Below, one piece after another: positions 1 through 56,578 of a DNA stretch of 56,578 bases (position 1 is the stretch's first letter; each line of letters opens with the position of its first letter). The stretch spans positions 1-56,578 of the forward strand of contig CAXXSM010000111.1 in the NCBI GenBank assembly GCA_963663405.2, in the 5' to 3' direction. Position numbers and translations under genes: made by a program. The notes under the pieces are model-generated. The model worked only from the letters and a program-made list of their open reading frames with translations. It ran no database searches and was not told the origin of the DNA. Source of the stretch: a bacterium. GTDB lineage: Bacteria; Hinthialibacterota; Hinthialibacteria; Hinthialibacterales; Hinthialibacteraceae.

Positions 1-1
1 G

Positions 2-1738
2 TTTCGTTCTGGGCGAACGCAGATCCAAATTCCACACAATCCATCGGTCTCATTATCTCTTGTAGCGCAAGCGGATGGATATCAATCCGCGACGCAGACT
101 GTAATCCCGCAAGAAACGTCTTCAATTGATTTTATGCTGGATTACTTATGTACATTTGAGGTTCAAGTATATAAAAAAGAAGCGGCGCGGGGACTCAGTA
201 AATCAAGAACCGCGCCCCAACCCGGCGCCGAAGTGACATTGTATCGAAAGGAATTATGCGCAAGACCTATTCGTACTATACAAACCGCCTGTATCGAACG
301 TACATTACAAGACAGCAATCCCGCGCCGCATGTAATCCAGTATGAGAATGGCGAATTGCGGGTGCGGGATACGAACAATAAAAGCCGTTCTATTCTTTTT
401 GCTGATCCACCATCACTTTCCTATTTACCTGATATCTATGTTGTACAACCCAAAGACAAGATTGAATCGATCTGTTTATGCAATAAAGCCCATGATTTAA
501 TGAAAAGACAGTTAAATCCAATTCATGATAAAATATATGGAAAGTTATATGATTACACTCTGCCGTTACAGACCGATAATTCGATCAATGCCCGTATGAT
601 GGATACATTGCATAGCAGCATGAAAGAAGACGCGGATCAAAGCGATCGAGTGGAAATTTTGTTTTCAAGAAACGGCCGGCGGTATTGTTCGAAATGTTTG
701 CATTTGCCTTCTTTTCAAGGAACGGAGGTTGTTGTCAGTCAATCCATAACGAATTCCGCTGGTATGTGCCGTTTCGAGAATGTACCTCCAGGATTGTATT
801 ATGCGCAGGCGCGGTACAACGGTCAAAACAGTGCGATCCGCCCTTTACTTCCCGTTTCGGGAGGAGCCAAACTCTATCTGGATGATCATTGTCAACTTAC
901 AATAGTTTCAAAGAGGAAAGGGATTCCATCGGAGTATTATCTGGAGTTGGAAAATGTTCCGAAGGTGGATATCACACTAAAGAATAACGATCCACAATCG
1001 ATCGATTTAATCGCTGGGAAAACGGACAAATACGCAACCGTTAAAATGGATTCCGTTCCCTTTGGTGAATATACATTGACAGCGGTTCCTCCAGAAAAAG
1101 AAAACCTTAATCCAATAAAAAAAGTAATATCGATTAACGCTCCCGGACAAAATCTATATTTATATTTTGACGGGTGGTCACAGCACACAATTGATGGCAC
1201 AGTTGTATTTCATGATTCATTGGCGCCTATCAAGGATGTTCAAATTGAATTGTTTGAAAAAAGACGGGGGGATTTTGATCCCAGCGCGCAAACGGTGACG
1301 GATGAGAATGGATACTTTGCTTTCCACAATCTTCCAAAAGGATTGTATCAAATAACATACATTCCCAGTCCAGAAGAAGAACATAAAATTTACCCGCTGG
1401 ATAGTCAAAAAAGGTGGCCATTGGATCACGCTCCCTTTTATATTCCCATGGGTGATTATGGGAAAAAACGGGTTTTTGTTGAGGATAAGCCTGTCTATAC
1501 CGTTCAATTGAAGATGATTGGCACGGTAGCGACTAATTTTTCTGGCAGTGTGAAAGATTCTGAACAACATCCCATACCGGAGGCGGAGATTAATCTTTAC
1601 CGTTATACGGAAGATCAAAGCATAATTCCTGAAATCTATTTCCCTCATGGAAACGTGTTGACGGATGCGAAAGGGAAATTTAATTTTACAATATGGACAC
1701 GGGATCTTCCGGAATGGAGAAATTATTCATACAGATGA
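2..1738 (+). CDS. Carboxypeptidase-regulatory-like (prealbumin-like fold) repeat protein, 5' part; runs off the left edge
   Basis: The frame of ORF 134 is open back to base 2 (FRSGRTQIQ...SIDFMLDY). Repeated GxV...PI.xxxIEL...TDxxGxFxF motifs (TDENGYFAF, TDAKGKFNF). Ends at TGA 1736-1738, in frame with the next ORF. Confidence 0.7.
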   Translation, partial: FRSGRTQIQIPHNPSVSLSLVAQADGYQSATQTVIPQETSSIDFMLDYLCTFEVQVYKKEAARGLSKSRTAPQPGAEVTLYRKELCARPIRTIQTACIERTLQDSNPAPHVIQYENGELRVRDTNNKSRSILFADPPSLSYLPDIYVVQPKDKIESICLCNKAHDLMKRQLNPIHDKIYGKLYDYTLPLQTDNSINARMMDTLHSSMKEDADQSDRVEILFSRNGRRYCSKCLHLPSFQGTEVVVSQSITNSAGMCRFENVPPGLYYAQARYNGQNSAIRPLLPVSGGAKLYLDDHCQLTIVSKRKGIPSEYYLELENVPKVDITLKNNDPQSIDLIAGKTDKYATVKMDSVPFGEYTLTAVPPEKENLNPIKKVISINAPGQNLYLYFDGWSQHTIDGTVVFHDSLAPIKDVQIELFEKRRGDFDPSAQTVTDENGYFAFHNLPKGLYQITYIPSPEEEHKIYPLDSQKRWPLDHAPFYIPMGDYGKKRVFVEDKPVYTVQLKMIGTVATNFSGSVKDSEQHPIPEAEINLYRYTEDQSIIPEIYFPHGNVLTDAKGKFNFTIWTRDLPEWRNYSYR

Positions 1739-1756
1739 AAAATAACCGCGAAAACA

Positions 1757-2503
1757 ATGTATGATATGCCCCCGCAAGCCATTCAAGAAAACCGGATTAC
1801 TCCTGATCGGTTTTTTGTAATCAACCCGGAAAATTGCCCAACAAAAAACAGTGGTGAATTGGATATTGAATTCAGATTGGGAAGCGATGTAAAGAATATT
1901 AATATTGTAGCGGATAGCGGAAATTTTATAACGCTCAGTGGCTTTCTTCGTTCAAAAGACGATCGAATCCCAGAGGATGCGAAGGTATCCGTTCATTACC
2001 ACTATGCGAATGTGGGAATTAACGGGACGTATCAACAAGACGGTACGTTTTCGATCGAAGGCGTGGAAAACAAACCATTCACTCTCGCGATCCAGTTTGC
2101 CTACAGTGTTGATGAAAATGGACGTCCGATCGAATATATGGATGAATGGATTGGATTTAGTCCCTCTCAAGTCGGCGAACTGTTTCAAAATGAAAAGAAC
2201 GGTGAACGGACTCAATTGGAGATTGAACTCGATGAGTGTGGGTATTTAGAAGGGATTGTCTACGATTCCAATCAAAATCCAGTTCCGTTCGTATGGGTAC
2301 GAACAGACGCCGATCTCACGAAATCGAAAATGGATTCTACAGACCAAGACGGGAAATTCCGAATCTCGCAATTGGATAAAGAAAAACACTATTCGCTCTA
2401 CATCGTTCCGATAGAAGATGGCGCTATACCAGTATTATCAATTACGGATCTGTTACCCAACCAAGATAACGTGATTCTAAAATACGATCCATTGAAAGAA
2501 TAA
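1757..2503 (+). CDS. Carboxypeptidase-regulatory-like domain protein, probable 3' continuation of the previous CDS
   Basis: Same frame as 134..1738, separated by one TGA and six sense codons (KITAKT). Contains GIVYDSNQNPVP...TDQDGKFRI. Confidence 0.65.
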   Translation: MYDMPPQAIQENRITPDRFFVINPENCPTKNSGELDIEFRLGSDVKNINIVADSGNFITLSGFLRSKDDRIPEDAKVSVHYHYANVGINGTYQQDGTFSIEGVENKPFTLAIQFAYSVDENGRPIEYMDEWIGFSPSQVGELFQNEKNGERTQLEIELDECGYLEGIVYDSNQNPVPFVWVRTDADLTKSKMDSTDQDGKFRISQLDKEKHYSLYIVPIEDGAIPVLSITDLLPNQDNVILKYDPLKE

Positions 2504-2633
2504 ATGGCAGGATTATTTGGTTCAAATTGTAGAAGCGTTAGCCACTATTGCCTTGCTCTGCACTACCCCCAAATTTCATTTTGCCATATAATCTATTCTT
2601 ATCGAAAGTATCTTAATTACTGGAGAATGGATT

Positions 2634-3233
2634 ATGAAATGGAATGGACGTGGCTTTACTTTGATTGAACTGCTGATCGTTGTCGCCATTATTGGAATTC
2701 TAGCGGCGATCGCAGTGCCAAACTTTCTTAATGCGCAGATTCGGGCGAAACTTGCGCAGTGTTATGGAAATCTCTCCTCGCTGCGGACCGCGATTGGGTC
2801 GTATGAAGTGGACTGGAACTGGCCTCCGATGGATATGGGAGGGGAGACTGAATATGGTGAAAGTTATAGACCATTGACGACTCCTGTCTCTTACGTTTCC
2901 AGTTACGGCATCGTAAAAGAAATTTTTCCGCCCAAAGATAGTTTACGTAATTATTATGAATACGGCGCCTCGCTTCGCTATGGAAGCGAACCGGATACAT
3001 CCGCCGGCCAGTCACGAGTGGCGCATTATCGAGCGGCTGGTGTTTCGTTCGTCTGCGTTTCCGGCGGTCCCGATGCGGATACGGATTGGCCCTGGACAGA
3101 TTGGGCGATTGGTCTAGAAGCTTTAAATACACCGAGTTTGGCCGGTGGGGACGGTGGCGCATTTTTCAATACCAGCAATGGCTTAAACTCTAGCGGAGAT
3201 ATCATCGGCACAAGCGCGAAAGTCTATCAATAA
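2634..3233 (+). CDS. Prepilin-type N-terminal cleavage/methylation (GspG/type IV pilin-like) protein
   Basis: G|FTLIELLIVVAIIGILAAIAVP class III signal; NAQIRAK, LTTPVSY, SGGPD and SNGLNSSGDI motifs; GGAG RBS. Confidence 0.9.
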   Translation: MKWNGRGFTLIELLIVVAIIGILAAIAVPNFLNAQIRAKLAQCYGNLSSLRTAIGSYEVDWNWPPMDMGGETEYGESYRPLTTPVSYVSSYGIVKEIFPPKDSLRNYYEYGASLRYGSEPDTSAGQSRVAHYRAAGVSFVCVSGGPDADTDWPWTDWAIGLEALNTPSLAGGDGGAFFNTSNGLNSSGDIIGTSAKVYQ

Positions 3234-3368
3234 GAACCCACCTTTATTCAATTTATTTTTATAAACCTATTGCGCGATTCATTATTTTATCTGCATTGTA
3301 GTTTTTGTTTCATTTACTATTTATTTAATAGTAAGCGTTATACAAATCTTTTTTAAAAGGAGATACAC

Positions 3369-4797
3369 ATGAAACGCTATTACTTTGTAATCCCATGGTT
3401 ATGTGTCCTGAGCGCTCCATTCGCCTTGGCGTTGGATATCACGCCGGTGTGGGAACATACGCTGATCGACGGTGGCGATGTTCTTCCGATTCTCGTCAAT
3501 GGTCCGGAAGATCCACGCTGGGATGGGGATCCTGAAGACGCCCCGTGGTATGGAATCAATCTTCACGATCAATACGATGGTTTTATTCGTTATGATGAGA
3601 ATCGTCTGATGCTGGGGATCCGGGACAATGGCATCGATGAAACCGATCCCGATCATGACGCTGCATTGGCCGCTCAGTATCCAGACCGTTCGATTCTCTG
3701 GATCGATCCCAATGACGGCTCTCCCCTTGGCGTCGCGATCCATGTCGGCTTCAAACCTGTTGAATTATCGGAGGAATACGAATCCATGATCGATGGCGGC
3801 TCCGGCGATCCCGCCATCGAAGGATGGGGCGATCCAAAAAACCGCCGCTTCGTTTCCGGCGAACAAAGCGCCCCGGAATACATGAATTTTGATGTCTCCG
3901 ATGATGGTGTAATCTACTTGGGCTACTGGTACATGATCCTCCGGTGGGATCCGGATGGCGCTGGTGGATTTACTGGCCCAACAATCGCGTACGAACACGA
4001 TTATCGTAACCACGGAGGAAACTGACAGACTCTCTCAATGGCGTTTCGGCGATATCGAGGTCCAGGGATCCGGCGCAAACACAGTCGTCATTACATCCGG
4101 GAAAACTTGGCGGAATGGAATGCGGATCCGTGTGTTTGACGTGGACGCCACGACCAATACATGGACAATCCGTGGAGATTATGGCGAAACGAAAAACGGT
4201 TGCTTCGGAGGAACTGGCGGTGTGAGTGTCCCTGTTACCGATAGTTTTGGTGACGAGATGATTTATATGGGAAGCAATGTGTCTGGTCATGGGATGAGCC
4301 GTTACGTTTGGACCGGCGATACTTATGAAGAAGATGCCGAAGAACTCTTCAATCCCGCTGCTCCCGAAGGCTCTGACGGATGGAATCACGCCATCCCAAC
4401 CAAATGGGCCAGTGACATCGCCACGCATCAGGACTTGGATTACATTCTTGCCGCTTCATCCCCCAGCTGGAATGGACAATCAAACGCCAATGAAATCGAC
4501 AAACCCGGCTTTATCACGGCGTATTCCATTGTTGGCGAAGAGCCAGTCGGCGAGTTTCTCGGCGATGTCATCTTTGGAAGCACAAAAGAAAGACCTCCCG
4601 TCGAGTCCGATGAGCCTTCCGCCGCATCCAGCGCCGCCGCGACTTGGAACGCGATTATGAGCCAGATCAAACTCTATCGCGCGTCTGATTATGAAGATGG
4701 CGCGTGCGAAATCCTTTACCTAAATCAAGTCTATGGCTACGGCCGTTATGTCATTGGCAATATTGACACTTCCATCGACCAATGGCCGCTCTATTAA
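3369..4797 (+). CDS. Secreted acidic protein with C-terminal W-x-L-Y motif; one frameshift near 3995-4010
   Basis: Signal peptide MKRYYFVIPWLCVLSAPFALA; AGGAG RBS. ORFs 3369..4025 and 3955..4797 overlap in different frames with the same D/G/W-rich composition. Ends TSIDQWPLY. Confidence 0.7.
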
Positions 4798-4826
4798 TCG
4801 AATAGAATTTTTCGTTAAATGACTTT

Positions 4827-4854
4827 ATGGGGCGTTTCCGGACGCCCCATTTTT
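4827..4854 (+). terminator. Rho-independent terminator
   Basis: ATGGGGCGT-ttccgg-ACGCCCCAT stem followed by TTTT, 30 nt after stop 4797. Confidence 0.75.
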
Positions 4855-4903
4855 CCTCCTCCCACTCGAATCCGACTCAACCTTACCCCCTCATTTTTCG
4901 TCA

Positions 4904-4960
4904 TTAATGAAGTGGGCTTTTCGCCCGTGATTGATGGAGCGCAGGCGTCCCGCCCGTGAA
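4904..4960. repeat. REP-like palindromic repeat family A (degenerate + intact tandem copies)
   Basis: TTGATGGAGCGCAGGCGTCCCGCCCGTGA (4931-4959) is preceded by the degenerate TTAATGAAGTGGGCTTTTCGCCCGTGA; an inverted copy lies at 8889-8919. Confidence 0.7.
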
Positions 4961-5000
4961 AAGAAGAGTCAATGAATAAGGAATTCCAAAATGATAATAC

Positions 5001-5046
5001 ACATCCTTAAAATCCTTTCATCTTGGATATCCGGATTCAGACAAAA
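5001..5046 (-). repeat. Dispersed ~46 bp repeat family B
   Basis: Reverse complement TTTTGTCTGAATCCGGATATCCAAGATGAAAGGATTTTAAGGATGT aligns without gaps to 20195-20240. Confidence 0.75.
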
Positions 5047-5161
5047 TAGTGAATGATCGTCGAATTCACGTCATATCAGTTTATAATATGTTTTGTTTAT
5101 GAGATCACTGGGAAAATTATTAATTCACCCATAATCAGAATAAAACAAAAAGGACAAACCA

Positions 5162-6001
5162 ATGCTTCTATGGTTGCTCATTGCGATTGGTATAGCAGGA
5201 TCGTTGATCGCGAACTTTACCATTATCGGCTTTGTTGGAGCCTATGGGGGCCAGGTGGAGTTATATCCCCCCTGGGTGGTTGAACTCCATCTCAACTTTT
5301 ACTGGTTCTCGTATCTGTTCATGGCGTTTAACCGCAAATTCTTCCATGTTACGACGCAGAAGGACTATTCGTTTTTAAAACCTGTCTTCCAATATTCGTA
5401 TAGCCTGAATCTGATCGCGTCCTTTATGCTCCGTTTCGCGTTTAATCAAAGTATTCTGGTTTCCTATATTGCTACCTTTGTCGTTCTGATGTGGATTCCA
5501 ATTCTTCTGACAATTCTATACCGGCCCTATTGGGAGAAGCGGCAGGAATCCGCGCGGATCGATGAGAAACAGCTGAAATCCATCGCTCTTCAACACGAAA
5601 TGGCCTATCGATTTACGGAACTCTATCCAGACTATAAATGCTTTGTGATCGATTACGCCGTGAAAAACGAAGTGGCGACGTGTCTTTTTTTACACCGGCG
5701 CAACCGGGATGATTTACCCGGACTCCAAGAAGATGTCATTCTGGAAATCCCCATTGATATAAAAAAGAAAATTCCTCTGAAGGGCCGGGAACAGATCCAA
5801 CGTTACATCTTCCGTCAAGGAGAAGGCGCCAGCGCCGTGATGCCCTTGCCGATGGAAGATCCTTTCAATACAGAGGAGATTGTTAAGCCCCTCGATCAAT
5901 ATATCCTCGATCAGTTCGATACTATTTTCAACCGTTTTCCCTCTCTGGAAATCACCCCACTTCCTATCGCGTCGCGTAACACTCTCTATCAAGAAGTCTA
6001 A
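5162..6001 (+). CDS. Hypothetical membrane protein (about 4 N-terminal TM helices + soluble C-terminal domain)
   Basis: 279 aa ORF, hydrophobic first ~120 aa, AAGGA RBS. Confidence 0.75.
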   Translation: MLLWLLIAIGIAGSLIANFTIIGFVGAYGGQVELYPPWVVELHLNFYWFSYLFMAFNRKFFHVTTQKDYSFLKPVFQYSYSLNLIASFMLRFAFNQSILVSYIATFVVLMWIPILLTILYRPYWEKRQESARIDEKQLKSIALQHEMAYRFTELYPDYKCFVIDYAVKNEVATCLFLHRRNRDDLPGLQEDVILEIPIDIKKKIPLKGREQIQRYIFRQGEGASAVMPLPMEDPFNTEEIVKPLDQYILDQFDTIFNRFPSLEITPLPIASRNTLYQEV

Positions 6002-6080
6002 CCAGATACGTGATGGAGTATTTCATCCTTCGTTTTTGCGAAGTACAATAGAGTCAACATCTTTGAGGAAAGGTAGAAAA

Positions 6081-6686
6081 GTGAGAGAAAAATCTTTTAC
6101 GTTAATCGAATTATTGATTGTCGTCGCGATTATCGGGATTCTCGCAGCGATCGCGGTTCCAAATTTCATGAACGCGCAGATTCGGGCGAAGATTGCGCGT
6201 GTGGCGGGAGATATGCGTAACATCGGTGTCGCCTTCGGCGCGTATTCCGTCGATCACAACGATTACCCACTGGGTATCATCACATTTCTCAGTCCACGGG
6301 AGAGGGATAGCTGGGGATTTTTACCCGAATGTCTGACAACCCCTGTCGCGTATTTAACAAGCCTGCCCGTCGACGAATTCAATCTGGATTACAAAATATA
6401 CGGTAATTCTGAAGGAACCGGCCCCTCTAGCAAAAGCGATCCACACGCGCGATATCGAACCGCCCGCCGCAAACCGTTTGGCGGCTCCAACGAAGGATGG
6501 ACAGCCAGCTGGAAAGCCATGCTGGCTGACACCGGCATCGACGGTGAGTATATTCTCACCAGTCCCGGTCCGGATAAAGTCGAGGATATACTCCCCGCCT
6601 ACAACCCACATCCTTACGCGACAAGCAACGGGCTGCTTAGTTCTGGAGATGTTGTATACTGTCCGGGCGGTCTGGCGGGAATATAA
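6081..6686 (+). CDS. Prepilin-type (GspG/type IV pilin-like) protein
   Basis: GTG start after GAGGAAAGG; S|FTLIELLIVVAIIGILAAIAVP; NAQIRAK, LTTPVAY, SPGPD, SNGLLSSGDV. Confidence 0.9.
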   Translation: MREKSFTLIELLIVVAIIGILAAIAVPNFMNAQIRAKIARVAGDMRNIGVAFGAYSVDHNDYPLGIITFLSPRERDSWGFLPECLTTPVAYLTSLPVDEFNLDYKIYGNSEGTGPSSKSDPHARYRTARRKPFGGSNEGWTASWKAMLADTGIDGEYILTSPGPDKVEDILPAYNPHPYATSNGLLSSGDVVYCPGGLAGI

Positions 6687-6690
6687 AAAT

Positions 6691-6715
6691 CAGTTTTTGG
6701 AAAACTGGTTTTTTT
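6691..6715 (+). terminator. Weak possible terminator
   Basis: CAGTTTT-tgg-AAAACTG followed by GTTTTTTT; AT-rich stem. Confidence 0.35.
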
Positions 6716-6826
6716 ACGTTTCACCATAGTAAATAATGGAGGAAAGGAGGAATGAGTTTAAGAGATCGATTGGTGTTCGAATGAACGCAACGATTAAATT
6801 TCAAAATAATTAAAAGGGAGAAGAAT

Positions 6827-7894
6827 ATGATAATGCGAATGAGTATTCTTTGTATGGTGTCTCTAATCGCGTTCGACGCGTCCGCTCAAACCCTGGTGGA
6901 GGATTTATACACGTCGGATGGTGACCACTCCCCGATCTCTCTGGTTGGCGGGCAGAAATGCGCTCAGCGGTTCACCGCTACGCTGCCGTTTGAAGGTATC
7001 CAAGTCAATGGCCCTACGTGGAGCGTCAGCGGAGAGAAAGGCCTTACGATCCGCCTGTACGAATGGGCGGGCAGTTACAGCGCCACCATCGTGCAAGATC
7101 CGATTACCGTAAGTGTCTTGGTTGACCTGACGGATAACGACTGGTGGCCCTGTTACGCTGGTTCAGAACTGCCTCCCGGTGAATACATGTGGGAAGCGTC
7201 CGAACCGACCAACTCGAATCCAGAAGCGGACAATCCCCACCAGATCGGTTGCTGGTTGGAGAATGGCAGCAAATACACAGGCGGCGAGGCCTATTTCAAC
7301 GGCGAACCGTATGGGGAGGTAGCCGTCGAATGGAAACGGGTTTATTCAGAAGCGCAGAGCGATGATGATTGGTATCCCTTCCCGTTTTCCGGCGCGGATA
7401 ATCCAACGCTCGCCCAGAGTTTCACGTTCCCGAGTGAATCGATTCCTGACGTCGACGCGTTCCAAGCAGTTGGAATCGCCAGTCCCACATGGAATGGCTC
7501 CGGCGCAGGATACCGGATGGTTCTATACAAATGGGATACGGATTACGACACAACCGTCGCTGGCACGCCCATCGCGGAGGAAACCTTTTCCAACATATCC
7601 GACAACGCCCGTAATGAACTGGTCCTCGATTCGCCGTTGGGAGAAGGGAAATACCTTGTTTTCACCGATCAACCTGTTCTCGGAAGCAATAACAGCGTCG
7701 GCCATTGGGGGTGGAACAATTCGCTCTGGTGGGATGATGAAAACGCCGCGTACCAGGATGGTGTGGAAATCGAGACAGGCGCCAGCTTCGATCTATTTCT
7801 CGGCGTGCCCAGTGAAGAAGTCGTAGGGAAAGACTTCGCTTCCCGAACAGTCACAGGCGTCGCTACAGCGGTTAACCACTGGGAATTGTATTAA
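6827..7894 (+). CDS. Secreted protein with two related beta-rich domains and C-terminal W-x-L-Y motif
   Basis: Signal peptide ending ASA. Internal duplication (AQRFT...GPTW...IRLYEW...LTDN versus AQSFT...SPTW...MVLYKW...ISDN). Ends TAVNHWELY. Confidence 0.8.
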   Translation: MIMRMSILCMVSLIAFDASAQTLVEDLYTSDGDHSPISLVGGQKCAQRFTATLPFEGIQVNGPTWSVSGEKGLTIRLYEWAGSYSATIVQDPITVSVLVDLTDNDWWPCYAGSELPPGEYMWEASEPTNSNPEADNPHQIGCWLENGSKYTGGEAYFNGEPYGEVAVEWKRVYSEAQSDDDWYPFPFSGADNPTLAQSFTFPSESIPDVDAFQAVGIASPTWNGSGAGYRMVLYKWDTDYDTTVAGTPIAEETFSNISDNARNELVLDSPLGEGKYLVFTDQPVLGSNNSVGHWGWNNSLWWDDENAAYQDGVEIETGASFDLFLGVPSEEVVGKDFASRTVTGVATAVNHWELY

Positions 7895-7986
7895 ACCAAT
7901 TGTTTAATAAAATGAAAGTATCAGGTCAGGCGCATGAAGTGATAAAATAACGATAATCATAAATCAAAGCATGATGAGAGAACTAT

Positions 7987-8022
7987 GCTCCCCCCAAGCC
8001 TGAGGAGAGTTAGGGGGGGAGC
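7987..8022. repeat. GC-rich palindrome (hairpin or REP-like)
   Basis: GCTCCCCCC...GGGGGGAGC inverted repeat in an intergenic region; no U-tract. Confidence 0.45.
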
Positions 8023-8134
8023 GTCGATGGAACGATCCTCTCGAAAGCCTTCTATATAGGGTTGGGAAGGAATTGTATACTTCATCTGACTTATCGATTA
8101 CACAGATTTCTCAAACCAAAACAAAGGCTTGGTG

Positions 8135-8827
8135 ATGAATTTACAATGTCTTCGCGCTTTAAAAAACAAGCGTCTGATCGAGATTCTCATTGTAATTATC
8201 GTCCTCATCCTTCTCCTTTTCCTATCTGTTCCTACGTTTTTAAAGGCGCAGATCCGTGCGAAACTGGCGTTAGTCAAAACGCAGTTTGAGGAAATCGGGA
8301 AAGCGATGGAAGCGTACCGGGCCGATTCGGAGATCTATCCCGCCGGATTCGCCCCCATCCCCATCGCTTGGATTGGGAAGAACCATTATTGGCAAAAGCA
8401 GTTAACCACGCCCACTCCGTATCTCACTCTTGAAACTATGATTCAACGTGATTTCTATCCGGAAGAGCGCGTTTCGGGAATCAGTGGAAAAGCGTTTCCA
8501 CGCAACGAGTGGAAACCACCGATCACTTACGGAGCCGTTACAAGTACATTTTTTTTGAATCCCTTTACAATCCAGCGTCTCCTGAAGAAAGACGCCGAAC
8601 AATGGTGGATTCTCTTCTCCTGCGGCCCGGACCGGATCGACACAAAAATCGCCAATGGCTGGGGGGGCGGAGGCCGTTTCCTCTACGATCCCTCAAACGG
8701 GCTTCTTTCTGAAGGTGACATCGTTCATGCGGGAGGGATAGAACATGACACTCGTTACGGCGTCCTTTGGGATCCTAATATCCCCGAAGAAGAACGAAAA
8801 CCCGGTCGCGTTCCCTGGTGTCCTTGA
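8135..8827 (+). CDS. Divergent GspG/pilin-like protein lacking a canonical prepilin cleavage site
   Basis: KRLIEILIVIIVL... in place of GFTLIELL, but retains AQIRAK, LTTPTPY, SCGPD and YDPSNGLLSEGDI. Confidence 0.8.
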   Translation: MNLQCLRALKNKRLIEILIVIIVLILLLFLSVPTFLKAQIRAKLALVKTQFEEIGKAMEAYRADSEIYPAGFAPIPIAWIGKNHYWQKQLTTPTPYLTLETMIQRDFYPEERVSGISGKAFPRNEWKPPITYGAVTSTFFLNPFTIQRLLKKDAEQWWILFSCGPDRIDTKIANGWGGGGRFLYDPSNGLLSEGDIVHAGGIEHDTRYGVLWDPNIPEEERKPGRVPWCP

Positions 8828-8888
8828 TCAATACATAATACTTTTCGCTGATCGTGCAATCGATAGAATGATAGGATAGAATATTTAT

Positions 8889-8919
8889 AATCACGGGCGG
8901 GACGCCCGCGCTCCATTAA
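8889..8919 (-). repeat. REP-like repeat family A, inverted copy
   Basis: Reverse complement TTAATGGAGCGCGGGCGTCCCGCCCGTGATT; 2 mismatches to 4931-4959. Confidence 0.7.
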
Positions 8920-9053
8920 ATATACATTGATTCTCATCGAGCCGCTTTTTTCTCTTGCCGGTTTGGCTATCCTGCTATATTGTGTCTAGGGGTTCTTTTT
9001 TTCACAAATCACCCAATCGAATTTACCGGGATAAAAAAGCGTCATGAGAATTC

Positions 9054-12000
9054 ATGCGCGGGTATTCATTCATGCAATTTATATCTTATTTAAATAACGC
9101 CAAACCAGCGCGCGTGGCCCTGCTCCCCGGTTTGTGGAACTGGATTAAGGCGGTGGCCCCTTTATTTACAATTGGCGTGTTGATCGGTCTATTCGTTTGG
9201 TTTACCTTGCCGCATCCCTGGATTTATAACCGGTTAAAACCCGTCCCACCTGAGTTGTTCGAATTTTGGGCTATTCTGATTGGATGCGCGATCCTCTCCA
9301 CCCGCTTCACTCACCTATGCTGGAGATTCCTTCTAGGCGCGGAACGTATGGTCTACAAGGGCTTGAATCGCCGGCCGTTCACAACCAGTCTCCTTCTCTT
9401 TGGAACCAGCGTATTCCTCTTCTGGTTTTTCCGTATCCGGCATATTGATTCAGGGGATCTGTATCTCTTTCGAGACGCGGCCTTAAGAGACAGCGTTTAC
9501 AACGTCGGTCATGCGCCCGTAGAGACGTTAATCCGCTATTGGGTCAAAGAGATTCAACAGTTTAATCCCAATATCAATCTCATCCCGGTTTACGAGTGGC
9601 TGAGCTGCGTCTATGGAGGCTTCTTCGTACTGGCCATCTTCTGGCTCTGTTCGGCGTTGCCCAGAAGATATTATTGGTTTGGTCCGTTGCTCCTCTTACT
9701 GAATCCCGTCTTGGAGTTGTACTGCGGGTATATGGAAATCTACCATTTCCCCCTGCTCACAGAATTGATTTTTCTCCTGGTGGGTATCGGGTATCTGAAT
9801 CAGCGTTTTTCACTCACCACGGTGAGTCTCCTCTTTGGATTTACGGTGTCGACGGCTCTATGGCAAGTGTTTATGATTCCGGCGTATCTGTTTTTGCTCG
9901 GGTACGCCTTTTGGGTAAGAAAAGCGCGGATTTGGGAAATCGCACTGCAGTGCGTCATAACCTTATGCCCGTTTTTCTGCGGGCTGGCGCTGTTTTCTGT
10001 CTACTCGGATCCTTTTTTGGGGATCTTTAACCGGATGGCCAACTCAACGTATTTCATCTATGACAGTCCTTTCGCACAGATCACCCATTACACACTCTTC
10101 TGTAAGAAGCATTTATCGGATAAAGCCAATATGATTCTTTTGATTGGGTTGGTGGGAACAATTTTCATCCCCGCCCGGATCATGTGTGGAGGCCGCCGGG
10201 ATTGGCCCCGGTGGTTAAAACCCGATTGCCTCTTTCTGTTCCTCGCTCTCTTGGGAGCGTCCGTGCTTGGATTCACGTATTATCCAGCGTTGGGATTCCC
10301 CGTCGATTGGGATTTGTTTACGTTTATCTTTCCATGTATCACTTTATTAGGAGCCGCTATGATGCGCAATATCTTTGTTTTTCGTAATTGGAAAAAAGCC
10401 GTGCTGATTCTTGTGTTTCTCACGGCGGGGCTCACCTCAGCGTGGGTTTTGCAAAACGCCTTGTTCTGGCGCTATCCAACAATGACGTATAGACTCGGTC
10501 CCTTTTTCAGCTACATTTTACCGGATTTCTATTACAACCAGATGCTAACCGCCTTTCAACGCAACTGCCAGAATAATCTCTATTGGATAGCGGACGAAGC
10601 GATCAAAGAATCGCCCGATAAATATCAGGAAATACTCAAATTCATGGACGAACGGGTGGTGACGACGCTTGCGGCGGCGAATCCAGAAGGCTTTGATCTG
10701 CCAGGCTGGGCCTGCGATTTATATATCCAACCGTCTGATCCACCCCGTGTGTTTGTCTTCGATCGATACGGACGAATTTTTATCCAAAAAGAGAATATTC
10801 TGAAATGGGTTTACGCGCCCATTGAACTCATTGCCGATCGTGTCGTCGCCGCGGAACTCGATTCAGCTGGGGACGCGATTCTGCTGACTAAAAATGGACA
10901 TTTTTTCCGTGTCAAGAAAGCGGATATTGAAAAGGGGATCACCGGTCCGGTAGTCTGGAAAAAGCCGGAAACCATCGATGTCTTTCTCCCGGGATCGTTC
11001 ACGCATCTTAAACTACCCGTTCATCTCACCGATTTGGAGATTAATATCGAGAACGGTCATCTTTGCGTATTAGACAATTTCAACCGGGTCTGGGATGTCA
11101 ATACAAAAACAGTCCTTCTTCAGGGAATCCCCGCATACAACGCCGCGGTCGCCCTCCATTTTACATTGAATCACCAGCCTATCACCATCGATCTGAACAA
11201 CCATATTTCATACGACTCCACCAAAGTGCGCCTGCCGTATGAAACCGTCTGGTTCTATCCGATCGTGAGAGACTTTCTGCCGACATTTGATGACCAAGGA
11301 TTAATGACACTCGACCTGAACGGCAGCGTTCATTACACGGGTGTGACGCCCCTTTATGAAAACATCCCCGTCACAAACGTTCTGATCGACCGGTTTATCA
11401 AGATTAAACCCCTCTACGTCAAAGATTCGCTTGTTTTATTGGACAACCGGTACCGCCTCTACACCACTCCACTCGATAACTCCAACCTCTCTGTGAAAGC
11501 GCGGATACAAGGCCTGATTGACGGGGGCCGGCTTTCTCAAGCGTACAAACATCTCCGCGAAATCTGGAGAAAATCGAGTGGGTTGACGGAGGTTTGTTAT
11601 GATTTGGTGGATACAGATTTTATCCGCGCCGCCCGTGGAAGCCTGATTAGCAAAGAAATCGACGCCATTCCAATTTTTGTCGACGCTTTTCCCATTCGTG
11701 AGAACCTGATCGTTCTGCTGGATCGATGGGGCCGGCTGGTCTATGAGATCAATGGAAAAAGTTTTCTCTTAAATGGATCGGGTCTCACGTCATGGCCCCA
11801 CAAAGACGTCATCGATGGCGCCGATGCGGACGACCGGATTGTTTTCCTTTGTACAGATGGAAAAGTATGGGAATATCCCTCCATCTTTGCCCTTACCCAA
11901 GCGGATACGCAATGCGACCCTATCCCCTCTCTTTGGCTCGATTTGAATGACCATATGAAAGGCGCCCAATGGATCGGTATTGAATCCTGCAGTCAAGGGA

Positions 12001-12449
12001 TGGAAATCACTGCGTTGACCGAGGATGGATTGATGCTGCGGTTCGATCTAAGAAATAAACATTTAATCGAAACGATCCAACTCCCAAAACCAGAGAAATC
12101 GATCTTTGATTTTACTTGCTGTGACACACCGGACGGTTTGGCTATCGCTTACACCTCACAAATGGGGCCGGCGTTTCTCTATTCGCATTGGAACGGAGAA
12201 AATAAGGAGGTTCCCTTTACGAAATTTACTTGGCAAGCGGTATGTGACATCCAAATCATTGACAATAAAACGGTCTTGGTTATGGATCGGTTTGGTGTCG
12301 TCCACCCCAGCGAAGCGGGAATACGGTTCTACGAGTCCATCTCCACACCCGTGGCGGACGCGCTCGCGCTTAAATGGTTTCAATCGGAAAAGAAAGCGGT
12401 TTGGCTGCGAAACAACGGGGACCGGCGGATCTATCGGCGGATGAAATAA
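9054..12449 (+). CDS. Polytopic membrane protein (GT-C glycosyltransferase-like N-half) fused to beta-propeller-like repeats
   Basis: Many TM segments in the first ~470 aa with a DSGD loop and GYMEIY. C-half has repeated hydrophobic-D-x-x-G/N-x-V blades (FDRYGRIF, LDNFNRVW, LDLNGSVH, LDRWGRLV, MDRFGVVH). Confidence 0.6.
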   Translation: MRGYSFMQFISYLNNAKPARVALLPGLWNWIKAVAPLFTIGVLIGLFVWFTLPHPWIYNRLKPVPPELFEFWAILIGCAILSTRFTHLCWRFLLGAERMVYKGLNRRPFTTSLLLFGTSVFLFWFFRIRHIDSGDLYLFRDAALRDSVYNVGHAPVETLIRYWVKEIQQFNPNINLIPVYEWLSCVYGGFFVLAIFWLCSALPRRYYWFGPLLLLLNPVLELYCGYMEIYHFPLLTELIFLLVGIGYLNQRFSLTTVSLLFGFTVSTALWQVFMIPAYLFLLGYAFWVRKARIWEIALQCVITLCPFFCGLALFSVYSDPFLGIFNRMANSTYFIYDSPFAQITHYTLFCKKHLSDKANMILLIGLVGTIFIPARIMCGGRRDWPRWLKPDCLFLFLALLGASVLGFTYYPALGFPVDWDLFTFIFPCITLLGAAMMRNIFVFRNWKKAVLILVFLTAGLTSAWVLQNALFWRYPTMTYRLGPFFSYILPDFYYNQMLTAFQRNCQNNLYWIADEAIKESPDKYQEILKFMDERVVTTLAAANPEGFDLPGWACDLYIQPSDPPRVFVFDRYGRIFIQKENILKWVYAPIELIADRVVAAELDSAGDAILLTKNGHFFRVKKADIEKGITGPVVWKKPETIDVFLPGSFTHLKLPVHLTDLEINIENGHLCVLDNFNRVWDVNTKTVLLQGIPAYNAAVALHFTLNHQPITIDLNNHISYDSTKVRLPYETVWFYPIVRDFLPTFDDQGLMTLDLNGSVHYTGVTPLYENIPVTNVLIDRFIKIKPLYVKDSLVLLDNRYRLYTTPLDNSNLSVKARIQGLIDGGRLSQAYKHLREIWRKSSGLTEVCYDLVDTDFIRAARGSLISKEIDAIPIFVDAFPIRENLIVLLDRWGRLVYEINGKSFLLNGSGLTSWPHKDVIDGADADDRIVFLCTDGKVWEYPSIFALTQADTQCDPIPSLWLDLNDHMKGAQWIGIESCSQGMEITALTEDGLMLRFDLRNKHLIETIQLPKPEKSIFDFTCCDTPDGLAIAYTSQMGPAFLYSHWNGENKEVPFTKFTWQAVCDIQIIDNKTVLVMDRFGVVHPSEAGIRFYESISTPVADALALKWFQSEKKAVWLRNNGDRRIYRRMK

Positions 12450-12512
12450 TATATTTTGCGGGTACGATGCGGTGATACAAATGACTTGAGGCCAACTCCT
12501 CAAGAGTTGTCC

Positions 12513-12866
12513 CTATGTATACATTTCTTCAGAAAGATCGGAAATATCCAATTCCTCATTATCTTCACTTATGCTCTCAACCAGGGAATCATGCAACGTG
12601 ATGATTCCGGTTTGAATATGCATCGCGGCGTCCGCCAATGGGATACAGATTTCATTGGTCGGATCACTTTTCCGGGCGATTTCAATAGATTCCTCGATTC
12701 GTTCCAATACAAGTTTGTTTGTCTGAAAAGAAATCAGAAGGGAATTGACATAACGAAATAGAAATTCGTCGGAGATTTCCTCTCCTGAGACCGCGTCAAG
12801 AATCTCTTTCACATTATTAATCAAGTCATCAATAACACCGTCACGGAGAAATCGTCTTCTCGCCAT
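12513..12866 (-). CDS. Hypothetical acidic helical protein
   Basis: 117 aa, GGAG RBS, protein-like composition. Confidence 0.7.
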   Translation of the reverse strand: MARRRFLRDGVIDDLINNVKEILDAVSGEEISDEFLFRYVNSLLISFQTNKLVLERIEESIEIARKSDPTNEICIPLADAAMHIQTGIITLHDSLVESISEDNEELDISDLSEEMYT

Positions 12867-13042
12867 TCTCTATTCTCCCATCCATGAATGATGTTTTTTA
12901 ATTATAGCGGAAAAATGATTTCGGGAGAGACGATATTAGGATAAAATGTTTAGAAAGGGTAAATTCTCTTGTTCTCTATAGATCGAAAAATGCGGTGTTA
13001 ATTCTATAAGTGAGAGCGTATGCTCTTAGTCATAGGAGGAGA

Positions 13043-13738
13043 ATGATGTCTAGAATGTATCGCATTCAATCCGGAGACACTTTGGGATCGATCGCGCGGG
13101 AATTTTACAACGATGGGAATTTGTATGATGAGTTGGCGAAATACAACGGAATCCTGAATCCAAATTTGATATTCGTTGGTCAAATTCTGGAAATCCCCTC
13201 AAAAAGTGAACTAATAAATCGTCCGGAACCGCCGGATCCAGGATTGATTGAACTCGCCCCTCCTCACGGATTGCAGGAAATCTATGATACATTTGGCGAT
13301 ATTACGAAATACATTAAGGCGGATGGGACAATCAGCCAACGTTGGGAAACCGAGAAATTAACCGCCACGACAATTCCGTTTTCAATTCCTCTTTCCTGGA
13401 AACTGGACCAAAAGACAAGCAAAATTAGCTGTCATAAAAAACTTAAGAAGATTATCACGGCTGTGTTCACAAAGATCGAAGATGAAGGTTTAAAAGACGA
13501 AGTGAAAACGTACGGTGGATGCTATTGTTTCCGGCCTATCCGGGGAGGCGTTAAATTTTCCACACACAGTTGGGGAATCGCAATCGACTTAAATCCCAAC
13601 ACCAATCCAATGGGATCAAAGGGCGACATGAATCCGGATATCGTGACGATTTTCCGCCAATATGGCTTTAAATGGGGCGGCGATTGGGCGGGACGCCGCA
13701 AAGATCCCATGCATTTCCAATTCTGCACTGGTTATTAA
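13043..13738 (+). CDS. LysM domain + M15 family metallopeptidase (peptidoglycan hydrolase)
   Basis: YRIQSGDTLGSIA...NPNLIFVGQILEIP LysM; STHSWGIAID and WGGDW...DPMHFQ M15 zinc motifs; AGGAGG RBS before ATG 13043. Confidence 0.9.
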   Translation: MMSRMYRIQSGDTLGSIAREFYNDGNLYDELAKYNGILNPNLIFVGQILEIPSKSELINRPEPPDPGLIELAPPHGLQEIYDTFGDITKYIKADGTISQRWETEKLTATTIPFSIPLSWKLDQKTSKISCHKKLKKIITAVFTKIEDEGLKDEVKTYGGCYCFRPIRGGVKFSTHSWGIAIDLNPNTNPMGSKGDMNPDIVTIFRQYGFKWGGDWAGRRKDPMHFQFCTGY

Positions 13739-13793
13739 TTGTTTTCAGTGGGAGCCAAATCCTGATCTTCGAGTAAGCGAGTCCGTTTTACTT

Positions 13794-15026
13794 TTACGGT
13801 TCGTTGATGGCGTCAAACATGGTAGTGATATTCTCTGGCGGGACATTCGCCAGGATATTGTGCACCTGCTGAAACACAAAGCCTCCGCCAGGGCGCAATG
13901 ACTTGACCATTTCCTGGACATGCGCCCTAACCGCTTTGGGCGTTTCATCGGGCAGGATTTGTTGTGTGTCGCATCCCCCGCCCCAAAACGTAATATATTC
14001 TCCAAATTCAGCTTTAAGGCGTTTTGGGTTCATACCCGCGCAGGTAATCTGAACGGGGTTGATCGCGTCGAGACCGGCGTCAATGAGGCTGGGGAGCAGT
14101 TCGCGCACTCCCCCGCAGCAATGAAGCATCACTTTCACATCCGCCAGTTCCTTAGCTCGATTCCATAACATCTGGTGACGGGGCTGGAAAAACTCATCGT
14201 ACATGGCAGGTGAGATCTGCGGGCCGGTCTGCATCCCCAGATCATCACCGAAAAGGATGACGTCAATAGATTCCCCCACGGCGCTCAAGTACGTTTCGAG
14301 GTTGGCGAGGTGCATTTGAACCAGTTTGTCTAAAAAAAGATGCGCTTTGAAAGGTTCGGCGGCGAGCAGCATTAAAAAACCATCATTCCGGAAAAGGAAC
14401 TGCCCCGTTTCCAAGAGATTGCCCCCAAACAAACCGATGATGGCTCTATCCGTCTTTTCCCGTAGCGTTTTCGCTCCTTCTGATAAGATACGCATCCCAT
14501 CGGGCCCGGAAACGAGCGGTCCAGGCGGCGACGCGCAGACGGACGAAGTCCACATACTCTCCTCAAACGCTTTGGGGATGGCGCCAAGGTCCATTTCTTC
14601 AAAAAATGGATAGTAGCATTGCTCGAAATAGAGCGCCCCATCCGGCATCCGGGCGATGGCGCGTCCCGTGACCGAGCGAATGATCCACTCCGCTTCTCCA
14701 CGTTCCGGATTGACCCACTTGGGCATTAGGCAAGGACTCCCGTCCGGAAGGGTCCACTCCGCCCAGTCCTTATCCTCCAAAGCGAACGCGCGGCCCAATT
14801 CAATCGTATCGATCCCGAACCGGTCGAGAACATCCTCATCGACGATCGCCAACTGTTGGACAGGATCATAGACACGGACCGGCTTGGGGGGCAGCCCTAG
14901 ATACGCGCGCAGTTTCGGATAAACAATCGCGCTGATTCCAGAAGAACGATGGCCGGAAAAATCGACTGGAACCCGGTCTGATTCCTGGTGATTTAATGCG
15001 GCGAGAATCCGTTCTCTTCCATTCAT
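13794..15026 (-). CDS. Uroporphyrinogen decarboxylase / MtaA-CmuA methyltransferase family protein
   Basis: RERILAALNHQESDRVP, GDDLGMQTGP, HCCG, FWGGGCDTQ, HNI motifs. Confidence 0.85.
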   Translation of the reverse strand: MNGRERILAALNHQESDRVPVDFSGHRSSGISAIVYPKLRAYLGLPPKPVRVYDPVQQLAIVDEDVLDRFGIDTIELGRAFALEDKDWAEWTLPDGSPCLMPKWVNPERGEAEWIIRSVTGRAIARMPDGALYFEQCYYPFFEEMDLGAIPKAFEESMWTSSVCASPPGPLVSGPDGMRILSEGAKTLREKTDRAIIGLFGGNLLETGQFLFRNDGFLMLLAAEPFKAHLFLDKLVQMHLANLETYLSAVGESIDVILFGDDLGMQTGPQISPAMYDEFFQPRHQMLWNRAKELADVKVMLHCCGGVRELLPSLIDAGLDAINPVQITCAGMNPKRLKAEFGEYITFWGGGCDTQQILPDETPKAVRAHVQEMVKSLRPGGGFVFQQVHNILANVPPENITTMFDAINEP

Positions 15027-15273
15027 AATTCACTCCTTCAAATCAGAATACAGTATGACAACGCACGGATGTTTAGAAGAGAGATTGATCAATCTAAAGT
15101 CTATCGCAAGTATAATAGGTAAACCTTGCCTTTAACGCCTATAATTAAATAAGCGCTGTTTGGTCCTGACGTTCAGTAGAATAGGAAATTTTTAGGATTG
15201 AGTATAGGGTATCTGAAAGATTAAAAGAGGGAAGAAATAGTTAAATGCTGAGAATAAAAATACTAGCAGCCAA

Positions 15274-15585
15274 TTATTTAAAATCCTTGTGACTGCTGCG
15301 GGCGCCAACGAGGTGAATTTGGCCATATTCCCCAATGATTGGAGAAAGGCGCAGTTTCTCCATCGCGTCCACTTGCAGCGGATGCGAATCCAATAAACGC
15401 CCCATCTGTTTCTGCCAAAACCCATTGACGGCGGTCCAATATCGCTGAGTAATTCTTGCGTTTTGTTTTAAAGAGATCGAAAACATGTTTTTGTACCTCA
15501 TCAACGAAGACTGCGCTGAATCTCGTTCGACGGAAATGAAATATACGTCACATTCAATATATCTATAACTATCGGATTCATCCAC
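15274..15585 (-). CDS. Possible small hypothetical protein (start uncertain)
   Basis: Only sizeable ORF between two minus-strand genes; no recognisable motif. Confidence 0.3.
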   Translation of the reverse strand: MDESDSYRYIECDVYFISVERDSAQSSLMRYKNMFSISLKQNARITQRYWTAVNGFWQKQMGRLLDSHPLQVDAMEKLRLSPIIGEYGQIHLVGARSSHKDFK

Positions 15586-15647
15586 AAAATATGTAGTAAA
15601 AAAAACGTGGGGAGTACAAGAAACCGGGAGATCAGGGAAATCGAGGG

Positions 15648-16715
15648 CTAAACGCTCATGCTCGTTTCTTTCTGGTTAGAACGATAAACGGCGTTAATCA
15701 CTTTGAGGAATTTAATCACTTCTTCGCCGGTGGTCTTTGGAGGACGGTTTTTCTGGATCGCTTCAACAAAATCCTGCGCGACGCATAGATTAATGTTCCA
15801 TTTTTCGAAATGCGTGTCGGGCGCGATCGTGACAGGTTTTCCGCTTCGATCTTCATAGATCTCAAAAAAGATGTCCTGCGGCCAGGCGAGCGGATCGAAT
15901 GCAAGGCCTCCCCGTGAACCATAGAGGCGGATCCGTGTACGGCGGTTCATATGGGCCGCCCATGCCCGTTCCCAGAACACATTCAATCCTTTATTGCAAC
16001 GCAGCATGGCGGCGCCGTGTTCTTCCACATCAAATTTCACTCCTTGATCGAGCGCCGGTTCGTCAACGCCTTGAAAACAGAAACCATCGACGCGCTTCAC
16101 TTCCAATTCATCGATCAGGCCGAACAAGATGTTCATATCGTAAATCCCCCAATCGAGCAGCGCGCCTCCTCCCGCTTTGGATTTCTCCAGCGACCATTTG
16201 GCGGAATGATGATAGTCGATGCCAGGACGGTGCCGGCGCGAGATGCCGGAAAGGTAGATATGATAGATCTCCCCCAGCGCCCCCGAATCGATCACTTCCT
16301 TTGCTTTCATCACAGTTGGACTGAACCGGAAACGCGAAGAGCAGGACGCCAGTATCAAACCGTTCTTTTTCGCTCGTTTGACCATCTTCTGCGCGGAAGC
16401 GATCGACACGGCCATCGGTTTTTCACAGAGCACATGTTTCCCCGCGTTGAGAGCGGCAAGGACGACATCTTCATGCAAGAAAGGCGGCACACAGACCACC
16501 ACCGCGTCTAATTCCTCTAACGCGAGAAGGTCTTTATAGTTGTTGAAGGTATTGGGAATCTCATACTCCACCGCCGCGCGTTCAATCGATTCGAGATTGA
16601 CATCCGCGATCGCGGTCGCGGCGCACCGGGGGATCACCCGGAATCCACGGATATGCTCCAAACCAATCATGCCCGCGCCAATAATACCGATCTGGATTTT
16701 ATGCTTGACACTCAC
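15648..16715 (-). CDS. Gfo/Idh/MocA family oxidoreductase
   Basis: GIIGAGMIG Rossmann motif, GKHVLCEKP, GGGALLDWGIY; GTG start at 16715 chosen for the AGGAG RBS. Confidence 0.9.
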   Translation of the reverse strand: MSVKHKIQIGIIGAGMIGLEHIRGFRVIPRCAATAIADVNLESIERAAVEYEIPNTFNNYKDLLALEELDAVVVCVPPFLHEDVVLAALNAGKHVLCEKPMAVSIASAQKMVKRAKKNGLILASCSSRFRFSPTVMKAKEVIDSGALGEIYHIYLSGISRRHRPGIDYHHSAKWSLEKSKAGGGALLDWGIYDMNILFGLIDELEVKRVDGFCFQGVDEPALDQGVKFDVEEHGAAMLRCNKGLNVFWERAWAAHMNRRTRIRLYGSRGGLAFDPLAWPQDIFFEIYEDRSGKPVTIAPDTHFEKWNINLCVAQDFVEAIQKNRPPKTTGEEVIKFLKVINAVYRSNQKETSMSV

Positions 16716-17012
16716 CTGCTTTTTGCTCCTTGCTGACCTGTCGAACGTCATTCTTCCAACGCGTTTCAATCCAAGAAGCGTTGGTTACTTCTTTACCTAT
16801 CATATTTCGATTGCGGGAAGGTTGAATGGCTATGCGGGCCGAAATAAGAAAAAGTCAAAACTCCATCACACTCCAAAAAAGCGCGCGTGGGATCGTTCCT
16901 GGATGGATTGACCAGACGATTTGTCCCATGATAATCTCTTTCCATGATCTAACATACCATTAACAAATCCCCCACGATCGAATCCGTGGGAACGCAATGG
17001 AGTGAATCACCT

Positions 17013-17366
17013 ATGGAAATCACACGGGAAGAATTAAAAAACATTTTAAGAGAATTGATTCAAGAGGATCTGCCGGTCGGACATACGCCTCTCGGAGACC
17101 GTTGGATCGGTGGTTCGGTCTATCTACAGCCGAGAGATGAGACCATACAAGGCAAAGAGATCCCGATGGACCGGTTTTTTCACAAAATCGTAATGATCCG
17201 AGACCGGCTGCGGGTTCTGGAACAGGCCATCAATTCCCACAAAAAACTGGACGATGAGGATAAAGTCAATTTACAGCAATACATCACGAAAATTTACGGA
17301 TCGCTGACATCATTCAATATTTTATTCAAAGACAAAAACCAACATTTCACCGGCCAAAAAACCTGA
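17013..17366 (+). CDS. Conserved hypothetical protein
   Basis: FFHKIVMIRDRLRVLEQ...LQQYITKIYGSLTSFN resembles a widespread uncharacterised family; GGAG RBS. Confidence 0.75.
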   Translation: MEITREELKNILRELIQEDLPVGHTPLGDRWIGGSVYLQPRDETIQGKEIPMDRFFHKIVMIRDRLRVLEQAINSHKKLDDEDKVNLQQYITKIYGSLTSFNILFKDKNQHFTGQKT

Positions 17367-17513
17367 TCCCCGATACGGATGATCGTTAGGACAAATTTTA
17401 TTCTGCCTTTATCTTTATCTTTTCACCTTTGAGGGTTTTACGCAAGACTTACCCATACAAATTTTAGAATCCGAAAGGACGCTAGAGGAGAGCGAGGCTG
17501 TGGTTGTAATAGA

Positions 17514-17945
17514 GTCTATCGATTTCCAACAGAAGCAGAGTGGGAATACGCATACCGGGCGGGAACGCAGACGGCGTTTTATTGGGGGGAAGATTCAGAT
17601 TACACGATGATAAACGATTATGAGTGGTATAGTGGAAACAACAGTGAATATGGGACTCCTGATTATGGAACGAAACCGGTGGGATTGAAACTTCCGAACG
17701 CATGGGGATAATTTGATATATGTAGGAGCGTTCATGAGTTGTGTTTGGATTTTTACTACATTGATTTTTATCAAAATGCGCCAGAAATGGACCCAATAAA
17801 CCAATTAGATGTTTCGTAATCGTTATACGTGGCCCGGGGAAGTTGCTGGGAATACGAACCTGAGAATTGTAGTTAAGCGAGCCGTAAAGGTTTCGGTCCA
17901 GGTGGTGGAGTAAAAACCATAGGTTTTCGTTTATCGTTATCTTAA
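17514..17945 (+). pseudogene. Decayed formylglycine-generating-enzyme (FGE-sulfatase/SUMF1) domain fragment
   Basis: Manual translation [24 protein letters not shown]...[15 protein letters not shown]...VHELCLD...NCS*ASR...IGFRL*; several stops and a frameshift; no 5' half. Confidence 0.85.
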
Positions 17946-18016
17946 TATTAATTTCCCTTGTTGCTGAGGATTCTCCAAAATAAGACTAAAAATTCTAGTC
18001 ATCAAGAGGTCGATAA

Positions 18017-18060
18017 AGGACAGGCGCTTTTTGCTTTACTCCTTGCACGACGTGTCCAGC
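18017..18060 (+). repeat. Left arm of an imperfect inverted repeat flanking CDS 18079..18801
   Basis: AGGA..CGCTT..CTTTACT..TGC..TCCAGC occurs in the same order in the reverse complement of 18815-18851. Confidence 0.45.
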
Positions 18061-18078
18061 GGCGCTCCCAAGGAAATT

Positions 18079-18801
18079 CTATCGCACATCGATTTCGAAA
18101 GTCTTAATACCGTTATTTCCCTTAATTCGGACCTTTGTAGGCCCTGACACAACCAAATCAACTGACGGATATCCAGTGCTTAATAGGCTATATACAAGAC
18201 GTGCAGATTTACCATTTTCAGCGATCTTCTTGGATTTATTGCTACTTAGGAATGGAGATGTATTATCGGTTGGCCAAAAATCGAGAATCCGCTCACCACT
18301 GTCTATGGGGAGATCGGCAACGAAAACGAGTTGACCTAATCTCTCGTTCTTTGTAGGCCTGAACAAGAGTGTGACACGGTAATTATCATCTTCCTTCTTT
18401 ATATTCTTTGAGTATAAATTGAGTTTGCACGGTTCAGCTAACGACTTTGTGTGATCAAGTTCGCTTTCCAGTTGAGAAATCTTTTCAGACTTCTTTCTAT
18501 CGGCATCCTCTAATTCAACAATCTTCTCAGCTAGTTTTTTTAATGCTTGCTCCTCTGGCAGGGTATATTTTTCAATGGCGATTGTTCGAAACGGCGTCAA
18601 CTTCGTTTCAAGGCGCTGAATCTCGGCTCTTTGTTTTTCGTTCTCACGCAGCAGCTCAGTGTTTTCATTCTGAAGGCGAGCGTTGTCTTTATACAACTGA
18701 GATCGATAATGAGCAATTGTGATAACTGCCGCTATGATTACTCCAATTGAAGAAACTATGGCTGTCTGCACACTAGCTTTTTGATAGAACTTTTGCGCCA
18801 T
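18079..18801 (-). CDS. Hypothetical membrane-anchored coiled-coil protein
   Basis: N-terminal TM helix, E/K/L-rich coiled coil, beta-rich C-domain; more AT-rich than its neighbours. Confidence 0.75.
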   Translation of the reverse strand: MAQKFYQKASVQTAIVSSIGVIIAAVITIAHYRSQLYKDNARLQNENTELLRENEKQRAEIQRLETKLTPFRTIAIEKYTLPEEQALKKLAEKIVELEDADRKKSEKISQLESELDHTKSLAEPCKLNLYSKNIKKEDDNYRVTLLFRPTKNERLGQLVFVADLPIDSGERILDFWPTDNTSPFLSSNKSKKIAENGKSARLVYSLLSTGYPSVDLVVSGPTKVRIKGNNGIKTFEIDVR

Positions 18802-18814
18802 ATCTCTGCTCCAT

Positions 18815-18851
18815 GCTGGACGACAAGCACAGTAAAGTGGAAGCGTATCCT
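18815..18851 (-). repeat. Right arm of the imperfect inverted repeat
   Basis: Reverse complement AGGATACGCTTCCACTTTACTGTGCTTGTCGTCCAGC versus left arm AGGACAGGCGCTTTTTGCTTTACTCCTTGCACGACGTGTCCAGC. Confidence 0.45.
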
Positions 18852-18878
18852 ACCATTCTTTTCCAATAATAAGAAATG

Positions 18879-20045
18879 TTAAATAGTACCAGGGAATTCA
18901 CCAACCCCTCGCGCCTTCCGGCTCACTTCCGTAATCCGGTCGAAATCCTCGCGCGTAACATCATCCGGCACACCGCCTGAATCCATGAAGATTAAGCGGC
19001 CGTATTTCTTGCCAAGCGCGCCGTGTTCTTCGAGATAGGCGTTCTGTTGCTCCGCGTCCCATTTCCAGAAGCTGGTGGGGAAACCGCCGACGATGACGAA
19101 TTGGGAGGAATAGTCTTTTAACAACTGCTCGATGTCGTATCCTTCTTCAGGATCGAATGGATTGATGAAGTCGAAACCGCATTCAGCGAAATCATCCAAA
19201 ATCTGCGTATTCGCGCCGTGGCTGTGGAGATGGACATCGCCTCCTAGTTCATGAACCGTTTTACACAATTTTACGTGCCAAGGTTTGAAGAACTGCTGGT
19301 AGTATTTCGGCGCCATGAGAAGACCATCTTTCGTGCCTAAGTCATCGCAGAGCGTAATGCAATCCGCCCCGGCCTCGATCATCTTCTCCGCCGCGATCAG
19401 GTTCCATTCTCCCAACTGGTCCAGCATGGCTTGAATCAGGTCCGGCTCGAGGATCAAATTCATCAATGTTTCCTGATAGTCCATCATGAAATAATGAATC
19501 CCCGAAAAGAATCCATTGAGCGAACCGATAACATATTCACCCTTCGATTTCAAATACTGCACATCCTGTTTGAAACCTTCGTAACGCGCAGGATCGGATG
19601 GGTCCGGTAGTTTCAGTTTGTTCAGATCGTCTTTGGTTTTAATGGGATGATCAAAGTGATGGTAGAAATGAGGATGAAACTGCACTTTCGCCCGGACGCC
19701 GGTTTCATATTCCACAACCAGTTTGTTATCATCCCGTTCGATCATGCGGCAAAAAAACTCACCCGGCCCGCCATGCCCGAAACAGATATTCGCTCCTTTT
19801 CCCAGGCAGGAGAAACATCGTCCCGTGTAGTTGTTAAACTCAATCATTCGATCAAGCGCCTCCGGCCCCATCGGCGACCTGTCAATATTTTCACCTACAT
19901 CATAAATCCACATCGAGAAATAATGACAGGATTCCGGCGTCAACCTTCGCGCCAGATCGCTGTTGAAAAAGGACATCCAATGCTGCGGGACCGGCATACT
20001 TTTATCCCCCGCCAACACCGCTTTGATCCATTCACGTTTCGTCAT
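18879..20045 (-). CDS. Uroporphyrinogen decarboxylase family protein
   Basis: MTKREWIKAVL start; CDDLGTKDGLLM and HLHSHG motifs. Confidence 0.8.
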   Translation of the reverse strand: MTKREWIKAVLAGDKSMPVPQHWMSFFNSDLARRLTPESCHYFSMWIYDVGENIDRSPMGPEALDRMIEFNNYTGRCFSCLGKGANICFGHGGPGEFFCRMIERDDNKLVVEYETGVRAKVQFHPHFYHHFDHPIKTKDDLNKLKLPDPSDPARYEGFKQDVQYLKSKGEYVIGSLNGFFSGIHYFMMDYQETLMNLILEPDLIQAMLDQLGEWNLIAAEKMIEAGADCITLCDDLGTKDGLLMAPKYYQQFFKPWHVKLCKTVHELGGDVHLHSHGANTQILDDFAECGFDFINPFDPEEGYDIEQLLKDYSSQFVIVGGFPTSFWKWDAEQQNAYLEEHGALGKKYGRLIFMDSGGVPDDVTREDFDRITEVSRKARGVGEFPGTI

Positions 20046-20194
20046 GTCCGTTCCATCCTTCATCAATGTTGAACCGCAGGTTCTCAATCCAGTTTCACTT
20101 GTCAAACCACTCGCGTCAAGAGCGCGGCGGGGAAGGGAACCGCCCATGACTTGTATGGGGGGAATGGGGGATGGTAGAATAAACTGGACTGGTT

Positions 20195-20240
20195 CTTTGT
20201 CTGAATCAGGATAGCCAGGATTAAAGGATTTTCAGGATGA
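20195..20240 (+). repeat. Dispersed ~46 bp repeat family B
   Basis: CTTTGTCTGAATCAGGATAGCCAGGATTAAAGGATTTTCAGGATGA; matches 5001-5046 (reverse) and both arms of 55188-55320. Confidence 0.75.
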
Positions 20241-20354
20241 AAACAATATGATTTACAAAAATGGCGCCTCATAAAGACGCGAATTATCCTACATGCTCGT
20301 ATCATTAAATTCCGTACTATCAATTGAAAATAAAATGAACAAGGATTTGGATTC

Positions 20355-21518
20355 ATGTTAAAGACAGCCATTATCGGAGCGGGTGGAATCGCGCGCACAC
20401 ATATTGAAACGTATCAGAAATTTCCCGGACGATGTCAATTGAAGGCCCTGGCCGACAGTTACCCAGAAAAAGCGGAGAAGAAACGAGATGAACTCAATCT
20501 CGATGTGGCGGTCTACAGCGCCTATGAGAAAATTCTGGACGATCCGGAAATCGATCTCGTCTCCGTCTGTACCCCCCCATACACACACGCCCAAATCACC
20601 GTCGACTGCTTAAACGCGGGCAAACACGTCATCTGCGAAAAACCGATGGCGTCCTCATTGGCGGAATGTGACGCGATGCTGGAGGCGAGTGAATCCAGCG
20701 GAAAAAAACTCGCCGTCATCGCCCAAAATCGATTCCGCGCGCCCATCCAAAAACTGAAAAAGGTTTTGGATTCCGGCGTCGCGGGAACTATCCTTCACGC
20801 TCAGGTAGAATCGTTCTGGTGGCGGGGGCATTGCTACTACGATCTTTGGTGGCGTGGCGCATGGGCCAAAGAAGGCGGCGGATGCACATTGAACCACGCC
20901 GTCCATCACATCGATATGTTCCAATGGATGATGGGCATGCCCTCCGAAGTCCGCGCCGTGATGAGCAACACCGCGCATGACAACGCCGAGGTCGAGGATC
21001 TCTCCATCGCCGTCTTGAAATACCCCAATGGAAGCCTCGCCCAGTTGACCAGCTCCGTCGTCCATCATGGCGAAGAACAACAACTGGTCTTCCAAGCGGA
21101 AAAAGCCCGGCTCTCCTTCCCTTGGAAAGTCTGCGCGTCCACATCCCGTGAAAACGGATTCCCCGATCCAAATCCTGAATTGGAAAAAGAGATCCAAGCC
21201 ATGTACGATGGCCTGCCGGATGTAGAATACAAAGAATACGAAGGTGAATTTGATAACGTGCTGACCGCCATCGAAACGGACGGCCCGGTTCTCGTTGATG
21301 GACGCGAAGGACGCAAGACACTGGAACTTATTATGGCGATCTATCAATCCGCTTCGATGGACGTGACGGTCAAACTGCCATTGGAAAAAGACAATCCATT
21401 CTACACCGCCGAAGGTGTCCAAGCCAACGCCACTCATTTTTACGAAAAAGGCGAATCAGTTGAGAATTTTAGTGATGATAACATCATCGTCGGATCGAGC
21501 AGCGATCAGAAAGAATAG
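20355..21518 (+). CDS. Gfo/Idh/MocA family oxidoreductase
   Basis: AIIGAGGIA, GKHVICEKP, GGGCTLNHAVHHID. Confidence 0.9.
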   Translation: MLKTAIIGAGGIARTHIETYQKFPGRCQLKALADSYPEKAEKKRDELNLDVAVYSAYEKILDDPEIDLVSVCTPPYTHAQITVDCLNAGKHVICEKPMASSLAECDAMLEASESSGKKLAVIAQNRFRAPIQKLKKVLDSGVAGTILHAQVESFWWRGHCYYDLWWRGAWAKEGGGCTLNHAVHHIDMFQWMMGMPSEVRAVMSNTAHDNAEVEDLSIAVLKYPNGSLAQLTSSVVHHGEEQQLVFQAEKARLSFPWKVCASTSRENGFPDPNPELEKEIQAMYDGLPDVEYKEYEGEFDNVLTAIETDGPVLVDGREGRKTLELIMAIYQSASMDVTVKLPLEKDNPFYTAEGVQANATHFYEKGESVENFSDDNIIVGSSSDQKE

Positions 21519-21545
21519 CGCAAGCGGACTGTTAGGAGAAACACA

Positions 21546-22619
21546 ATGTCTAAAGCAGATGGAATGAACTATGCGCCGAAAGGAAAACTTAATCTCGTTT
21601 GTGAGAAGGGAGATTTCCCATTTGGAGTGATCGGGCTCGATCACGGACATATTTACGGCATGACCAACGGGCTCACGGAAGCAGGCGGGGAATTGATGTG
21701 GGTCTACGATCCCGATCCCGCAAAAGTCAAAAAATTTTGTGAAACCTATCCCCAAGTTAAAGCCGCGGCTTCGGAAGAAGAAGTCTTGGCGGATGATTCG
21801 TTAAAACTCATCGCAGGCGCGGCTGTCACGTCTGAACGATGCGCGTTGGGATTGCGGGTAATGAATAGCGGCAAGCATTACCTAAGCGACAAGGCGCCTT
21901 TCACCACAATGGAACAGCTCCAATCGGCGGAAGCGAAAGTCGCCGAAACCGGCTTGATCTGGGCGGTTTGCTATAGCGAACGCGTTCATAATGAAAGCGC
22001 TGTCTTCGCGGGGCAGCTCATTAAAGACGGCGCCATAGGGAAAGTGATGCAAGTGACCAACATCGCCCCGCATCGCTTGAACGCGCCCAACCGCCCCGAA
22101 TGGTTCTTCCAGCGCGAGAAATACGGCGGCATCCTCTGTGACATCGGCAGCCATCAGATCGAGCAGTTTTTATACTACGCCGATGTAACCGAAGCGAATG
22201 TCGTACACAGCCAAATTGCGAACTATAACCATCCACAGTATCCCGAACTGGAGGATTTCGGCGACGCGCTGCTCCTCGGTTCCAACGGCGCCACGATGTA
22301 TTTCCGGGTGGATTGGTTTACGCCGGATGGAATGGGCGCCTGGGGGGATGGCCGCTCATTCATTATGGGAACTGAAGGCTCGATTGAATTACGAAAGTAT
22401 ATCGATGTCGCCCGCTCCTCCGATGGCGATCATGTCTTTCTCGTCGATCGGGAGAAAGAACAGCATTTCTCCGTAAGCGGTCAGGTCGGCTATCCCTTCT
22501 TTGGTGAACTCATTCTCGACTGTCTGAATGGAACGGGGAACGCAATGCCGCAGAAACATACATTCCTCGCGGCGCGATTAAGCCTGGAAGCCCAGGCGCA
22601 AGCCGTCCGAATTCAGTAA
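21546..22619 (+). CDS. Gfo/Idh/MocA family oxidoreductase
   Basis: [34 protein letters not shown]; 27 nt downstream of the previous gene (operon). Confidence 0.85.
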
Positions 22620-24721
22620 TTCACTTCTTCTTTGAATTCCAGTGGCGCCGCTTCCGGCATATATCCCTGACTTTTCTTGCTGGTTTTAAAATGAGAGATC
22701 ATTTCCTGCAGCGATTGAGCTTGCGAGGACATCTCTTCACTGGCGGAAGCGGTCTCTTCGCTGGCGGCGGAGTTTTGCTGGGTGATGGAATCTAATTGAC
22801 CAAGCGCGTCTTTAATATGATGGATGGAATTGGTTTGTTCCGCGCATTGCTCAGTGATTTGCTGAACTAAGTCAGTCGCGTCATTCACTTCGGGAACAAC
22901 GGATTGAATGAGAGACGCCGAGTTTTCGGCTTTGGTCACGCTGTCGCTGGATAGCGTTGTGATCTCCCGCGCCGCGACTTGACTGCGTTCCGCCAACTTG
23001 CGCACTTCCACCGCCACGACGGCGAATCCCTTGCCCAATTCGCCGGCGCGGGCCGCTTCAATCGCAGCGTTCAGGGCCAATAAATTCGTCTGGTCGGCGA
23101 TATCATCAATAATGGAAATTTGATCGACGATTTTTTTCATCGCGGTCACCGTGCCGAACACCGAATCGCTTCCTTCCGCCGCTTTGGCGGATACAGCGGT
23201 TGAAACATCGCTCGATTTCGACGCGTTTTTTGTGTTGACTTCAATGGATTCGACGAGTGTTTCAATCGTCGAGGAGACACGATCCAAACTGGAGGATTGT
23301 TGTTCAGCGCTTTGCGCCAGTCCTTGCGCGGACGCGGAGAGTTCCTCTGAACTAGCCGCGACTTGTTCCGCCGCTTCTTGGACATTGATAATAACATCGC
23401 TGAGATTGGCCGACATCGAGTTGAGCGCTTCCGTTAATTGACCCACCTCGTCTTTCGACTTCACTTCCAATGCCTGGCTTAAATCTCCTTTAGAGATGGA
23501 TTGGGTAAAAGCGACCGCTTTTTGAAGAGGGGCGGCCATATTTCTTGCAATCACAATGGAAATCAAAACAAAGCATACGATCAAAACGAGGGCGCCGATC
23601 AGCGTCCACATCAGTAATTGATTTAATACGATTTCAACACGGCGCTGCGCGTCTCTATAATCGTCTTCATACACACCGACGCCGATAACCCAGTCCCACG
23701 GTTTGAAATAGCTGATCGCCACAATTTTCATCCGAGCCTGCGTATCTCCTGGATTTTTCCAGCGATACTGCGCGAAATCAACCTCGTCATCTTTTAAAAC
23801 TAGGGCTTTTTCTACAATCTCTTGAATAAACAGATTGCCGTCATCGTCCTGCGCGTTTAGAATCACTTCCCCATCCCGTTCTCCTTTATAGGAAATGATG
23901 TATTTCCCTTTATCGGATCCTATGCCGCCAAGAATATAGACGTATCCCGTTTTCCCTACTTTGATGTCCATGATTCCCTGCCGCAGGCTTTCTGCGTTCT
24001 CTTGCTTGACTCCGACGTACAGTACACCAATGATTTTTCCATCCGTGTCCAGGATGGGCTCATACGCTGTGATATACCAGGCGTTAACGACGTACGCCCT
24101 CCCGTAATACGCTTGGCCTTTCATAATGGAAGACACCACTGGATTGGGGGAACCATCCGGATTCACAGCAGGAATGTATGTTCCGACAGCCCGGGTTCCA
24201 TCCAATTTCTCCACATTTGTGCACACGCGCAGGAGATCCCCGGCTTCATTCATTCGCTGAAAGATCGTGCACGTCCCTTCCACGAGCCGCTTCGTTTCAT
24301 CCACGATGGGAGATTCGATCGAAAGGTCCCGGTTTTGGCCCAGCCATTGGGCGCCAACCATCATTTTGGGCAATTCAATCGATCTCGAACTCTTGGAATA
24401 TTGATTGACGGCGTTCCATGTGACGGTTTCATTGGAAATAGAAATCTCTCCCGATTGCGCCAATATCTTTCGAGCGACGTTTAGATCGTTCGTTACTTTA
24501 TTTTGAATGGTTTCATTCTGCGTTCGGCATAGAATGCGAACATCCTTCGCGATTTTTGATATTTCACTCCGCATCAAAATGTCTAATTCCTCATTGATAC
24601 TCGTCCTGACTGTATCTTTTTTGATGAGGACGATGACCAACAACGATAGAGCGGTTAATAAAACAGCGCAGATGCTTAAAGCAAGAATTTTTGTCTTGAT
24701 CGAACGGAATCCCATTTTCAA
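22613..24721 (-). CDS. Methyl-accepting chemotaxis protein with Cache3/Cache2-fusion sensor and HAMP
   Basis: TM1, [21 protein letters not shown]...RAVGT Cache motif, TM2, HAMP (DEVGQL), [37 protein letters not shown]. Confidence 0.93.
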
Positions 24722-24840
24722 TTTCTCCTTTTAACGATGAAAAATAGTACCCTCCTCATGGTCTTCTTTCATAAAAAACATAGAGACTAGAAATTGAAAT
24801 GATTCATAGATTGGGAATGCATGTTTCTAAAACAGGCTTT

Positions 24841-26199
24841 TTAGAATTTATAAATTAGGGAAGTCTGCAGCCGTACGCTGTCCCCATCTGTTTGGTATTT
24901 GTATTCTGTATCCCAATAGGAAACTTCAAAACCTACCAGCATGGCTTCATTAATCGAATAGAATGTGTTGCCGAATAGGGAATAATTCCGCGCGCGGTCG
25001 CCCGCGTTCAGATCCCGATCTCTTGGATCGTCAATGGCGGCGCCCAGCGTGAATTGCCATTTATCAAAGGGTCCCATGCTCAACGCGGCCCAGCCGCCTG
25101 TCGATTCAATCTCTTCGAGCAGCGCCCGATTGACGCCTTGGGCGATCCCACCTAAATAAGCGTCAAGATTCTCACCGATAAACCATTCTCCCTTCAACAT
25201 CAATTTCTCCATCAACGGAAGAACTAGATCGATGGAAGCGGACCAAGTGTCAAAATCCTTTCCGTGATCCGCATTATCTGCGTCATATTCTTCCTGTCCC
25301 CAATGACCTGATATGCCGAGAGTGGCGGGAGTATCCATCCACAACGGGACCGAATACGCCAATCGGCTTTGGAGCGTCGGAAAGCCGGCGTCCTCACCCG
25401 TGTCCCCAGGATCGAATCCCCAATCATCGCCGATCGTCCGCGCCAACGCGCCTTGGAGCAGCAGAGAGGAGTTCTCTCCAACATCAAAACCTTTTGATAA
25501 ACGAAATTGTGGACGCCGGTAGCCGATATCCCCAACCCACCAGTTCACAGCATAATTCAATGTGTTTGGGACGAGGGGAGAAATAACATCACTCGTCTGC
25601 CCGGCGAGAATGCTGAAATCGTATTCCGGCCAATTCATTTCCAAATACGCGTGCCGCATCATGAGATGGGATTTATTTTCCGCGCCACCGCCGTAGAAAT
25701 CGACTTCGACGCGTCCGCCGCTCTTGGCGTTTCCAAAGTCCGGTCCGTTGAATTGAAGGCCGAACCGGGATTGATTGGCGGTCATATTGAACTGATCGTC
25801 ATTACGGTTTGTCGCTTCGGATTCCACCCACCGGGCAAAGTCCCCGGCGTCGGTCCGCGCGGTATCATAGGCGGCGTCGAATTTCAGAAAGCCATATAAG
25901 TCCACGCCGAATTTCGTGTTGATGGCTTCCTGTGGAGCGCTAAGGCTCACTTGTTCCATTTGTTCCATCTTCTCGACTTGATCCGCCGCTGTCTGTTCCT
26001 GCTGATTCAACCGGTTTTCCAGTTCCTTGTTGCGTTTCTCCAAATCATTGACATGATTTTGAAGTTCCTCCATCTGCCGCTGCATCTTTAAAATAATTTC
26101 TTCTGTGGTTTGAGACCAGACAGGAACAGGTCCCATGCTCAGACTCACGGACAAACCAATCCACACATAGAACAATAGTACACGTTTTGTCACATTCAT
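24841..26199 (-). CDS. DcaP-like outer-membrane porin with N-terminal coiled coil
   Basis: Signal peptide, coiled coil, LYGFLKFD, QSRFG, EVDFYG, MRHAY, AGQT, RRPQFR; C-terminal YKF beta-signal. Confidence 0.8.
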   Translation of the reverse strand: MNVTKRVLLFYVWIGLSVSLSMGPVPVWSQTTEEIILKMQRQMEELQNHVNDLEKRNKELENRLNQQEQTAADQVEKMEQMEQVSLSAPQEAINTKFGVDLYGFLKFDAAYDTARTDAGDFARWVESEATNRNDDQFNMTANQSRFGLQFNGPDFGNAKSGGRVEVDFYGGGAENKSHLMMRHAYLEMNWPEYDFSILAGQTSDVISPLVPNTLNYAVNWWVGDIGYRRPQFRLSKGFDVGENSSLLLQGALARTIGDDWGFDPGDTGEDAGFPTLQSRLAYSVPLWMDTPATLGISGHWGQEEYDADNADHGKDFDTWSASIDLVLPLMEKLMLKGEWFIGENLDAYLGGIAQGVNRALLEEIESTGGWAALSMGPFDKWQFTLGAAIDDPRDRDLNAGDRARNYSLFGNTFYSINEAMLVGFEVSYWDTEYKYQTDGDSVRLQTSLIYKF

Positions 26200-26436
26200 T
26201 TTTTTCCCCTTCGTCTAAACATAAATTTCACAAAAAAGTTAAATCATATTAACATATTCAAGCAGAAAAATTTAATTTTTTTTCTAAAACAATTAAATTA
26301 TCTATAATGTAATATTTATTAATATATATTGGATGAGAATGGACTGATAATCAAATGGATTTTGAGGGGAGAGAATAATCGCTGCGGTTAAATAGTATGG
26401 CTGGTTTTCTTCTTGATATCGTTTAAAACATGGTAC

Positions 26437-26472
26437 AAAAGAGGATCGAAGATTGTCAACCTTCGATCCCCT
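26437..26472 (-). terminator. Rho-independent terminator of MCP 26495..28810
   Basis: GAGGATCGAAG...CTTCGATCCCC stem with an A-run on its left (U-tract on the minus strand). Confidence 0.6.
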
Positions 26473-26494
26473 AAGAATCAAGTTTCTACTGTTC

Positions 26495-28810
26495 CTACTT
26501 ATCGTATCCCAGCATGGGCGCATTTGTCACAACCGCATGCGTTGTGTCATTGGTTCTAAAATGAGAGACCATTTCTTGTAACGCTTGCGCTTGAGACGCC
26601 ATCTCTTCACTCGCGGCGGCGGTTTCTTCGCTGGACGAAGAATTGTGCTGCGTGATGGAATCCAGCTGGTTGAGCGCGTCTCGGATCTCGTGAATGGAAT
26701 TGGTTTGCGAGGAACATTGCTCGGTAATTTGTTGTACCAATTCCGTCGCTGTGTTTAACTCAGGAACGACGGATTGTATCAATTCCGCTGAACTTTCCGC
26801 TTTCTTCACACTATCACTGGACAGCGCGGTGATCTCACGGGCGGCGATCTGACTCCGTTCCGCTAGTTTACGTACTTCTACCGCCACAACGGCGAATCCT
26901 TTACCCAACTCACCGGCGCGGGCCGCTTCAATGGCGGCGTTTAGAGCCAACAGGTTGGTCTGATCGGCGATATCATCGATGATCGAAATCTGATCAACGA
27001 TTTTTTTCATGGCTTCCACCGTCCCGGAAACCGATGCGCTTCCTTCTTCCGCTTTCGTGGAAACAGAGCCGGATACCGTGCTGGATTCCGTGGCGTTTTG
27101 GGTGTTCTTCTCAATGGACTGGACCAGACTGTCAATCGTAGAGGCGACTTGCGTTAGATTCGCGGCTTGTTCTTCCGTGTTCTCCGCCAGTCCTTGGGCG
27201 GACGCGGCCAGTTCTTCCGAACCGGAGGCGACTTGTTCCGCTGACAGTTGGATGTTCGAGATTATTTGATTCAACCGATCTTTCATGATCGAGAGAGAGT
27301 CGGCTAATACACCGATTTCATCTTTCTGATCGACATCCAATTCACAGGTTAAATCCCCATCCGCGATTATTTGCGTAAACCGCAGCGCTTTTTGCACGAC
27401 TTGGATAATTCCCCTGGCGATGAATGTGGCGATACATACACCTACAAGCACGGCGGCGATTGCGAGTACGATAACAAATGTGCGTGTAGAGGAAGCATCT
27501 TCCGCCATTTGCCCGGTGATCTCCGTGGCGCCCTTTTCGACAATGGACTGCGCTTGTTTTAACGAAGCCTGCACATTCTGGAGAGCCGCGACCGTTTCTG
27601 TGTTATAGACGGTCTTCGCTTGATACATCTCATCCACTAGCGTATCAATCCGTTTAATCATGGATTGAAAGATCTCTTCCATAGTAGCGAGGATCGGAAG
27701 AGTTTCTTCTTTAAAAATCGTTATTGCGCTCTCTCGCGCATTCACACGATCGTTTTCCAACGCGATCGCCTTCTCGAAATTCTCTTCCAAATTAACTAGA
27801 GCAGGATTCACGTTTTGATCGTAAATCTGCGTGACAGCCGTTGCGTTATCCGCTTCAAGAGCCGTTTTCACTTCCAACACAGACGCATGGAGTGTTTCAT
27901 GGAAAGGACCGCAATCCTCCAGTATTTGTTTAAATTCAGGGAATTCGGCTTCAATCTTTTTGACTTGATCGCTTTGTAGAAATTGGCCAAACATACAGTT
28001 CTCTGGATCAGTTTCAATGTCTTCCATCGAAACGTCTTGCCGCAGAATCGCTTTATTTAATCGCAATGCCCATTTCAGATGACCAGCCAGAATCTCTTGC
28101 AACTGACTTTCAAGTCCTGGATGAATCGGTTTCCATACGTCTTTGATTTTCTTCGCTGATTCATGTAGCTGTTGGTGAGGATTCTTCACCGATTCTAGAA
28201 GCCGGGCGAGTTCTGGATCAAGCGCGGCGAATTGCTTGCCTTCTTCACTATATAGAAACTTCCCAAAATTGCAGATTTGATGATCTACAACTACCTCGAC
28301 AGAATCGAGATTCTCAATAAATACATCTTGGAGTTGAATGATCCACTTAAGATGATCTCGAATTAATTGACTCAATCGCTCCCCTAGACGTGGATCAACT
28401 TTATTGAATTTCGTGTTGATTGCTTCGACAGATTTGTGAAGTTGTTCGTGCGGTTTGTCAATAGCGGCTAATACTTGTTTCAATCCAGGAAACGTCTCCT
28501 CCGCCTGGATGCGCGCATCGCTGTGATACCATTTCCCAAACGCGCAGAGTGTTGGATCCGTCTGCACGTTGATCGAGTTGACATCATCCCGAATGAACGA
28601 AGAACAGACTGTGCCCGCCCAAGATAGATGATCCACCTCTCGCTGAATAAAACTCGCTTGCAGGTCTTTTGTCTCTTGCGCTTGGGCTGATCCATCAATA
28701 ATCCCATTGATCCCCACAATCGACCAGACCGAAATCACAGTCAATAAAGCAATCGTGGCCCCAAAACCAATACTAAATTTTGTCACTAATTTCAAGTCTC
28801 TCCATCGCAT
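26495..28810 (-). CDS. Methyl-accepting chemotaxis protein with three periplasmic CZB (zinc-binding) domains
   Basis: Three HxxW...CxFGx[WF]...HxxLH units between TM1 and TM2; HAMP; MCP signalling motif. Confidence 0.9.
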
Positions 28811-29151
28811 AATAAATCTTCCTTTGCAGTGAAAATATGATAAAACTAATCTAAGAAGATCGAATTATATAATATTATGTGTAATTTAACAAGTTAATTT
28901 TCTAGTAATTTAAAATACTGTGCGAATTGCTCTCATTCTCCTGGATGGAATTCATGTTTTGGTTTTGAATGAAATAGATATGGTAATTTTTTTTAACATA
29001 AAACCTTTATTTTTGTAAATATAATAAGAATTATAATTGTTGAGCCAACGTTGTGAACCGGTTTTTTTATATTTAATTAAAAAATAATCACTCTGTCATG
29101 TTCGCGATTTCTATCGCAACTCCTTTTCATTTGTAGTTGTAATCTCAAATT

Positions 29152-31197
29152 ATGATGGTTATTATGAAACAACAAGATCCTTCACGAATTGATTTATACA
29201 TCCGGCAAGCGATTGAGTCCTTTCACCAGCGGGACTACACGAACGCGGAACGGACGTTGCGGGAAGCGATATCGATCGCCCCTCATGCGATCGAACCACG
29301 TTATCATTTAGCGAATCTCTTGGAAATTGACAACCGATTCGAAGAATTGGTCTCCACACTGGAACCCATAAAAAACGATCCCCGCATTGGACCGGAATAC
29401 CGCTGGTTTCTCTTCCAAACTCGCTGGAACACAGGGGATACACATGCCGCCGCGCAAATCGCCAAAGAAATCGCCAATCAATCCAACCTGAATAAAAAAC
29501 GTAAAAAATCGTTAATGGATTTCAGCCGCCAAACAGGGAACTGGCGGCTATTCCGCTCACTTACAAAACAATTCGGGGATCGAAAGGATCGGCGCGAAGC
29601 GGGTCTGATCGCTCCCATCCATTCTTTTTTACGTCTCTTGCCACCCCAATGGCGGCGTGGATTGATCCGATCGCTTAGCCGGTATTTCTTGACTCGGAAT
29701 CGCTGGCGGATCACCCGCGTCCTGCTGGCCGCCGCGCGTTTCTCCGATCCTCAATGGCCCGAATGGCCCCGCTCATTAGGACAGATCGAACGCGCCGTCC
29801 GGGATTGTTACGATCCAGAATACATGCGCGAGAAGAGATGGTATGACGCCGCGCTTCAACTCGATCCAACAGATGAAGAAGCGTTTCATGGATTGTGCCT
29901 CACATTAAACGACATGGGACACTGGGACGCTCTTTTGAAATTAGTGGAATCCAAGCTGAAAGGAGATCCATCATTGTTTTTTCATCAGATCCAAGCGGTC
30001 TGTTATTGCAATCTGGATCGAGATCAAATCGCGGACAAACACTATCAACAACTCGAAGAACGAATGGATACAAAACACCCTCGCTTATACCGCGGATTAA
30101 TTGCCCTGCGAAATCAGCAGTGGGAGCAAGCCGCCGCGTTATTCCACTACCAAACCAAAGAGCGTAGTATACAAGTCCTCGGTGATTTCTTCTTCGCCGC
30201 CGCGCAGCGATTGACGTCTTGTGACTCCCCCGCAATGATTGATGGGCAGACAATTCTTGATGCGCTTCAAATTTCAGATGAGGAAACCTCATTGCGGTTA
30301 CCGCCTGCCTCCCATGATGAACCCTGCGTTCTCTGTGGCCGCCGGGGAGAACGGATTCCGTTGTGGCGGGACACAACAAGTGGTTGGATTCGAGTTCGCT
30401 GCCCTTCCTGTTCGCTGATCTCGGTTTCTCCCATTCCCTCAGCCAAAGAAATCAGCGCCCTCTACAACCAACCTGGAAGTGAAGACAAATCCTTGTCCAT
30501 TCGCTGCCGCAGGAACGTCGATGATCTTGATGGCGCGGATGAAAAAGCCTGCCGCCAAAATCCTCTCTTCCTCTCAATCACACAATGGGGAGATGATTTC
30601 TGTTGGGAGGATTTCGAACATGCGCTGGGAAAAGAGAAAAAATATTTGGATATAGGTTGTGCGGCGGGATTGGCCGTACGGATTTTTGAGAAATGCGGCT
30701 GGCGGACCGAAGGAATTGACATCGATCAGAAAGCCATCTCGTTTGGACGATCAAAAGGCCTTAACCTGCGTATAGGCTCTATCGATTCGCTTCAAGCATT
30801 AAATAACCACTATCATGTGATCACTCTAATTGATGTAATCGAACACGTCGGTGATCCAACAGAACTCATACAGAAAATTTACCAATTCGTAGCGCCCGGC
30901 GGTCTGTTCGTTGTCAAAACTCCCTCCGCCGATAGTCTGCCTCACCACTTTCTGGGGAACCGCTGGCTGGAAGCGAGTGAACACCTCCACTTTTTCAGCC
31001 GGACTACACTAAGCCGTCTGCTGGAGGACGTTGGATTCCACATCCAAGCCTTCAAACAAACAATGGAAGCGCCCACCGCCTATCTCCATTCAAAAGAATG
31101 GAAGGAACGATTTTTCCCCGAATTGTTCGAAGAATGGATCGAGCGCCTTCGCGTTGGTGATACAATTTTCGCTCTCGCTAAAAAACCGGTTGAATAG
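29152..31197 (+). CDS. TPR-repeat protein fused to a zinc ribbon and class I SAM-dependent methyltransferase
   Basis: TPR-like helices; CVLC...CPSC; YLDIGCAAG; DVIEHVGDP...APGG; EHLHFFS. Confidence 0.85.
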   Translation: MMVIMKQQDPSRIDLYIRQAIESFHQRDYTNAERTLREAISIAPHAIEPRYHLANLLEIDNRFEELVSTLEPIKNDPRIGPEYRWFLFQTRWNTGDTHAAAQIAKEIANQSNLNKKRKKSLMDFSRQTGNWRLFRSLTKQFGDRKDRREAGLIAPIHSFLRLLPPQWRRGLIRSLSRYFLTRNRWRITRVLLAAARFSDPQWPEWPRSLGQIERAVRDCYDPEYMREKRWYDAALQLDPTDEEAFHGLCLTLNDMGHWDALLKLVESKLKGDPSLFFHQIQAVCYCNLDRDQIADKHYQQLEERMDTKHPRLYRGLIALRNQQWEQAAALFHYQTKERSIQVLGDFFFAAAQRLTSCDSPAMIDGQTILDALQISDEETSLRLPPASHDEPCVLCGRRGERIPLWRDTTSGWIRVRCPSCSLISVSPIPSAKEISALYNQPGSEDKSLSIRCRRNVDDLDGADEKACRQNPLFLSITQWGDDFCWEDFEHALGKEKKYLDIGCAAGLAVRIFEKCGWRTEGIDIDQKAISFGRSKGLNLRIGSIDSLQALNNHYHVITLIDVIEHVGDPTELIQKIYQFVAPGGLFVVKTPSADSLPHHFLGNRWLEASEHLHFFSRTTLSRLLEDVGFHIQAFKQTMEAPTAYLHSKEWKERFFPELFEEWIERLRVGDTIFALAKKPVE

Positions 31198-31401
31198 ATT
31201 CTTTCAAGGCCAATATACGAATTCATCTCTCAGACTTCCTCCGTGCCTTGAAAGAATTTGCAGAAACTAAATTCTAAATGTATGGCTAGATTTCTAAAAA
31301 GGAGTTGAATGAATAGTCATTTCAATTATATTACGATATAATAGTTCTGCTGGAAATCTGCGCTTCGATTACCCAAATCTCTTTCTTGGAGGAAACTTTA
31401 T

Positions 31402-33213
31402 ATGCGTTTTCGCCTTTCTTCTCCCCAGAAGACCTTTGTACGACTCGTTATTCTCGTTGGTTTCATCATTGTCATTGGCTATGATTTAGCCTCCACACTC
31501 CAAAACACATCTTCAACCGAAGCCATCCCCGTTTCTCAATTGATCGATGACGGTGTCCCGCCGGATTATACAACGAAAGTCTCTTTTATCCGGTCGGATG
31601 ATTCTTGTCTGAGCAATCCCGTCCCGCTTGATGAGGAACTCACCCTCGAACAGTATATCGATATGGTATACGCGCTTCTCGATATGTCAGGTGAACTCAC
31701 TCCGCTTCTGTTCGAAGGCGCTCACGTCGTCATAAAACCGAACGTTGTGGAGTTCGCTGAACTGGGCAATGGTGTTAATACCGATCCCCGCATGATCGAA
31801 GGTCTGATCCGATGGATGGAAGACCGGGGGCCGGATGGTTTGCAATACACTGTCGCTGAAGCGGCGGGGGGTTGGATTTCCAGCGAGATGCGGCATACGA
31901 AATACTACTCCAGCGGCACGTCGGGCGATGGATACCGGGAAGCGGGATACACCGATATGCAGCAGCGCCTTGCCGATGATGGAATCACCATGGATATCGT
32001 CGACGCCAATTTCGGTTCGTACGATAATCCTCTTGAAGGCATTCGCTACGTCCCGGTTCCTGAATGGATTGATTTTCCCGAAGCCAGCGGATACTGGGTT
32101 CACGAAGTCCTCCTCAATGCCGACGTGTTGATCAATACGCCGGTAATGAAAATACACAATCCCCAAATTACAGTTTGTCTTAAGAACTACATCGGCATCG
32201 CCGCCGGTGCGAAATATGGCACCTATAAAGGTGTCGGCGGACCGGATCCAGGCGATCCCCGTCTTCACAAAGACTATCCCACGCGCAACTCGGTCGAAAA
32301 AGAGATTGTCGATCTGGCTTCTCTCGCGCCCGCTGATTTTTCTCTCGTCGACGCCGTGATTTGTAAAGAACGGGCCAAGACCGCCTCCTCTCCCTCCGTG
32401 CGTAGAAATATGATGATCGCCGGTACCGATATGGTCGCGATCGATACAATCTGTTCGCTGCTGATGGGACTCAATCCCGATGACGTTTCCCATCTCTATA
32501 CCGCCGCCCGTGAAGGATTCGGTACGATGGATTTGGATCGTATCACCGTTGAAGGGGAACATACAATCGAAGAATCAGCCTATTATTTCGTACGCACCCC
32601 GCAAGGCGATTCGGGAAACCGGGGACATTTCGGCATGAGCAACCGGATCTGGCTGCTCAACGCCGCTTCAGGAACCGATATCGATACGTCGTACCTGAGT
32701 GTGCCCGACGCGGAATTGATCGGTATCCCCGGCTCGGATGGTTGGACGGAACCGATTCAGTTCTCAGATGATATCATCGACTTCGAAGCCTATTACGGCG
32801 CGACAAACGATAACGTCTATTACGCCTTCAGCTGGCTCACGGTTCCAGAAGAACAGGACGCCGAATTGTGGATCTCTCATGACGAATCCTGCGCCGTTTG
32901 GATCGGCGGTGAGCAAGTCTACTACAAAAAAGTTCGCTATCAAGAAACGGCGTTGCCCGATCAATCTTCTGCAACGATTCATCTAACGGCGGGCCGTCAT
33001 CCAATGATCGTCAAACTGGTTGACACTTCACGGACAGCGCCGTTCGTGTTGAATATCTGCCGCATCCTGCCCGACACGCTCCCGGCGGGAAAAGCGACTT
33101 ATACAAATTTAAGAACCAGTTCAAATTATAGACGCTATGAAGGCACCCGCGTTCTCGGTCTGAAATACGACACCGGAACCGCTTCCACAACCCCAAATTG
33201 GGATCAATACTAA
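31402..33213 (+). CDS. DUF362 domain protein with N-terminal signal/anchor, extra C-terminal beta domain and W-x-x-Y tail
   Basis: VVIKPN, TDP, VAEA, INTPVMKIH, TVCLKNYIG and DMVAID motifs; ends STTPNWDQY. Confidence 0.8.
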   Translation: MRFRLSSPQKTFVRLVILVGFIIVIGYDLASTLQNTSSTEAIPVSQLIDDGVPPDYTTKVSFIRSDDSCLSNPVPLDEELTLEQYIDMVYALLDMSGELTPLLFEGAHVVIKPNVVEFAELGNGVNTDPRMIEGLIRWMEDRGPDGLQYTVAEAAGGWISSEMRHTKYYSSGTSGDGYREAGYTDMQQRLADDGITMDIVDANFGSYDNPLEGIRYVPVPEWIDFPEASGYWVHEVLLNADVLINTPVMKIHNPQITVCLKNYIGIAAGAKYGTYKGVGGPDPGDPRLHKDYPTRNSVEKEIVDLASLAPADFSLVDAVICKERAKTASSPSVRRNMMIAGTDMVAIDTICSLLMGLNPDDVSHLYTAAREGFGTMDLDRITVEGEHTIEESAYYFVRTPQGDSGNRGHFGMSNRIWLLNAASGTDIDTSYLSVPDAELIGIPGSDGWTEPIQFSDDIIDFEAYYGATNDNVYYAFSWLTVPEEQDAELWISHDESCAVWIGGEQVYYKKVRYQETALPDQSSATIHLTAGRHPMIVKLVDTSRTAPFVLNICRILPDTLPAGKATYTNLRTSSNYRRYEGTRVLGLKYDTGTASTTPNWDQY

Positions 33214-33221
33214 GCTAAAAA

Positions 33222-33383
33222 GGTGGGTAAAAATTGTAGGGTGGGCTAAATACCGGCGCGCTCGCGCCGGAGCCTTAAGCGCAGCGTAGCCCACCGTATG
33301 CAGGATTGTAGGATTGGCTAAAAGCGAAGCGTAGGGCGCCAAAATTAAAAGTGTAGCCCGCCACAAGGAAATTTTGACCCACC
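33222..33383. repeat. Nested GTAG-type REP-like palindromic cluster
   Basis: Outer stem GGTGGGTAAAAATT / AATTTTGACCCACC; inner GTAGGGTGGGCTA...TAGCCCACC enclosing CCGGCGCG-ct-CGCGCCGG; further GTAG units. Confidence 0.7.
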
Positions 33384-33427
33384 CTCCACAACGCTAACTC
33401 AGCGATAAAAAAAGGCGATCCATTCCA

Positions 33428-34363
33428 TTGATCTTCGAATGGGTAAAAAGTTATATCGCGTTATTCCACGATTCGCACACTGTCCGGATACTAGGAGAGA
33501 TGGGAACGCTTTTCGTTTCTATCCTCCCCGGTTTCCTCGTCGGGCTTCTCTTCTCATCGTATTTCGTCGCGCTGAATCCCGTCCAACAGATTAAACGATG
33601 GACCCATTCCCGCGGCGCCGGAGCGGTCGTGTTCATGGCGTTCGCAGGCGTGCTCTCTCCCTTCTGTTCGTACTTGGCGGTCCCCATCGCCGCGTCCCTG
33701 ATCGCGGGGGGGATCACACCGGCGCCCGTGATCGCCTTTTTATGCGCGACTCCATTGATGAATCCAACCCTCTTCGCCATGACCTGGAGTATGTTCGGCT
33801 GGCCGATGGCGGCGGCTCGGGCGCTTTCTGCGTTTGGATTTGGAATACTCGGCGGGTACATCGCCAGCCGGTTCGAAAAACGTTTAAACAATCTGATTGC
33901 CAACCGCCTGCCCAAGGTCTCATCCGTCCTGGTGGATCAAAATCCAGATCCCTCTCTCAAAAAACGCTGGCTCCATTCGGCCCGGCATCTAGGCTGGTTC
34001 GCATTAAAATATGTGACGCTGGGGATCGCGATCGCGGCGGTTGTGAAAGAGTTTGTGCCGATGGAGTGGGTCGAAGCGGCGGTCGGAAGGCAATATGGAT
34101 ACAGCGTCCTGCTTGGAGCGCTTCTGGGCATCCCCCTCTACGCTTGTGGCGGGGGTACAATCCCGATGATTCAAGTGCTGATGGATATGGGAATGGCGCC
34201 CGGCGCCGCCCTCGCGTTCTTCATCGCGGGCCCGGCGACCAAACTCCCCACCCTCACCGCCATGAACATCACGATGGGACTAACCATCACCACCGCCTAC
34301 CTAATCCTCAGCCTAATCTGGTCCATCCTCGCTGGTATGGTTTTTCAAGGATTTTATTTGTGA
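33428..34363 (+). CDS. Predicted permease (ArsP_1/YraQ/DUF318 family)
   Basis: PFCS, AFLCATPLMNP, PLYACGGGTIP, AFFIAGPAT; multiple TM helices. Confidence 0.85.
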   Translation: MIFEWVKSYIALFHDSHTVRILGEMGTLFVSILPGFLVGLLFSSYFVALNPVQQIKRWTHSRGAGAVVFMAFAGVLSPFCSYLAVPIAASLIAGGITPAPVIAFLCATPLMNPTLFAMTWSMFGWPMAAARALSAFGFGILGGYIASRFEKRLNNLIANRLPKVSSVLVDQNPDPSLKKRWLHSARHLGWFALKYVTLGIAIAAVVKEFVPMEWVEAAVGRQYGYSVLLGALLGIPLYACGGGTIPMIQVLMDMGMAPGAALAFFIAGPATKLPTLTAMNITMGLTITTAYLILSLIWSILAGMVFQGFYL

Positions 34364-34371
34364 CGAGATGG

Positions 34372-37300
34372 TTATTGGCAATCTTCCACAATCCCCAATC
34401 CGTCTAATTCCTCGTATACCCAATACGGAACTTCCAGCAAATTCACCTGATCGGTTGTATCAATAATAATCGTAACCGGCAGGTTTGGATTTGCGGAATA
34501 ATCTGGAGGATTCGTAGGACCGTTAGCGATGACAGAATTGTAAATAGTGGAGGCGATTCCCTGATCCCATGAGATATACCCCCCGCTGTCAATCCCATTT
34601 CCACCGATTGTGGGCGTTCCGTTAAACAATAGCATCCAGATCACCGCCTGGATCTCATTATTCGAAGGCGCAAGAGAATCAAACGTGCCAATGCGGTAAT
34701 TCACTAACAGATAATTCACCAACGCAAAATGTCCGGGATAATCAACCAGAGAACAGACCGATGTTTCGGAAGTATAGAGACTCACATTGTCATACCACTT
34801 ACCCAGCTGAATTTTTGTCAACATATCCGCGCACCACGCGGGATAGATCTCGTTCCCTCCCAGCGCCGTTGCAGGGATGAATCGCGCGTCAAAATAACCA
34901 TCATCGACGCCAGGAACATCTGCAGTAGGCCAATACCGCCCGCCCAATCCATCTCCATTCACGAGATAACTCCTGTCAATCGAAACACAATCAAAAGGAT
35001 CGAGTCCATTCTGAGGCGAATAATAAAAATCAGGGCCAATCCGGTTTTGCAGGACAAGAACAGCCGCCCAATCATCGCAGGAGAGATTGTTATTACTGAC
35101 ATCCACATAATCTCCCGCTCCAATACCTATATTGGCGATGAGACTGGAAAGGTTTGATAATTGATTGTTGGAACAATGAAGATCGATGAGAGCAGTACAG
35201 TTCGATACATTCAGGCTGGTTAATTGATTGTCATAACAGAAGAGTGATTCTAACGCGGGATTGCCGGAAACATCCAAACTCTGTAAATTATTCTCTTCAC
35301 AGAGGAGACTGATCAAATCTACGTTTTGGGATACATCTAGAGTCGCTAAATAATTCAATCCACAAATAAGCGATTCCAAATCTCCATTATGAGATACATC
35401 CAAACTGGGTAATTGATTGTTATAACTGTTGAGATCCAATAATAAGGAACAGTGAGAGACATCCAGATTGGTTAATTGATTCTCACTGCAGTCGAAAAAA
35501 GTCAGTCTGGAAGCGCTGGATATATTCAGGCTGGTCAATAGATTGTTATTGCAAAAAATAGTTTCTAAAGCGCTTGAGCCGGGAACAATCAGGCTTGCTA
35601 ACTCATTATTACTGCAGGTAAGATTAGTTAAGGCGGTATTGATGGAGATATTTAAGTTTGTTAATTGATTCCCGCTGCAATTAAAACCATCAATACTTGC
35701 AAAATACTCAATCCCAGTTACATTTTGGATAAATTGATTGGAGCAATTCAGATTTCCAATTTTTGTCACTGCGTCAGTAGCGAGAATAATTCCACCCGGC
35801 GCAACGCCCATGAAATTCTCCACAGCGTTGCGGAAATTCGGATCGGGGAAATTCTCTGGAGTGTTGATATTGCAGGCAAACGGATCCATGCCATTCTGGG
35901 GAAGAATATGAAAATCAAAACCGATCCAATTTTGTAGTGTAATAATATCAATTAAGTCATCGCATGATAGATTATTGTATCTTAAATCAATATAACTCGA
36001 TTTAGTGAAATTAATACTTTTGGCTAGACCAGAAATGTTAGTTAATTGATTGTGGCTACAATTGAAATAATTATAAATTTGATTATCAGAGATTTGAAGG
36101 CTGCTTAATTGATTGGAACTACAATGGAGACTTGTGAGACTTGGCGCGTTTGAAATGTCTAGACTTTTTAATTCATTGATGTAGCAATAGAGTGTTTCCA
36201 ACGCGGTGTTATTCGAGAGATTCAAACTGGGAATTTGATTTTCATTGCAATCGAGATATACCAAAGCAGTATTAAGGCTGATGTCCAGAGTTGTTAGTTG
36301 GTTTTTACCGCATTGGAGCCATTCTAATGCCATGTTATGTGAGACATCCAAGGTTGGTATATGATTGTTCGAGCACGCGAGATGCTGTAAAGAAGTATTG
36401 TGGGATACGTCCAGTCTGGTTAAGTGATTCCCATAGCACCACAGTTCTTGTATACCTGTAAAAAATTGAATTCCTGTCAAATCTGTGATATTTCGATAGA
36501 TACAATCGAGACGGTCCGTCTTCGCCGCCGCGTCGGTCGCGGTGAAAATCCCCCCCGGAGCGACGCCCATAAAATTCTCCACAGCGCTTCGAAAATTTGG
36601 ATCCGGAAAATTGGTCGCTGTATTAATATTATCACTGGACGCGCACACAAATGGATCCATCCCATTCTGAGGGGAATAACTCAAAATCACACCCCGATTT
36701 TGCAATTCAACAATATCGTCCCAATCATCGCAGGTTAAATTGTTGTATCGTACATCGACGACATCACTTGCTCCTAAACCCAGATTAGCGGCTAGACTCG
36801 AAATATTTGGTAATTGATTGTTATGACAATCTACATAGACGAAATCTGTAACGTTAAGGACATTCAGATTTGATAATTGATTGTCATGGCAAGTGAGATA
36901 CGTTAAAGCGGTATTATTGCATAGATCTAAGCTGGAAAGTTGATTCGTATTGCAATTAAGTCCTTCAATACCGCTAAAATATTCAATTCCGGACGCAGAA
37001 AGTATATTTTGACTTGCGCAATCCAAATTACCCGCCTTAGCGCCTGCATCATAGGCAGTGATAATTCCATCCGGAGACACTCCCATAAAACTTTCCAGCG
37101 CACGTCTGAAATTTTGATCGGGGATATGAATAGGTGTGTTGATATTGCAATCAAATGGATACAAACCATTCTGTGGAGAATAATGAAACCGGTAATGTAC
37201 AATCCGTTTTTTTAAAGCAAAAATATCAGCCAAATCATCACAGTCTAAATTATTGTAACTTATATCAATATAATCACTACCTTGAAGACCTGGATTGGCG

Positions 37301-39240
37301 ATTAGACTTGAAATACTTATTAATTCATTGTGATAGCAACTCAAGTTTTCTAAAGCAGTGTTGTTTGAGACATTCAGACTGGTTAATCCATTATTATAGC
37401 AGTAAAGATATATCAAAGCTATGTTGTGAGAGATATCTAGGCTTGTAAGTTGGTTATATTCGCATCGCAGAAGTTCTAAGAGCGTATTCTGAGAGACATC
37501 TAGGCTTGTTAACTGATTGTTATTGCATAAAAGAGTGACTAAAGAAGTAGCGCTACTGACATTTAGGCTGGATAATTGATTGTTATAGCATTGGAGAAAA
37601 GTCAAAGCCACATTCTGCGAGAGATCCAAACTGGTTAATTGATTATTGTTGCAGAAAATCTCCTGTATCCCAGTAAAAAACTCGATACCAGTCATATCAG
37701 TAATATTATCGTATTCACAGTCGATTCTCCCTGTCTTCGACGCCGCGTTGGTCGCGGTAAAAATCCCTCCCGGAGCGACGCCCATAAAATTCTCCACAGC
37801 GCTTCGAAAATTTGGATCTGGAAAATTGGTCGCTGTATTAATATTATCACTGGACGCGCACACAAATGGATCCATCCCATTCTGAGGGGAATAACTCAAA
37901 ATCACACCACGATTTTGCAATGCGATAATATCATCCCAATCATCGCAGGTTAAATTGTTATATCTGACATCAACTTCATCTCCCGATCCCAACCCAGGGT
38001 TGGCAGTCAGACTTGAAATACTGATGAGTTGGTTATTGAGGCAGGATAATCGTTTCAAAAATGGATTGTTCATAACGTCTAGGCTGTTTAAATGATTTTG
38101 AGAGCAGAACAATCGTTCCAATAATGAATTATTTGAAAGATCCAAACTGGTTAATTGATTGCTAAAGCAGGATAGGAAATTCAAAGCCAGATTCTGCGAG
38201 ACATCCAAATCCGTTAATTGATTCCCATAGCAGGAAAGTTCTTCTAAAGCGGTGGCATTCGAGACATCCAAGCTGGTCAATTGATTCCCAAAACAGTCGA
38301 GATCCAGTAAAGCGGGATTATTTGATATATTAAGATATGTTAATTGATTTTGGTAGCAATAGAGAGTTTCTAAGGCTGTGTTTTTAGATACATCTAAACT
38401 GGTTAATTGATTGCGATAGCAGTAAAGCAAATCGATCCCGGTAAAATACTCGATACCGGTCATGCTGCTAATATTATGAAAACAGCAGATAAAATGATCT
38501 GTCTTCACCGCCGCTTCAGTGGCGGTAAAAACACCACCGGATACCACCCCCATATACTCTTCAACAAAATCCCGAAACTGTGGATCTGGAAAATTCGTCG
38601 CTGTATTGATATTGTCTATCGCCGCGCAATAAAAGGGATCCATCCCATTCTGCGGGGAATAATTTACAATCACGCCCCGGTTTTCAAGGGTTAGAATATT
38701 TCTCCAGTCATCACAGGTCAGATTGTTGTATCGTAGATCCACTTCATCACTTGCTTCTAAAATCGGCGAAGCGATAAGACTGGTAATATCTGTTAATTGA
38801 TTGTTATTACATTTCAGATTCGTTAAACTGGATGCGCCTGCGATCACTAAACCGCCGATCTGATTCCAACTGCAATCGATTTGGATCAAATCGGACGCGT
38901 TCGAAATATCCAGGTAGGTCAATTGATTGTTACTGCAATCAAACGCTTCCAGGCTGGAGAAATATTCGATTCCAGTTACGGCGCCGATCGTTTGACTGGC
39001 GCAATCCAAAGTCCCCGTCATCGCCGCTGCTTCAGTCGCGGTAAACACGCCCCCTGGAGCGACGCCCATAAAACTCTCAACACAACTCCGGAAATTCGCA
39101 TCTGGAAAATTGGCCGCTGTGTTGATGTTGATCTGCGCGATGGATGGATTGATCATAATTACGCTGAATAATGATAACAAAAGTATGATTGTTACGTTTC
39201 TAGAATGCTTGAAATAGAGGTATCTATCCACAATAGACAT
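34372..39240 (-). CDS. Large secreted internalin-like LRR protein (six capped LRR modules) with C-terminal thioester-domain-like region
   Basis: Signal peptide; six NINT..[NH][FI]PD..FR caps, LxxLxCxxNQLTSLDVS repeats, PQNG[ML]xPF closers; C-terminal AWCAD...IQAVIW...DQVNLL. Confidence 0.9.
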   Translation of the reverse strand: MSIVDRYLYFKHSRNVTIILLLSLFSVIMINPSIAQININTAANFPDANFRSCVESFMGVAPGGVFTATEAAAMTGTLDCASQTIGAVTGIEYFSSLEAFDCSNNQLTYLDISNASDLIQIDCSWNQIGGLVIAGASSLTNLKCNNNQLTDITSLIASPILEASDEVDLRYNNLTCDDWRNILTLENRGVIVNYSPQNGMDPFYCAAIDNINTATNFPDPQFRDFVEEYMGVVSGGVFTATEAAVKTDHFICCFHNISSMTGIEYFTGIDLLYCYRNQLTSLDVSKNTALETLYCYQNQLTYLNISNNPALLDLDCFGNQLTSLDVSNATALEELSCYGNQLTDLDVSQNLALNFLSCFSNQLTSLDLSNNSLLERLFCSQNHLNSLDVMNNPFLKRLSCLNNQLISISSLTANPGLGSGDEVDVRYNNLTCDDWDDIIALQNRGVILSYSPQNGMDPFVCASSDNINTATNFPDPNFRSAVENFMGVAPGGIFTATNAASKTGRIDCEYDNITDMTGIEFFTGIQEIFCNNNQLTSLDLSQNVALTFLQCYNNQLSSLNVSSATSLVTLLCNNNQLTSLDVSQNTLLELLRCEYNQLTSLDISHNIALIYLYCYNNGLTSLNVSNNTALENLSCYHNELISISSLIANPGLQGSDYIDISYNNLDCDDLADIFALKKRIVHYRFHYSPQNGLYPFDCNINTPIHIPDQNFRRALESFMGVSPDGIITAYDAGAKAGNLDCASQNILSASGIEYFSGIEGLNCNTNQLSSLDLCNNTALTYLTCHDNQLSNLNVLNVTDFVYVDCHNNQLPNISSLAANLGLGASDVVDVRYNNLTCDDWDDIVELQNRGVILSYSPQNGMDPFVCASSDNINTATNFPDPNFRSAVENFMGVAPGGIFTATDAAAKTDRLDCIYRNITDLTGIQFFTGIQELWCYGNHLTRLDVSHNTSLQHLACSNNHIPTLDVSHNMALEWLQCGKNQLTTLDISLNTALVYLDCNENQIPSLNLSNNTALETLYCYINELKSLDISNAPSLTSLHCSSNQLSSLQISDNQIYNYFNCSHNQLTNISGLAKSINFTKSSYIDLRYNNLSCDDLIDIITLQNWIGFDFHILPQNGMDPFACNINTPENFPDPNFRNAVENFMGVAPGGIILATDAVTKIGNLNCSNQFIQNVTGIEYFASIDGFNCSGNQLTNLNISINTALTNLTCSNNELASLIVPGSSALETIFCNNNLLTSLNISSASRLTFFDCSENQLTNLDVSHCSLLLDLNSYNNQLPSLDVSHNGDLESLICGLNYLATLDVSQNVDLISLLCEENNLQSLDVSGNPALESLFCYDNQLTSLNVSNCTALIDLHCSNNQLSNLSSLIANIGIGAGDYVDVSNNNLSCDDWAAVLVLQNRIGPDFYYSPQNGLDPFDCVSIDRSYLVNGDGLGGRYWPTADVPGVDDGYFDARFIPATALGGNEIYPAWCADMLTKIQLGKWYDNVSLYTSETSVCSLVDYPGHFALVNYLLVNYRIGTFDSLAPSNNEIQAVIWMLLFNGTPTIGGNGIDSGGYISWDQGIASTIYNSVIANGPTNPPDYSANPNLPVTIIIDTTDQVNLLEVPYWVYEELDGLGIVEDCQ
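36518..36755. repeat. Intragenic near-identical ~240 bp duplication (partner at ~37733..37970)
   Basis: Long identical stretches such as GGAAAATTGGTCGCTGTATTAATATTATCACTGGACGCGCACACAAATGGATCCATCCCATTCTGAGGGGAATAACTCAAAATCACACC at both sites, 1215 bp apart. Confidence 0.9.
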
Positions 39241-39600
39241 GGTTTTATGCTCCCATTAGTAGTGATTGATGGTGATAATACGCCGTACGTTTACAGATTT
39301 AGATCAATTGTAGTGTAAAAATAGTGATTTGTATATATGAGGTTGGCTGAATAAGCAAAATAATAATAAATATTGAATGAAATATTAACTATGAAAATAT
39401 GGTAAATATGTATAATTACATCACAGAATATATGCGTCAATTTTACGATTGAATTGAATTGTGAAGTTCTTGGATGGAAGGATAGATGTTAATTTTAATA
39501 TTTATTACAATTTATTATACTCAAAATCGGGATGTTATATGAACGTTATTGGTATTATATGAAATAATATATTTCGAAATGTAAAAATATAGATTTATAA

Positions 39601-41121
39601 TTATTGACAATCCCCCACAACCCCCAAACCATCTAATTCCTCATACACCCAATACGGAACTTCAAGCAAATTTACCTGATCAGTTGTGTCGATGATAATC
39701 GTAATCGGCAGATTTGGATTATCCATATAATCAGGAGGATTCGCTGGTCCGTTGGTCATTACGGAATTATAAATTATGGACGCGATTCCCTGATCCCATG
39801 AAATATATCCCCCACTGTCAATCCCATTTCCACCGATACTGGGCGTTCCATTAAACAATAGCATCCAGATCACCGCCTGGATCTCATTATTGGAAGGCGC
39901 AAGAGAATCAAACGTGCCAATACGGTAATTCACCAACAGATAATTCACCAACGCAAAATGTCCGGGATAGTCAACCAGAGAACAGACCGATGTTTCGGAA
40001 GTGTAGAGACTCACATTGTCATACCACTTCCCCAGCTGAATGTCTGTCAACTTATCCGCGCACCATGCGGGATATGTTTCTTCTCCCCCCAACGCTGTCG
40101 CGGGAACAAACCGCGCATCGAAATACCCATTAATGCTTGGCCAATACCGCCCCCCCAATCCATCCCCATTCACGAGATAACTCATGTCAATCGATCCGCA
40201 CTCAAATGGATCCAAATTATTCTGTGGAGAGTAATAAAAACGGGAGCCAATTCGATTTTGTAGTACCTGAATAGTAGCCCAGTCATCGCAAGATAGATTA
40301 TTATTCCTAACATCTGCTCTTCCGATCCGTGTACACGCGATCAAACTAGAAATGTTCGTTAATAGATTGTCTGAACATAGTAGTGTCCTTATAACTTTAT
40401 TATGCGAGACATCAAGACTGGTTAATTGGTTGTTGAAACATTCGAGAGTAATTAAAGCGGGAACATTAGACAAATTTAGGTTGGTTAGTTGGTTGTTGTC
40501 GCAATATAGAAATCTTAAAGCAGGCATGTTAGAGAGATCGAGATTCTTTAATTGGTTGAAACTGCAATGTAGTTTATCGAGAACGGGATAATTATCGGTG
40601 AAATTAAGGTCTGTTAATTGATTGTAAGAACAATTAAAAAAACTTAAATAGGTAGCGTCAGGGATAGTAAGGCTTTTTAATTGATTTAAAGAACAGTCAA
40701 GAGAACGTAAATGGTTAGCGTTAGGGATGGTAAGGCTTTTTAATTGATTATTCTCGCACTTGATTCTATTCAATTTAGTATTGTGCGAGAGATCCAAATG
40801 TTCAATTTGGGTATAATTGAAATATAACGTAAGCGTGCCGGTAAAAAATTCAATGCCGGTTGCATTCTTAATATTAGGATTATAGCAGGAGAAGGGCCAA
40901 TAATTCGCCGCCGCTTCTGCGGCAGTAAAAGCGCCTCCTCGACGGACACCCATATAATTCTCCGCTGCTTCGCGGAAATACGGATCTGGAAAATTCTCTT
41001 CTGTATTAATGTTCTGCGTAAAAGAGAGATCGGCCATACACACGCATAGCAGAGCCACCGATACCGCCATGAAAATCCTGCGGCGATTGCGTTGAAAGAC
41101 ATTATTTTCTATATTCGGCAT
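39601..41121 (-). CDS. Single-module LRR paralogue with the same C-terminal thioester-domain-like region
   Basis: GAGGAG RBS before ATG 41121; one LRR module; last ~200 aa nearly identical to those of 34372..39240. Confidence 0.9.
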   Translation of the reverse strand: MPNIENNVFQRNRRRIFMAVSVALLCVCMADLSFTQNINTEENFPDPYFREAAENYMGVRRGGAFTAAEAAANYWPFSCYNPNIKNATGIEFFTGTLTLYFNYTQIEHLDLSHNTKLNRIKCENNQLKSLTIPNANHLRSLDCSLNQLKSLTIPDATYLSFFNCSYNQLTDLNFTDNYPVLDKLHCSFNQLKNLDLSNMPALRFLYCDNNQLTNLNLSNVPALITLECFNNQLTSLDVSHNKVIRTLLCSDNLLTNISSLIACTRIGRADVRNNNLSCDDWATIQVLQNRIGSRFYYSPQNNLDPFECGSIDMSYLVNGDGLGGRYWPSINGYFDARFVPATALGGEETYPAWCADKLTDIQLGKWYDNVSLYTSETSVCSLVDYPGHFALVNYLLVNYRIGTFDSLAPSNNEIQAVIWMLLFNGTPSIGGNGIDSGGYISWDQGIASIIYNSVMTNGPANPPDYMDNPNLPITIIIDTTDQVNLLEVPYWVYEELDGLGVVGDCQ

Positions 41122-41440
41122 AAGTATCTCCTCTAACAATACTCTTTTTCCTCCATTCGCCCCCCAAAACCAATGGACGGATAATTGAAAAAAAAGAGAT
41201 AGGAACGCTTCCAAGGGAATAGAATAACAAAATGAATTGTACATCAATAATTATATGTTGAGTAGGCGTATACTATTTAAATAGTGGTTAAAATTTCACG
41301 AGATTTGCCTCTCGATTGGGGAAAGGAAAAGTATTGCTTGATAGGGATTGAAAATTGAAATGGTGTGGTGCAAAATTGCTTGGAGATCAATTCTTTTCTT
41401 CTGTATTACTCTAAAATTGTGAAAATCAGAATTCTCCCCC

Positions 41441-41863
41441 CTAAAACTGCCGCTCAAAATGCTTCGGATTATACTCCTCCTTCGACCGGTCGATCCAGTA
41501 AGACTGGGCGTCTTTGGAAAAATTCCGATCGAGCGCGTCGCGACGAGTTAGTTTTTGGAATAAAGAGATGGGTGTGAAGATACAATAGAACAGAATCGAG
41601 AGGATAATCCGCGCATTGATCCATCCCAGCAGCTTTGCGAACCGCATCCACCCTTTGTGGATAGGCCGCAGCGCGGCCGGCGCGATCAGGCCGGGCAGCA
41701 GAAATACAATCCCCGCGATCCCCCAGAAGATATAAACCATCGTCCAATGCTGCCGCCAGACGCCGATCAAACTGATCAACGTTATCGCGATCGCCATCAC
41801 AATCCCAAACTTCCGGAGTTCTTTATCACTTAATTGAGGGGGCGCTTTCTTAGTCAAGTTCAA
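41441..41863 (-). CDS. SxtJ family membrane protein
   Basis: LRKFG, WMRFAKLLGWINARIIL, FTP, SYW; overlaps the carbamoyltransferase stop. Confidence 0.85.
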   Translation of the reverse strand: MNLTKKAPPQLSDKELRKFGIVMAIAITLISLIGVWRQHWTMVYIFWGIAGIVFLLPGLIAPAALRPIHKGWMRFAKLLGWINARIILSILFYCIFTPISLFQKLTRRDALDRNFSKDAQSYWIDRSKEEYNPKHFERQF

Positions 41864-43667
41864 ACTCCTTCTGCCAGTCGATATCGTCTTTCAATTCCGG
41901 CTGCTCTTTTTTATCCAATATACAGCGTCCGAGAACGAGGTAATCCATCTCGGTCCGCATGAAACAGGTATACGCGTCTTTCGGCGCGCAGACGATCGGC
42001 TCGCCGCGCACATTGAAGGATGTATTCACCAACACCGCGCAGCCGGTCTTCTCTTCGAACGCCGCGATCAGATCGTAATACCGTGGATTATCCACCCGCT
42101 TCACCGTCTGCACCCGCGCCGAATAATCGACATGCGTCACGGCTGGAATATCCGAGCGCGGCACATTCAGTTTATCAATCCCGAACAGTTTTTTCTGTTC
42201 CTCCGTCATCGGAATATGGCGGGATTCCTTCACCGGAGCCACAAGCAGCATATAAGGCGATTCCACATTGATATCAAAATACTCGCTCACCTTCTCCGCC
42301 AGCGCAACCGGCGCGAAAGGACGGAACGATTCGCGGTATTTAATCTTCAAATTCATCTTCGATTGCATCTTCGGCGAGCGCGCGTCACCAAGAATACTGC
42401 GCCCGCCCAACGCCCGTGGCCCGAATTCCATCGGCCCCTGGAACCAGCCCACGACATTTTCATCAATCAAGATCTGCGCCACAGTGGGAGTGAGTTCTTC
42501 TTCCGTCAGCGTGGTATAAGGCACGCCCAATTCATCGAGAAACGCCTGGCATTCCTCATCCGAATATTCCGGACCCAGCAGCGCCGCGTTCATCAGATCG
42601 CTTCCATTCTTCGAAGGAAGGGGATTGTCCGCATAGCGGTGATAAACGCTTAACGCCACACCCAGCGCGCCGCCCGCGTCCCCCGCCGCTGGTTGAATCC
42701 AGATCGATTCGAACGGCCCATCCCGCAGGATCTTCCCATTTGACACACAATTCAGCGCCACGCCCCCGGCGAGGCATAGATTCTTTAATCCGGTTTCTTT
42801 ATGAACGTGACGCGCCATGCGCATCATCGCCATCTCCGTCACGTCCTGCACGGATCGCGCCAGATCCATCTCACGCTGCCCCAGCCGCGTCTCCGGCTTG
42901 CGGGGCGGTCCCCCAAACAATTGATCGAACTTCGAATTGGTCATTGTCAATCCGGAAAGATAGTTGAAGTAATCCATATTGAGCCGGAACGAGCCGTCTT
43001 CCTTCAAATCGATCAGCTTATCCAGAATCGTCTGGGTATACTTCGGTTCCCCATAGGGAGCCAGCCCCATCACTTTGTATTCCCCCGAATTGACCTTGAA
43101 TCCGGTGTAGTATGTAAACGCCGAATAGAGCAGTCCCAGCGAGTGCGGGAACTTCGTCTCCCCCAGAATTTTGATCTCCTGCTCTTTGCCGTACCCAAAC
43201 GTCGTCGTCGACCATTCGCCCACCCCGTCAATGGTCAAAAACGCGGCTTCCTGATAGGGCGATGGATAAAACGCGCTGGCCGCGTGGCTCTCGTGATGGT
43301 CGCCGAAGAGGATCTTTCCTTCATAATCCATCGCGTCCCGGATCACTTTCGGTAGCCATAGTTTCTCTTGAATCCAGAGCGGGATCGCCATGATAAACGA
43401 CCGGATCCCCGCAGGCGCCACCGCAAGATACGTCTCCAGAATGCGTTCGAATTTCACAAACGGCTTGTCGTAGAACGCCACGTAATCGATTTCATCCGCC
43501 GCAATGCCCCCCCGCTTCAAGCAGGCCTCGATCGCGTTCGCTGGGAACGAGGCGTCGTGTTTCTTCCGTGTAAACCGTTCTTCCTGCGCGGCGGCGGCGA
43601 TCTTCCCATCGCGCACGAGGCAGGCGGCGCTGTCGTGGTAGAAAGCGGATATGCCTAGTATATTCAT
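41850..43667 (-). CDS. Carbamoyltransferase (NodU/CmcH family)
   Basis: MNILGISAFYHDSAA, EERFTRKKHD, HHESHAASAF, DGVGE, GEYKVMGLAPYG, EFGPRALG, NTSFNVRGEPIV. Confidence 0.95.
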   Translation of the reverse strand: MNILGISAFYHDSAACLVRDGKIAAAAQEERFTRKKHDASFPANAIEACLKRGGIAADEIDYVAFYDKPFVKFERILETYLAVAPAGIRSFIMAIPLWIQEKLWLPKVIRDAMDYEGKILFGDHHESHAASAFYPSPYQEAAFLTIDGVGEWSTTTFGYGKEQEIKILGETKFPHSLGLLYSAFTYYTGFKVNSGEYKVMGLAPYGEPKYTQTILDKLIDLKEDGSFRLNMDYFNYLSGLTMTNSKFDQLFGGPPRKPETRLGQREMDLARSVQDVTEMAMMRMARHVHKETGLKNLCLAGGVALNCVSNGKILRDGPFESIWIQPAAGDAGGALGVALSVYHRYADNPLPSKNGSDLMNAALLGPEYSDEECQAFLDELGVPYTTLTEEELTPTVAQILIDENVVGWFQGPMEFGPRALGGRSILGDARSPKMQSKMNLKIKYRESFRPFAPVALAEKVSEYFDINVESPYMLLVAPVKESRHIPMTEEQKKLFGIDKLNVPRSDIPAVTHVDYSARVQTVKRVDNPRYYDLIAAFEEKTGCAVLVNTSFNVRGEPIVCAPKDAYTCFMRTEMDYLVLGRCILDKKEQPELKDDIDWQKEFELD

Positions 43668-43762
43668 AATTCTCCAACGAAACCGGCGGAGTGGCCGTCA
43701 AACCACCTCCGCCGCCTGTGTTAAACTCTCGATAGAATGACCGGCCCCACACCGGTAAACCC

Positions 43763-43790
43763 ATTATAATCTCGATCCCCCAAGAATCAA
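43763..43790 (-). promoter_or_regulatory. Putative sigma70 promoter of the carbamoyltransferase operon
   Basis: TTGATT-16 nt-TATAAT on the minus strand, ~95 nt upstream of the ATG. Confidence 0.5.
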
Positions 43791-43864
43791 TCAAGCCGGA
43801 AGATACGTGTTTAAACAACGAACCAAACCCAACATCGTAATCCTGAATCTCTCTGTCTCCAAAG

Positions 43865-43894
43865 AAAAAAAAGAGGGAGCGATTCGCTCCCTCT
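43865..43894 (-). terminator. Rho-independent terminator
   Basis: AGAGGGAGCG-att-CGCTCCCTCT with an A-run on its left; downstream of CDS 43946. Confidence 0.8.
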
Positions 43895-43945
43895 GGTTTG
43901 AAATCAATAAAATGTGTCTTTTGATTTAATCAGCAGATTCTGTTT

Positions 43946-46408
43946 TTACTTATGAATCACAATATTTCCACCACCTAAGATTGTGGCTTCATCACTATAA
44001 TCATCCGATCCAAATTTGTTATCGTAAATTAATTGATCGGAATCTTTATCCCAAATTTTAATCCGGAACGCGTCATCGTCGTCCTTTAGATCACCGTCAA
44101 TCGCGGTTAAGAGAAAACCATATTCACCTTCACCGTTTATCGCCCCGATTCCTTTGAACATGGCTTTTGAACCAGCGACGACTAACCAATCATAGGAGGC
44201 GCTATGGAAATTCAGGTCCGCCACTTTGAAATGAAATTCCGTTTGTCCATCCGGCACAGTCGCGCCTTTTTTATATTTTGAAACAAAACCAAAATCGGCT
44301 TTCCCCGATAAACTTACATCCGGAATGTAAGCGCCTGGAGGAGATTCAATCCATCCACCACCCGTAACAAATTGACCTTCTGGATCATAGACGACTAAGT
44401 ATGATGTTTCAATTTGACTCCAATTATTAACTTCATCCACTCCATAGATGGAAACTTCATAGACACCAGGAGCCTCTATAGGTTCAACGGGAAGAGAAAC
44501 AGTTTCTATCGGGCTGTCATAATCTCCGTAAACTGTATCCATCCTTAGCCAAGATCCTGGATCATCAGGTGTAAAGGTCACATAAGCTCTTTGGATATTA
44601 GATCCGCCGGTTTGACTATCATCAATAACCGCAGATAGTGTTATATCGCATGTATTGACATGGATGGGATTGGATGAAAAAGAAATGTCTTTGACTAGTG
44701 GTCCATTTTCATCTAATAGAGAAATGTTTATATTTACGTCAGCGATTGCACAGAATTCGTTGGCGCCAATAGTACTGATAAGTTGGTAAGTAAATTGATC
44801 GCTACTAATAGGTTTTAAATCAGGAGTATACGTAAACGTTCCATCGTCATTCAAATCCACCGTTCCATTCGCAGGTTCGGAAATGAGATAAATAAACAAA
44901 TCGCTTCCATTGAGGACATCATTTGCTAAGACATCTACATTGACAGGAACGCCGGCATATGTGCTCGCGCAGTCATTATTCGCAATCAGAATTTCATCAG
45001 GGATGGACGCAATATCGAAAACATACACTTTACCATAATCCAGATTATTATTATCGGGGTTAGTAGATATTAAATGATCGTCTTTCGTGTCTCCAACCAT
45101 TACTGTATTTCCATCAATGGCGACACCCCTGCCATAGTAATCAGAATCATCATATGTATACCCGTCAGGATCGGCAAATTTTTGTTGTTCCACCCAAAGA
45201 CCGTCATTCTGTTGAGTAAAAAGATAAGTAGCGGGAACTGGTAAATCCGTGCCGTCACTCCAGTGATTTTCTACAGCATTGGCAACGATCTTGTCGCCTG
45301 AAAAATCTAAGAACTGACCAAAAGAATCGTATCCATTCACGTCACTGCAATGAATGACCTGGTGTTGATTCCATCTGCATCCATCATAATTAAAAACATA
45401 TACGGAACCGGGATGGGGTTCAGCTTCTTTGTAATTAAAATAGGTCCCTATGGCGACACGGCGATTGTTCATTGTCATATTATGGCCAAAACGTAAATAA
45501 TCTGTAGGTACGTCTGCAGAGAATTTTTGTTGAAACGTCCATACTCCATTGTCTCTTGTATAAAAATAAACGGAGCCAACTTGTGTCAATCCTTCAATTT
45601 CAGATACACCATCGGCAATTAATAGTAGATTCCCTTCCACTTCAACGGAATATCCAAAACCACCGGATGATGACGCGTCCGGCGCGACTATTCTTTGCTG
45701 TTGAATCCAAGTATTCCCTTCACGAACAAAAACATATGCGGCTCCCCCTGAGGGTAGTCCATCACCAGTGACCGCGTCGTCAGAATACGCGCCCACTACA
45801 ATGGTATCTTCATCAATATCAATATCCCTGCCGAAGTTTGCAAATTGCCTAAATTCTCCTAACGTGTTTTCGTTAGGCAGTAGTTTCGAAGTTTGATACC
45901 ATGTGCCTGAGAGATTCCGCTCAAAAACATAAGCGGCGCCAAAATCAGCGCCTATCTCATCATTCCCCAAGGCGCTAACAACCAAAGTATCTCCAAAAAT
46001 TTCTACATCATATCCAAAGCCTTCTTTCCTATCTCCCAAACGGGTATCATCTCCGCAAAGTTTTTGTTTTTCTGTCCATTCTCCATTATCATACTCAAAT
46101 ATATAAACACTTCCTGAGTTCTCATTATACATTGCCGTAATAGCCGCCGTATTGCCTTCTAATGCAATAGGACCACCGAAATAATCTAAACTAGTACCAT
46201 AATCACTTGCGGTCAACTCTTTATATGGTGTCTGAGAAAACGCTTCAAGGTTCCCAAATAAAAAAATCGAAAGCGAAAAAGTGAATATTAAGATGGTGTG
46301 ATAGAAAAAATGAATGTGTGATAACTGAGTCAGAGAGGTTTTACTGTCAAAACCAACATTACTACGCGAGTTTGAAAGGAAAAAGCGTATATTCAATCTC
46401 TCTTGCAT
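43946..46408 (-). CDS. Secreted FG-GAP repeat (beta-propeller) protein with cadherin-like Ig domain and C-terminal GGGWI domain
   Basis: Repeated FG..V.I.G.T.VVGA....G.[AV]Y[VI]F; VDVLAND...GTFTYTP; FVTGGGWI...LGGGNIVIHK. Confidence 0.85.
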   Translation of the reverse strand: MQERLNIRFFLSNSRSNVGFDSKTSLTQLSHIHFFYHTILIFTFSLSIFLFGNLEAFSQTPYKELTASDYGTSLDYFGGPIALEGNTAAITAMYNENSGSVYIFEYDNGEWTEKQKLCGDDTRLGDRKEGFGYDVEIFGDTLVVSALGNDEIGADFGAAYVFERNLSGTWYQTSKLLPNENTLGEFRQFANFGRDIDIDEDTIVVGAYSDDAVTGDGLPSGGAAYVFVREGNTWIQQQRIVAPDASSSGGFGYSVEVEGNLLLIADGVSEIEGLTQVGSVYFYTRDNGVWTFQQKFSADVPTDYLRFGHNMTMNNRRVAIGTYFNYKEAEPHPGSVYVFNYDGCRWNQHQVIHCSDVNGYDSFGQFLDFSGDKIVANAVENHWSDGTDLPVPATYLFTQQNDGLWVEQQKFADPDGYTYDDSDYYGRGVAIDGNTVMVGDTKDDHLISTNPDNNNLDYGKVYVFDIASIPDEILIANNDCASTYAGVPVNVDVLANDVLNGSDLFIYLISEPANGTVDLNDDGTFTYTPDLKPISSDQFTYQLISTIGANEFCAIADVNINISLLDENGPLVKDISFSSNPIHVNTCDITLSAVIDDSQTGGSNIQRAYVTFTPDDPGSWLRMDTVYGDYDSPIETVSLPVEPIEAPGVYEVSIYGVDEVNNWSQIETSYLVVYDPEGQFVTGGGWIESPPGAYIPDVSLSGKADFGFVSKYKKGATVPDGQTEFHFKVADLNFHSASYDWLVVAGSKAMFKGIGAINGEGEYGFLLTAIDGDLKDDDDAFRIKIWDKDSDQLIYDNKFGSDDYSDEATILGGGNIVIHK

Positions 46409-46635
46409 GATAAATCTCCTTGTCACTATGAAAAAATAACAAATAATTACTTCCGCTCATTAGAATAATGCAGTAATTAAGCATAGTCTAATTAAAAAGT
46501 AAAGAGAATGAACATATTTTATGATTAAAAGAATAAATACGTTACAAAATCATAGATTTCATCGATGGAATTTAGGGTGATATGATGTAAGGGAATAATA
46601 AAATTGAAATGCAGAGATCGTCTACTTATTAATAC

Positions 46636-48363
46636 TCACCGCGGCGTCACCCGCGGCCACCCCGTCTCAATCCCCTGCCCGCGAATCATGTTCTGGAAAT
46701 CCCGCAGGTGATTTTCCATATTCCGCACCCCACGGGGTTTCTCCTTTTTGCGCAGGCAATAGACCGCCAACATCCCGGCGGATTCACCAATGTTCCATTC
46801 CACTGGATGCAGCCGGAAGCATCCATTCGTGATGTGCGTCACACCCAAGTTCTTACAGGCTGGAATCAGGTTCTCCACACGTTGCGGTATCAACGCCCCC
46901 AATGGAATCTGGAAGGGAAGGGAACTGATATCAATGTAGTTATCTCCCCCCGTGCTGGGATGCAGGTCAATACGATAACTCCCCACGCCAACGGAATCTT
47001 CGAATTGCTCCGCCGTCACATCCTCCCGGCTCATTCCCGTGACCTGCATCCGCTCATCCGTGCCGACATGCTTTTCGAGCACGGTGAATTCCGCCTTGAT
47101 CCGCCGGGATTCACGAATATAGGGATGTTTCGCGAGACCATGCTCCGTCCCGGTGATATCCCCCCGCAGCCGCAGGCCGGGCCACCCGTTCCCCCCATCA
47201 TGACGCGGCGCCTCGGTCTGCATCCAATAGAACAGCGAAAGGCTCAGCTGCATCGCCTGCCGGAGATGGCGTTTCACATCCGAAAGAGGCGCCTCACAAA
47301 TATTCCCCAACATATAATCATTATGAGGCCAATTAACCAGCGTGATATCACTCGGATACGTTCCCTCCACAAAATTCTTCTTATGCGCGATACGCCGGTA
47401 ATGCCAAAATCCACGGTACGCATTTTCGCTTTCTCTAACTGGATCGCACATACGGTCCGTCACAGGCTTTAATGTGACTGGATTTGTATAGGGCCAATCC
47501 AACTGCTTTCCCGGCCACGGGGGACTCAATGTTGGAACGTATTCACGCCAAAAATCATAGTCATGAGGTTTTTCAATCGTATGGTCTTCCCCATCGATAT
47601 AGTCCATCGCGAAGCACCAAGTGACCGACTGCATGTTCTGCGGCTGCGCGGTTTCGGGCGCGTGCGCTTCCCCCGTTTCGCTTTGCGCTTCCGCGCCGGT
47701 TACATATTCGGTCCCTGTCAGGGGTAGCAAATCTCCCTGTTCGGTCGCGTCGATGATATACGGCGCATGAAGAACGAGTAAATTTCCCGTCTCCAAACTC
47801 TGTACCGTAATCGATTCCACCTGATCGCCCTCACTCGAAGCGGACACAGCTTTATGCCGTAAAAGAAGTGTCAATTGCTTCCCGCTGCGATAGGGAGCCA
47901 GCATCGATTCCAATACAGAGAGCGCCACGCGGGGTTCGTGACACAGCCGCGACACTCCCCCGTCTCCAGGATTGAGATGGATTCGCGCGCGGGCGTCCGC
48001 TGTTAGCGGATAGTATTGACGGTAGTACGCCCGGATCCCTTCCCGCAGCGCCCGGTATGATTGCGTCGCGCCGAACGATTCGATCCACGGATGCTCATCC
48101 GGTGGAACCGCTTGCTGCGTCATCTGCCCGCCGATCCAATCGGTTTCTTCGGTCATAATCACCCGCAGCCCATTCCGCAAAGCCGCCAACGCCGCCGCGC
48201 AGCCCCCCAATCCTGCGCCCGCGATCACTACATCCGCCGAAAGTTCCTCCGGCTTTCTCTGCTTAATAGCCCGTGACCGCCGCGAAGAATCCCCTTCCTC
48301 CCCCATCGCCACCATACCCGGAACAGCCAATCCCATTCCCGCTAAAAATTTTCTCCTGTCCAT
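46636..48363 (-). CDS. Tat-exported FAD-dependent oxidoreductase
   Basis: MDRRKFLAG twin-arginine signal; VIAGAGLGG; IDATEQGDL; PYIRESRR; RLHPVEWNIGE. Confidence 0.85.
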   Translation of the reverse strand: MDRRKFLAGMGLAVPGMVAMGEEGDSSRRSRAIKQRKPEELSADVVIAGAGLGGCAAALAALRNGLRVIMTEETDWIGGQMTQQAVPPDEHPWIESFGATQSYRALREGIRAYYRQYYPLTADARARIHLNPGDGGVSRLCHEPRVALSVLESMLAPYRSGKQLTLLLRHKAVSASSEGDQVESITVQSLETGNLLVLHAPYIIDATEQGDLLPLTGTEYVTGAEAQSETGEAHAPETAQPQNMQSVTWCFAMDYIDGEDHTIEKPHDYDFWREYVPTLSPPWPGKQLDWPYTNPVTLKPVTDRMCDPVRESENAYRGFWHYRRIAHKKNFVEGTYPSDITLVNWPHNDYMLGNICEAPLSDVKRHLRQAMQLSLSLFYWMQTEAPRHDGGNGWPGLRLRGDITGTEHGLAKHPYIRESRRIKAEFTVLEKHVGTDERMQVTGMSREDVTAEQFEDSVGVGSYRIDLHPSTGGDNYIDISSLPFQIPLGALIPQRVENLIPACKNLGVTHITNGCFRLHPVEWNIGESAGMLAVYCLRKKEKPRGVRNMENHLRDFQNMIRGQGIETGWPRVTPR

Positions 48364-48387
48364 AATCAACCTCAATCATTTTAATGT

Positions 48388-50233
48388 TCATTTCATTTCA
48401 GTAATTATATTCACATTCGTTTGAGGGATCGAAGCCAATTTCTCTTTAAGCGCTTTTTCACGTTGCTTAAGTTTCTTTGTATCGATGTTTTGAGAATCAC
48501 AAAAACGAATCAATTCTTGTAACGCGGTTAATGAATTTGGATTGGTCTCAACCGCTTTTCGATAACATTCCAACGCTTGTTGATACTTCCCATCCAGAAT
48601 GAATAGATTTTGCTTGATTGAATAGAGTGTATTGATGATTCGGATCGATTCGCAATGTTCGTTCAATGATTTGTTTCGCTTTTGTATGTTCTCCCAGCGA
48701 GAGGTAGACCAATTGCAATGTATTTAAATATTTCACATCTCGTGGGTGGGTCTTGACTTGCCTTTCCGCGATGGGAACAACGTTCTCCAAGCGCATCGAA
48801 TTCGAAATCATTACACGCAATAGAAAATCCACTTTCCCTGGATTCTCCAGGACAGAAATCACCGATTGAATATCAATCTTTTTTTCAATGAGCAGCGCGG
48901 CCGCGTTCTTCATTTCATCGTTTTGTATATATGTATACATCAAGGCAAGCAGAGGCCGGAGTTTCTGAGGCGAATAGTTCGCTTCCCGCTGCCAGAATGT
49001 TACTGGATCGGCAAATTCCATATTCCGTTTGACAGTGAATAAAGGATAAACAATAAAAAGCAGGCTGAAGGTATAGAGAATTACAGCATTCCACCTTCGC
49101 TTCCAGTGATAGAGACACGCAAAAACAAGAACTTCAATCATCAACGCGTAACCAATACTCGGTAAATACACTCTCCGTTCCGCCACTATATCATATAGAG
49201 GAATAAATGAAGACGTGGGGTCCAATCGTTATGAAAAACCATAGAATCCCATAAAAGAGCAGTGGAAAACGTTTTCTATATTGATATCCCAGAAAACCGA
49301 TTGAACCAATAACAATAAAAGACAATAAAATCCGGCTATCAAAAATAGTAGTAACCAGATCGAACTGAGGATCGTATTGTAAGTGAATGGGAATCAACAA
49401 ACGGGGAATATAATACGTTCCAATCACGGTGATTTGCGTTAAAAGATTGATATAAGGCGAACGTACTTCCGCGTCCGGTATAGAAAGAATCGAACCGCCG
49501 GTGAGATAGCGCAAAAAGAAAAAACAACATAAAACAATACCGAACGGCAGAAGCATTGAAAGAAGTATTTTTCTTGTTTCATATTTCCCGCTGACTTGAT
49601 TTTCTATCCAAAAAAGAAGAATGCACATAACCGGGAGTGTAACAATAATCTCTTTGGCGCCGGCGCCAAGAAAAACGAAAAAACCACACACAATCGATGT
49701 GAGTGAATAGATCCAAAACTCATTTTTTCTTACTCTTGCTCGATCGATCAACCGTTTCCATACATTCATACTTACAATCATTCCCGCCAAGAAGGCAATA
49801 ACCGCAAGAATGTTGGAGCGGGAAATGATATGAGAAACGGGCTGTGTATTGATCGGATGCAGCGCGAACACAAACGCGCCTATCCATCCATACGGAAAGC
49901 CGGCTTCATGATTACTATGGATGAACTTGAATACGCTTCTGATAAAATAGTAACATAGTAACGTTGCCGTAATGTGCAGTAGAATATTCGTGCAATGGAA
50001 TCCCCACACAGCCCCTTGATAGACACTCCAATCCACCATGAACGAAACTTGCGTCCAAAATCGTGTTCAACCAATATCCGGAAAAGCAACGATGGAATAT
50101 TCGTAAAACTTTTAATCGCTGGATTCCGGTAAATATATTGAGCGTCATCATAAAAAAAAAAAGAAAGAGAGCGCGCAAGGAAGGAATGGTAAGCGCAAAA
50201 AACGATCAAAGAAAGAAATGATAGAGAAATCAT
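48388..50233 (-). CDS. TMTC-like GT-C membrane protein with C-terminal TPRs; split by ~3 frameshifts
   Basis: YDD..YI..NP, FHCTNILLH, FALHPINTQPV, KE, AERRVYLPS and TPR motifs spread over four overlapping ORFs (49880..50233, 49191..50039, 48548..49225, 48388..48666). Confidence 0.75.
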
Positions 50234-50578
50234 ACGATATGAACGTATGGTTTTTTTAATAAACGGAAAGTTGAAGACAATGTCTTGGATAACTGGTCCA
50301 TATCACTCTATTTTCATTCTTTGATCAATTGATTTATTGTCAAAATCTAGATTATTTGTTAAGTGAGCACATTCCAATATATGAGCTCACTTTTTTGTCT
50401 AAATCAGCATGGGTAGCAAGGGCAAGGTTTTTCATCTGCCCTTGTATAATTCCATATTGCGTTTGTAAGGTTCAATTCCCGGCGTCATTATGCTTTCTAT
50501 TATAAATAATAGTATATAAGATTTCTTTTAAGAACTCACTTACCGGATGAACTCAAAATTTTACAAGTTTTTTGCAAT

Positions 50579-50622
50579 AAAAAAAAGAAGCGTTCCTGCG
50601 AATTTCATTGCAGGAACGCTTT
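50579..50622 (-). terminator. Rho-independent terminator
   Basis: AAGCGTTCCTGC...GCAGGAACGCTT stem with an A-run on its left. Confidence 0.8.
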
Positions 50623-50652
50623 CGTACAATCAACTGTTTGTTATTCGATCAA

Positions 50653-52869
50653 TCAACGAACCGGTGTCGGTGTCGCTGTCGGTGTCGCTGTCGCAACCGG
50701 CGTTGGAGTAACGGTTGGCGTTGGCGTTAGCGGAACCGTCAAGACCGGAACCGAATTGAGCGCGTTGGGTACTTCCACTCGATTCTTCTTTAAATTCGAC
50801 GGGTCCCGCATTCGGGAACGGGCCTACTTTCGCTCCCTTTTTAGGTATTGCGAATACGGTAAATTGATAGGATTTCCCAAATTGGGGACCTTGTCTGAAT
50901 TTATTATCTAGGAACCGCGTTCCTTCACGCCACTCGAAGTAAGTCGTTTCCCCATCTTTCGTCCGTCCCAGATATTGGGGAGCGTTCATATTCCCCACAT
51001 CCAGAACGTAGATGTGATACGACTTGACATCATCAACATCCAGATCCCACTGGATGACTAATGCACGATTGGACGCGGGATCTTCATCATAAGAATTACT
51101 CAAATCGACCGATGATTCCAAATCATCCGTCACGATGACATTCGTGCTGGGTATAACGACTGACTCATCAAGTTTAAACTCAACTGGCCCTGCGTTTTGG
51201 AACGGACCGGCGTAGGGCGCGCCTGAGAGAATCGCGTAAACGTAGAATTGATAGCTTTTCCCAAATTGGGGGCCGTATTTGAATTCTCCAGATAGGTATC
51301 GCGTTCCTTCCCGCCATTGGAAGAGATTTGTATTCCCATCTTTTGTATGGCCAAGATATTTGGGTTTATCCGCATTGCCTACATCCAACACATAGAGATG
51401 ATAACATCCTGACATTCTGAAGACCTAAATCCCATTGGATCGTCAATTCACGATCGAGTGGGGAATCCTCATCATAATGATTGCTTAAATCTTCAGTAGA
51501 TTCATCATCATCCGTTACAATGACATTGGTGCTGGGCAGGACGATCGAATCATCGACGATGTATTCAACAGGCCCCGCGTTTTTGGAACGGCCCCTCGTT
51601 TTTCGCGCCTTGGATTAAAGCGAAAACGTAGAATTGGTACGTTTTCCCGTCTTGAGGGCCATGTTTGAAGTTTCCAGATAGATACCGCGTCCCTTCCCGC
51701 CATTGGAAATAGTTCGTATTTCCGTCTTGTGTCCGTCCAAGATATTTGGGTAAAAACGCCTCCCCCACTTCCAAAACATAGATATGATACATCTTCACAT
51801 TGGGTATATTCATGTCCCACTTAATGGTCAATTCTCGATCGTATGGAGAATCCTCATCATAGCTGTTACTCAAATCTTCCGTCGAATCAAGATCGTCTGT
51901 GACGATGATGGTTGGCTCTTCCGGTTCTGGTTTGTAGGCTTCATTACAGGACCAACATAAATCCGCCATACAGAAATCAGAGCCTTCCATCGTAATCGTG
52001 TGAATTCCTTCTTCACTGGCTAACCAAAATATCCTGTTCATCCAAGGAACTCGTCGCAATCGCGGAATCGACTATTTCATCGGTTTCACTATAGGCGTCA
52101 AAACGGACGCTTTTTTCCGCTGAGTTAAGGACATCCGTTTCATCAAAACCAACAACCAACCGTATTTTGACCGATTTCGGGCCGCTTTCTTCACAAACGT
52201 TATCCATGATAGGCGATCGTGGCTGGGTTCTCTGAATTCGTGGTGGGAACTTGAATGTCTAGACCTTCATCGCCCGAACAATCCACCACATTAAGTCCAA
52301 GAGAATCGCCTTCATAAATTTCGAATGGCCACAGTTCCAACATAGGAACACCTTCAACCGACTCCTCGGGCATCTCAACACAAACCATATCTTCCGGACT
52401 CGGTGGCAAGGTTTCATCGACCGTGAACAGTACTTGTTCCCCGGAAGAAAATGGGCCGGTGTTGGGGGCGCCCCGGCGGATAAAGTAAACATAAAATATA
52501 TACGATTTACCATCTTGAGGCCCATTCTTTGAATGGAGCGCTTAAAAAACGAACTCCCTCTTTCCAAACAAAATAGGACGTATCATCACCAGTTTGCCCT
52601 AAATAAACCGGCCTTCCTGTCTGATTAACCAATACATATACATGAACATTCTTGACATCTTCAAACGGATGGGTCCAACGAACCACCAATTCTCTTTTTG
52701 TGGGGGCATCAATATCTTCGCCCCCACTCAGATCCTCTACGGTATACGTGTTATCCGTCACGGTCACAGAAACCTGTGAAGTTAGCGCATAACAAGGATC
52801 TAAACCCGAGAAAATCAAAGAAAGCGCAAGAAATGAAAAAATAATCGCGATTCGACTTCTTTTAACCAT
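50653..52869 (-). CDS. Secreted protein with four ~125 aa repeats and Pro/Thr tail; multiple frameshifts
   Basis: Signal peptide; repeat VTD...DLS...DED....R.L.I.W...YH.YVL...YLG.T.DG...F.W[RK]EG.R.L...F..GPQ.GK.Y.F in successive ORF fragments. The alternate frame ends PLTPTPTVTPTPVATATPTATPTPVR-stop at 50653. Confidence 0.7.
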
Positions 52870-53122
52870 GATGTCTCTCCTTTAGATGCATAAAAGTCAA
52901 TATTTTGGATAGTCAACAACGCAATTGAAAATAGAATAGAAGGGAAAATGGCATCAAAATTCAAACTAATATATAACAAAAAAAATCTTTTTTGTCAATC
53001 TTTTTTAAGTTTTTATTGTAAATTTTTATTTCAATATTCATTAATTAATATCACTATGCCTCATTGTGGTGGCTTTCATTTCATGGTATGGTAGCTGAAA
53101 TTGATCTCTCTGGAGGTGGATC

Positions 53123-53710
53123 GTGAAACCCAAACAAGCGTTCACATTAATCGAACTTCTAATCGTAGTAGCCATTATCGGAATCCTGGCCGCCATCGCC
53201 GTGCCCAATTTTTTAAATGCCCAGATCCGCGCCAAAGTCGCCCGCGCCTTCTCGCGGATCAAAAAACGATGGACACCGCCATTCAGCAGTACATGCTGGA
53301 CGAAAACGACAATCCCCCCCACTCGCACGCCCCGAATCAGAATTATTGGCTCACCACGCCTGTGGCGTATTTATCCTCGTTCCTATACGATCCATTTCAA
53401 GACACACCGATCGCGCAGGATTTCTTTGGCTCCGATCTTCAATATCACAAAAAACAGTATCACTGGGACCCACTCGATACGAGATACTGGTCGAGCCTCT
53501 CCCTGGATAACAATCGATCCCGAACGCGAGCCGGAACTCGGTCACTGGCTCAAATCCATTGGGATCATCTTCGGCATGGGCCCGTCTATGAAATACACGG
53601 GCTACTCAGAATTCACCTTCGGCGTCGCCTTCATCCCCTACGAGCCTTCAAACGGATTAATCAGTTTAGGAATCATACGGCGCTATGTTCCGGGCAAACC
53701 AAAGGTTTAA
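53123..53710 (+). CDS. Prepilin-type (GspG/type IV pilin-like) protein with two compensating frameshifts
   Basis: A|FTLIELLIVVAIIGILAAIAVPNFLNAQIRAK and YEPSNGLISLGII are in frame 53123, but the family motif LTTPVAY lies in frame 53101 between ~53250 and ~53510. Confidence 0.85.
   Translation: MKPKQAFTLIELLIVVAIIGILAAIAVPNFLNAQIRAKVARAFSRIKKRWTPPFSSTCWTKTTIPPTRTPRIRIIGSPRLWRIYPRSYTIHFKTHRSRRISLAPIFNITKNSITGTHSIRDTGRASPWITIDPEREPELGHWLKSIGIIFGMGPSMKYTGYSEFTFGVAFIPYEPSNGLISLGIIRRYVPGKPKV
53546..53710 (+). repeat. Direct repeat copy 1 (last 55 codons of the pilin gene)
   Basis: 165 bp; aligns to 54955..55120 with 16 substitutions and 1 extra C. Confidence 0.95.
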
Positions 53711-54051
53711 TTATGCGCTTTTAATGTGCTTGGAAGAATGAATCAATGTATTGAAGGAGAGATTTTAAATCATCATTTATGAATCAAAAAAACAAGATTC
53801 GTTGGACATTAAGGATAGGTGGTATAGGATAGGTAAAACTTTATCTGTTTAAAATTCCTCCAATATTTTTGCCTCTCTAAAACTTTGATGACATTAGCTT
53901 TCACAGAAGCATTGAGTAAGAAAAAAAAAATCGATCTTTCCCTATACAAAATCATATAACCTTTGCTATTCTATATATGGTTTTATGAATTTTCGTAGGT
54001 ATTGATGAATATTAAGCGGCAAATCATGTAAAAATGGAGGTGTGATTAATA

Positions 54052-54901
54052 ATGGTAAGAAGTAAAAGATCAACCAATATAGACTCCAATCCTACACCAA
54101 AAATCTTTAATCCAACGAAATTGATACAGGAATACAACAAATTAATCAAGCAAAACAAGAAAGCAATTAATTTAATAGCTTTTGGCGACTCCTGGTTATC
54201 GTTCCCCAGGCAGAAATACACTTACAGAATTGATGAATATTGGTGACTATAACGTTATTAAGCGAGTCGAAAGTGGAGAAGAAGCGATCAATTTGTTAAG
54301 TGGACAAGAGAAATTCGATTTCATTGAAGTAATAGAAAAATGTTCTGCGCAAATCATATTGTTTTCTGGTGGTGGGAACGATATTGTTGGGCGTTATGAT
54401 TTTGAATTATTTCTTCAAAAGTCTAAATCTCAAGAATCATTCCACAAATATCTATGTTTTGATCGAATTAAAAGACGGCTTAATCAGATTGAAAATGCTT
54501 ATCGAGATTTGGTCGATTACACTCTTACTTTCTCAAAAAGTAGAAGAACAATAAAAATCGTAACTCATTCGTATGATTATGCTTATCCAAGAAATAAAGG
54601 TGTTGATTTATAAAACACCCTTTGGGAAAATTGTACTAGCCGGCCCCTGGATGTATCCATATTTAGAAAGAAACAATATTCCAAAAAAATTCCATAAACG
54701 AATAGTTTGAATTTTTTGATTGATTCCTTTGCAGATAGGTTGTATAAAATTCAAAAGGACTTTCCTGATAGATTTTATATTGCTCAGACTCTCGATACGC
54801 TGGAAGAAAAAGATTGGCAGGATGAACTCCATCCAACAGATGAAGGCTTTAAAAAAATTGCAGAAAAAGTCCATATCTGTATAAAACGAGCGTTAGGCTG
54901 A
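54052..54901 (+). CDS. SGNH/GDSL hydrolase, AT-rich, frameshifted
   Basis: Block I AFGDSW, block III SGGGND, block V WQDELHP across ORFs 54052..54246, 54182..54613 and 54707..54901; GGAGG RBS. Confidence 0.8.
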
Positions 54902-54954
54902 TTTGTACAAAGCGCGAATATCCTCCCTACTCGTATACTCTAAACCATTACTTT

Positions 54955-55120
54955 TGGCTCAAATCCATTGGGATCATCTTCGGCATGGGGCCGTCCATGA
55001 AATACACGGGCTACTCAGAATTCACCTTCGGCGTCGCCTTCATCCCCTATGAGCCTTCAAACGGATTGATGAGCCTGGGAATCATACGCCGCTACGTCCC
55101 CCGGCAAACCGAAAGTATGA
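54955..55120 (+). repeat. Direct repeat copy 2 (orphan pilin 3' end)
   Basis: Encodes WLKSIGIIFGMGPSMKYTGYSEFTFGVAFIPYEPSNGLMSLGIIRRYVP(+C)GKPKV-stop with no 5' gene body. Confidence 0.95.
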
Positions 55121-55187
55121 TTGCGAATATGAGTGTTGCGCGGAATGTAAATGAATTTTTTTAGAGAAGAAAATAAAGGTTTCAATC

Positions 55188-55320
55188 TTTTTTATCTGAA
55201 TCTGGATAGCCGTGATGATTAATATATTCAGGATAGGCGTCATCAAAGTGGAAACCTTAATTGAATTGAGTCAAAATCCTGTCCATCCTTCAATCCTGAT
55301 TATCAAGATTCATACAAAAA
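55188..55320. repeat. Inverted pair of family B repeats (MITE/REPIN-like, ~130 bp)
   Basis: Left arm TTTTTATCTGAATCTGGATAGCCGTGATGATTAATATATTCAGGAT; right arm reverse complement TTTTTGTATGAATCTTGATAATCAGGATTGAAGGATGGACAGGAT. Confidence 0.65.
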
Positions 55321-55384
55321 AATAGGATAGGCCAACATTAACCTACCCTATTCAATTTCAAGCGACACGAAAACCAATCAATTT

Positions 55385-56578
55385 CTAATACAACGCCCAC
55401 TCCTCAACAGAAACATCAAACGGCGCGCTATAATGCGCAATGATCCGCTCTTCCGAAAGCGCGATATCGTAGATAGCCACTTCATCGATATAACCGTTGA
55501 AATTATCTCCCTGATCGGAACCGCCGATGTGCAACTCATTCCCATCACCGATCGCCGCTTGACCCGCTTGCGTATCCATAAGTTCCCCATCTAGATACAC
55601 CCGCATTTCCGGTACCGAATTATCATACACAAAGACCGCGTGATACCATTGATCGGTCTGATTGGGAACCGTCGTTGCCGGGCGGGTGGAATATTCCGAG
55701 AAATATTCCAATTGTTCGGGATTGTAAGCGTAGATCATAGCCTGCTGCGTGTTGCCCGCTCGGCGGAAACAGCAGGTAGGATTGAGAACTGAGACCGATT
55801 GGATTCATCCATAGTTCATAGGTGAACGATTCAAAGGGATACAGAGCCTCCGCTTCGTAACTGGAAATCCGCCCACTCAGCGCGTAATTGGATGGATCTT
55901 TCGGACCGGTCACATAACGCACGCCGCTGGGAAGCAAGTCGTAGAGTCCCATTTCATCATTGAAATCATCCTCAAACCGCCAGTACACCTTCGGTTCATC
56001 CGCCAGAACCGCGGCGGGATAGTCATCCGGAAACGCGGCGTTGTAATGCGCCTCAATCTGTTCGGCCGTAAGCGCGTGTGTATAAATGGCTATTTCATCG
56101 ATTTCTCCATTAAACACATTCTCTCCGATCGCCGTCCGGGTCGCTCCGATATAGATCTCTTCATCATGACCAGGAAGGATAAACTCAAGATAACTCTCTT
56201 GCCGGCTCACTTCCTGACCGTCTAAATAGGCGATGATGGCGGGAATATCTTCATTGTATACAAAAACAATGTGATGCCATCCTTCAGTGTTATCCGGCAG
56301 TTCAATCGACGGGGGTTCAGAGCCGAATTCTTGAAAGGAAGAATAGAATTCCAACTGGTTTTCAGTCATGTTATACACCAAAGAATTTTGACCGCTTCCC
56401 ACCGGCGCGCCCGAACGGCGCATTAACACGTAGGTTCCCCCCTCATTCGAACCGTTCACATTGATCCACATTTCATAAGTGTAGGAAATCAGATCAAAGA
56501 GCTCGATCGCTCCAAACGACGCCGCCCACGCCTGGCCTCCATTGGTGGAAAACGCTTGCGTTCCAGAACCTGGGCCGC
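55385..56578 (-). CDS. LamG/concanavalin A-like tandem domain protein with C-terminal W-x-L-Y motif; 5' end outside the window, one frameshift near 55770
   Basis: WHHIVFVY, YLDG, FNGEIDEIAIY, and again WYHAVFVY, YLDG, FNGYIDEVAIY; ends VSVEEWALY; frame open to the right edge. Confidence 0.85.

Follow-up and report, generated by a model that had tools for sequence, protein, structure and literature searches.

The DUF1559 prepilins of Planctomycetes carry an H-X9-DG motif and are spread over the genome in tens of copies. Cargo recognition by T2SS-like machines is still described as poorly defined (PMC10120004), one account places T2SS specificity in a loop of the major pilin and describes a C-terminal calcium-binding site in GspG (PMC13081927), and in the secretion system of the TCP/CFA-III pilus a linear export signal of TcpF is read by the minor pilin TcpB with cognate specificity (PMC10120004). 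The 57 kb stretch of Hinthialibacterota DNA analysed here (the window) carries a set of GspG-like prepilins together with proteins that share a short C-terminal tail. In contrast to the DUF1559 prepilins, the heads are shorter and GspG-like with LTTP, GPD and NGxxSxG motifs, they occur in other phyla, and their neighbours have the common tail; the H-X9-DG motif was correctly predicted to be absent, as the pilin heads gave no Pfam match to DUF1559/SBP_bac_10 at E ≤ 1 and the pattern occurs in 1 of 65 family pilins. EpsG and PulG are the best structural matches and GspG is the best or near-best NCBIfam match, whereas the pilins here score 32–52 bits against a cut-off of 88.85, have ~200 residues instead of ~135, and form many paralogues mostly outside gsp operons, with PilT in the ATPase cluster of a relative. 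As in TcpF, a short, disordered linear signal is found on Sec-exported proteins (PMC10120004), but the TcpF signal is N-terminal, on one cargo and in one operon, whereas the tail is C-terminal and sits on many unrelated proteins alongside many major-type pilins.

A large family of GspG-like prepilins

Four pilin genes and a pilin remnant are present in the window:

2634..3233, + strand: prepilin 1, class III signal G↓FTLIE, GspG-like head, Pfam N_methyl match (E = 2e-8)
6081..6686, + strand: prepilin 2, GTG start, S↓FTLIE, Pfam N_methyl match
8135..8827, + strand: prepilin-like protein 3, divergent, KRLIE instead of FTLIE, without a canonical cleavage site
53123..53710, + strand: prepilin 4, A↓FTLIE, Pfam N_methyl match, middle part in another frame
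54955..55118, + strand: remnant second copy of the prepilin 4 3′ end, 92% over 146 nt

The original prediction described four pilins sharing four motifs around variable segments. Sequence inspection found AQIRAK, GP[DS] and SNGL.S.G.[IV] in all four, with a constant N-terminus and variable heads, but LTTP..Y in frame in three, because compensating frameshifts in prepilin 4 leave it in another frame there. The class III signal (G/A/S at −1, F at +1, E at +5, long hydrophobic helix) is present in the genes at 2634, 6081 and 53123. The supposed third pilin at 8135 bears the family motifs, but it has no G/A/S-F cleavage site, no N_methyl match in the Pfam scan, and is a long branch in the pilin tree, which was built by a quick method, is weakly supported and excludes prepilin 4 because of its frameshifts. 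TIGR01710 scores were 46.6 (2634), 51.9 (6081), 34.6 (8135) and 32.5 (53123) bits, none reaching the curated cut-off.

The AlphaFold model of prepilin 2 (pLDDT 86.8) has a type IV pilin fold, with a long N-terminal helix (8–59) on a C-terminal beta-sheet, and the top 19 rows of the structure comparison were all pilins. EpsG was closest, at a middling Z of 7.3 that falls in the range common arrangements also give (rmsd 2.7, 98 aligned), followed by PulG (Z 6.8, rmsd 3.4, 116 aligned) and, not far below EpsG, the T4a pilin PilA4 (Z 5.9). Foldseek returned no match to the pilin model at E ≤ 0.001, and among solved structures the sequence matches were confined almost entirely to the N-terminal helix. 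The GPD and GD[IV] motifs are presumably candidates for a C-terminal calcium-binding site of the GspG type.

The window pilins are members of an extensive family of GspG-like prepilins found in Hinthialibacterota and Sumerlaeota, in line with the expanded pseudopilin family that had been proposed. Among the matches listed, 46 loci from 29 genomes yielded at least 61 family pilins, a small and partial sample with several loci from the same genome; at least eight copies occur in one genome (partial loci) and four in the window. Median head identity is 28% over 1385 pilin pairs, yet, as 2634 and 6081 show, an orthogroup keeps its own head even between diverged genomes; prepilin 1, for example, belongs to a conserved orthogroup with ~70 relatives at 42–83% identity. 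The G/A/S-F..E leader is kept in 64 of 65 members, the exception being 8135. The corresponding Atlas clusters contain 2984 and 2075 members, with Sumerlaeota the commonest phylum and Pfam T2SSG on 20–26% of members.

A short C-terminal tail on unrelated exported proteins

The tail genes and the features around them are as follows:

3369..4797, + strand: tail gene 1, signal-peptide protein ending TSIDQWPLY, tail score 16.9
4827..4850, + strand: terminator-like hairpin after tail gene 1, 10 pairs of which 6 G-C, strong intrinsic type
5162..6001, + strand: open reading frame, predicted membrane protein, unrelated
6691..6715, + strand: weak A/T-rich hairpin and T-run between prepilin 2 and tail gene 2, seen by eye
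6827..7894, + strand: tail gene 2, signal peptide, two jelly-roll domains, C-terminal TAVNHWELY
31402..33213, + strand: DUF362 protein with a weaker tail, ending TTPNWDQY, score 6.4
55385..56578, − strand: LamG-repeat tail gene, Laminin_G_3, ending VSVEEWALY, score 17.2

The consensus is [ST]-x-[VI]-x-x-W-x-[LVM]-[YFH], with the core form [ST]xVxxWxLY. In the listed loci 21 of 315 genes end in it, against none of 230 in pilin loci of other phyla (p = 1e-5), which is ~7% of the sampled larger proteins. A crude signal peptide is found on 17 of 20 tail proteins against 81 of 279 others (p = 9e-7). The predicted resemblance to exported cargo is supported, and the domains of the tail proteins include LamG, BNR, PKD, subtilase and CotH, with almost no common families in an all-against-all BLAST. 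Like the T9SS CTD, PEP-CTERM, sortase, IPTL-type, SLH and dockerin signals, the tail is portable, being shared at the C-terminus by unrelated proteins with signal peptides. Known signals of this kind, LPXTG and relatives among them, have a folded CTD or a motif with a transmembrane helix and a basic tail, whereas the tail here is hydrophilic, ~9 residues long, and has no membrane helix, folded domain or Pfam/NCBIfam match; the window tail proteins likewise gave no sorting-signal match in Pfam/NCBIfam. Homologues of tail gene 2 bear several of these modules at the same end: among 25–31 hand-picked relatives a T9SS C-terminal domain occurs in three, dockerin in three and SLH in one, and 148 new distant relatives have the tail at the end in four and a hydrophobic anchor in 39. 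In homologues elsewhere its place is taken by T9SS, SLH, dockerin or membrane anchors, so the tail is probably a C-terminal sorting signal. A literature search covering main texts, mostly outside subscription journals, found no description of the pilin family or the tail.

The model of tail gene 2 (pLDDT 83.6, with the low-confidence tail in a last block at 52) shows two beta jelly-rolls resembling carbohydrate-binding modules (jelly-roll matches Z 8–12.6, CBMs 8.0–8.4), while Foldseek gave six weak matches with rmsd over 20. Its W352 is almost invariant among homologues. Tail gene 1 does follow the pilin at 2634 as predicted, but it is frameshift-split (3369–4025 and 3955–4797) with the tail on the second piece; the gene has no Pfam/NCBIfam match, and in the Atlas search the second piece had a best score of 0.89 with low recognition, a lead from which we draw no family. 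The DUF362 gene is a fourth tail gene and lies without a pilin nearby.

Pilin and tail genes are loosely co-located

The pilin at 6081 lies directly upstream of tail gene 2 with a 140 nt gap and the pilin at 8135 downstream, as predicted. The alternation of pilin and tail genes that had been read from this part of the window finds no support as a general rule: it is interrupted by 5162–6001, which separates tail gene 1 from the pilin at 6081 and has no Pfam/NCBIfam family and no homologue in the 46 listed loci, and a pilin followed by a same-strand tail gene occurs in 3 of 54 cases there (1 of 54 at tail cut-off 6). Prepilin 4 and the LamG-repeat gene are convergent as described, but ~1.7 kb apart, the tail gene being frameshifted near 55800 and cut off by the window end, and between them lie a broken low-GC gene (between 54046 and 54901, no convincing Pfam match) and the remnant with 92% identity to the 3′ end of prepilin 4. 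The hairpin at 6691–6715, taken as a weak terminator, is visible but has two G-C pairs and is not among the eight sites of the terminator scanner (6.9 expected in the window), the strong site being 4827–4850.

The excess of pilin–tail adjacency over shuffled gene order that the original prediction called for was found in the 46 listed loci, where 12 of 21 tail genes adjoin a pilin against 6.3 after shuffling (p = 0.004, ~2-fold) at a tail cut-off of 4 chosen after the score list was seen; stricter cut-offs of 6, 8 and 10 gave p = 0.055, 0.031 and 0.060. The 6081–6827 pair is conserved in relatives. Identical contig size served as a proxy for both orthologues lying on the same contig, and the lists of 43 and 38 hits had nine exact sizes in common (contigs of 1841, 2867, 5509 and 5594 nt were among them), against 0 of 69, 0 of 49 and 1 of 76 in control lists. 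Conservation of the 2634–3369 pair was examined in one genome (L001), in which a 2634 orthologue (76% identity) is convergent to an unrelated tail gene; neither this locus nor any of the 46 listed loci holds a homologue of tail gene 3369–4797.

Assembly genes in the window and in relatives

The window was predicted to lack assembly ATPase, platform and secretin genes, and a Pfam scan of its 42 ORFs detected none; a tblastn search of the window with three ATPases and two GspF/PilC proteins from relatives also gave no match. Assembly machinery encoded elsewhere is supported: machine genes lie beside family pilins in 2 of the 46 listed loci, one relative (L010) having a PilB/GspE-PilT-PilB/GspE cluster and another a pair of GspF/PilC genes, accompanied by minor pilins, on the upstream side of the pilin. 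No secretin was located. The presence of PilT in the L010 cluster favours a retractile pilus over a classical T2SS.

Possible explanations of the pilin and tail families

Hinthialibacterota and Sumerlaeota have many GspG-like major-type prepilins, apparently scattered over their genomes, and each represents an old orthogroup in which the head is conserved, as seen for 2634 and 6081. We propose that a shared T2SS/T4aP-like type IV filament machine, encoded elsewhere, would process and assemble them. The tail proteins, several with binding or hydrolytic domains, mostly have Sec-type signal peptides, and the tail is quite likely to act as a generic signal for second-step export or surface retention; given such a role, there is an even chance that it is read by the filament machine, with pilin variants tuning the proteins or surfaces engaged. 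Some pilin–tail pairs are kept without a one-pilin-one-cargo rule, and the loose co-location of the genes may stem from a common role at the cell surface. Taken whole, this combination of shared machine, generic export tag and loose co-location falls a little short of an even chance. There are hints of a pilus-type export route, not previously described, that relies on a simple linear signal, and it is unlikely, though conceivable, that one machine serves many cargoes with a short C-terminal tag through dozens of exchangeable major-type pseudopilins acting as cargo-selecting adaptors, some co-inherited (6081 with 6827).

The tail might instead belong to a system independent of the pilins, read by an outer-membrane translocon, a protease/transpeptidase, or a docking site on the S-layer or on glycans, with the pilins serving a retractile pilus as adhesive or sensing subunits. 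Clustering would then follow from both kinds being solitary accessory genes of the envelope, and the 6081–6827 link would be ordinary inherited order. We hold this somewhat doubtful, yet a real contender: all four pilin–tail orientations occur (downstream-same 3, upstream-same 5, upstream-opposite 3, downstream-opposite 1), 49 of the 61 listed pilins have no tail neighbour, PilT is present in the relative's cluster, and just 5 of 18 6827 orthologues on contigs ≥7 kb match a 6081 orthologue. Against it, 12 of 20 tail genes but 26 of 81 non-tail signal-peptide genes adjoin pilins (p = 0.02), the latter showing no clear enrichment (p = 0.13), the gaps are often short (25–110 nt in 7 of 12 pairs), and both families are found in both sampled phyla.

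The specific pilin–substrate partnership originally envisaged, in which each pilin orthogroup binds a particular tail protein (or class of them) and either passes it through the common machine or presents it on the filament, with the tail as common hook and the variable head giving specificity, now appears improbable, the conserved 6081–6827 pair standing beside a figure of 12 pilins with a tail neighbour among 61. The heads in these pairs are 65–90% identical and therefore under constraint, and pair distances correlate (Mantel r 0.65), which vertical descent predicts too; in L034 a GspG-like pilin also ends 4 nt before a tail gene. However, the 2634 orthologue faces an unrelated tail gene, the same-strand order is rare, tail-neighbour status is unclustered on the pilin tree (14 changes against 13.6 shuffled), and arrays of up to five tandem pilins in L013 have no tail neighbour. 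A complex prediction of the 6081 head (28–201) with mature 6827 (21–355) scored 0.00 against a mark of 0.32, with no folded controls, and carries no weight either way. Tandem pilin arrays, the constant N-terminus with variable heads and the 92% remnant would also suit an antigenic or phage-evasion repertoire of interchangeable major pilins or silent cassettes with the tail genes as bystanders, but heads conserved within orthogroups and leaders intact in 64 of 65 copies make this very improbable, and with heads just 28% alike the paralogues are too distant for gene conversion to be likely.

If a shared machine does read the tail, the scoreable tag together with the range of conserved pilin variants would allow substrate selection to be tested by swapping tails. 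Should the pilins play no part, the tail still looks like a sorting signal particular to the lineage, without a Pfam or NCBIfam model, and it could help in predicting which proteins make up the surface proteome in two uncultured, polymer-degrading and little-known phyla. The co-occurrence of tail and pilins in these two related phyla could reflect shared history.

Pilins and tail genes in the window

The window contains the four predicted pilin-like genes with their motifs, together with genes whose proteins end in the short C-terminal motif [ST]xVxxWxLY (the tail); neither ATPase nor platform genes were found in the window, as the original prediction had stated.

2634-3233, +: pilin 1
3369-4797: tail gene 1, split by a reading-frame break into 3369-4025 and 3955-4797
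5162-6001, +: predicted multi-pass membrane protein of no assigned family, located after tail gene 1 and before pilin 2
6081-6686, +: pilin 2
6827-7894: tail gene 2, encoding protein 6827
8135-8827, +: third pilin, without a canonical cleavage site
31402-33213, +: further tail gene (DUF362, N-terminal hydrophobic segment, tail score 6.4), distant from all pilins
53123-53710, +: pilin 4, with LTTPVAY in a different reading frame
55385-56578, -: LamG tail gene, broken near 55800

The proposed alternation of pilins with tail genes is interrupted by the membrane-protein gene, and pilin 4 does face the LamG tail gene across an island, in which a disrupted gene of low GC content (~38%) is followed by a copy, at 92% identity, of the 3' end of pilin 4. 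This island (53711-55118), with the gene in pieces at 54046-54901, could be the scar of an insertion or a tandem paralogue that has decayed. The broken gene had no match in a Pfam search and carries GGND..G and DELHP motifs, which we take to be reminiscent of an SGNH hydrolase. Several reading-frame breaks occur in the window sequence, probably sequencing indels.

Distribution and fold of the pilin family

Close homologues bear the name Ca. Hinthialibacter sp. (68% identity to pilin 1, 78% to pilin 2) or Ca. Omnitrophota, a label that NCBI often gives to OLB16 genomes. A scan of GTDB genomes gave at least 587 stretches, at least 377 of them confirmed, and 78 loci were retained. Among the matches listed, at least 61 pilins with an NGxxSxG motif occupied 46 loci in 29 genomes (the family loci), those with a name being Sumerlaeota/BRC1 or Ca. 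Omnitrophota; the remaining 32 loci, bearing ordinary pilins from other phyla, served as controls.

The predicted structure of pilin 2 (pLDDT 86.8) is a type IV pilin, with EpsG (Z 7.3, rmsd 2.7, 98 aligned) and PulG (Z 6.8) as joint best matches and PilA4 next (Z 5.9), all middling scores, and the GspG profile scores of the window pilins fall below the curated cut-off. Among known systems, the planctomycete DUF1559 expansion comes closest, likewise dispersed and with signal-peptide genes alongside (PMC8567305), but the Hinthialibacterota/Sumerlaeota pilins fall outside DUF1559. No account of the pilin family or the tail was found in the openly accessible literature searched. The description of Ca. 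Hinthialibacter antarcticus reports biopolymer degradation as well as Tad pili, but its main text nowhere uses the term C-terminal (PMC9324843).

In one locus (L013, 3782-8664), five family pilins lie in tandem and none of them has a tail gene as neighbour. In another (L034, 1851-3906), a different GspG-like prepilin without NGxxSxG ends 4 nt upstream of a tail gene, so pilin types outside the family may also pair with tail genes; L025 has a gene similar to this prepilin.

The C-terminal tail

Tails were scored in complete genes of at least 200 aa with a nine-column matrix trained solely on 37 tails of protein 6827 homologues, and thus independent of the loci. At a cut-off of 4, picked after the scores had been seen, the tail was confined to family loci in this sample (21/315 genes vs 0/230 in control loci, p 1e-5, among the matches listed), although one match, in L026, is probably false. 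It occurred in both lineage types (14/193 and 5/91 genes), and a crude signal-peptide rule was met by 17/20 tail genes vs 81/279 others, again among the matches listed. The tail proteins are almost all mutually unrelated: 8 of the 22 scanned had Pfam matches, including LamG, BNR, PKD, subtilase, CotH and beta-propeller, and Pfam gave none for the other 14. Protein 6827 is predicted to form two CBM-like jelly rolls followed by a low-confidence tail.

Among 148 new distant relatives of protein 6827, the tail was present in 4 and a hydrophobic anchor in 39, with 105 unclassified by the rule, whilst scans of hand-picked relatives (25 and 31) found three T9SS C-terminal domains, three dockerins and one SLH. 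The tail thus stands at the position where such relatives carry a C-terminal sorting module, and it probably works as one. Two relatives (P0160 and P0288) lack the W tail and end in TSP3 repeats, a short motif, a membrane helix and a basic tail; these ends, presumably IPTL-CTERM-like, matched no profile model.

Co-location and its interpretation

Adjacency was compared with within-locus shuffles after removing ORFs shorter than 150 aa from the gene order. Among the matches listed, 12/21 tail genes adjoined a family pilin vs 6.3 in shuffled order (cut-off 4, p 0.004), a modest excess, with 9/18 (p 0.055), 9/17 (p 0.031) and 7/13 (p 0.060) at cut-offs of 6, 8 and 10. The excess also held against other signal-peptide genes (12/20 vs 26/81, p 0.02, among the matches listed). 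The predicted adjacency exceeds shuffled order, but the arrangement of pilin then tail gene on the same strand occurred in only 3/54 cases; the adjacent cases span 10 genomes and all four orientations, and only 12/61 pilins have a neighbouring tail gene (all among the matches listed). Having such a neighbour showed no clustering on a quick pilin tree. That the two families are independent of each other is a serious possibility given how few pilins have a tail neighbour; the excess over other signal-peptide genes speaks against it.

Specific pairing was judged by identical contig size, a proxy that reports co-location and leaves order and strand uncaptured. Orthologues of pilin 2 (n=43) and protein 6827 (n=38) have nine exact contig sizes in common, one of which, 1841 nt, leaves scarcely room for both genes; three control lists gave 0/69, 0/49 and 1/76. 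On contigs of at least 7 kb, 5/18 protein 6827 orthologues match one of pilin 2, an incomplete co-location, and clustering may hide more. This one pair is therefore conserved, but the claim of fixed partners does not extend to pilin 1, whose orthologue in L001 (76% identity) is convergent with a tail gene that is unrelated to tail gene 1. A role for exchangeable pseudopilins as selectors of tagged cargo, working as adaptors of a shared type IV filament export machine, is unlikely, and cognate adaptors, each pilin with its own tail cargo, are slightly less likely still. Antigenic variation of the pilins is very improbable: paralogous heads share a median identity of 28%, but for each of pilins 1 and 2 dozens of orthologues were found at 45-83% identity, which makes them stable orthogroups rather than fast variants.

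The reading we tentatively favour, at slightly below even chances, is that one type IV filament machine would be common to the many pilin variants, the tail would be a generic tag for export or retention, and pilin and tail genes would be only loosely co-located in the genome. We infer the export of the tail proteins, the identity of the tail reader and any binding. Machine genes adjoin family pilins in 2/46 loci among the matches listed: a PilB/GspE-PilT-PilB/GspE-like cluster convergent on a family pilin (L010, 10629-15360), and, upstream of another, minor pilins plus a pair of GspF/PilC genes (L011, 6129-10825). In published work, a linear signal in TcpF is recognised by the pilin TcpB (PMC10120004), and T2SS specificity is reported to be under major-pilin control (PMC13081927).

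Other features of the window

Directly upstream of pilin 4 and divergent from it, 50630-52869 (-) comprises repeat units of ~385 nt (60-76% identity) encoding a repeated domain of no assigned family across frameshifted ORFs. Tandem leucine-rich-repeat proteins with near-identical C-termini lie in a low-GC stretch at 34372-39240 and 39601-41247 (-). Two chemoreceptor genes flank 24841-26199 (-), which encodes a 452-aa signal-peptide protein of no assigned family whose C-terminal YKF is reminiscent of an outer-membrane barrel.

Follow-up and report, generated by a model that had tools for sequence, protein, structure and literature searches.

A short C-terminal tail with the consensus [T/V/S]-x-[V/I]-x-[D/N]-W-x-[L/V/I/M]-[Y/F/H], standing at the C-terminus or at most two residues from it, was found on about 170 proteins of one bacterial genome (144–169, by position matrix and then in the extended set), and it is likely to be a short linear sorting or localisation tag for exported proteins that has so far escaped description. 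The window, i.e. the whole 56,578-nucleotide stretch of DNA that was analysed, holds four such ends, which the earlier note had described on non-homologous proteins terminating at 4797 (+), 7894 (+), 33213 (+) and 55385 (−). All four are present, their bodies have no Pfam family in common, and we agree that three bear N-terminal signal or anchor peptides and that the fourth runs off the contig end.

3369..4797, + strand: tailed protein 1, ∼475 aa, signal peptide MKRYYFVIPWLCVLSAPFALA, no Pfam family, tail DTSIDQWPLY
4765..4797, + strand: tail 1, 10 codons plus stop, matrix score 17.2
6827..7894, + strand: tailed protein 2, 355 aa, signal peptide, no Pfam family, tail ATAVNHWELY
7862..7894, + strand: tail 2, 10 codons plus stop, score 26.6, matched by both DNA patterns
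31402..33213, + strand: tailed protein 3, 603 aa, N-terminal membrane anchor, DUF362 domain, tail ASTTPNWDQY
33181..33213, + strand: tail 3, 10 codons plus stop, score 5.4
55385..56578, − strand: tailed protein 4, repeated LamG (Laminin_G_3) domains, tail DVSVEEWALY
55385..55417, − strand: tail 4, stop plus 10 codons, score 22.0

Tailed protein 1 is frame-split in the assembly (ORFs 3369-4025 and 3955-4797), and its orthologues in all 7 relatives fetched are single ORFs of 472–481 aa with signal peptide and tail. Tailed protein 2, bearing the window tail closest to the genome-wide consensus, has matches in 20 of the 35 phylum genomes, G000 included, and among the 20 relative loci fetched the motif stood at the end in 16 and a WxQY variant in 3. 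Tail 3 has T at −7 and Q at −2, and its score was reached by 13 of 66,680 internal control windows versus 163 of 6668 real C-termini; it is probably a weak, divergent member of the tag family. Tailed protein 4 has a frame break near 55623-55738, and its N-terminus lies beyond the contig end. The other ORFs of the window that were scored with the position matrix were all negative.

The tail across the genome and the phylum

The genome holding the window (8.44 Mb in 170 contigs) was examined as 6668 ORFs, a crude gene set of longest-ORF calls, and signal peptides were assigned by our own hydrophobicity heuristic, not by SignalP. The pattern [VIT]xxWx[LVIM][YFH] occurred exactly C-terminally in 129 of the 6668 ORFs versus 0.46 expected, ∼280-fold over chance genome-wide, so the observation made on four tails is borne out at a larger scale. 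A position matrix yielded bimodal scores, with 144 proteins at ≥12 versus 0 of 33,340 internal control windows, and genome-wide ∼20 further bearers carried one or two extra polar residues past the aromatic. Among the 144 matrix members, the last residue was Y in 81, F in 29 and H in 28, with S/E/M/A at position −3 and D/N at −5. Since ∼12% of the tailed proteins extend one or two residues beyond the aromatic and a beta-helix family mostly ends in H, Q, R or K, the last position looks looser than the logo suggests, and the same variation makes a strict free-carboxylate, PDZ-type reading unlikely.

The tailed bodies fell into 65 BLAST-unrelated groups with no conservation upstream of −10, and the 60 aa preceding the tail formed 90 unrelated groups, conservation being limited to the last 9–10 residues, which follow a short, Pro/Glu/Gly-rich linker. 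The tail-coding DNA had a median identity of just 47%; thus the tail is not a DNA repeat.

The tail was also traced through 35 genomes of the phylum, probably Hinthialibacterota/OLB16. A DNA pattern for it gave 46 matches versus 6 for the control in its own genome, and 16–43 versus 1–8 in 19 of 19 family genomes; it lay above the control in most of the 35 phylum genomes, with low counts in some lineages, and was at chance in 26 (6 + 1 + 19) genomes of other, neighbouring phyla. Orthologues of tailed proteins at 40–69% identity retained the tail. This shows that selection at the protein level maintains the tail throughout a small phylum, and the lineage specificity that the earlier note had ascribed to the tag holds at that level.

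Export, fold and homologues of the tailed proteins

The tailed proteins are soluble, and nearly all carry signal peptides, Sec or Tat. By the heuristic, signal-peptide-like N-termini were called in 121/144 tailed proteins against 2380/6500 (odds ratio 9, p = 6e-31), an enrichment that had been put forward as the check on the tag; among the 23 tailed proteins without a called signal peptide, 12 adjoin an upstream ORF that has one in another frame, and a further 2 are at the edge of a contig. Internal transmembrane helices were present in 3/144 tailed proteins versus 857/6500, and a lipobox in 1/144. The cargo comprises GH5, pectinesterase-like beta-helix, esterase, sulfatase, CotH+LTD, LamG, CBM9, LRR and propeller proteins, which are types typical of secreted or surface proteins; some of them (WD40, LRR) could act in the periplasm, so that a site beyond the outer membrane is inferred. 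Tag use is shown to be selective within enzyme families, the tagged share being 2/27 for sulfatases, 2/37 for FGE, 10/11 for CotH-LTD and 0/38 for GFO/IDH/MocA proteins. One tagged sulfatase has a Tat-like RRNFLNK motif, and an esterase elsewhere in the genome ends in TPNWEIY, a tail similar to tail 3.

As had been supposed, no described C-terminal family accounts for the tail: the NCBIfam scan of 24 tailed proteins placed no model over it at E up to 1, CTERM models included, and the Pfam scan of 44 tailed proteins placed none over it and gave no PF18962 match. A TIGR04183 search of the genome found no match, yet 0/14 control genomes matched either, and the 74 ORFs of the genome ending in a transmembrane helix plus basic tail had no recurring motif common to them. 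AlphaFold models of two tailed proteins (mean pLDDT 91.7 and 87.2), with soluble jelly-roll and beta-helix folds, left the tail unpacked at pLDDT ∼51 and <50. As modelled, the tail is shown to lie outside the folded domains, and an integral strand, the alternative that the earlier note had set against its own proposal, was seen in neither of these two confident models.

Elsewhere, the place of the tail is taken in homologues by a T9SS CTD, by a dockerin, by an anchor of PEP-CTERM-like type or by some other C-terminal domain. In the L087 family, whose body matches choice-of-anchor J weakly (26 bits at a cut-off of 30), same-clade homologues retain the tail, Verrucomicrobia-labelled homologues have an unnamed ∼90 aa C-terminal domain in its place, and homologue P0054 has a TM + RRIRK anchor. 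The GH5 homologues (∼60% identity) have nothing after the catalytic domain, a dockerin or, in P0119, P0156 and P0164, a T9SS CTD. Both families follow a choice-of-anchor logic, i.e. the same body with a different sorting module per lineage; homologues of the beta-helix family were found in the same phylum only.

Pseudopilin neighbours and possible roles of the tail

A link with pseudopilins had been overlooked by the earlier note, and two such genes lie directly upstream of tailed genes in the window.

2634..3233, + strand: prepilin-type (N_methyl) pseudopilin gene, directly upstream of tailed gene 1
6075..6686, + strand: prepilin-type pseudopilin gene, directly upstream of tailed gene 2, conserved two-gene operon
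8129..8827, + strand: possibly a degenerate pilin-like gene, following tailed gene 2, tied to the pseudopilin family solely through BLAST single linkage and with no Pfam match

The adjacency at tailed gene 1 is not conserved, a pilin standing beside its orthologues in 0 of 7 relative loci. At tailed gene 2, 10 of the 14 same-family loci that could be assessed have, immediately upstream and with gaps between −4 and 73 nt, an orthologous pilin with the same ...SGD[IV]VY.PGG[IL][AS]G[LI] end; class-level relatives of this orthogroup are without an adjacent pilin. In the L087 orthogroup a pilin gene immediately follows the tailed gene in G000 and likewise at 7 of 9 relative loci, and in G008 the orthologous L087-group pilin follows a different tailed protein. 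Conserved operons of a tailed gene and a pseudopilin were found in 2 of the 3 orthogroups tested. Genome-wide, a same-strand adjacent pilin accompanied 15/169 tailed versus 42/1534 untagged signal-peptide proteins (odds ratio 3.5, p = 2.6e-4), only ∼9% of the tailed genes, and a pilin-family gene lay within three genes of 40/147 (p = 7e-7). The genome has a T2SS operon, at least 8 secretin genes and about 135–147 pseudopilin genes.

Judging from the cargo types and from the modules that homologues carry at the same place, the tag may function in outer-membrane export or surface attachment. Cargo would first be exported to the periplasm by Sec or Tat, and the tag would then be read by a putative protein receptor, a step marking the protein for outer-membrane passage or cell-surface display; as the mark of a second step after export, the tag would therefore play the same role as the T9SS CTD, dockerins and PEP-CTERM-type anchors on homologues. 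Positions −9, −7, −4 and −2, the conserved ones, would share one face if the tail formed a two-stranded beta-hairpin turning at D/N, and docking as a small hydrophobic-faced hairpin or edge strand is therefore expected, going by this pattern only. The likeliest machinery would be the type II secretion / type IV filament apparatus, favoured because of the T2SS operon, the secretins, the many pseudopilins and the conserved tailed gene-pseudopilin operons; a specific pseudopilin/T2SS link of the tag is put forward tentatively, as a possibility. A doubtful, if serious, proposition is that a type II secretion / type IV filament machine here has the first cargo signal of a linear, transferable kind: as a nine-residue C-terminal hairpin, the tail would load folded proteins exported by Sec or Tat onto pseudopilins, some of them co-operonic with their cargo, and the proteins would then be expelled through a secretin or displayed on the fibre. 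If true, the long-sought T2SS ‘secretion signal’ would be readable from sequence in one phylum, and the phylum's large pseudopilin gene expansions would have a function.

The tail may instead be a surface-retention or docking peptide and not a translocation signal, secretion taking another route; bound to pseudopilin/pilus fibres, to LPS or to some outer-membrane protein, it would hold the proteins non-covalently on the cell, much as a dockerin in miniature or a split form of ‘modular pilins’ would. Dockerins and cell-surface anchors at the same place in homologues, the conserved operons with particular pseudopilins, the pairing of one orthologous pilin with a different tailed protein, and the many cargo proteins that are binding modules (LamG, CBM9, LRR) are consistent with retention, but the data fit translocation alike, 91% of the tailed genes have no adjacent pilin, and an interface of nine residues is small for an anchor that must be stable; we regard this reading as unlikely.

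Quite improbable is a motif for a periplasmic C-terminus-reading protease or chaperone of the PDZ-containing HtrA or S41 Ctp/Prc type, which would control maturation, activation or turnover of the exported proteins and not their location. Ligands of the DegS or Prc type have hydrophobic or aromatic last residues at the extreme C-terminus, the motif likewise ends the protein in such residues, and the genome has PDZ matches in ∼9 ORFs and 7 Peptidase_S41 matches. Seen as PDZ ligands, most members do end exactly at the aromatic; however, ∼20 (12%) run past it, a single family mostly has H, Q, R or K as its last residue, conservation over nine residues back to −9 exceeds that of typical PDZ ligands, the modules at the tail's place in homologues serve secretion or anchoring and are not protease tags, and no PDZ or S41 gene was linked to tailed genes in the neighbourhoods examined, i.e. 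the secretin ones only. Hardly credible, and largely refuted, is an outer-membrane-protein beta-signal or an integral structural strand serving fold completion or strand-swap oligomerisation. The aromatic end and the beta-strand-like spacing of V, W and L would suit it, but positions −3 and −5 are polar, without an alternating hydrophobic pattern, the two Omp85 proteins encoded in the genome itself finish with ...FSFGQSF and ...SIGQAF, the bodies are soluble and fold as jelly-rolls, beta-helices, propellers and enzymes, neither of the two models packs the tail, and the 65 bodies are unrelated, with only some paralogues per family tailed.

Comparison with known sorting systems

A sorting or localisation tag of this kind resembles the LPXTG, PEP-CTERM, GlyGly-CTERM and MYXO-CTERM signals in being a short, lineage-restricted C-terminal motif on many unrelated exported proteins of one genome. 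The enzymes of those tripartite signals are sortase, exosortase, rhombosortase and myxosortase. The tail was rejected as a tripartite signal, having no transmembrane helix (0–2 residues follow the motif), no Arg/Lys cluster and no NCBIfam CTERM match. Such signals consist of a motif, a transmembrane helix and an Arg-rich cluster, and MYXO-CTERM proteins reach the surface only with T2SS (Haft, 10.1101/2023.06.07.544157); the GlyGly-CTERM bearer VesB is presented as a surface-associated T2SS effector (PMC13393428). A C-terminal signal of the T1SS was rejected as well, the signal peptides on 121/144 tailed proteins plus 12 frame-split genes being contrary to one-step secretion. With the beta-signal read by BamA the tail shares the extreme C-terminal position and the aromatic last residue, but it is without the hydrophobic −3/−5 alternation, its bearers are soluble and not beta-barrels, and the organism's own Omp85 proteins carry the canonical ...GQ[SA]F end.

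PTS1 (-SKL) and the encapsulin cargo-loading peptides are very short C-terminal tags of the cytoplasm or eukaryotic organelles; like them, the tail is an uncleavable-looking linear tag of ∼10 residues or fewer with, presumably, a dedicated receptor, whereas it sits on proteins already across the inner membrane. Among pilus and pseudopilus cargo, T2SS substrates contact the pseudopilus tip, PilY1 goes with minor pilins, and ‘modular pilins’ have lectin modules. These secreted or binding modules are coupled in both genetics and function to particular prepilin-type proteins; the likeness here lies in the conserved operons of tailed genes with pseudopilin genes, but most tailed genes are not beside a pilin, and any binding is putative; to our knowledge, no linear C-terminal tag has been described for such cargo.

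In Bacteroidota and their relatives, the T9SS CTD (TIGR04183 / PF18962) folds into a beta-sandwich of ∼70–100 aa. The tail was rejected as a CTD of this kind, since it has no folded domain of that size and its conservation covers the last 9–10 residues only, unstructured in the models. Both are nevertheless C-terminal, lineage-restricted signals that many proteins of a genome share, the cargo being soluble, exported by Sec and otherwise unrelated (adhesins, glycoside hydrolases and surface proteins of very large size); in the GH5 family, homologues of a tailed protein bear the CTD at the very position of the tail.

C-terminal tails of the window and their genome-wide excess

The four C-termini that the earlier note had singled out as ends shared by unrelated exported proteins were recovered as it had described them, and two of the four genes proved to be split by frame shifts into overlapping ORFs:

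3369-4797, + strand: gene 1, ending DTSIDQWPLY at 4797
3955-4025, + strand: frame break in gene 1, overlap of ORFs 3369-4025 and 3955-4797
6827-7894, + strand: gene 2, ending ATAVNHWELY at 7894
31402-33213, + strand: gene 3, DUF362 protein ending ASTTPNWDQY at 33213
55385-56578, - strand: gene 4, LamG-repeat protein ending DVSVEEWALY at 55385
55623-55738, - strand: frame break in gene 4, overlap of ORFs 55385-55738 and 55623-56578

The bodies share no common Pfam family (two have none, one is DUF362, one LamG repeats), in line with their supposed unrelatedness, and three of the four carry an N-terminal signal or anchor peptide, the fourth continuing past the contig end. The frame break of gene 1 is absent from its orthologues, as in all seven relatives fetched the gene is an unbroken ORF, 472-481 aa long, that includes both the signal peptide and the tail.

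The genome holding the window (8.44 Mb, 170 contigs, 82% complete), of which the window is one entire contig, was represented by a crude set of 6668 non-overlapping ORFs of at least 90 aa, called by our own heuristic on an assembly with frame breaks. Among the last 12 positions, Trp at -4 (counted back from the C-terminus) was the most enriched residue, and only there, with 280 ORFs or 2.55 times the background. The motif [VIT]xxWx[LVIM][YFH] stood directly at the stop in 129 ORFs versus 0.46 predicted from its 159 occurrences across 2.32 million internal positions, a ∼280-fold excess, and in ∼20 more proteins one or two polar residues separated it from the stop. An iterated 12-column matrix gave bimodal scores, with 144 ORFs but none of 33,340 random internal windows reaching 12; its informative columns are -9 (T/V/S), -7 (V/I), -5 (D/N), -4 (W), -2 (L/V/I/M) and -1 (Y/F/H). 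On this matrix the four window tails scored, in order, 17.2, 26.6, 5.4 and 22.0, and all other scored ORFs of the window were negative. The third tail is a weak member, its score of 5.4 being attained by 13 of 66,680 control windows versus 163 of 6668 true C-termini. Tagged proteins make up ∼2.5% of the proteome and, by the heuristic, about one-tenth of the soluble exported proteins (169 versus 1534 untagged). The tail is a modular tag, about nine residues long, placed at the C-terminus or close to it.

Proteins carrying the tag and its position outside their folds

The proteins that carry the tag are soluble, have many different folds and are exported by Sec or Tat. A signal-peptide-like N-terminus, called by our own hydrophobicity heuristic, was found in 121 of 144 tailed ORFs versus 2380 of 6500 others (odds ratio 9, p = 6e-31), bearing out the enrichment on exported proteins that the earlier note had foreseen; internal membrane helices were present in only 3 of 144 versus 857 of 6500, and a lipobox in 1 of 144. 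Among the 23 tailed ORFs lacking a signal peptide, 12 abut an upstream ORF that begins with one in a different frame, 2 are at the edge of a contig and 9 fall into neither class. The bodies of the 148 proteins scoring at least 10 form 65 groups without mutual BLAST similarity, and the 60 residues preceding the tail form 90. Within 44 members scanned, Pfam identified enzymes (sulfatase, GH5 cellulase, esterase, pectinesterase-like beta-helix and FGE-sulfatase) as well as CotH kinase plus lamin-tail domains, LamG, CBM9, LRR, and WD40 and NHL propellers, while slightly more than half had no Pfam family at the thresholds applied; a tagged sulfatase bears the Tat-like motif RRNFLNK. Tagging is selective within protein families, with 2 of 27 sulfatases, 2 of 37 FGE proteins, 10 of 11 CotH-LTD proteins, all three beta-helix proteins and none of the 38 GFO/IDH/MocA oxidoreductases being tagged.

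With the tails aligned in register, no conservation was seen upstream of about -10, and the tail is placed after the final strand of the preceding domain, past a short stretch rich in P, E and G. That it might be an integral strand of each folded domain, or part of an already described C-terminal family, had been named as grounds for abandoning the proposal, and neither was found. AlphaFold2 models of two unrelated families were confident for the bodies and not for the tails: the model of L087, a tailed protein encoded elsewhere in the genome, had a mean pLDDT of 91.7 (42-row alignment) with the last seven residues averaging 51, beyond the final strand at 465-477, and that of L109, likewise tailed, had a mean of 87.2 (21 rows) with residues 476-481 below 50. 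No NCBIfam model covered the tail in 24 tailed proteins (E up to 1), nor did any Pfam model in the 44 scanned. Nor is the tail an OMP beta-signal. The genome's own two Omp85 proteins have canonical ends, ...GQSF and ...GQAF. A T1SS signal is excluded by the signal peptides on the tailed proteins, and the 74 ORFs of the genome whose C-terminus is a TM helix followed by a basic tail have no recurring motif among them. A DNA-level explanation was also rejected: tail-coding DNA has a median identity of only 47% and, T-runs excepted, no conserved motif follows the stop, therefore conservation acts on the protein level. The T-runs are ∼3-fold enriched immediately 3′ of tailed genes, and TAA is the stop in 97 of 148 of these versus 1689 of 3672 other ORFs of at least 250 aa (odds ratio 2.2, p = 3e-6); both biases may reflect selection against read-through burying the tag, or merely high expression.

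Two other stretches of the window were noted alongside. The LRR proteins at 34372-39240 (-) and 39601-41247 (-) end in ...VNLLEVPYWVYEELDGLG[IV]V[EG]DCQ, within a homologous C-terminal stretch that is common to seven paralogues of the genome and terminates DC[QS]-stop. This stretch appears to be a paralogous domain whose Cys lies close to the terminus, and not an independent tag. At 41441-43667 (-), a gene for an SxtJ-like small membrane protein overlaps a carbamoyltransferase gene, whose homologues are 79-82% identical in MAGs and 57-70% identical across many phyla, which suggests that it has spread horizontally.

Conservation across the phylum and exchange for other C-terminal modules

Orthologues retain the tail while linkers and bodies diverge. 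For L087, it was kept in almost all of ∼30 same-clade homologues (50-64% identity), and for the beta-helix protein in almost all of 20 full-length homologues, the last residue being mostly H, Q, R or K; the motif ended 16 of 20 fetched loci of window gene 2 orthologues, and a WxQY variant three more. Beyond the clade the same bodies end differently. L087, whose body weakly matches 'choice-of-anchor J', has homologues labelled Verrucomicrobia (P0027, P0032, P0034-P0050) with a C-terminal domain of ∼70-90 aa instead of the tail, ending ...FYR[VL] or ...YYRLYRP and without a Pfam model, which may be another undescribed sorting domain, and one further homologue with a PEP-CTERM-like helix plus RRIRK. 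GH5 homologues (∼60% identity) end in a T9SS CTD (P0119, P0156, P0164), in dockerins or just past the catalytic domain, and those of the same phylum in the tail or its F/Y variants. In other phyla, secretion or anchoring modules replace the tag on the same bodies, as would be expected if it were itself an interchangeable module for secretion or anchoring.

By searching DNA for V-x-x-W-x-[LF]-Y-stop, 46 matches were found in the genome of the window versus 6 for the reversed control, and 16-43 versus 1-8 in all 19 same-family genomes. Counts were 4-19 across two other families of the same order and reached 36 in another family of the class. The stricter T-x-V-x-x-W-x-hydrophobic-[YF]-stop gave 45, 29, 10, 6 and 18 matches in five genomes versus 0-1 in the control, and weak lineages kept a few (G026 4, G029 4, G033 3, G023 1); in G028 the one strict match ended in TGG and not a stop, and three ...WRLY ends by the looser pattern were at control level. 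Because the weak lineages rechecked still keep a few matches and give no clean negative, a receptor search by within-phylum phylogenetic profile failed. The phylum sample comprised 35 genomes of one class, and related genomes are non-independent samples. Beyond the phylum, in a scan with PVC and other phyla outside it, the pattern was at chance in six small genomes drawn from other phyla, in a phylum represented by a single genome and in the 19 genomes of a neighbouring phylum. The tag is under selection across a phylum. At G015:C7:102853-103257, three matches fall inside 400 bp, two of them sharing a strand, separated by 58 bp and mutually out of frame; the end of a gene may have been duplicated or frame-shifted there. 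The lineage is probably Hinthialibacterota (OLB16). A genome of the same family, G002, encodes the protein to which NCBI gives the label Candidatus Hinthialibacter antarcticus, and close homologues bear the label 'Candidatus Omnitrophota', from which OLB16 was separated in the phylum-naming paper, passages of which also infer the degradation of complex polymers by the phylum (PMC9324843); the terms 'C-terminal' and 'secretion system' are absent from its full text.

Coupling to pseudopilin genes and relation to known sorting signals

The prepilin N-methylation motif was detected in 135 ORFs of the genome (147 by BLAST family), a T2SS operon encodes a GspD-type secretin, a GspL/PilM-like protein, GspK, two pseudopilins and GspF, and Secretin-family matches lie at eight loci. 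In the window, pilin and tailed genes alternate as follows:

2634-3233: pilin
3369-4797, + strand: tailed gene 1
between genes 1 and 2: unrelated gene
∼6075-6686: pilin
6827-7894, + strand: tailed gene 2
8129-8827: possible degenerate pilin

Genome-wide, a same-strand pilin directly adjoined 15 of 169 tailed genes. The corresponding counts were 42 of 1534 for untagged proteins with a signal peptide (odds ratio 3.5, p = 2.6e-4) and 85 of 4830 for all others, and 40 of 147 pilin-family genes had a tailed gene no more than three genes away (p = 7e-7). In the L087 orthogroup, a pilin stood directly 3′ of the tailed gene in the window's genome and at seven of nine relative loci fetched; at the G002 locus the 3′ pilin was not the best-hit one, and in G008, where the L087 search yielded no orthologue, the pilin was placed 3′ of a different tailed protein. 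For window gene 2, 14 same-family loci could be assessed, and at 10 of them a pilin orthologue was directly upstream (gaps -4 to 73 nt); in one genome from another family it was downstream, and it was absent from four loci of the class-level family. None of the seven loci orthologous to window gene 1 had an adjoining pilin. Given these mixed results, the pseudopilin link is real but covers a subset of tailed genes, some operons showing a genetic coupling between tag and pseudopilin. The pilins have conserved ends of their own, ...PGWSAQ[FY] in L121, the pseudopilin of the L087 operon, and its orthologues (L132-L137), and ...SGD[IV]VY.PGG[IL][AS]G[LI] upstream of window gene 2 orthologues; pilin C-termini are therefore conserved and orthogroup-specific. 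A co-fold of L087 residues 27-487 with the globular part of L121 gave no verdict, with a score of 0.00, and speaks neither for nor against binding. A tailed gene was present in two of six secretin neighbourhoods, about chance, and no PDZ-match ORF shared a contig with a secretin gene.

We propose that a protein receptor would read the tag in the periplasm or at the surface, and that the tag would thereby decide a second sorting step, either secretion or surface display. If D/N at -5 makes a turn, residues -9, -7, -4 and -2 would all share the same face of a beta-hairpin, a geometry that would account for the conservation of exactly these positions. The best candidate reader would be a type II/type IV filament apparatus, though a linear cargo signal for such a machine is a reading we regard as rather unlikely. 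The pseudopilin coupling offers a testable handle on cargo choice by type II/IV-filament machines and on the purpose of very large pseudopilin families; being short and modular, the tag can be tested by reporter fusion, and it allows the secretome or surface proteome of an uncultured phylum to be predicted at once from sequence alone.

The motif was not found in two family libraries or in the literature searched, a search with most subscription journals outside it and so no proof of absence. The C-terminal sorting signals known to date are of two sorts, entire folded domains and tripartite membrane-anchored motifs; the Haft preprint (10.1101/2023.06.07.544157) presents the tripartite design as the architecture common to the small sorting signals that it treats. 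We class the tag among the C-terminal sorting signals, and a helix-free one of about nine residues would be a new architecture of post-Sec sorting in a diderm bacterium: it would work like the T9SS CTD but without a folded domain, and like the CTERM signals but without a membrane helix or basic cluster.
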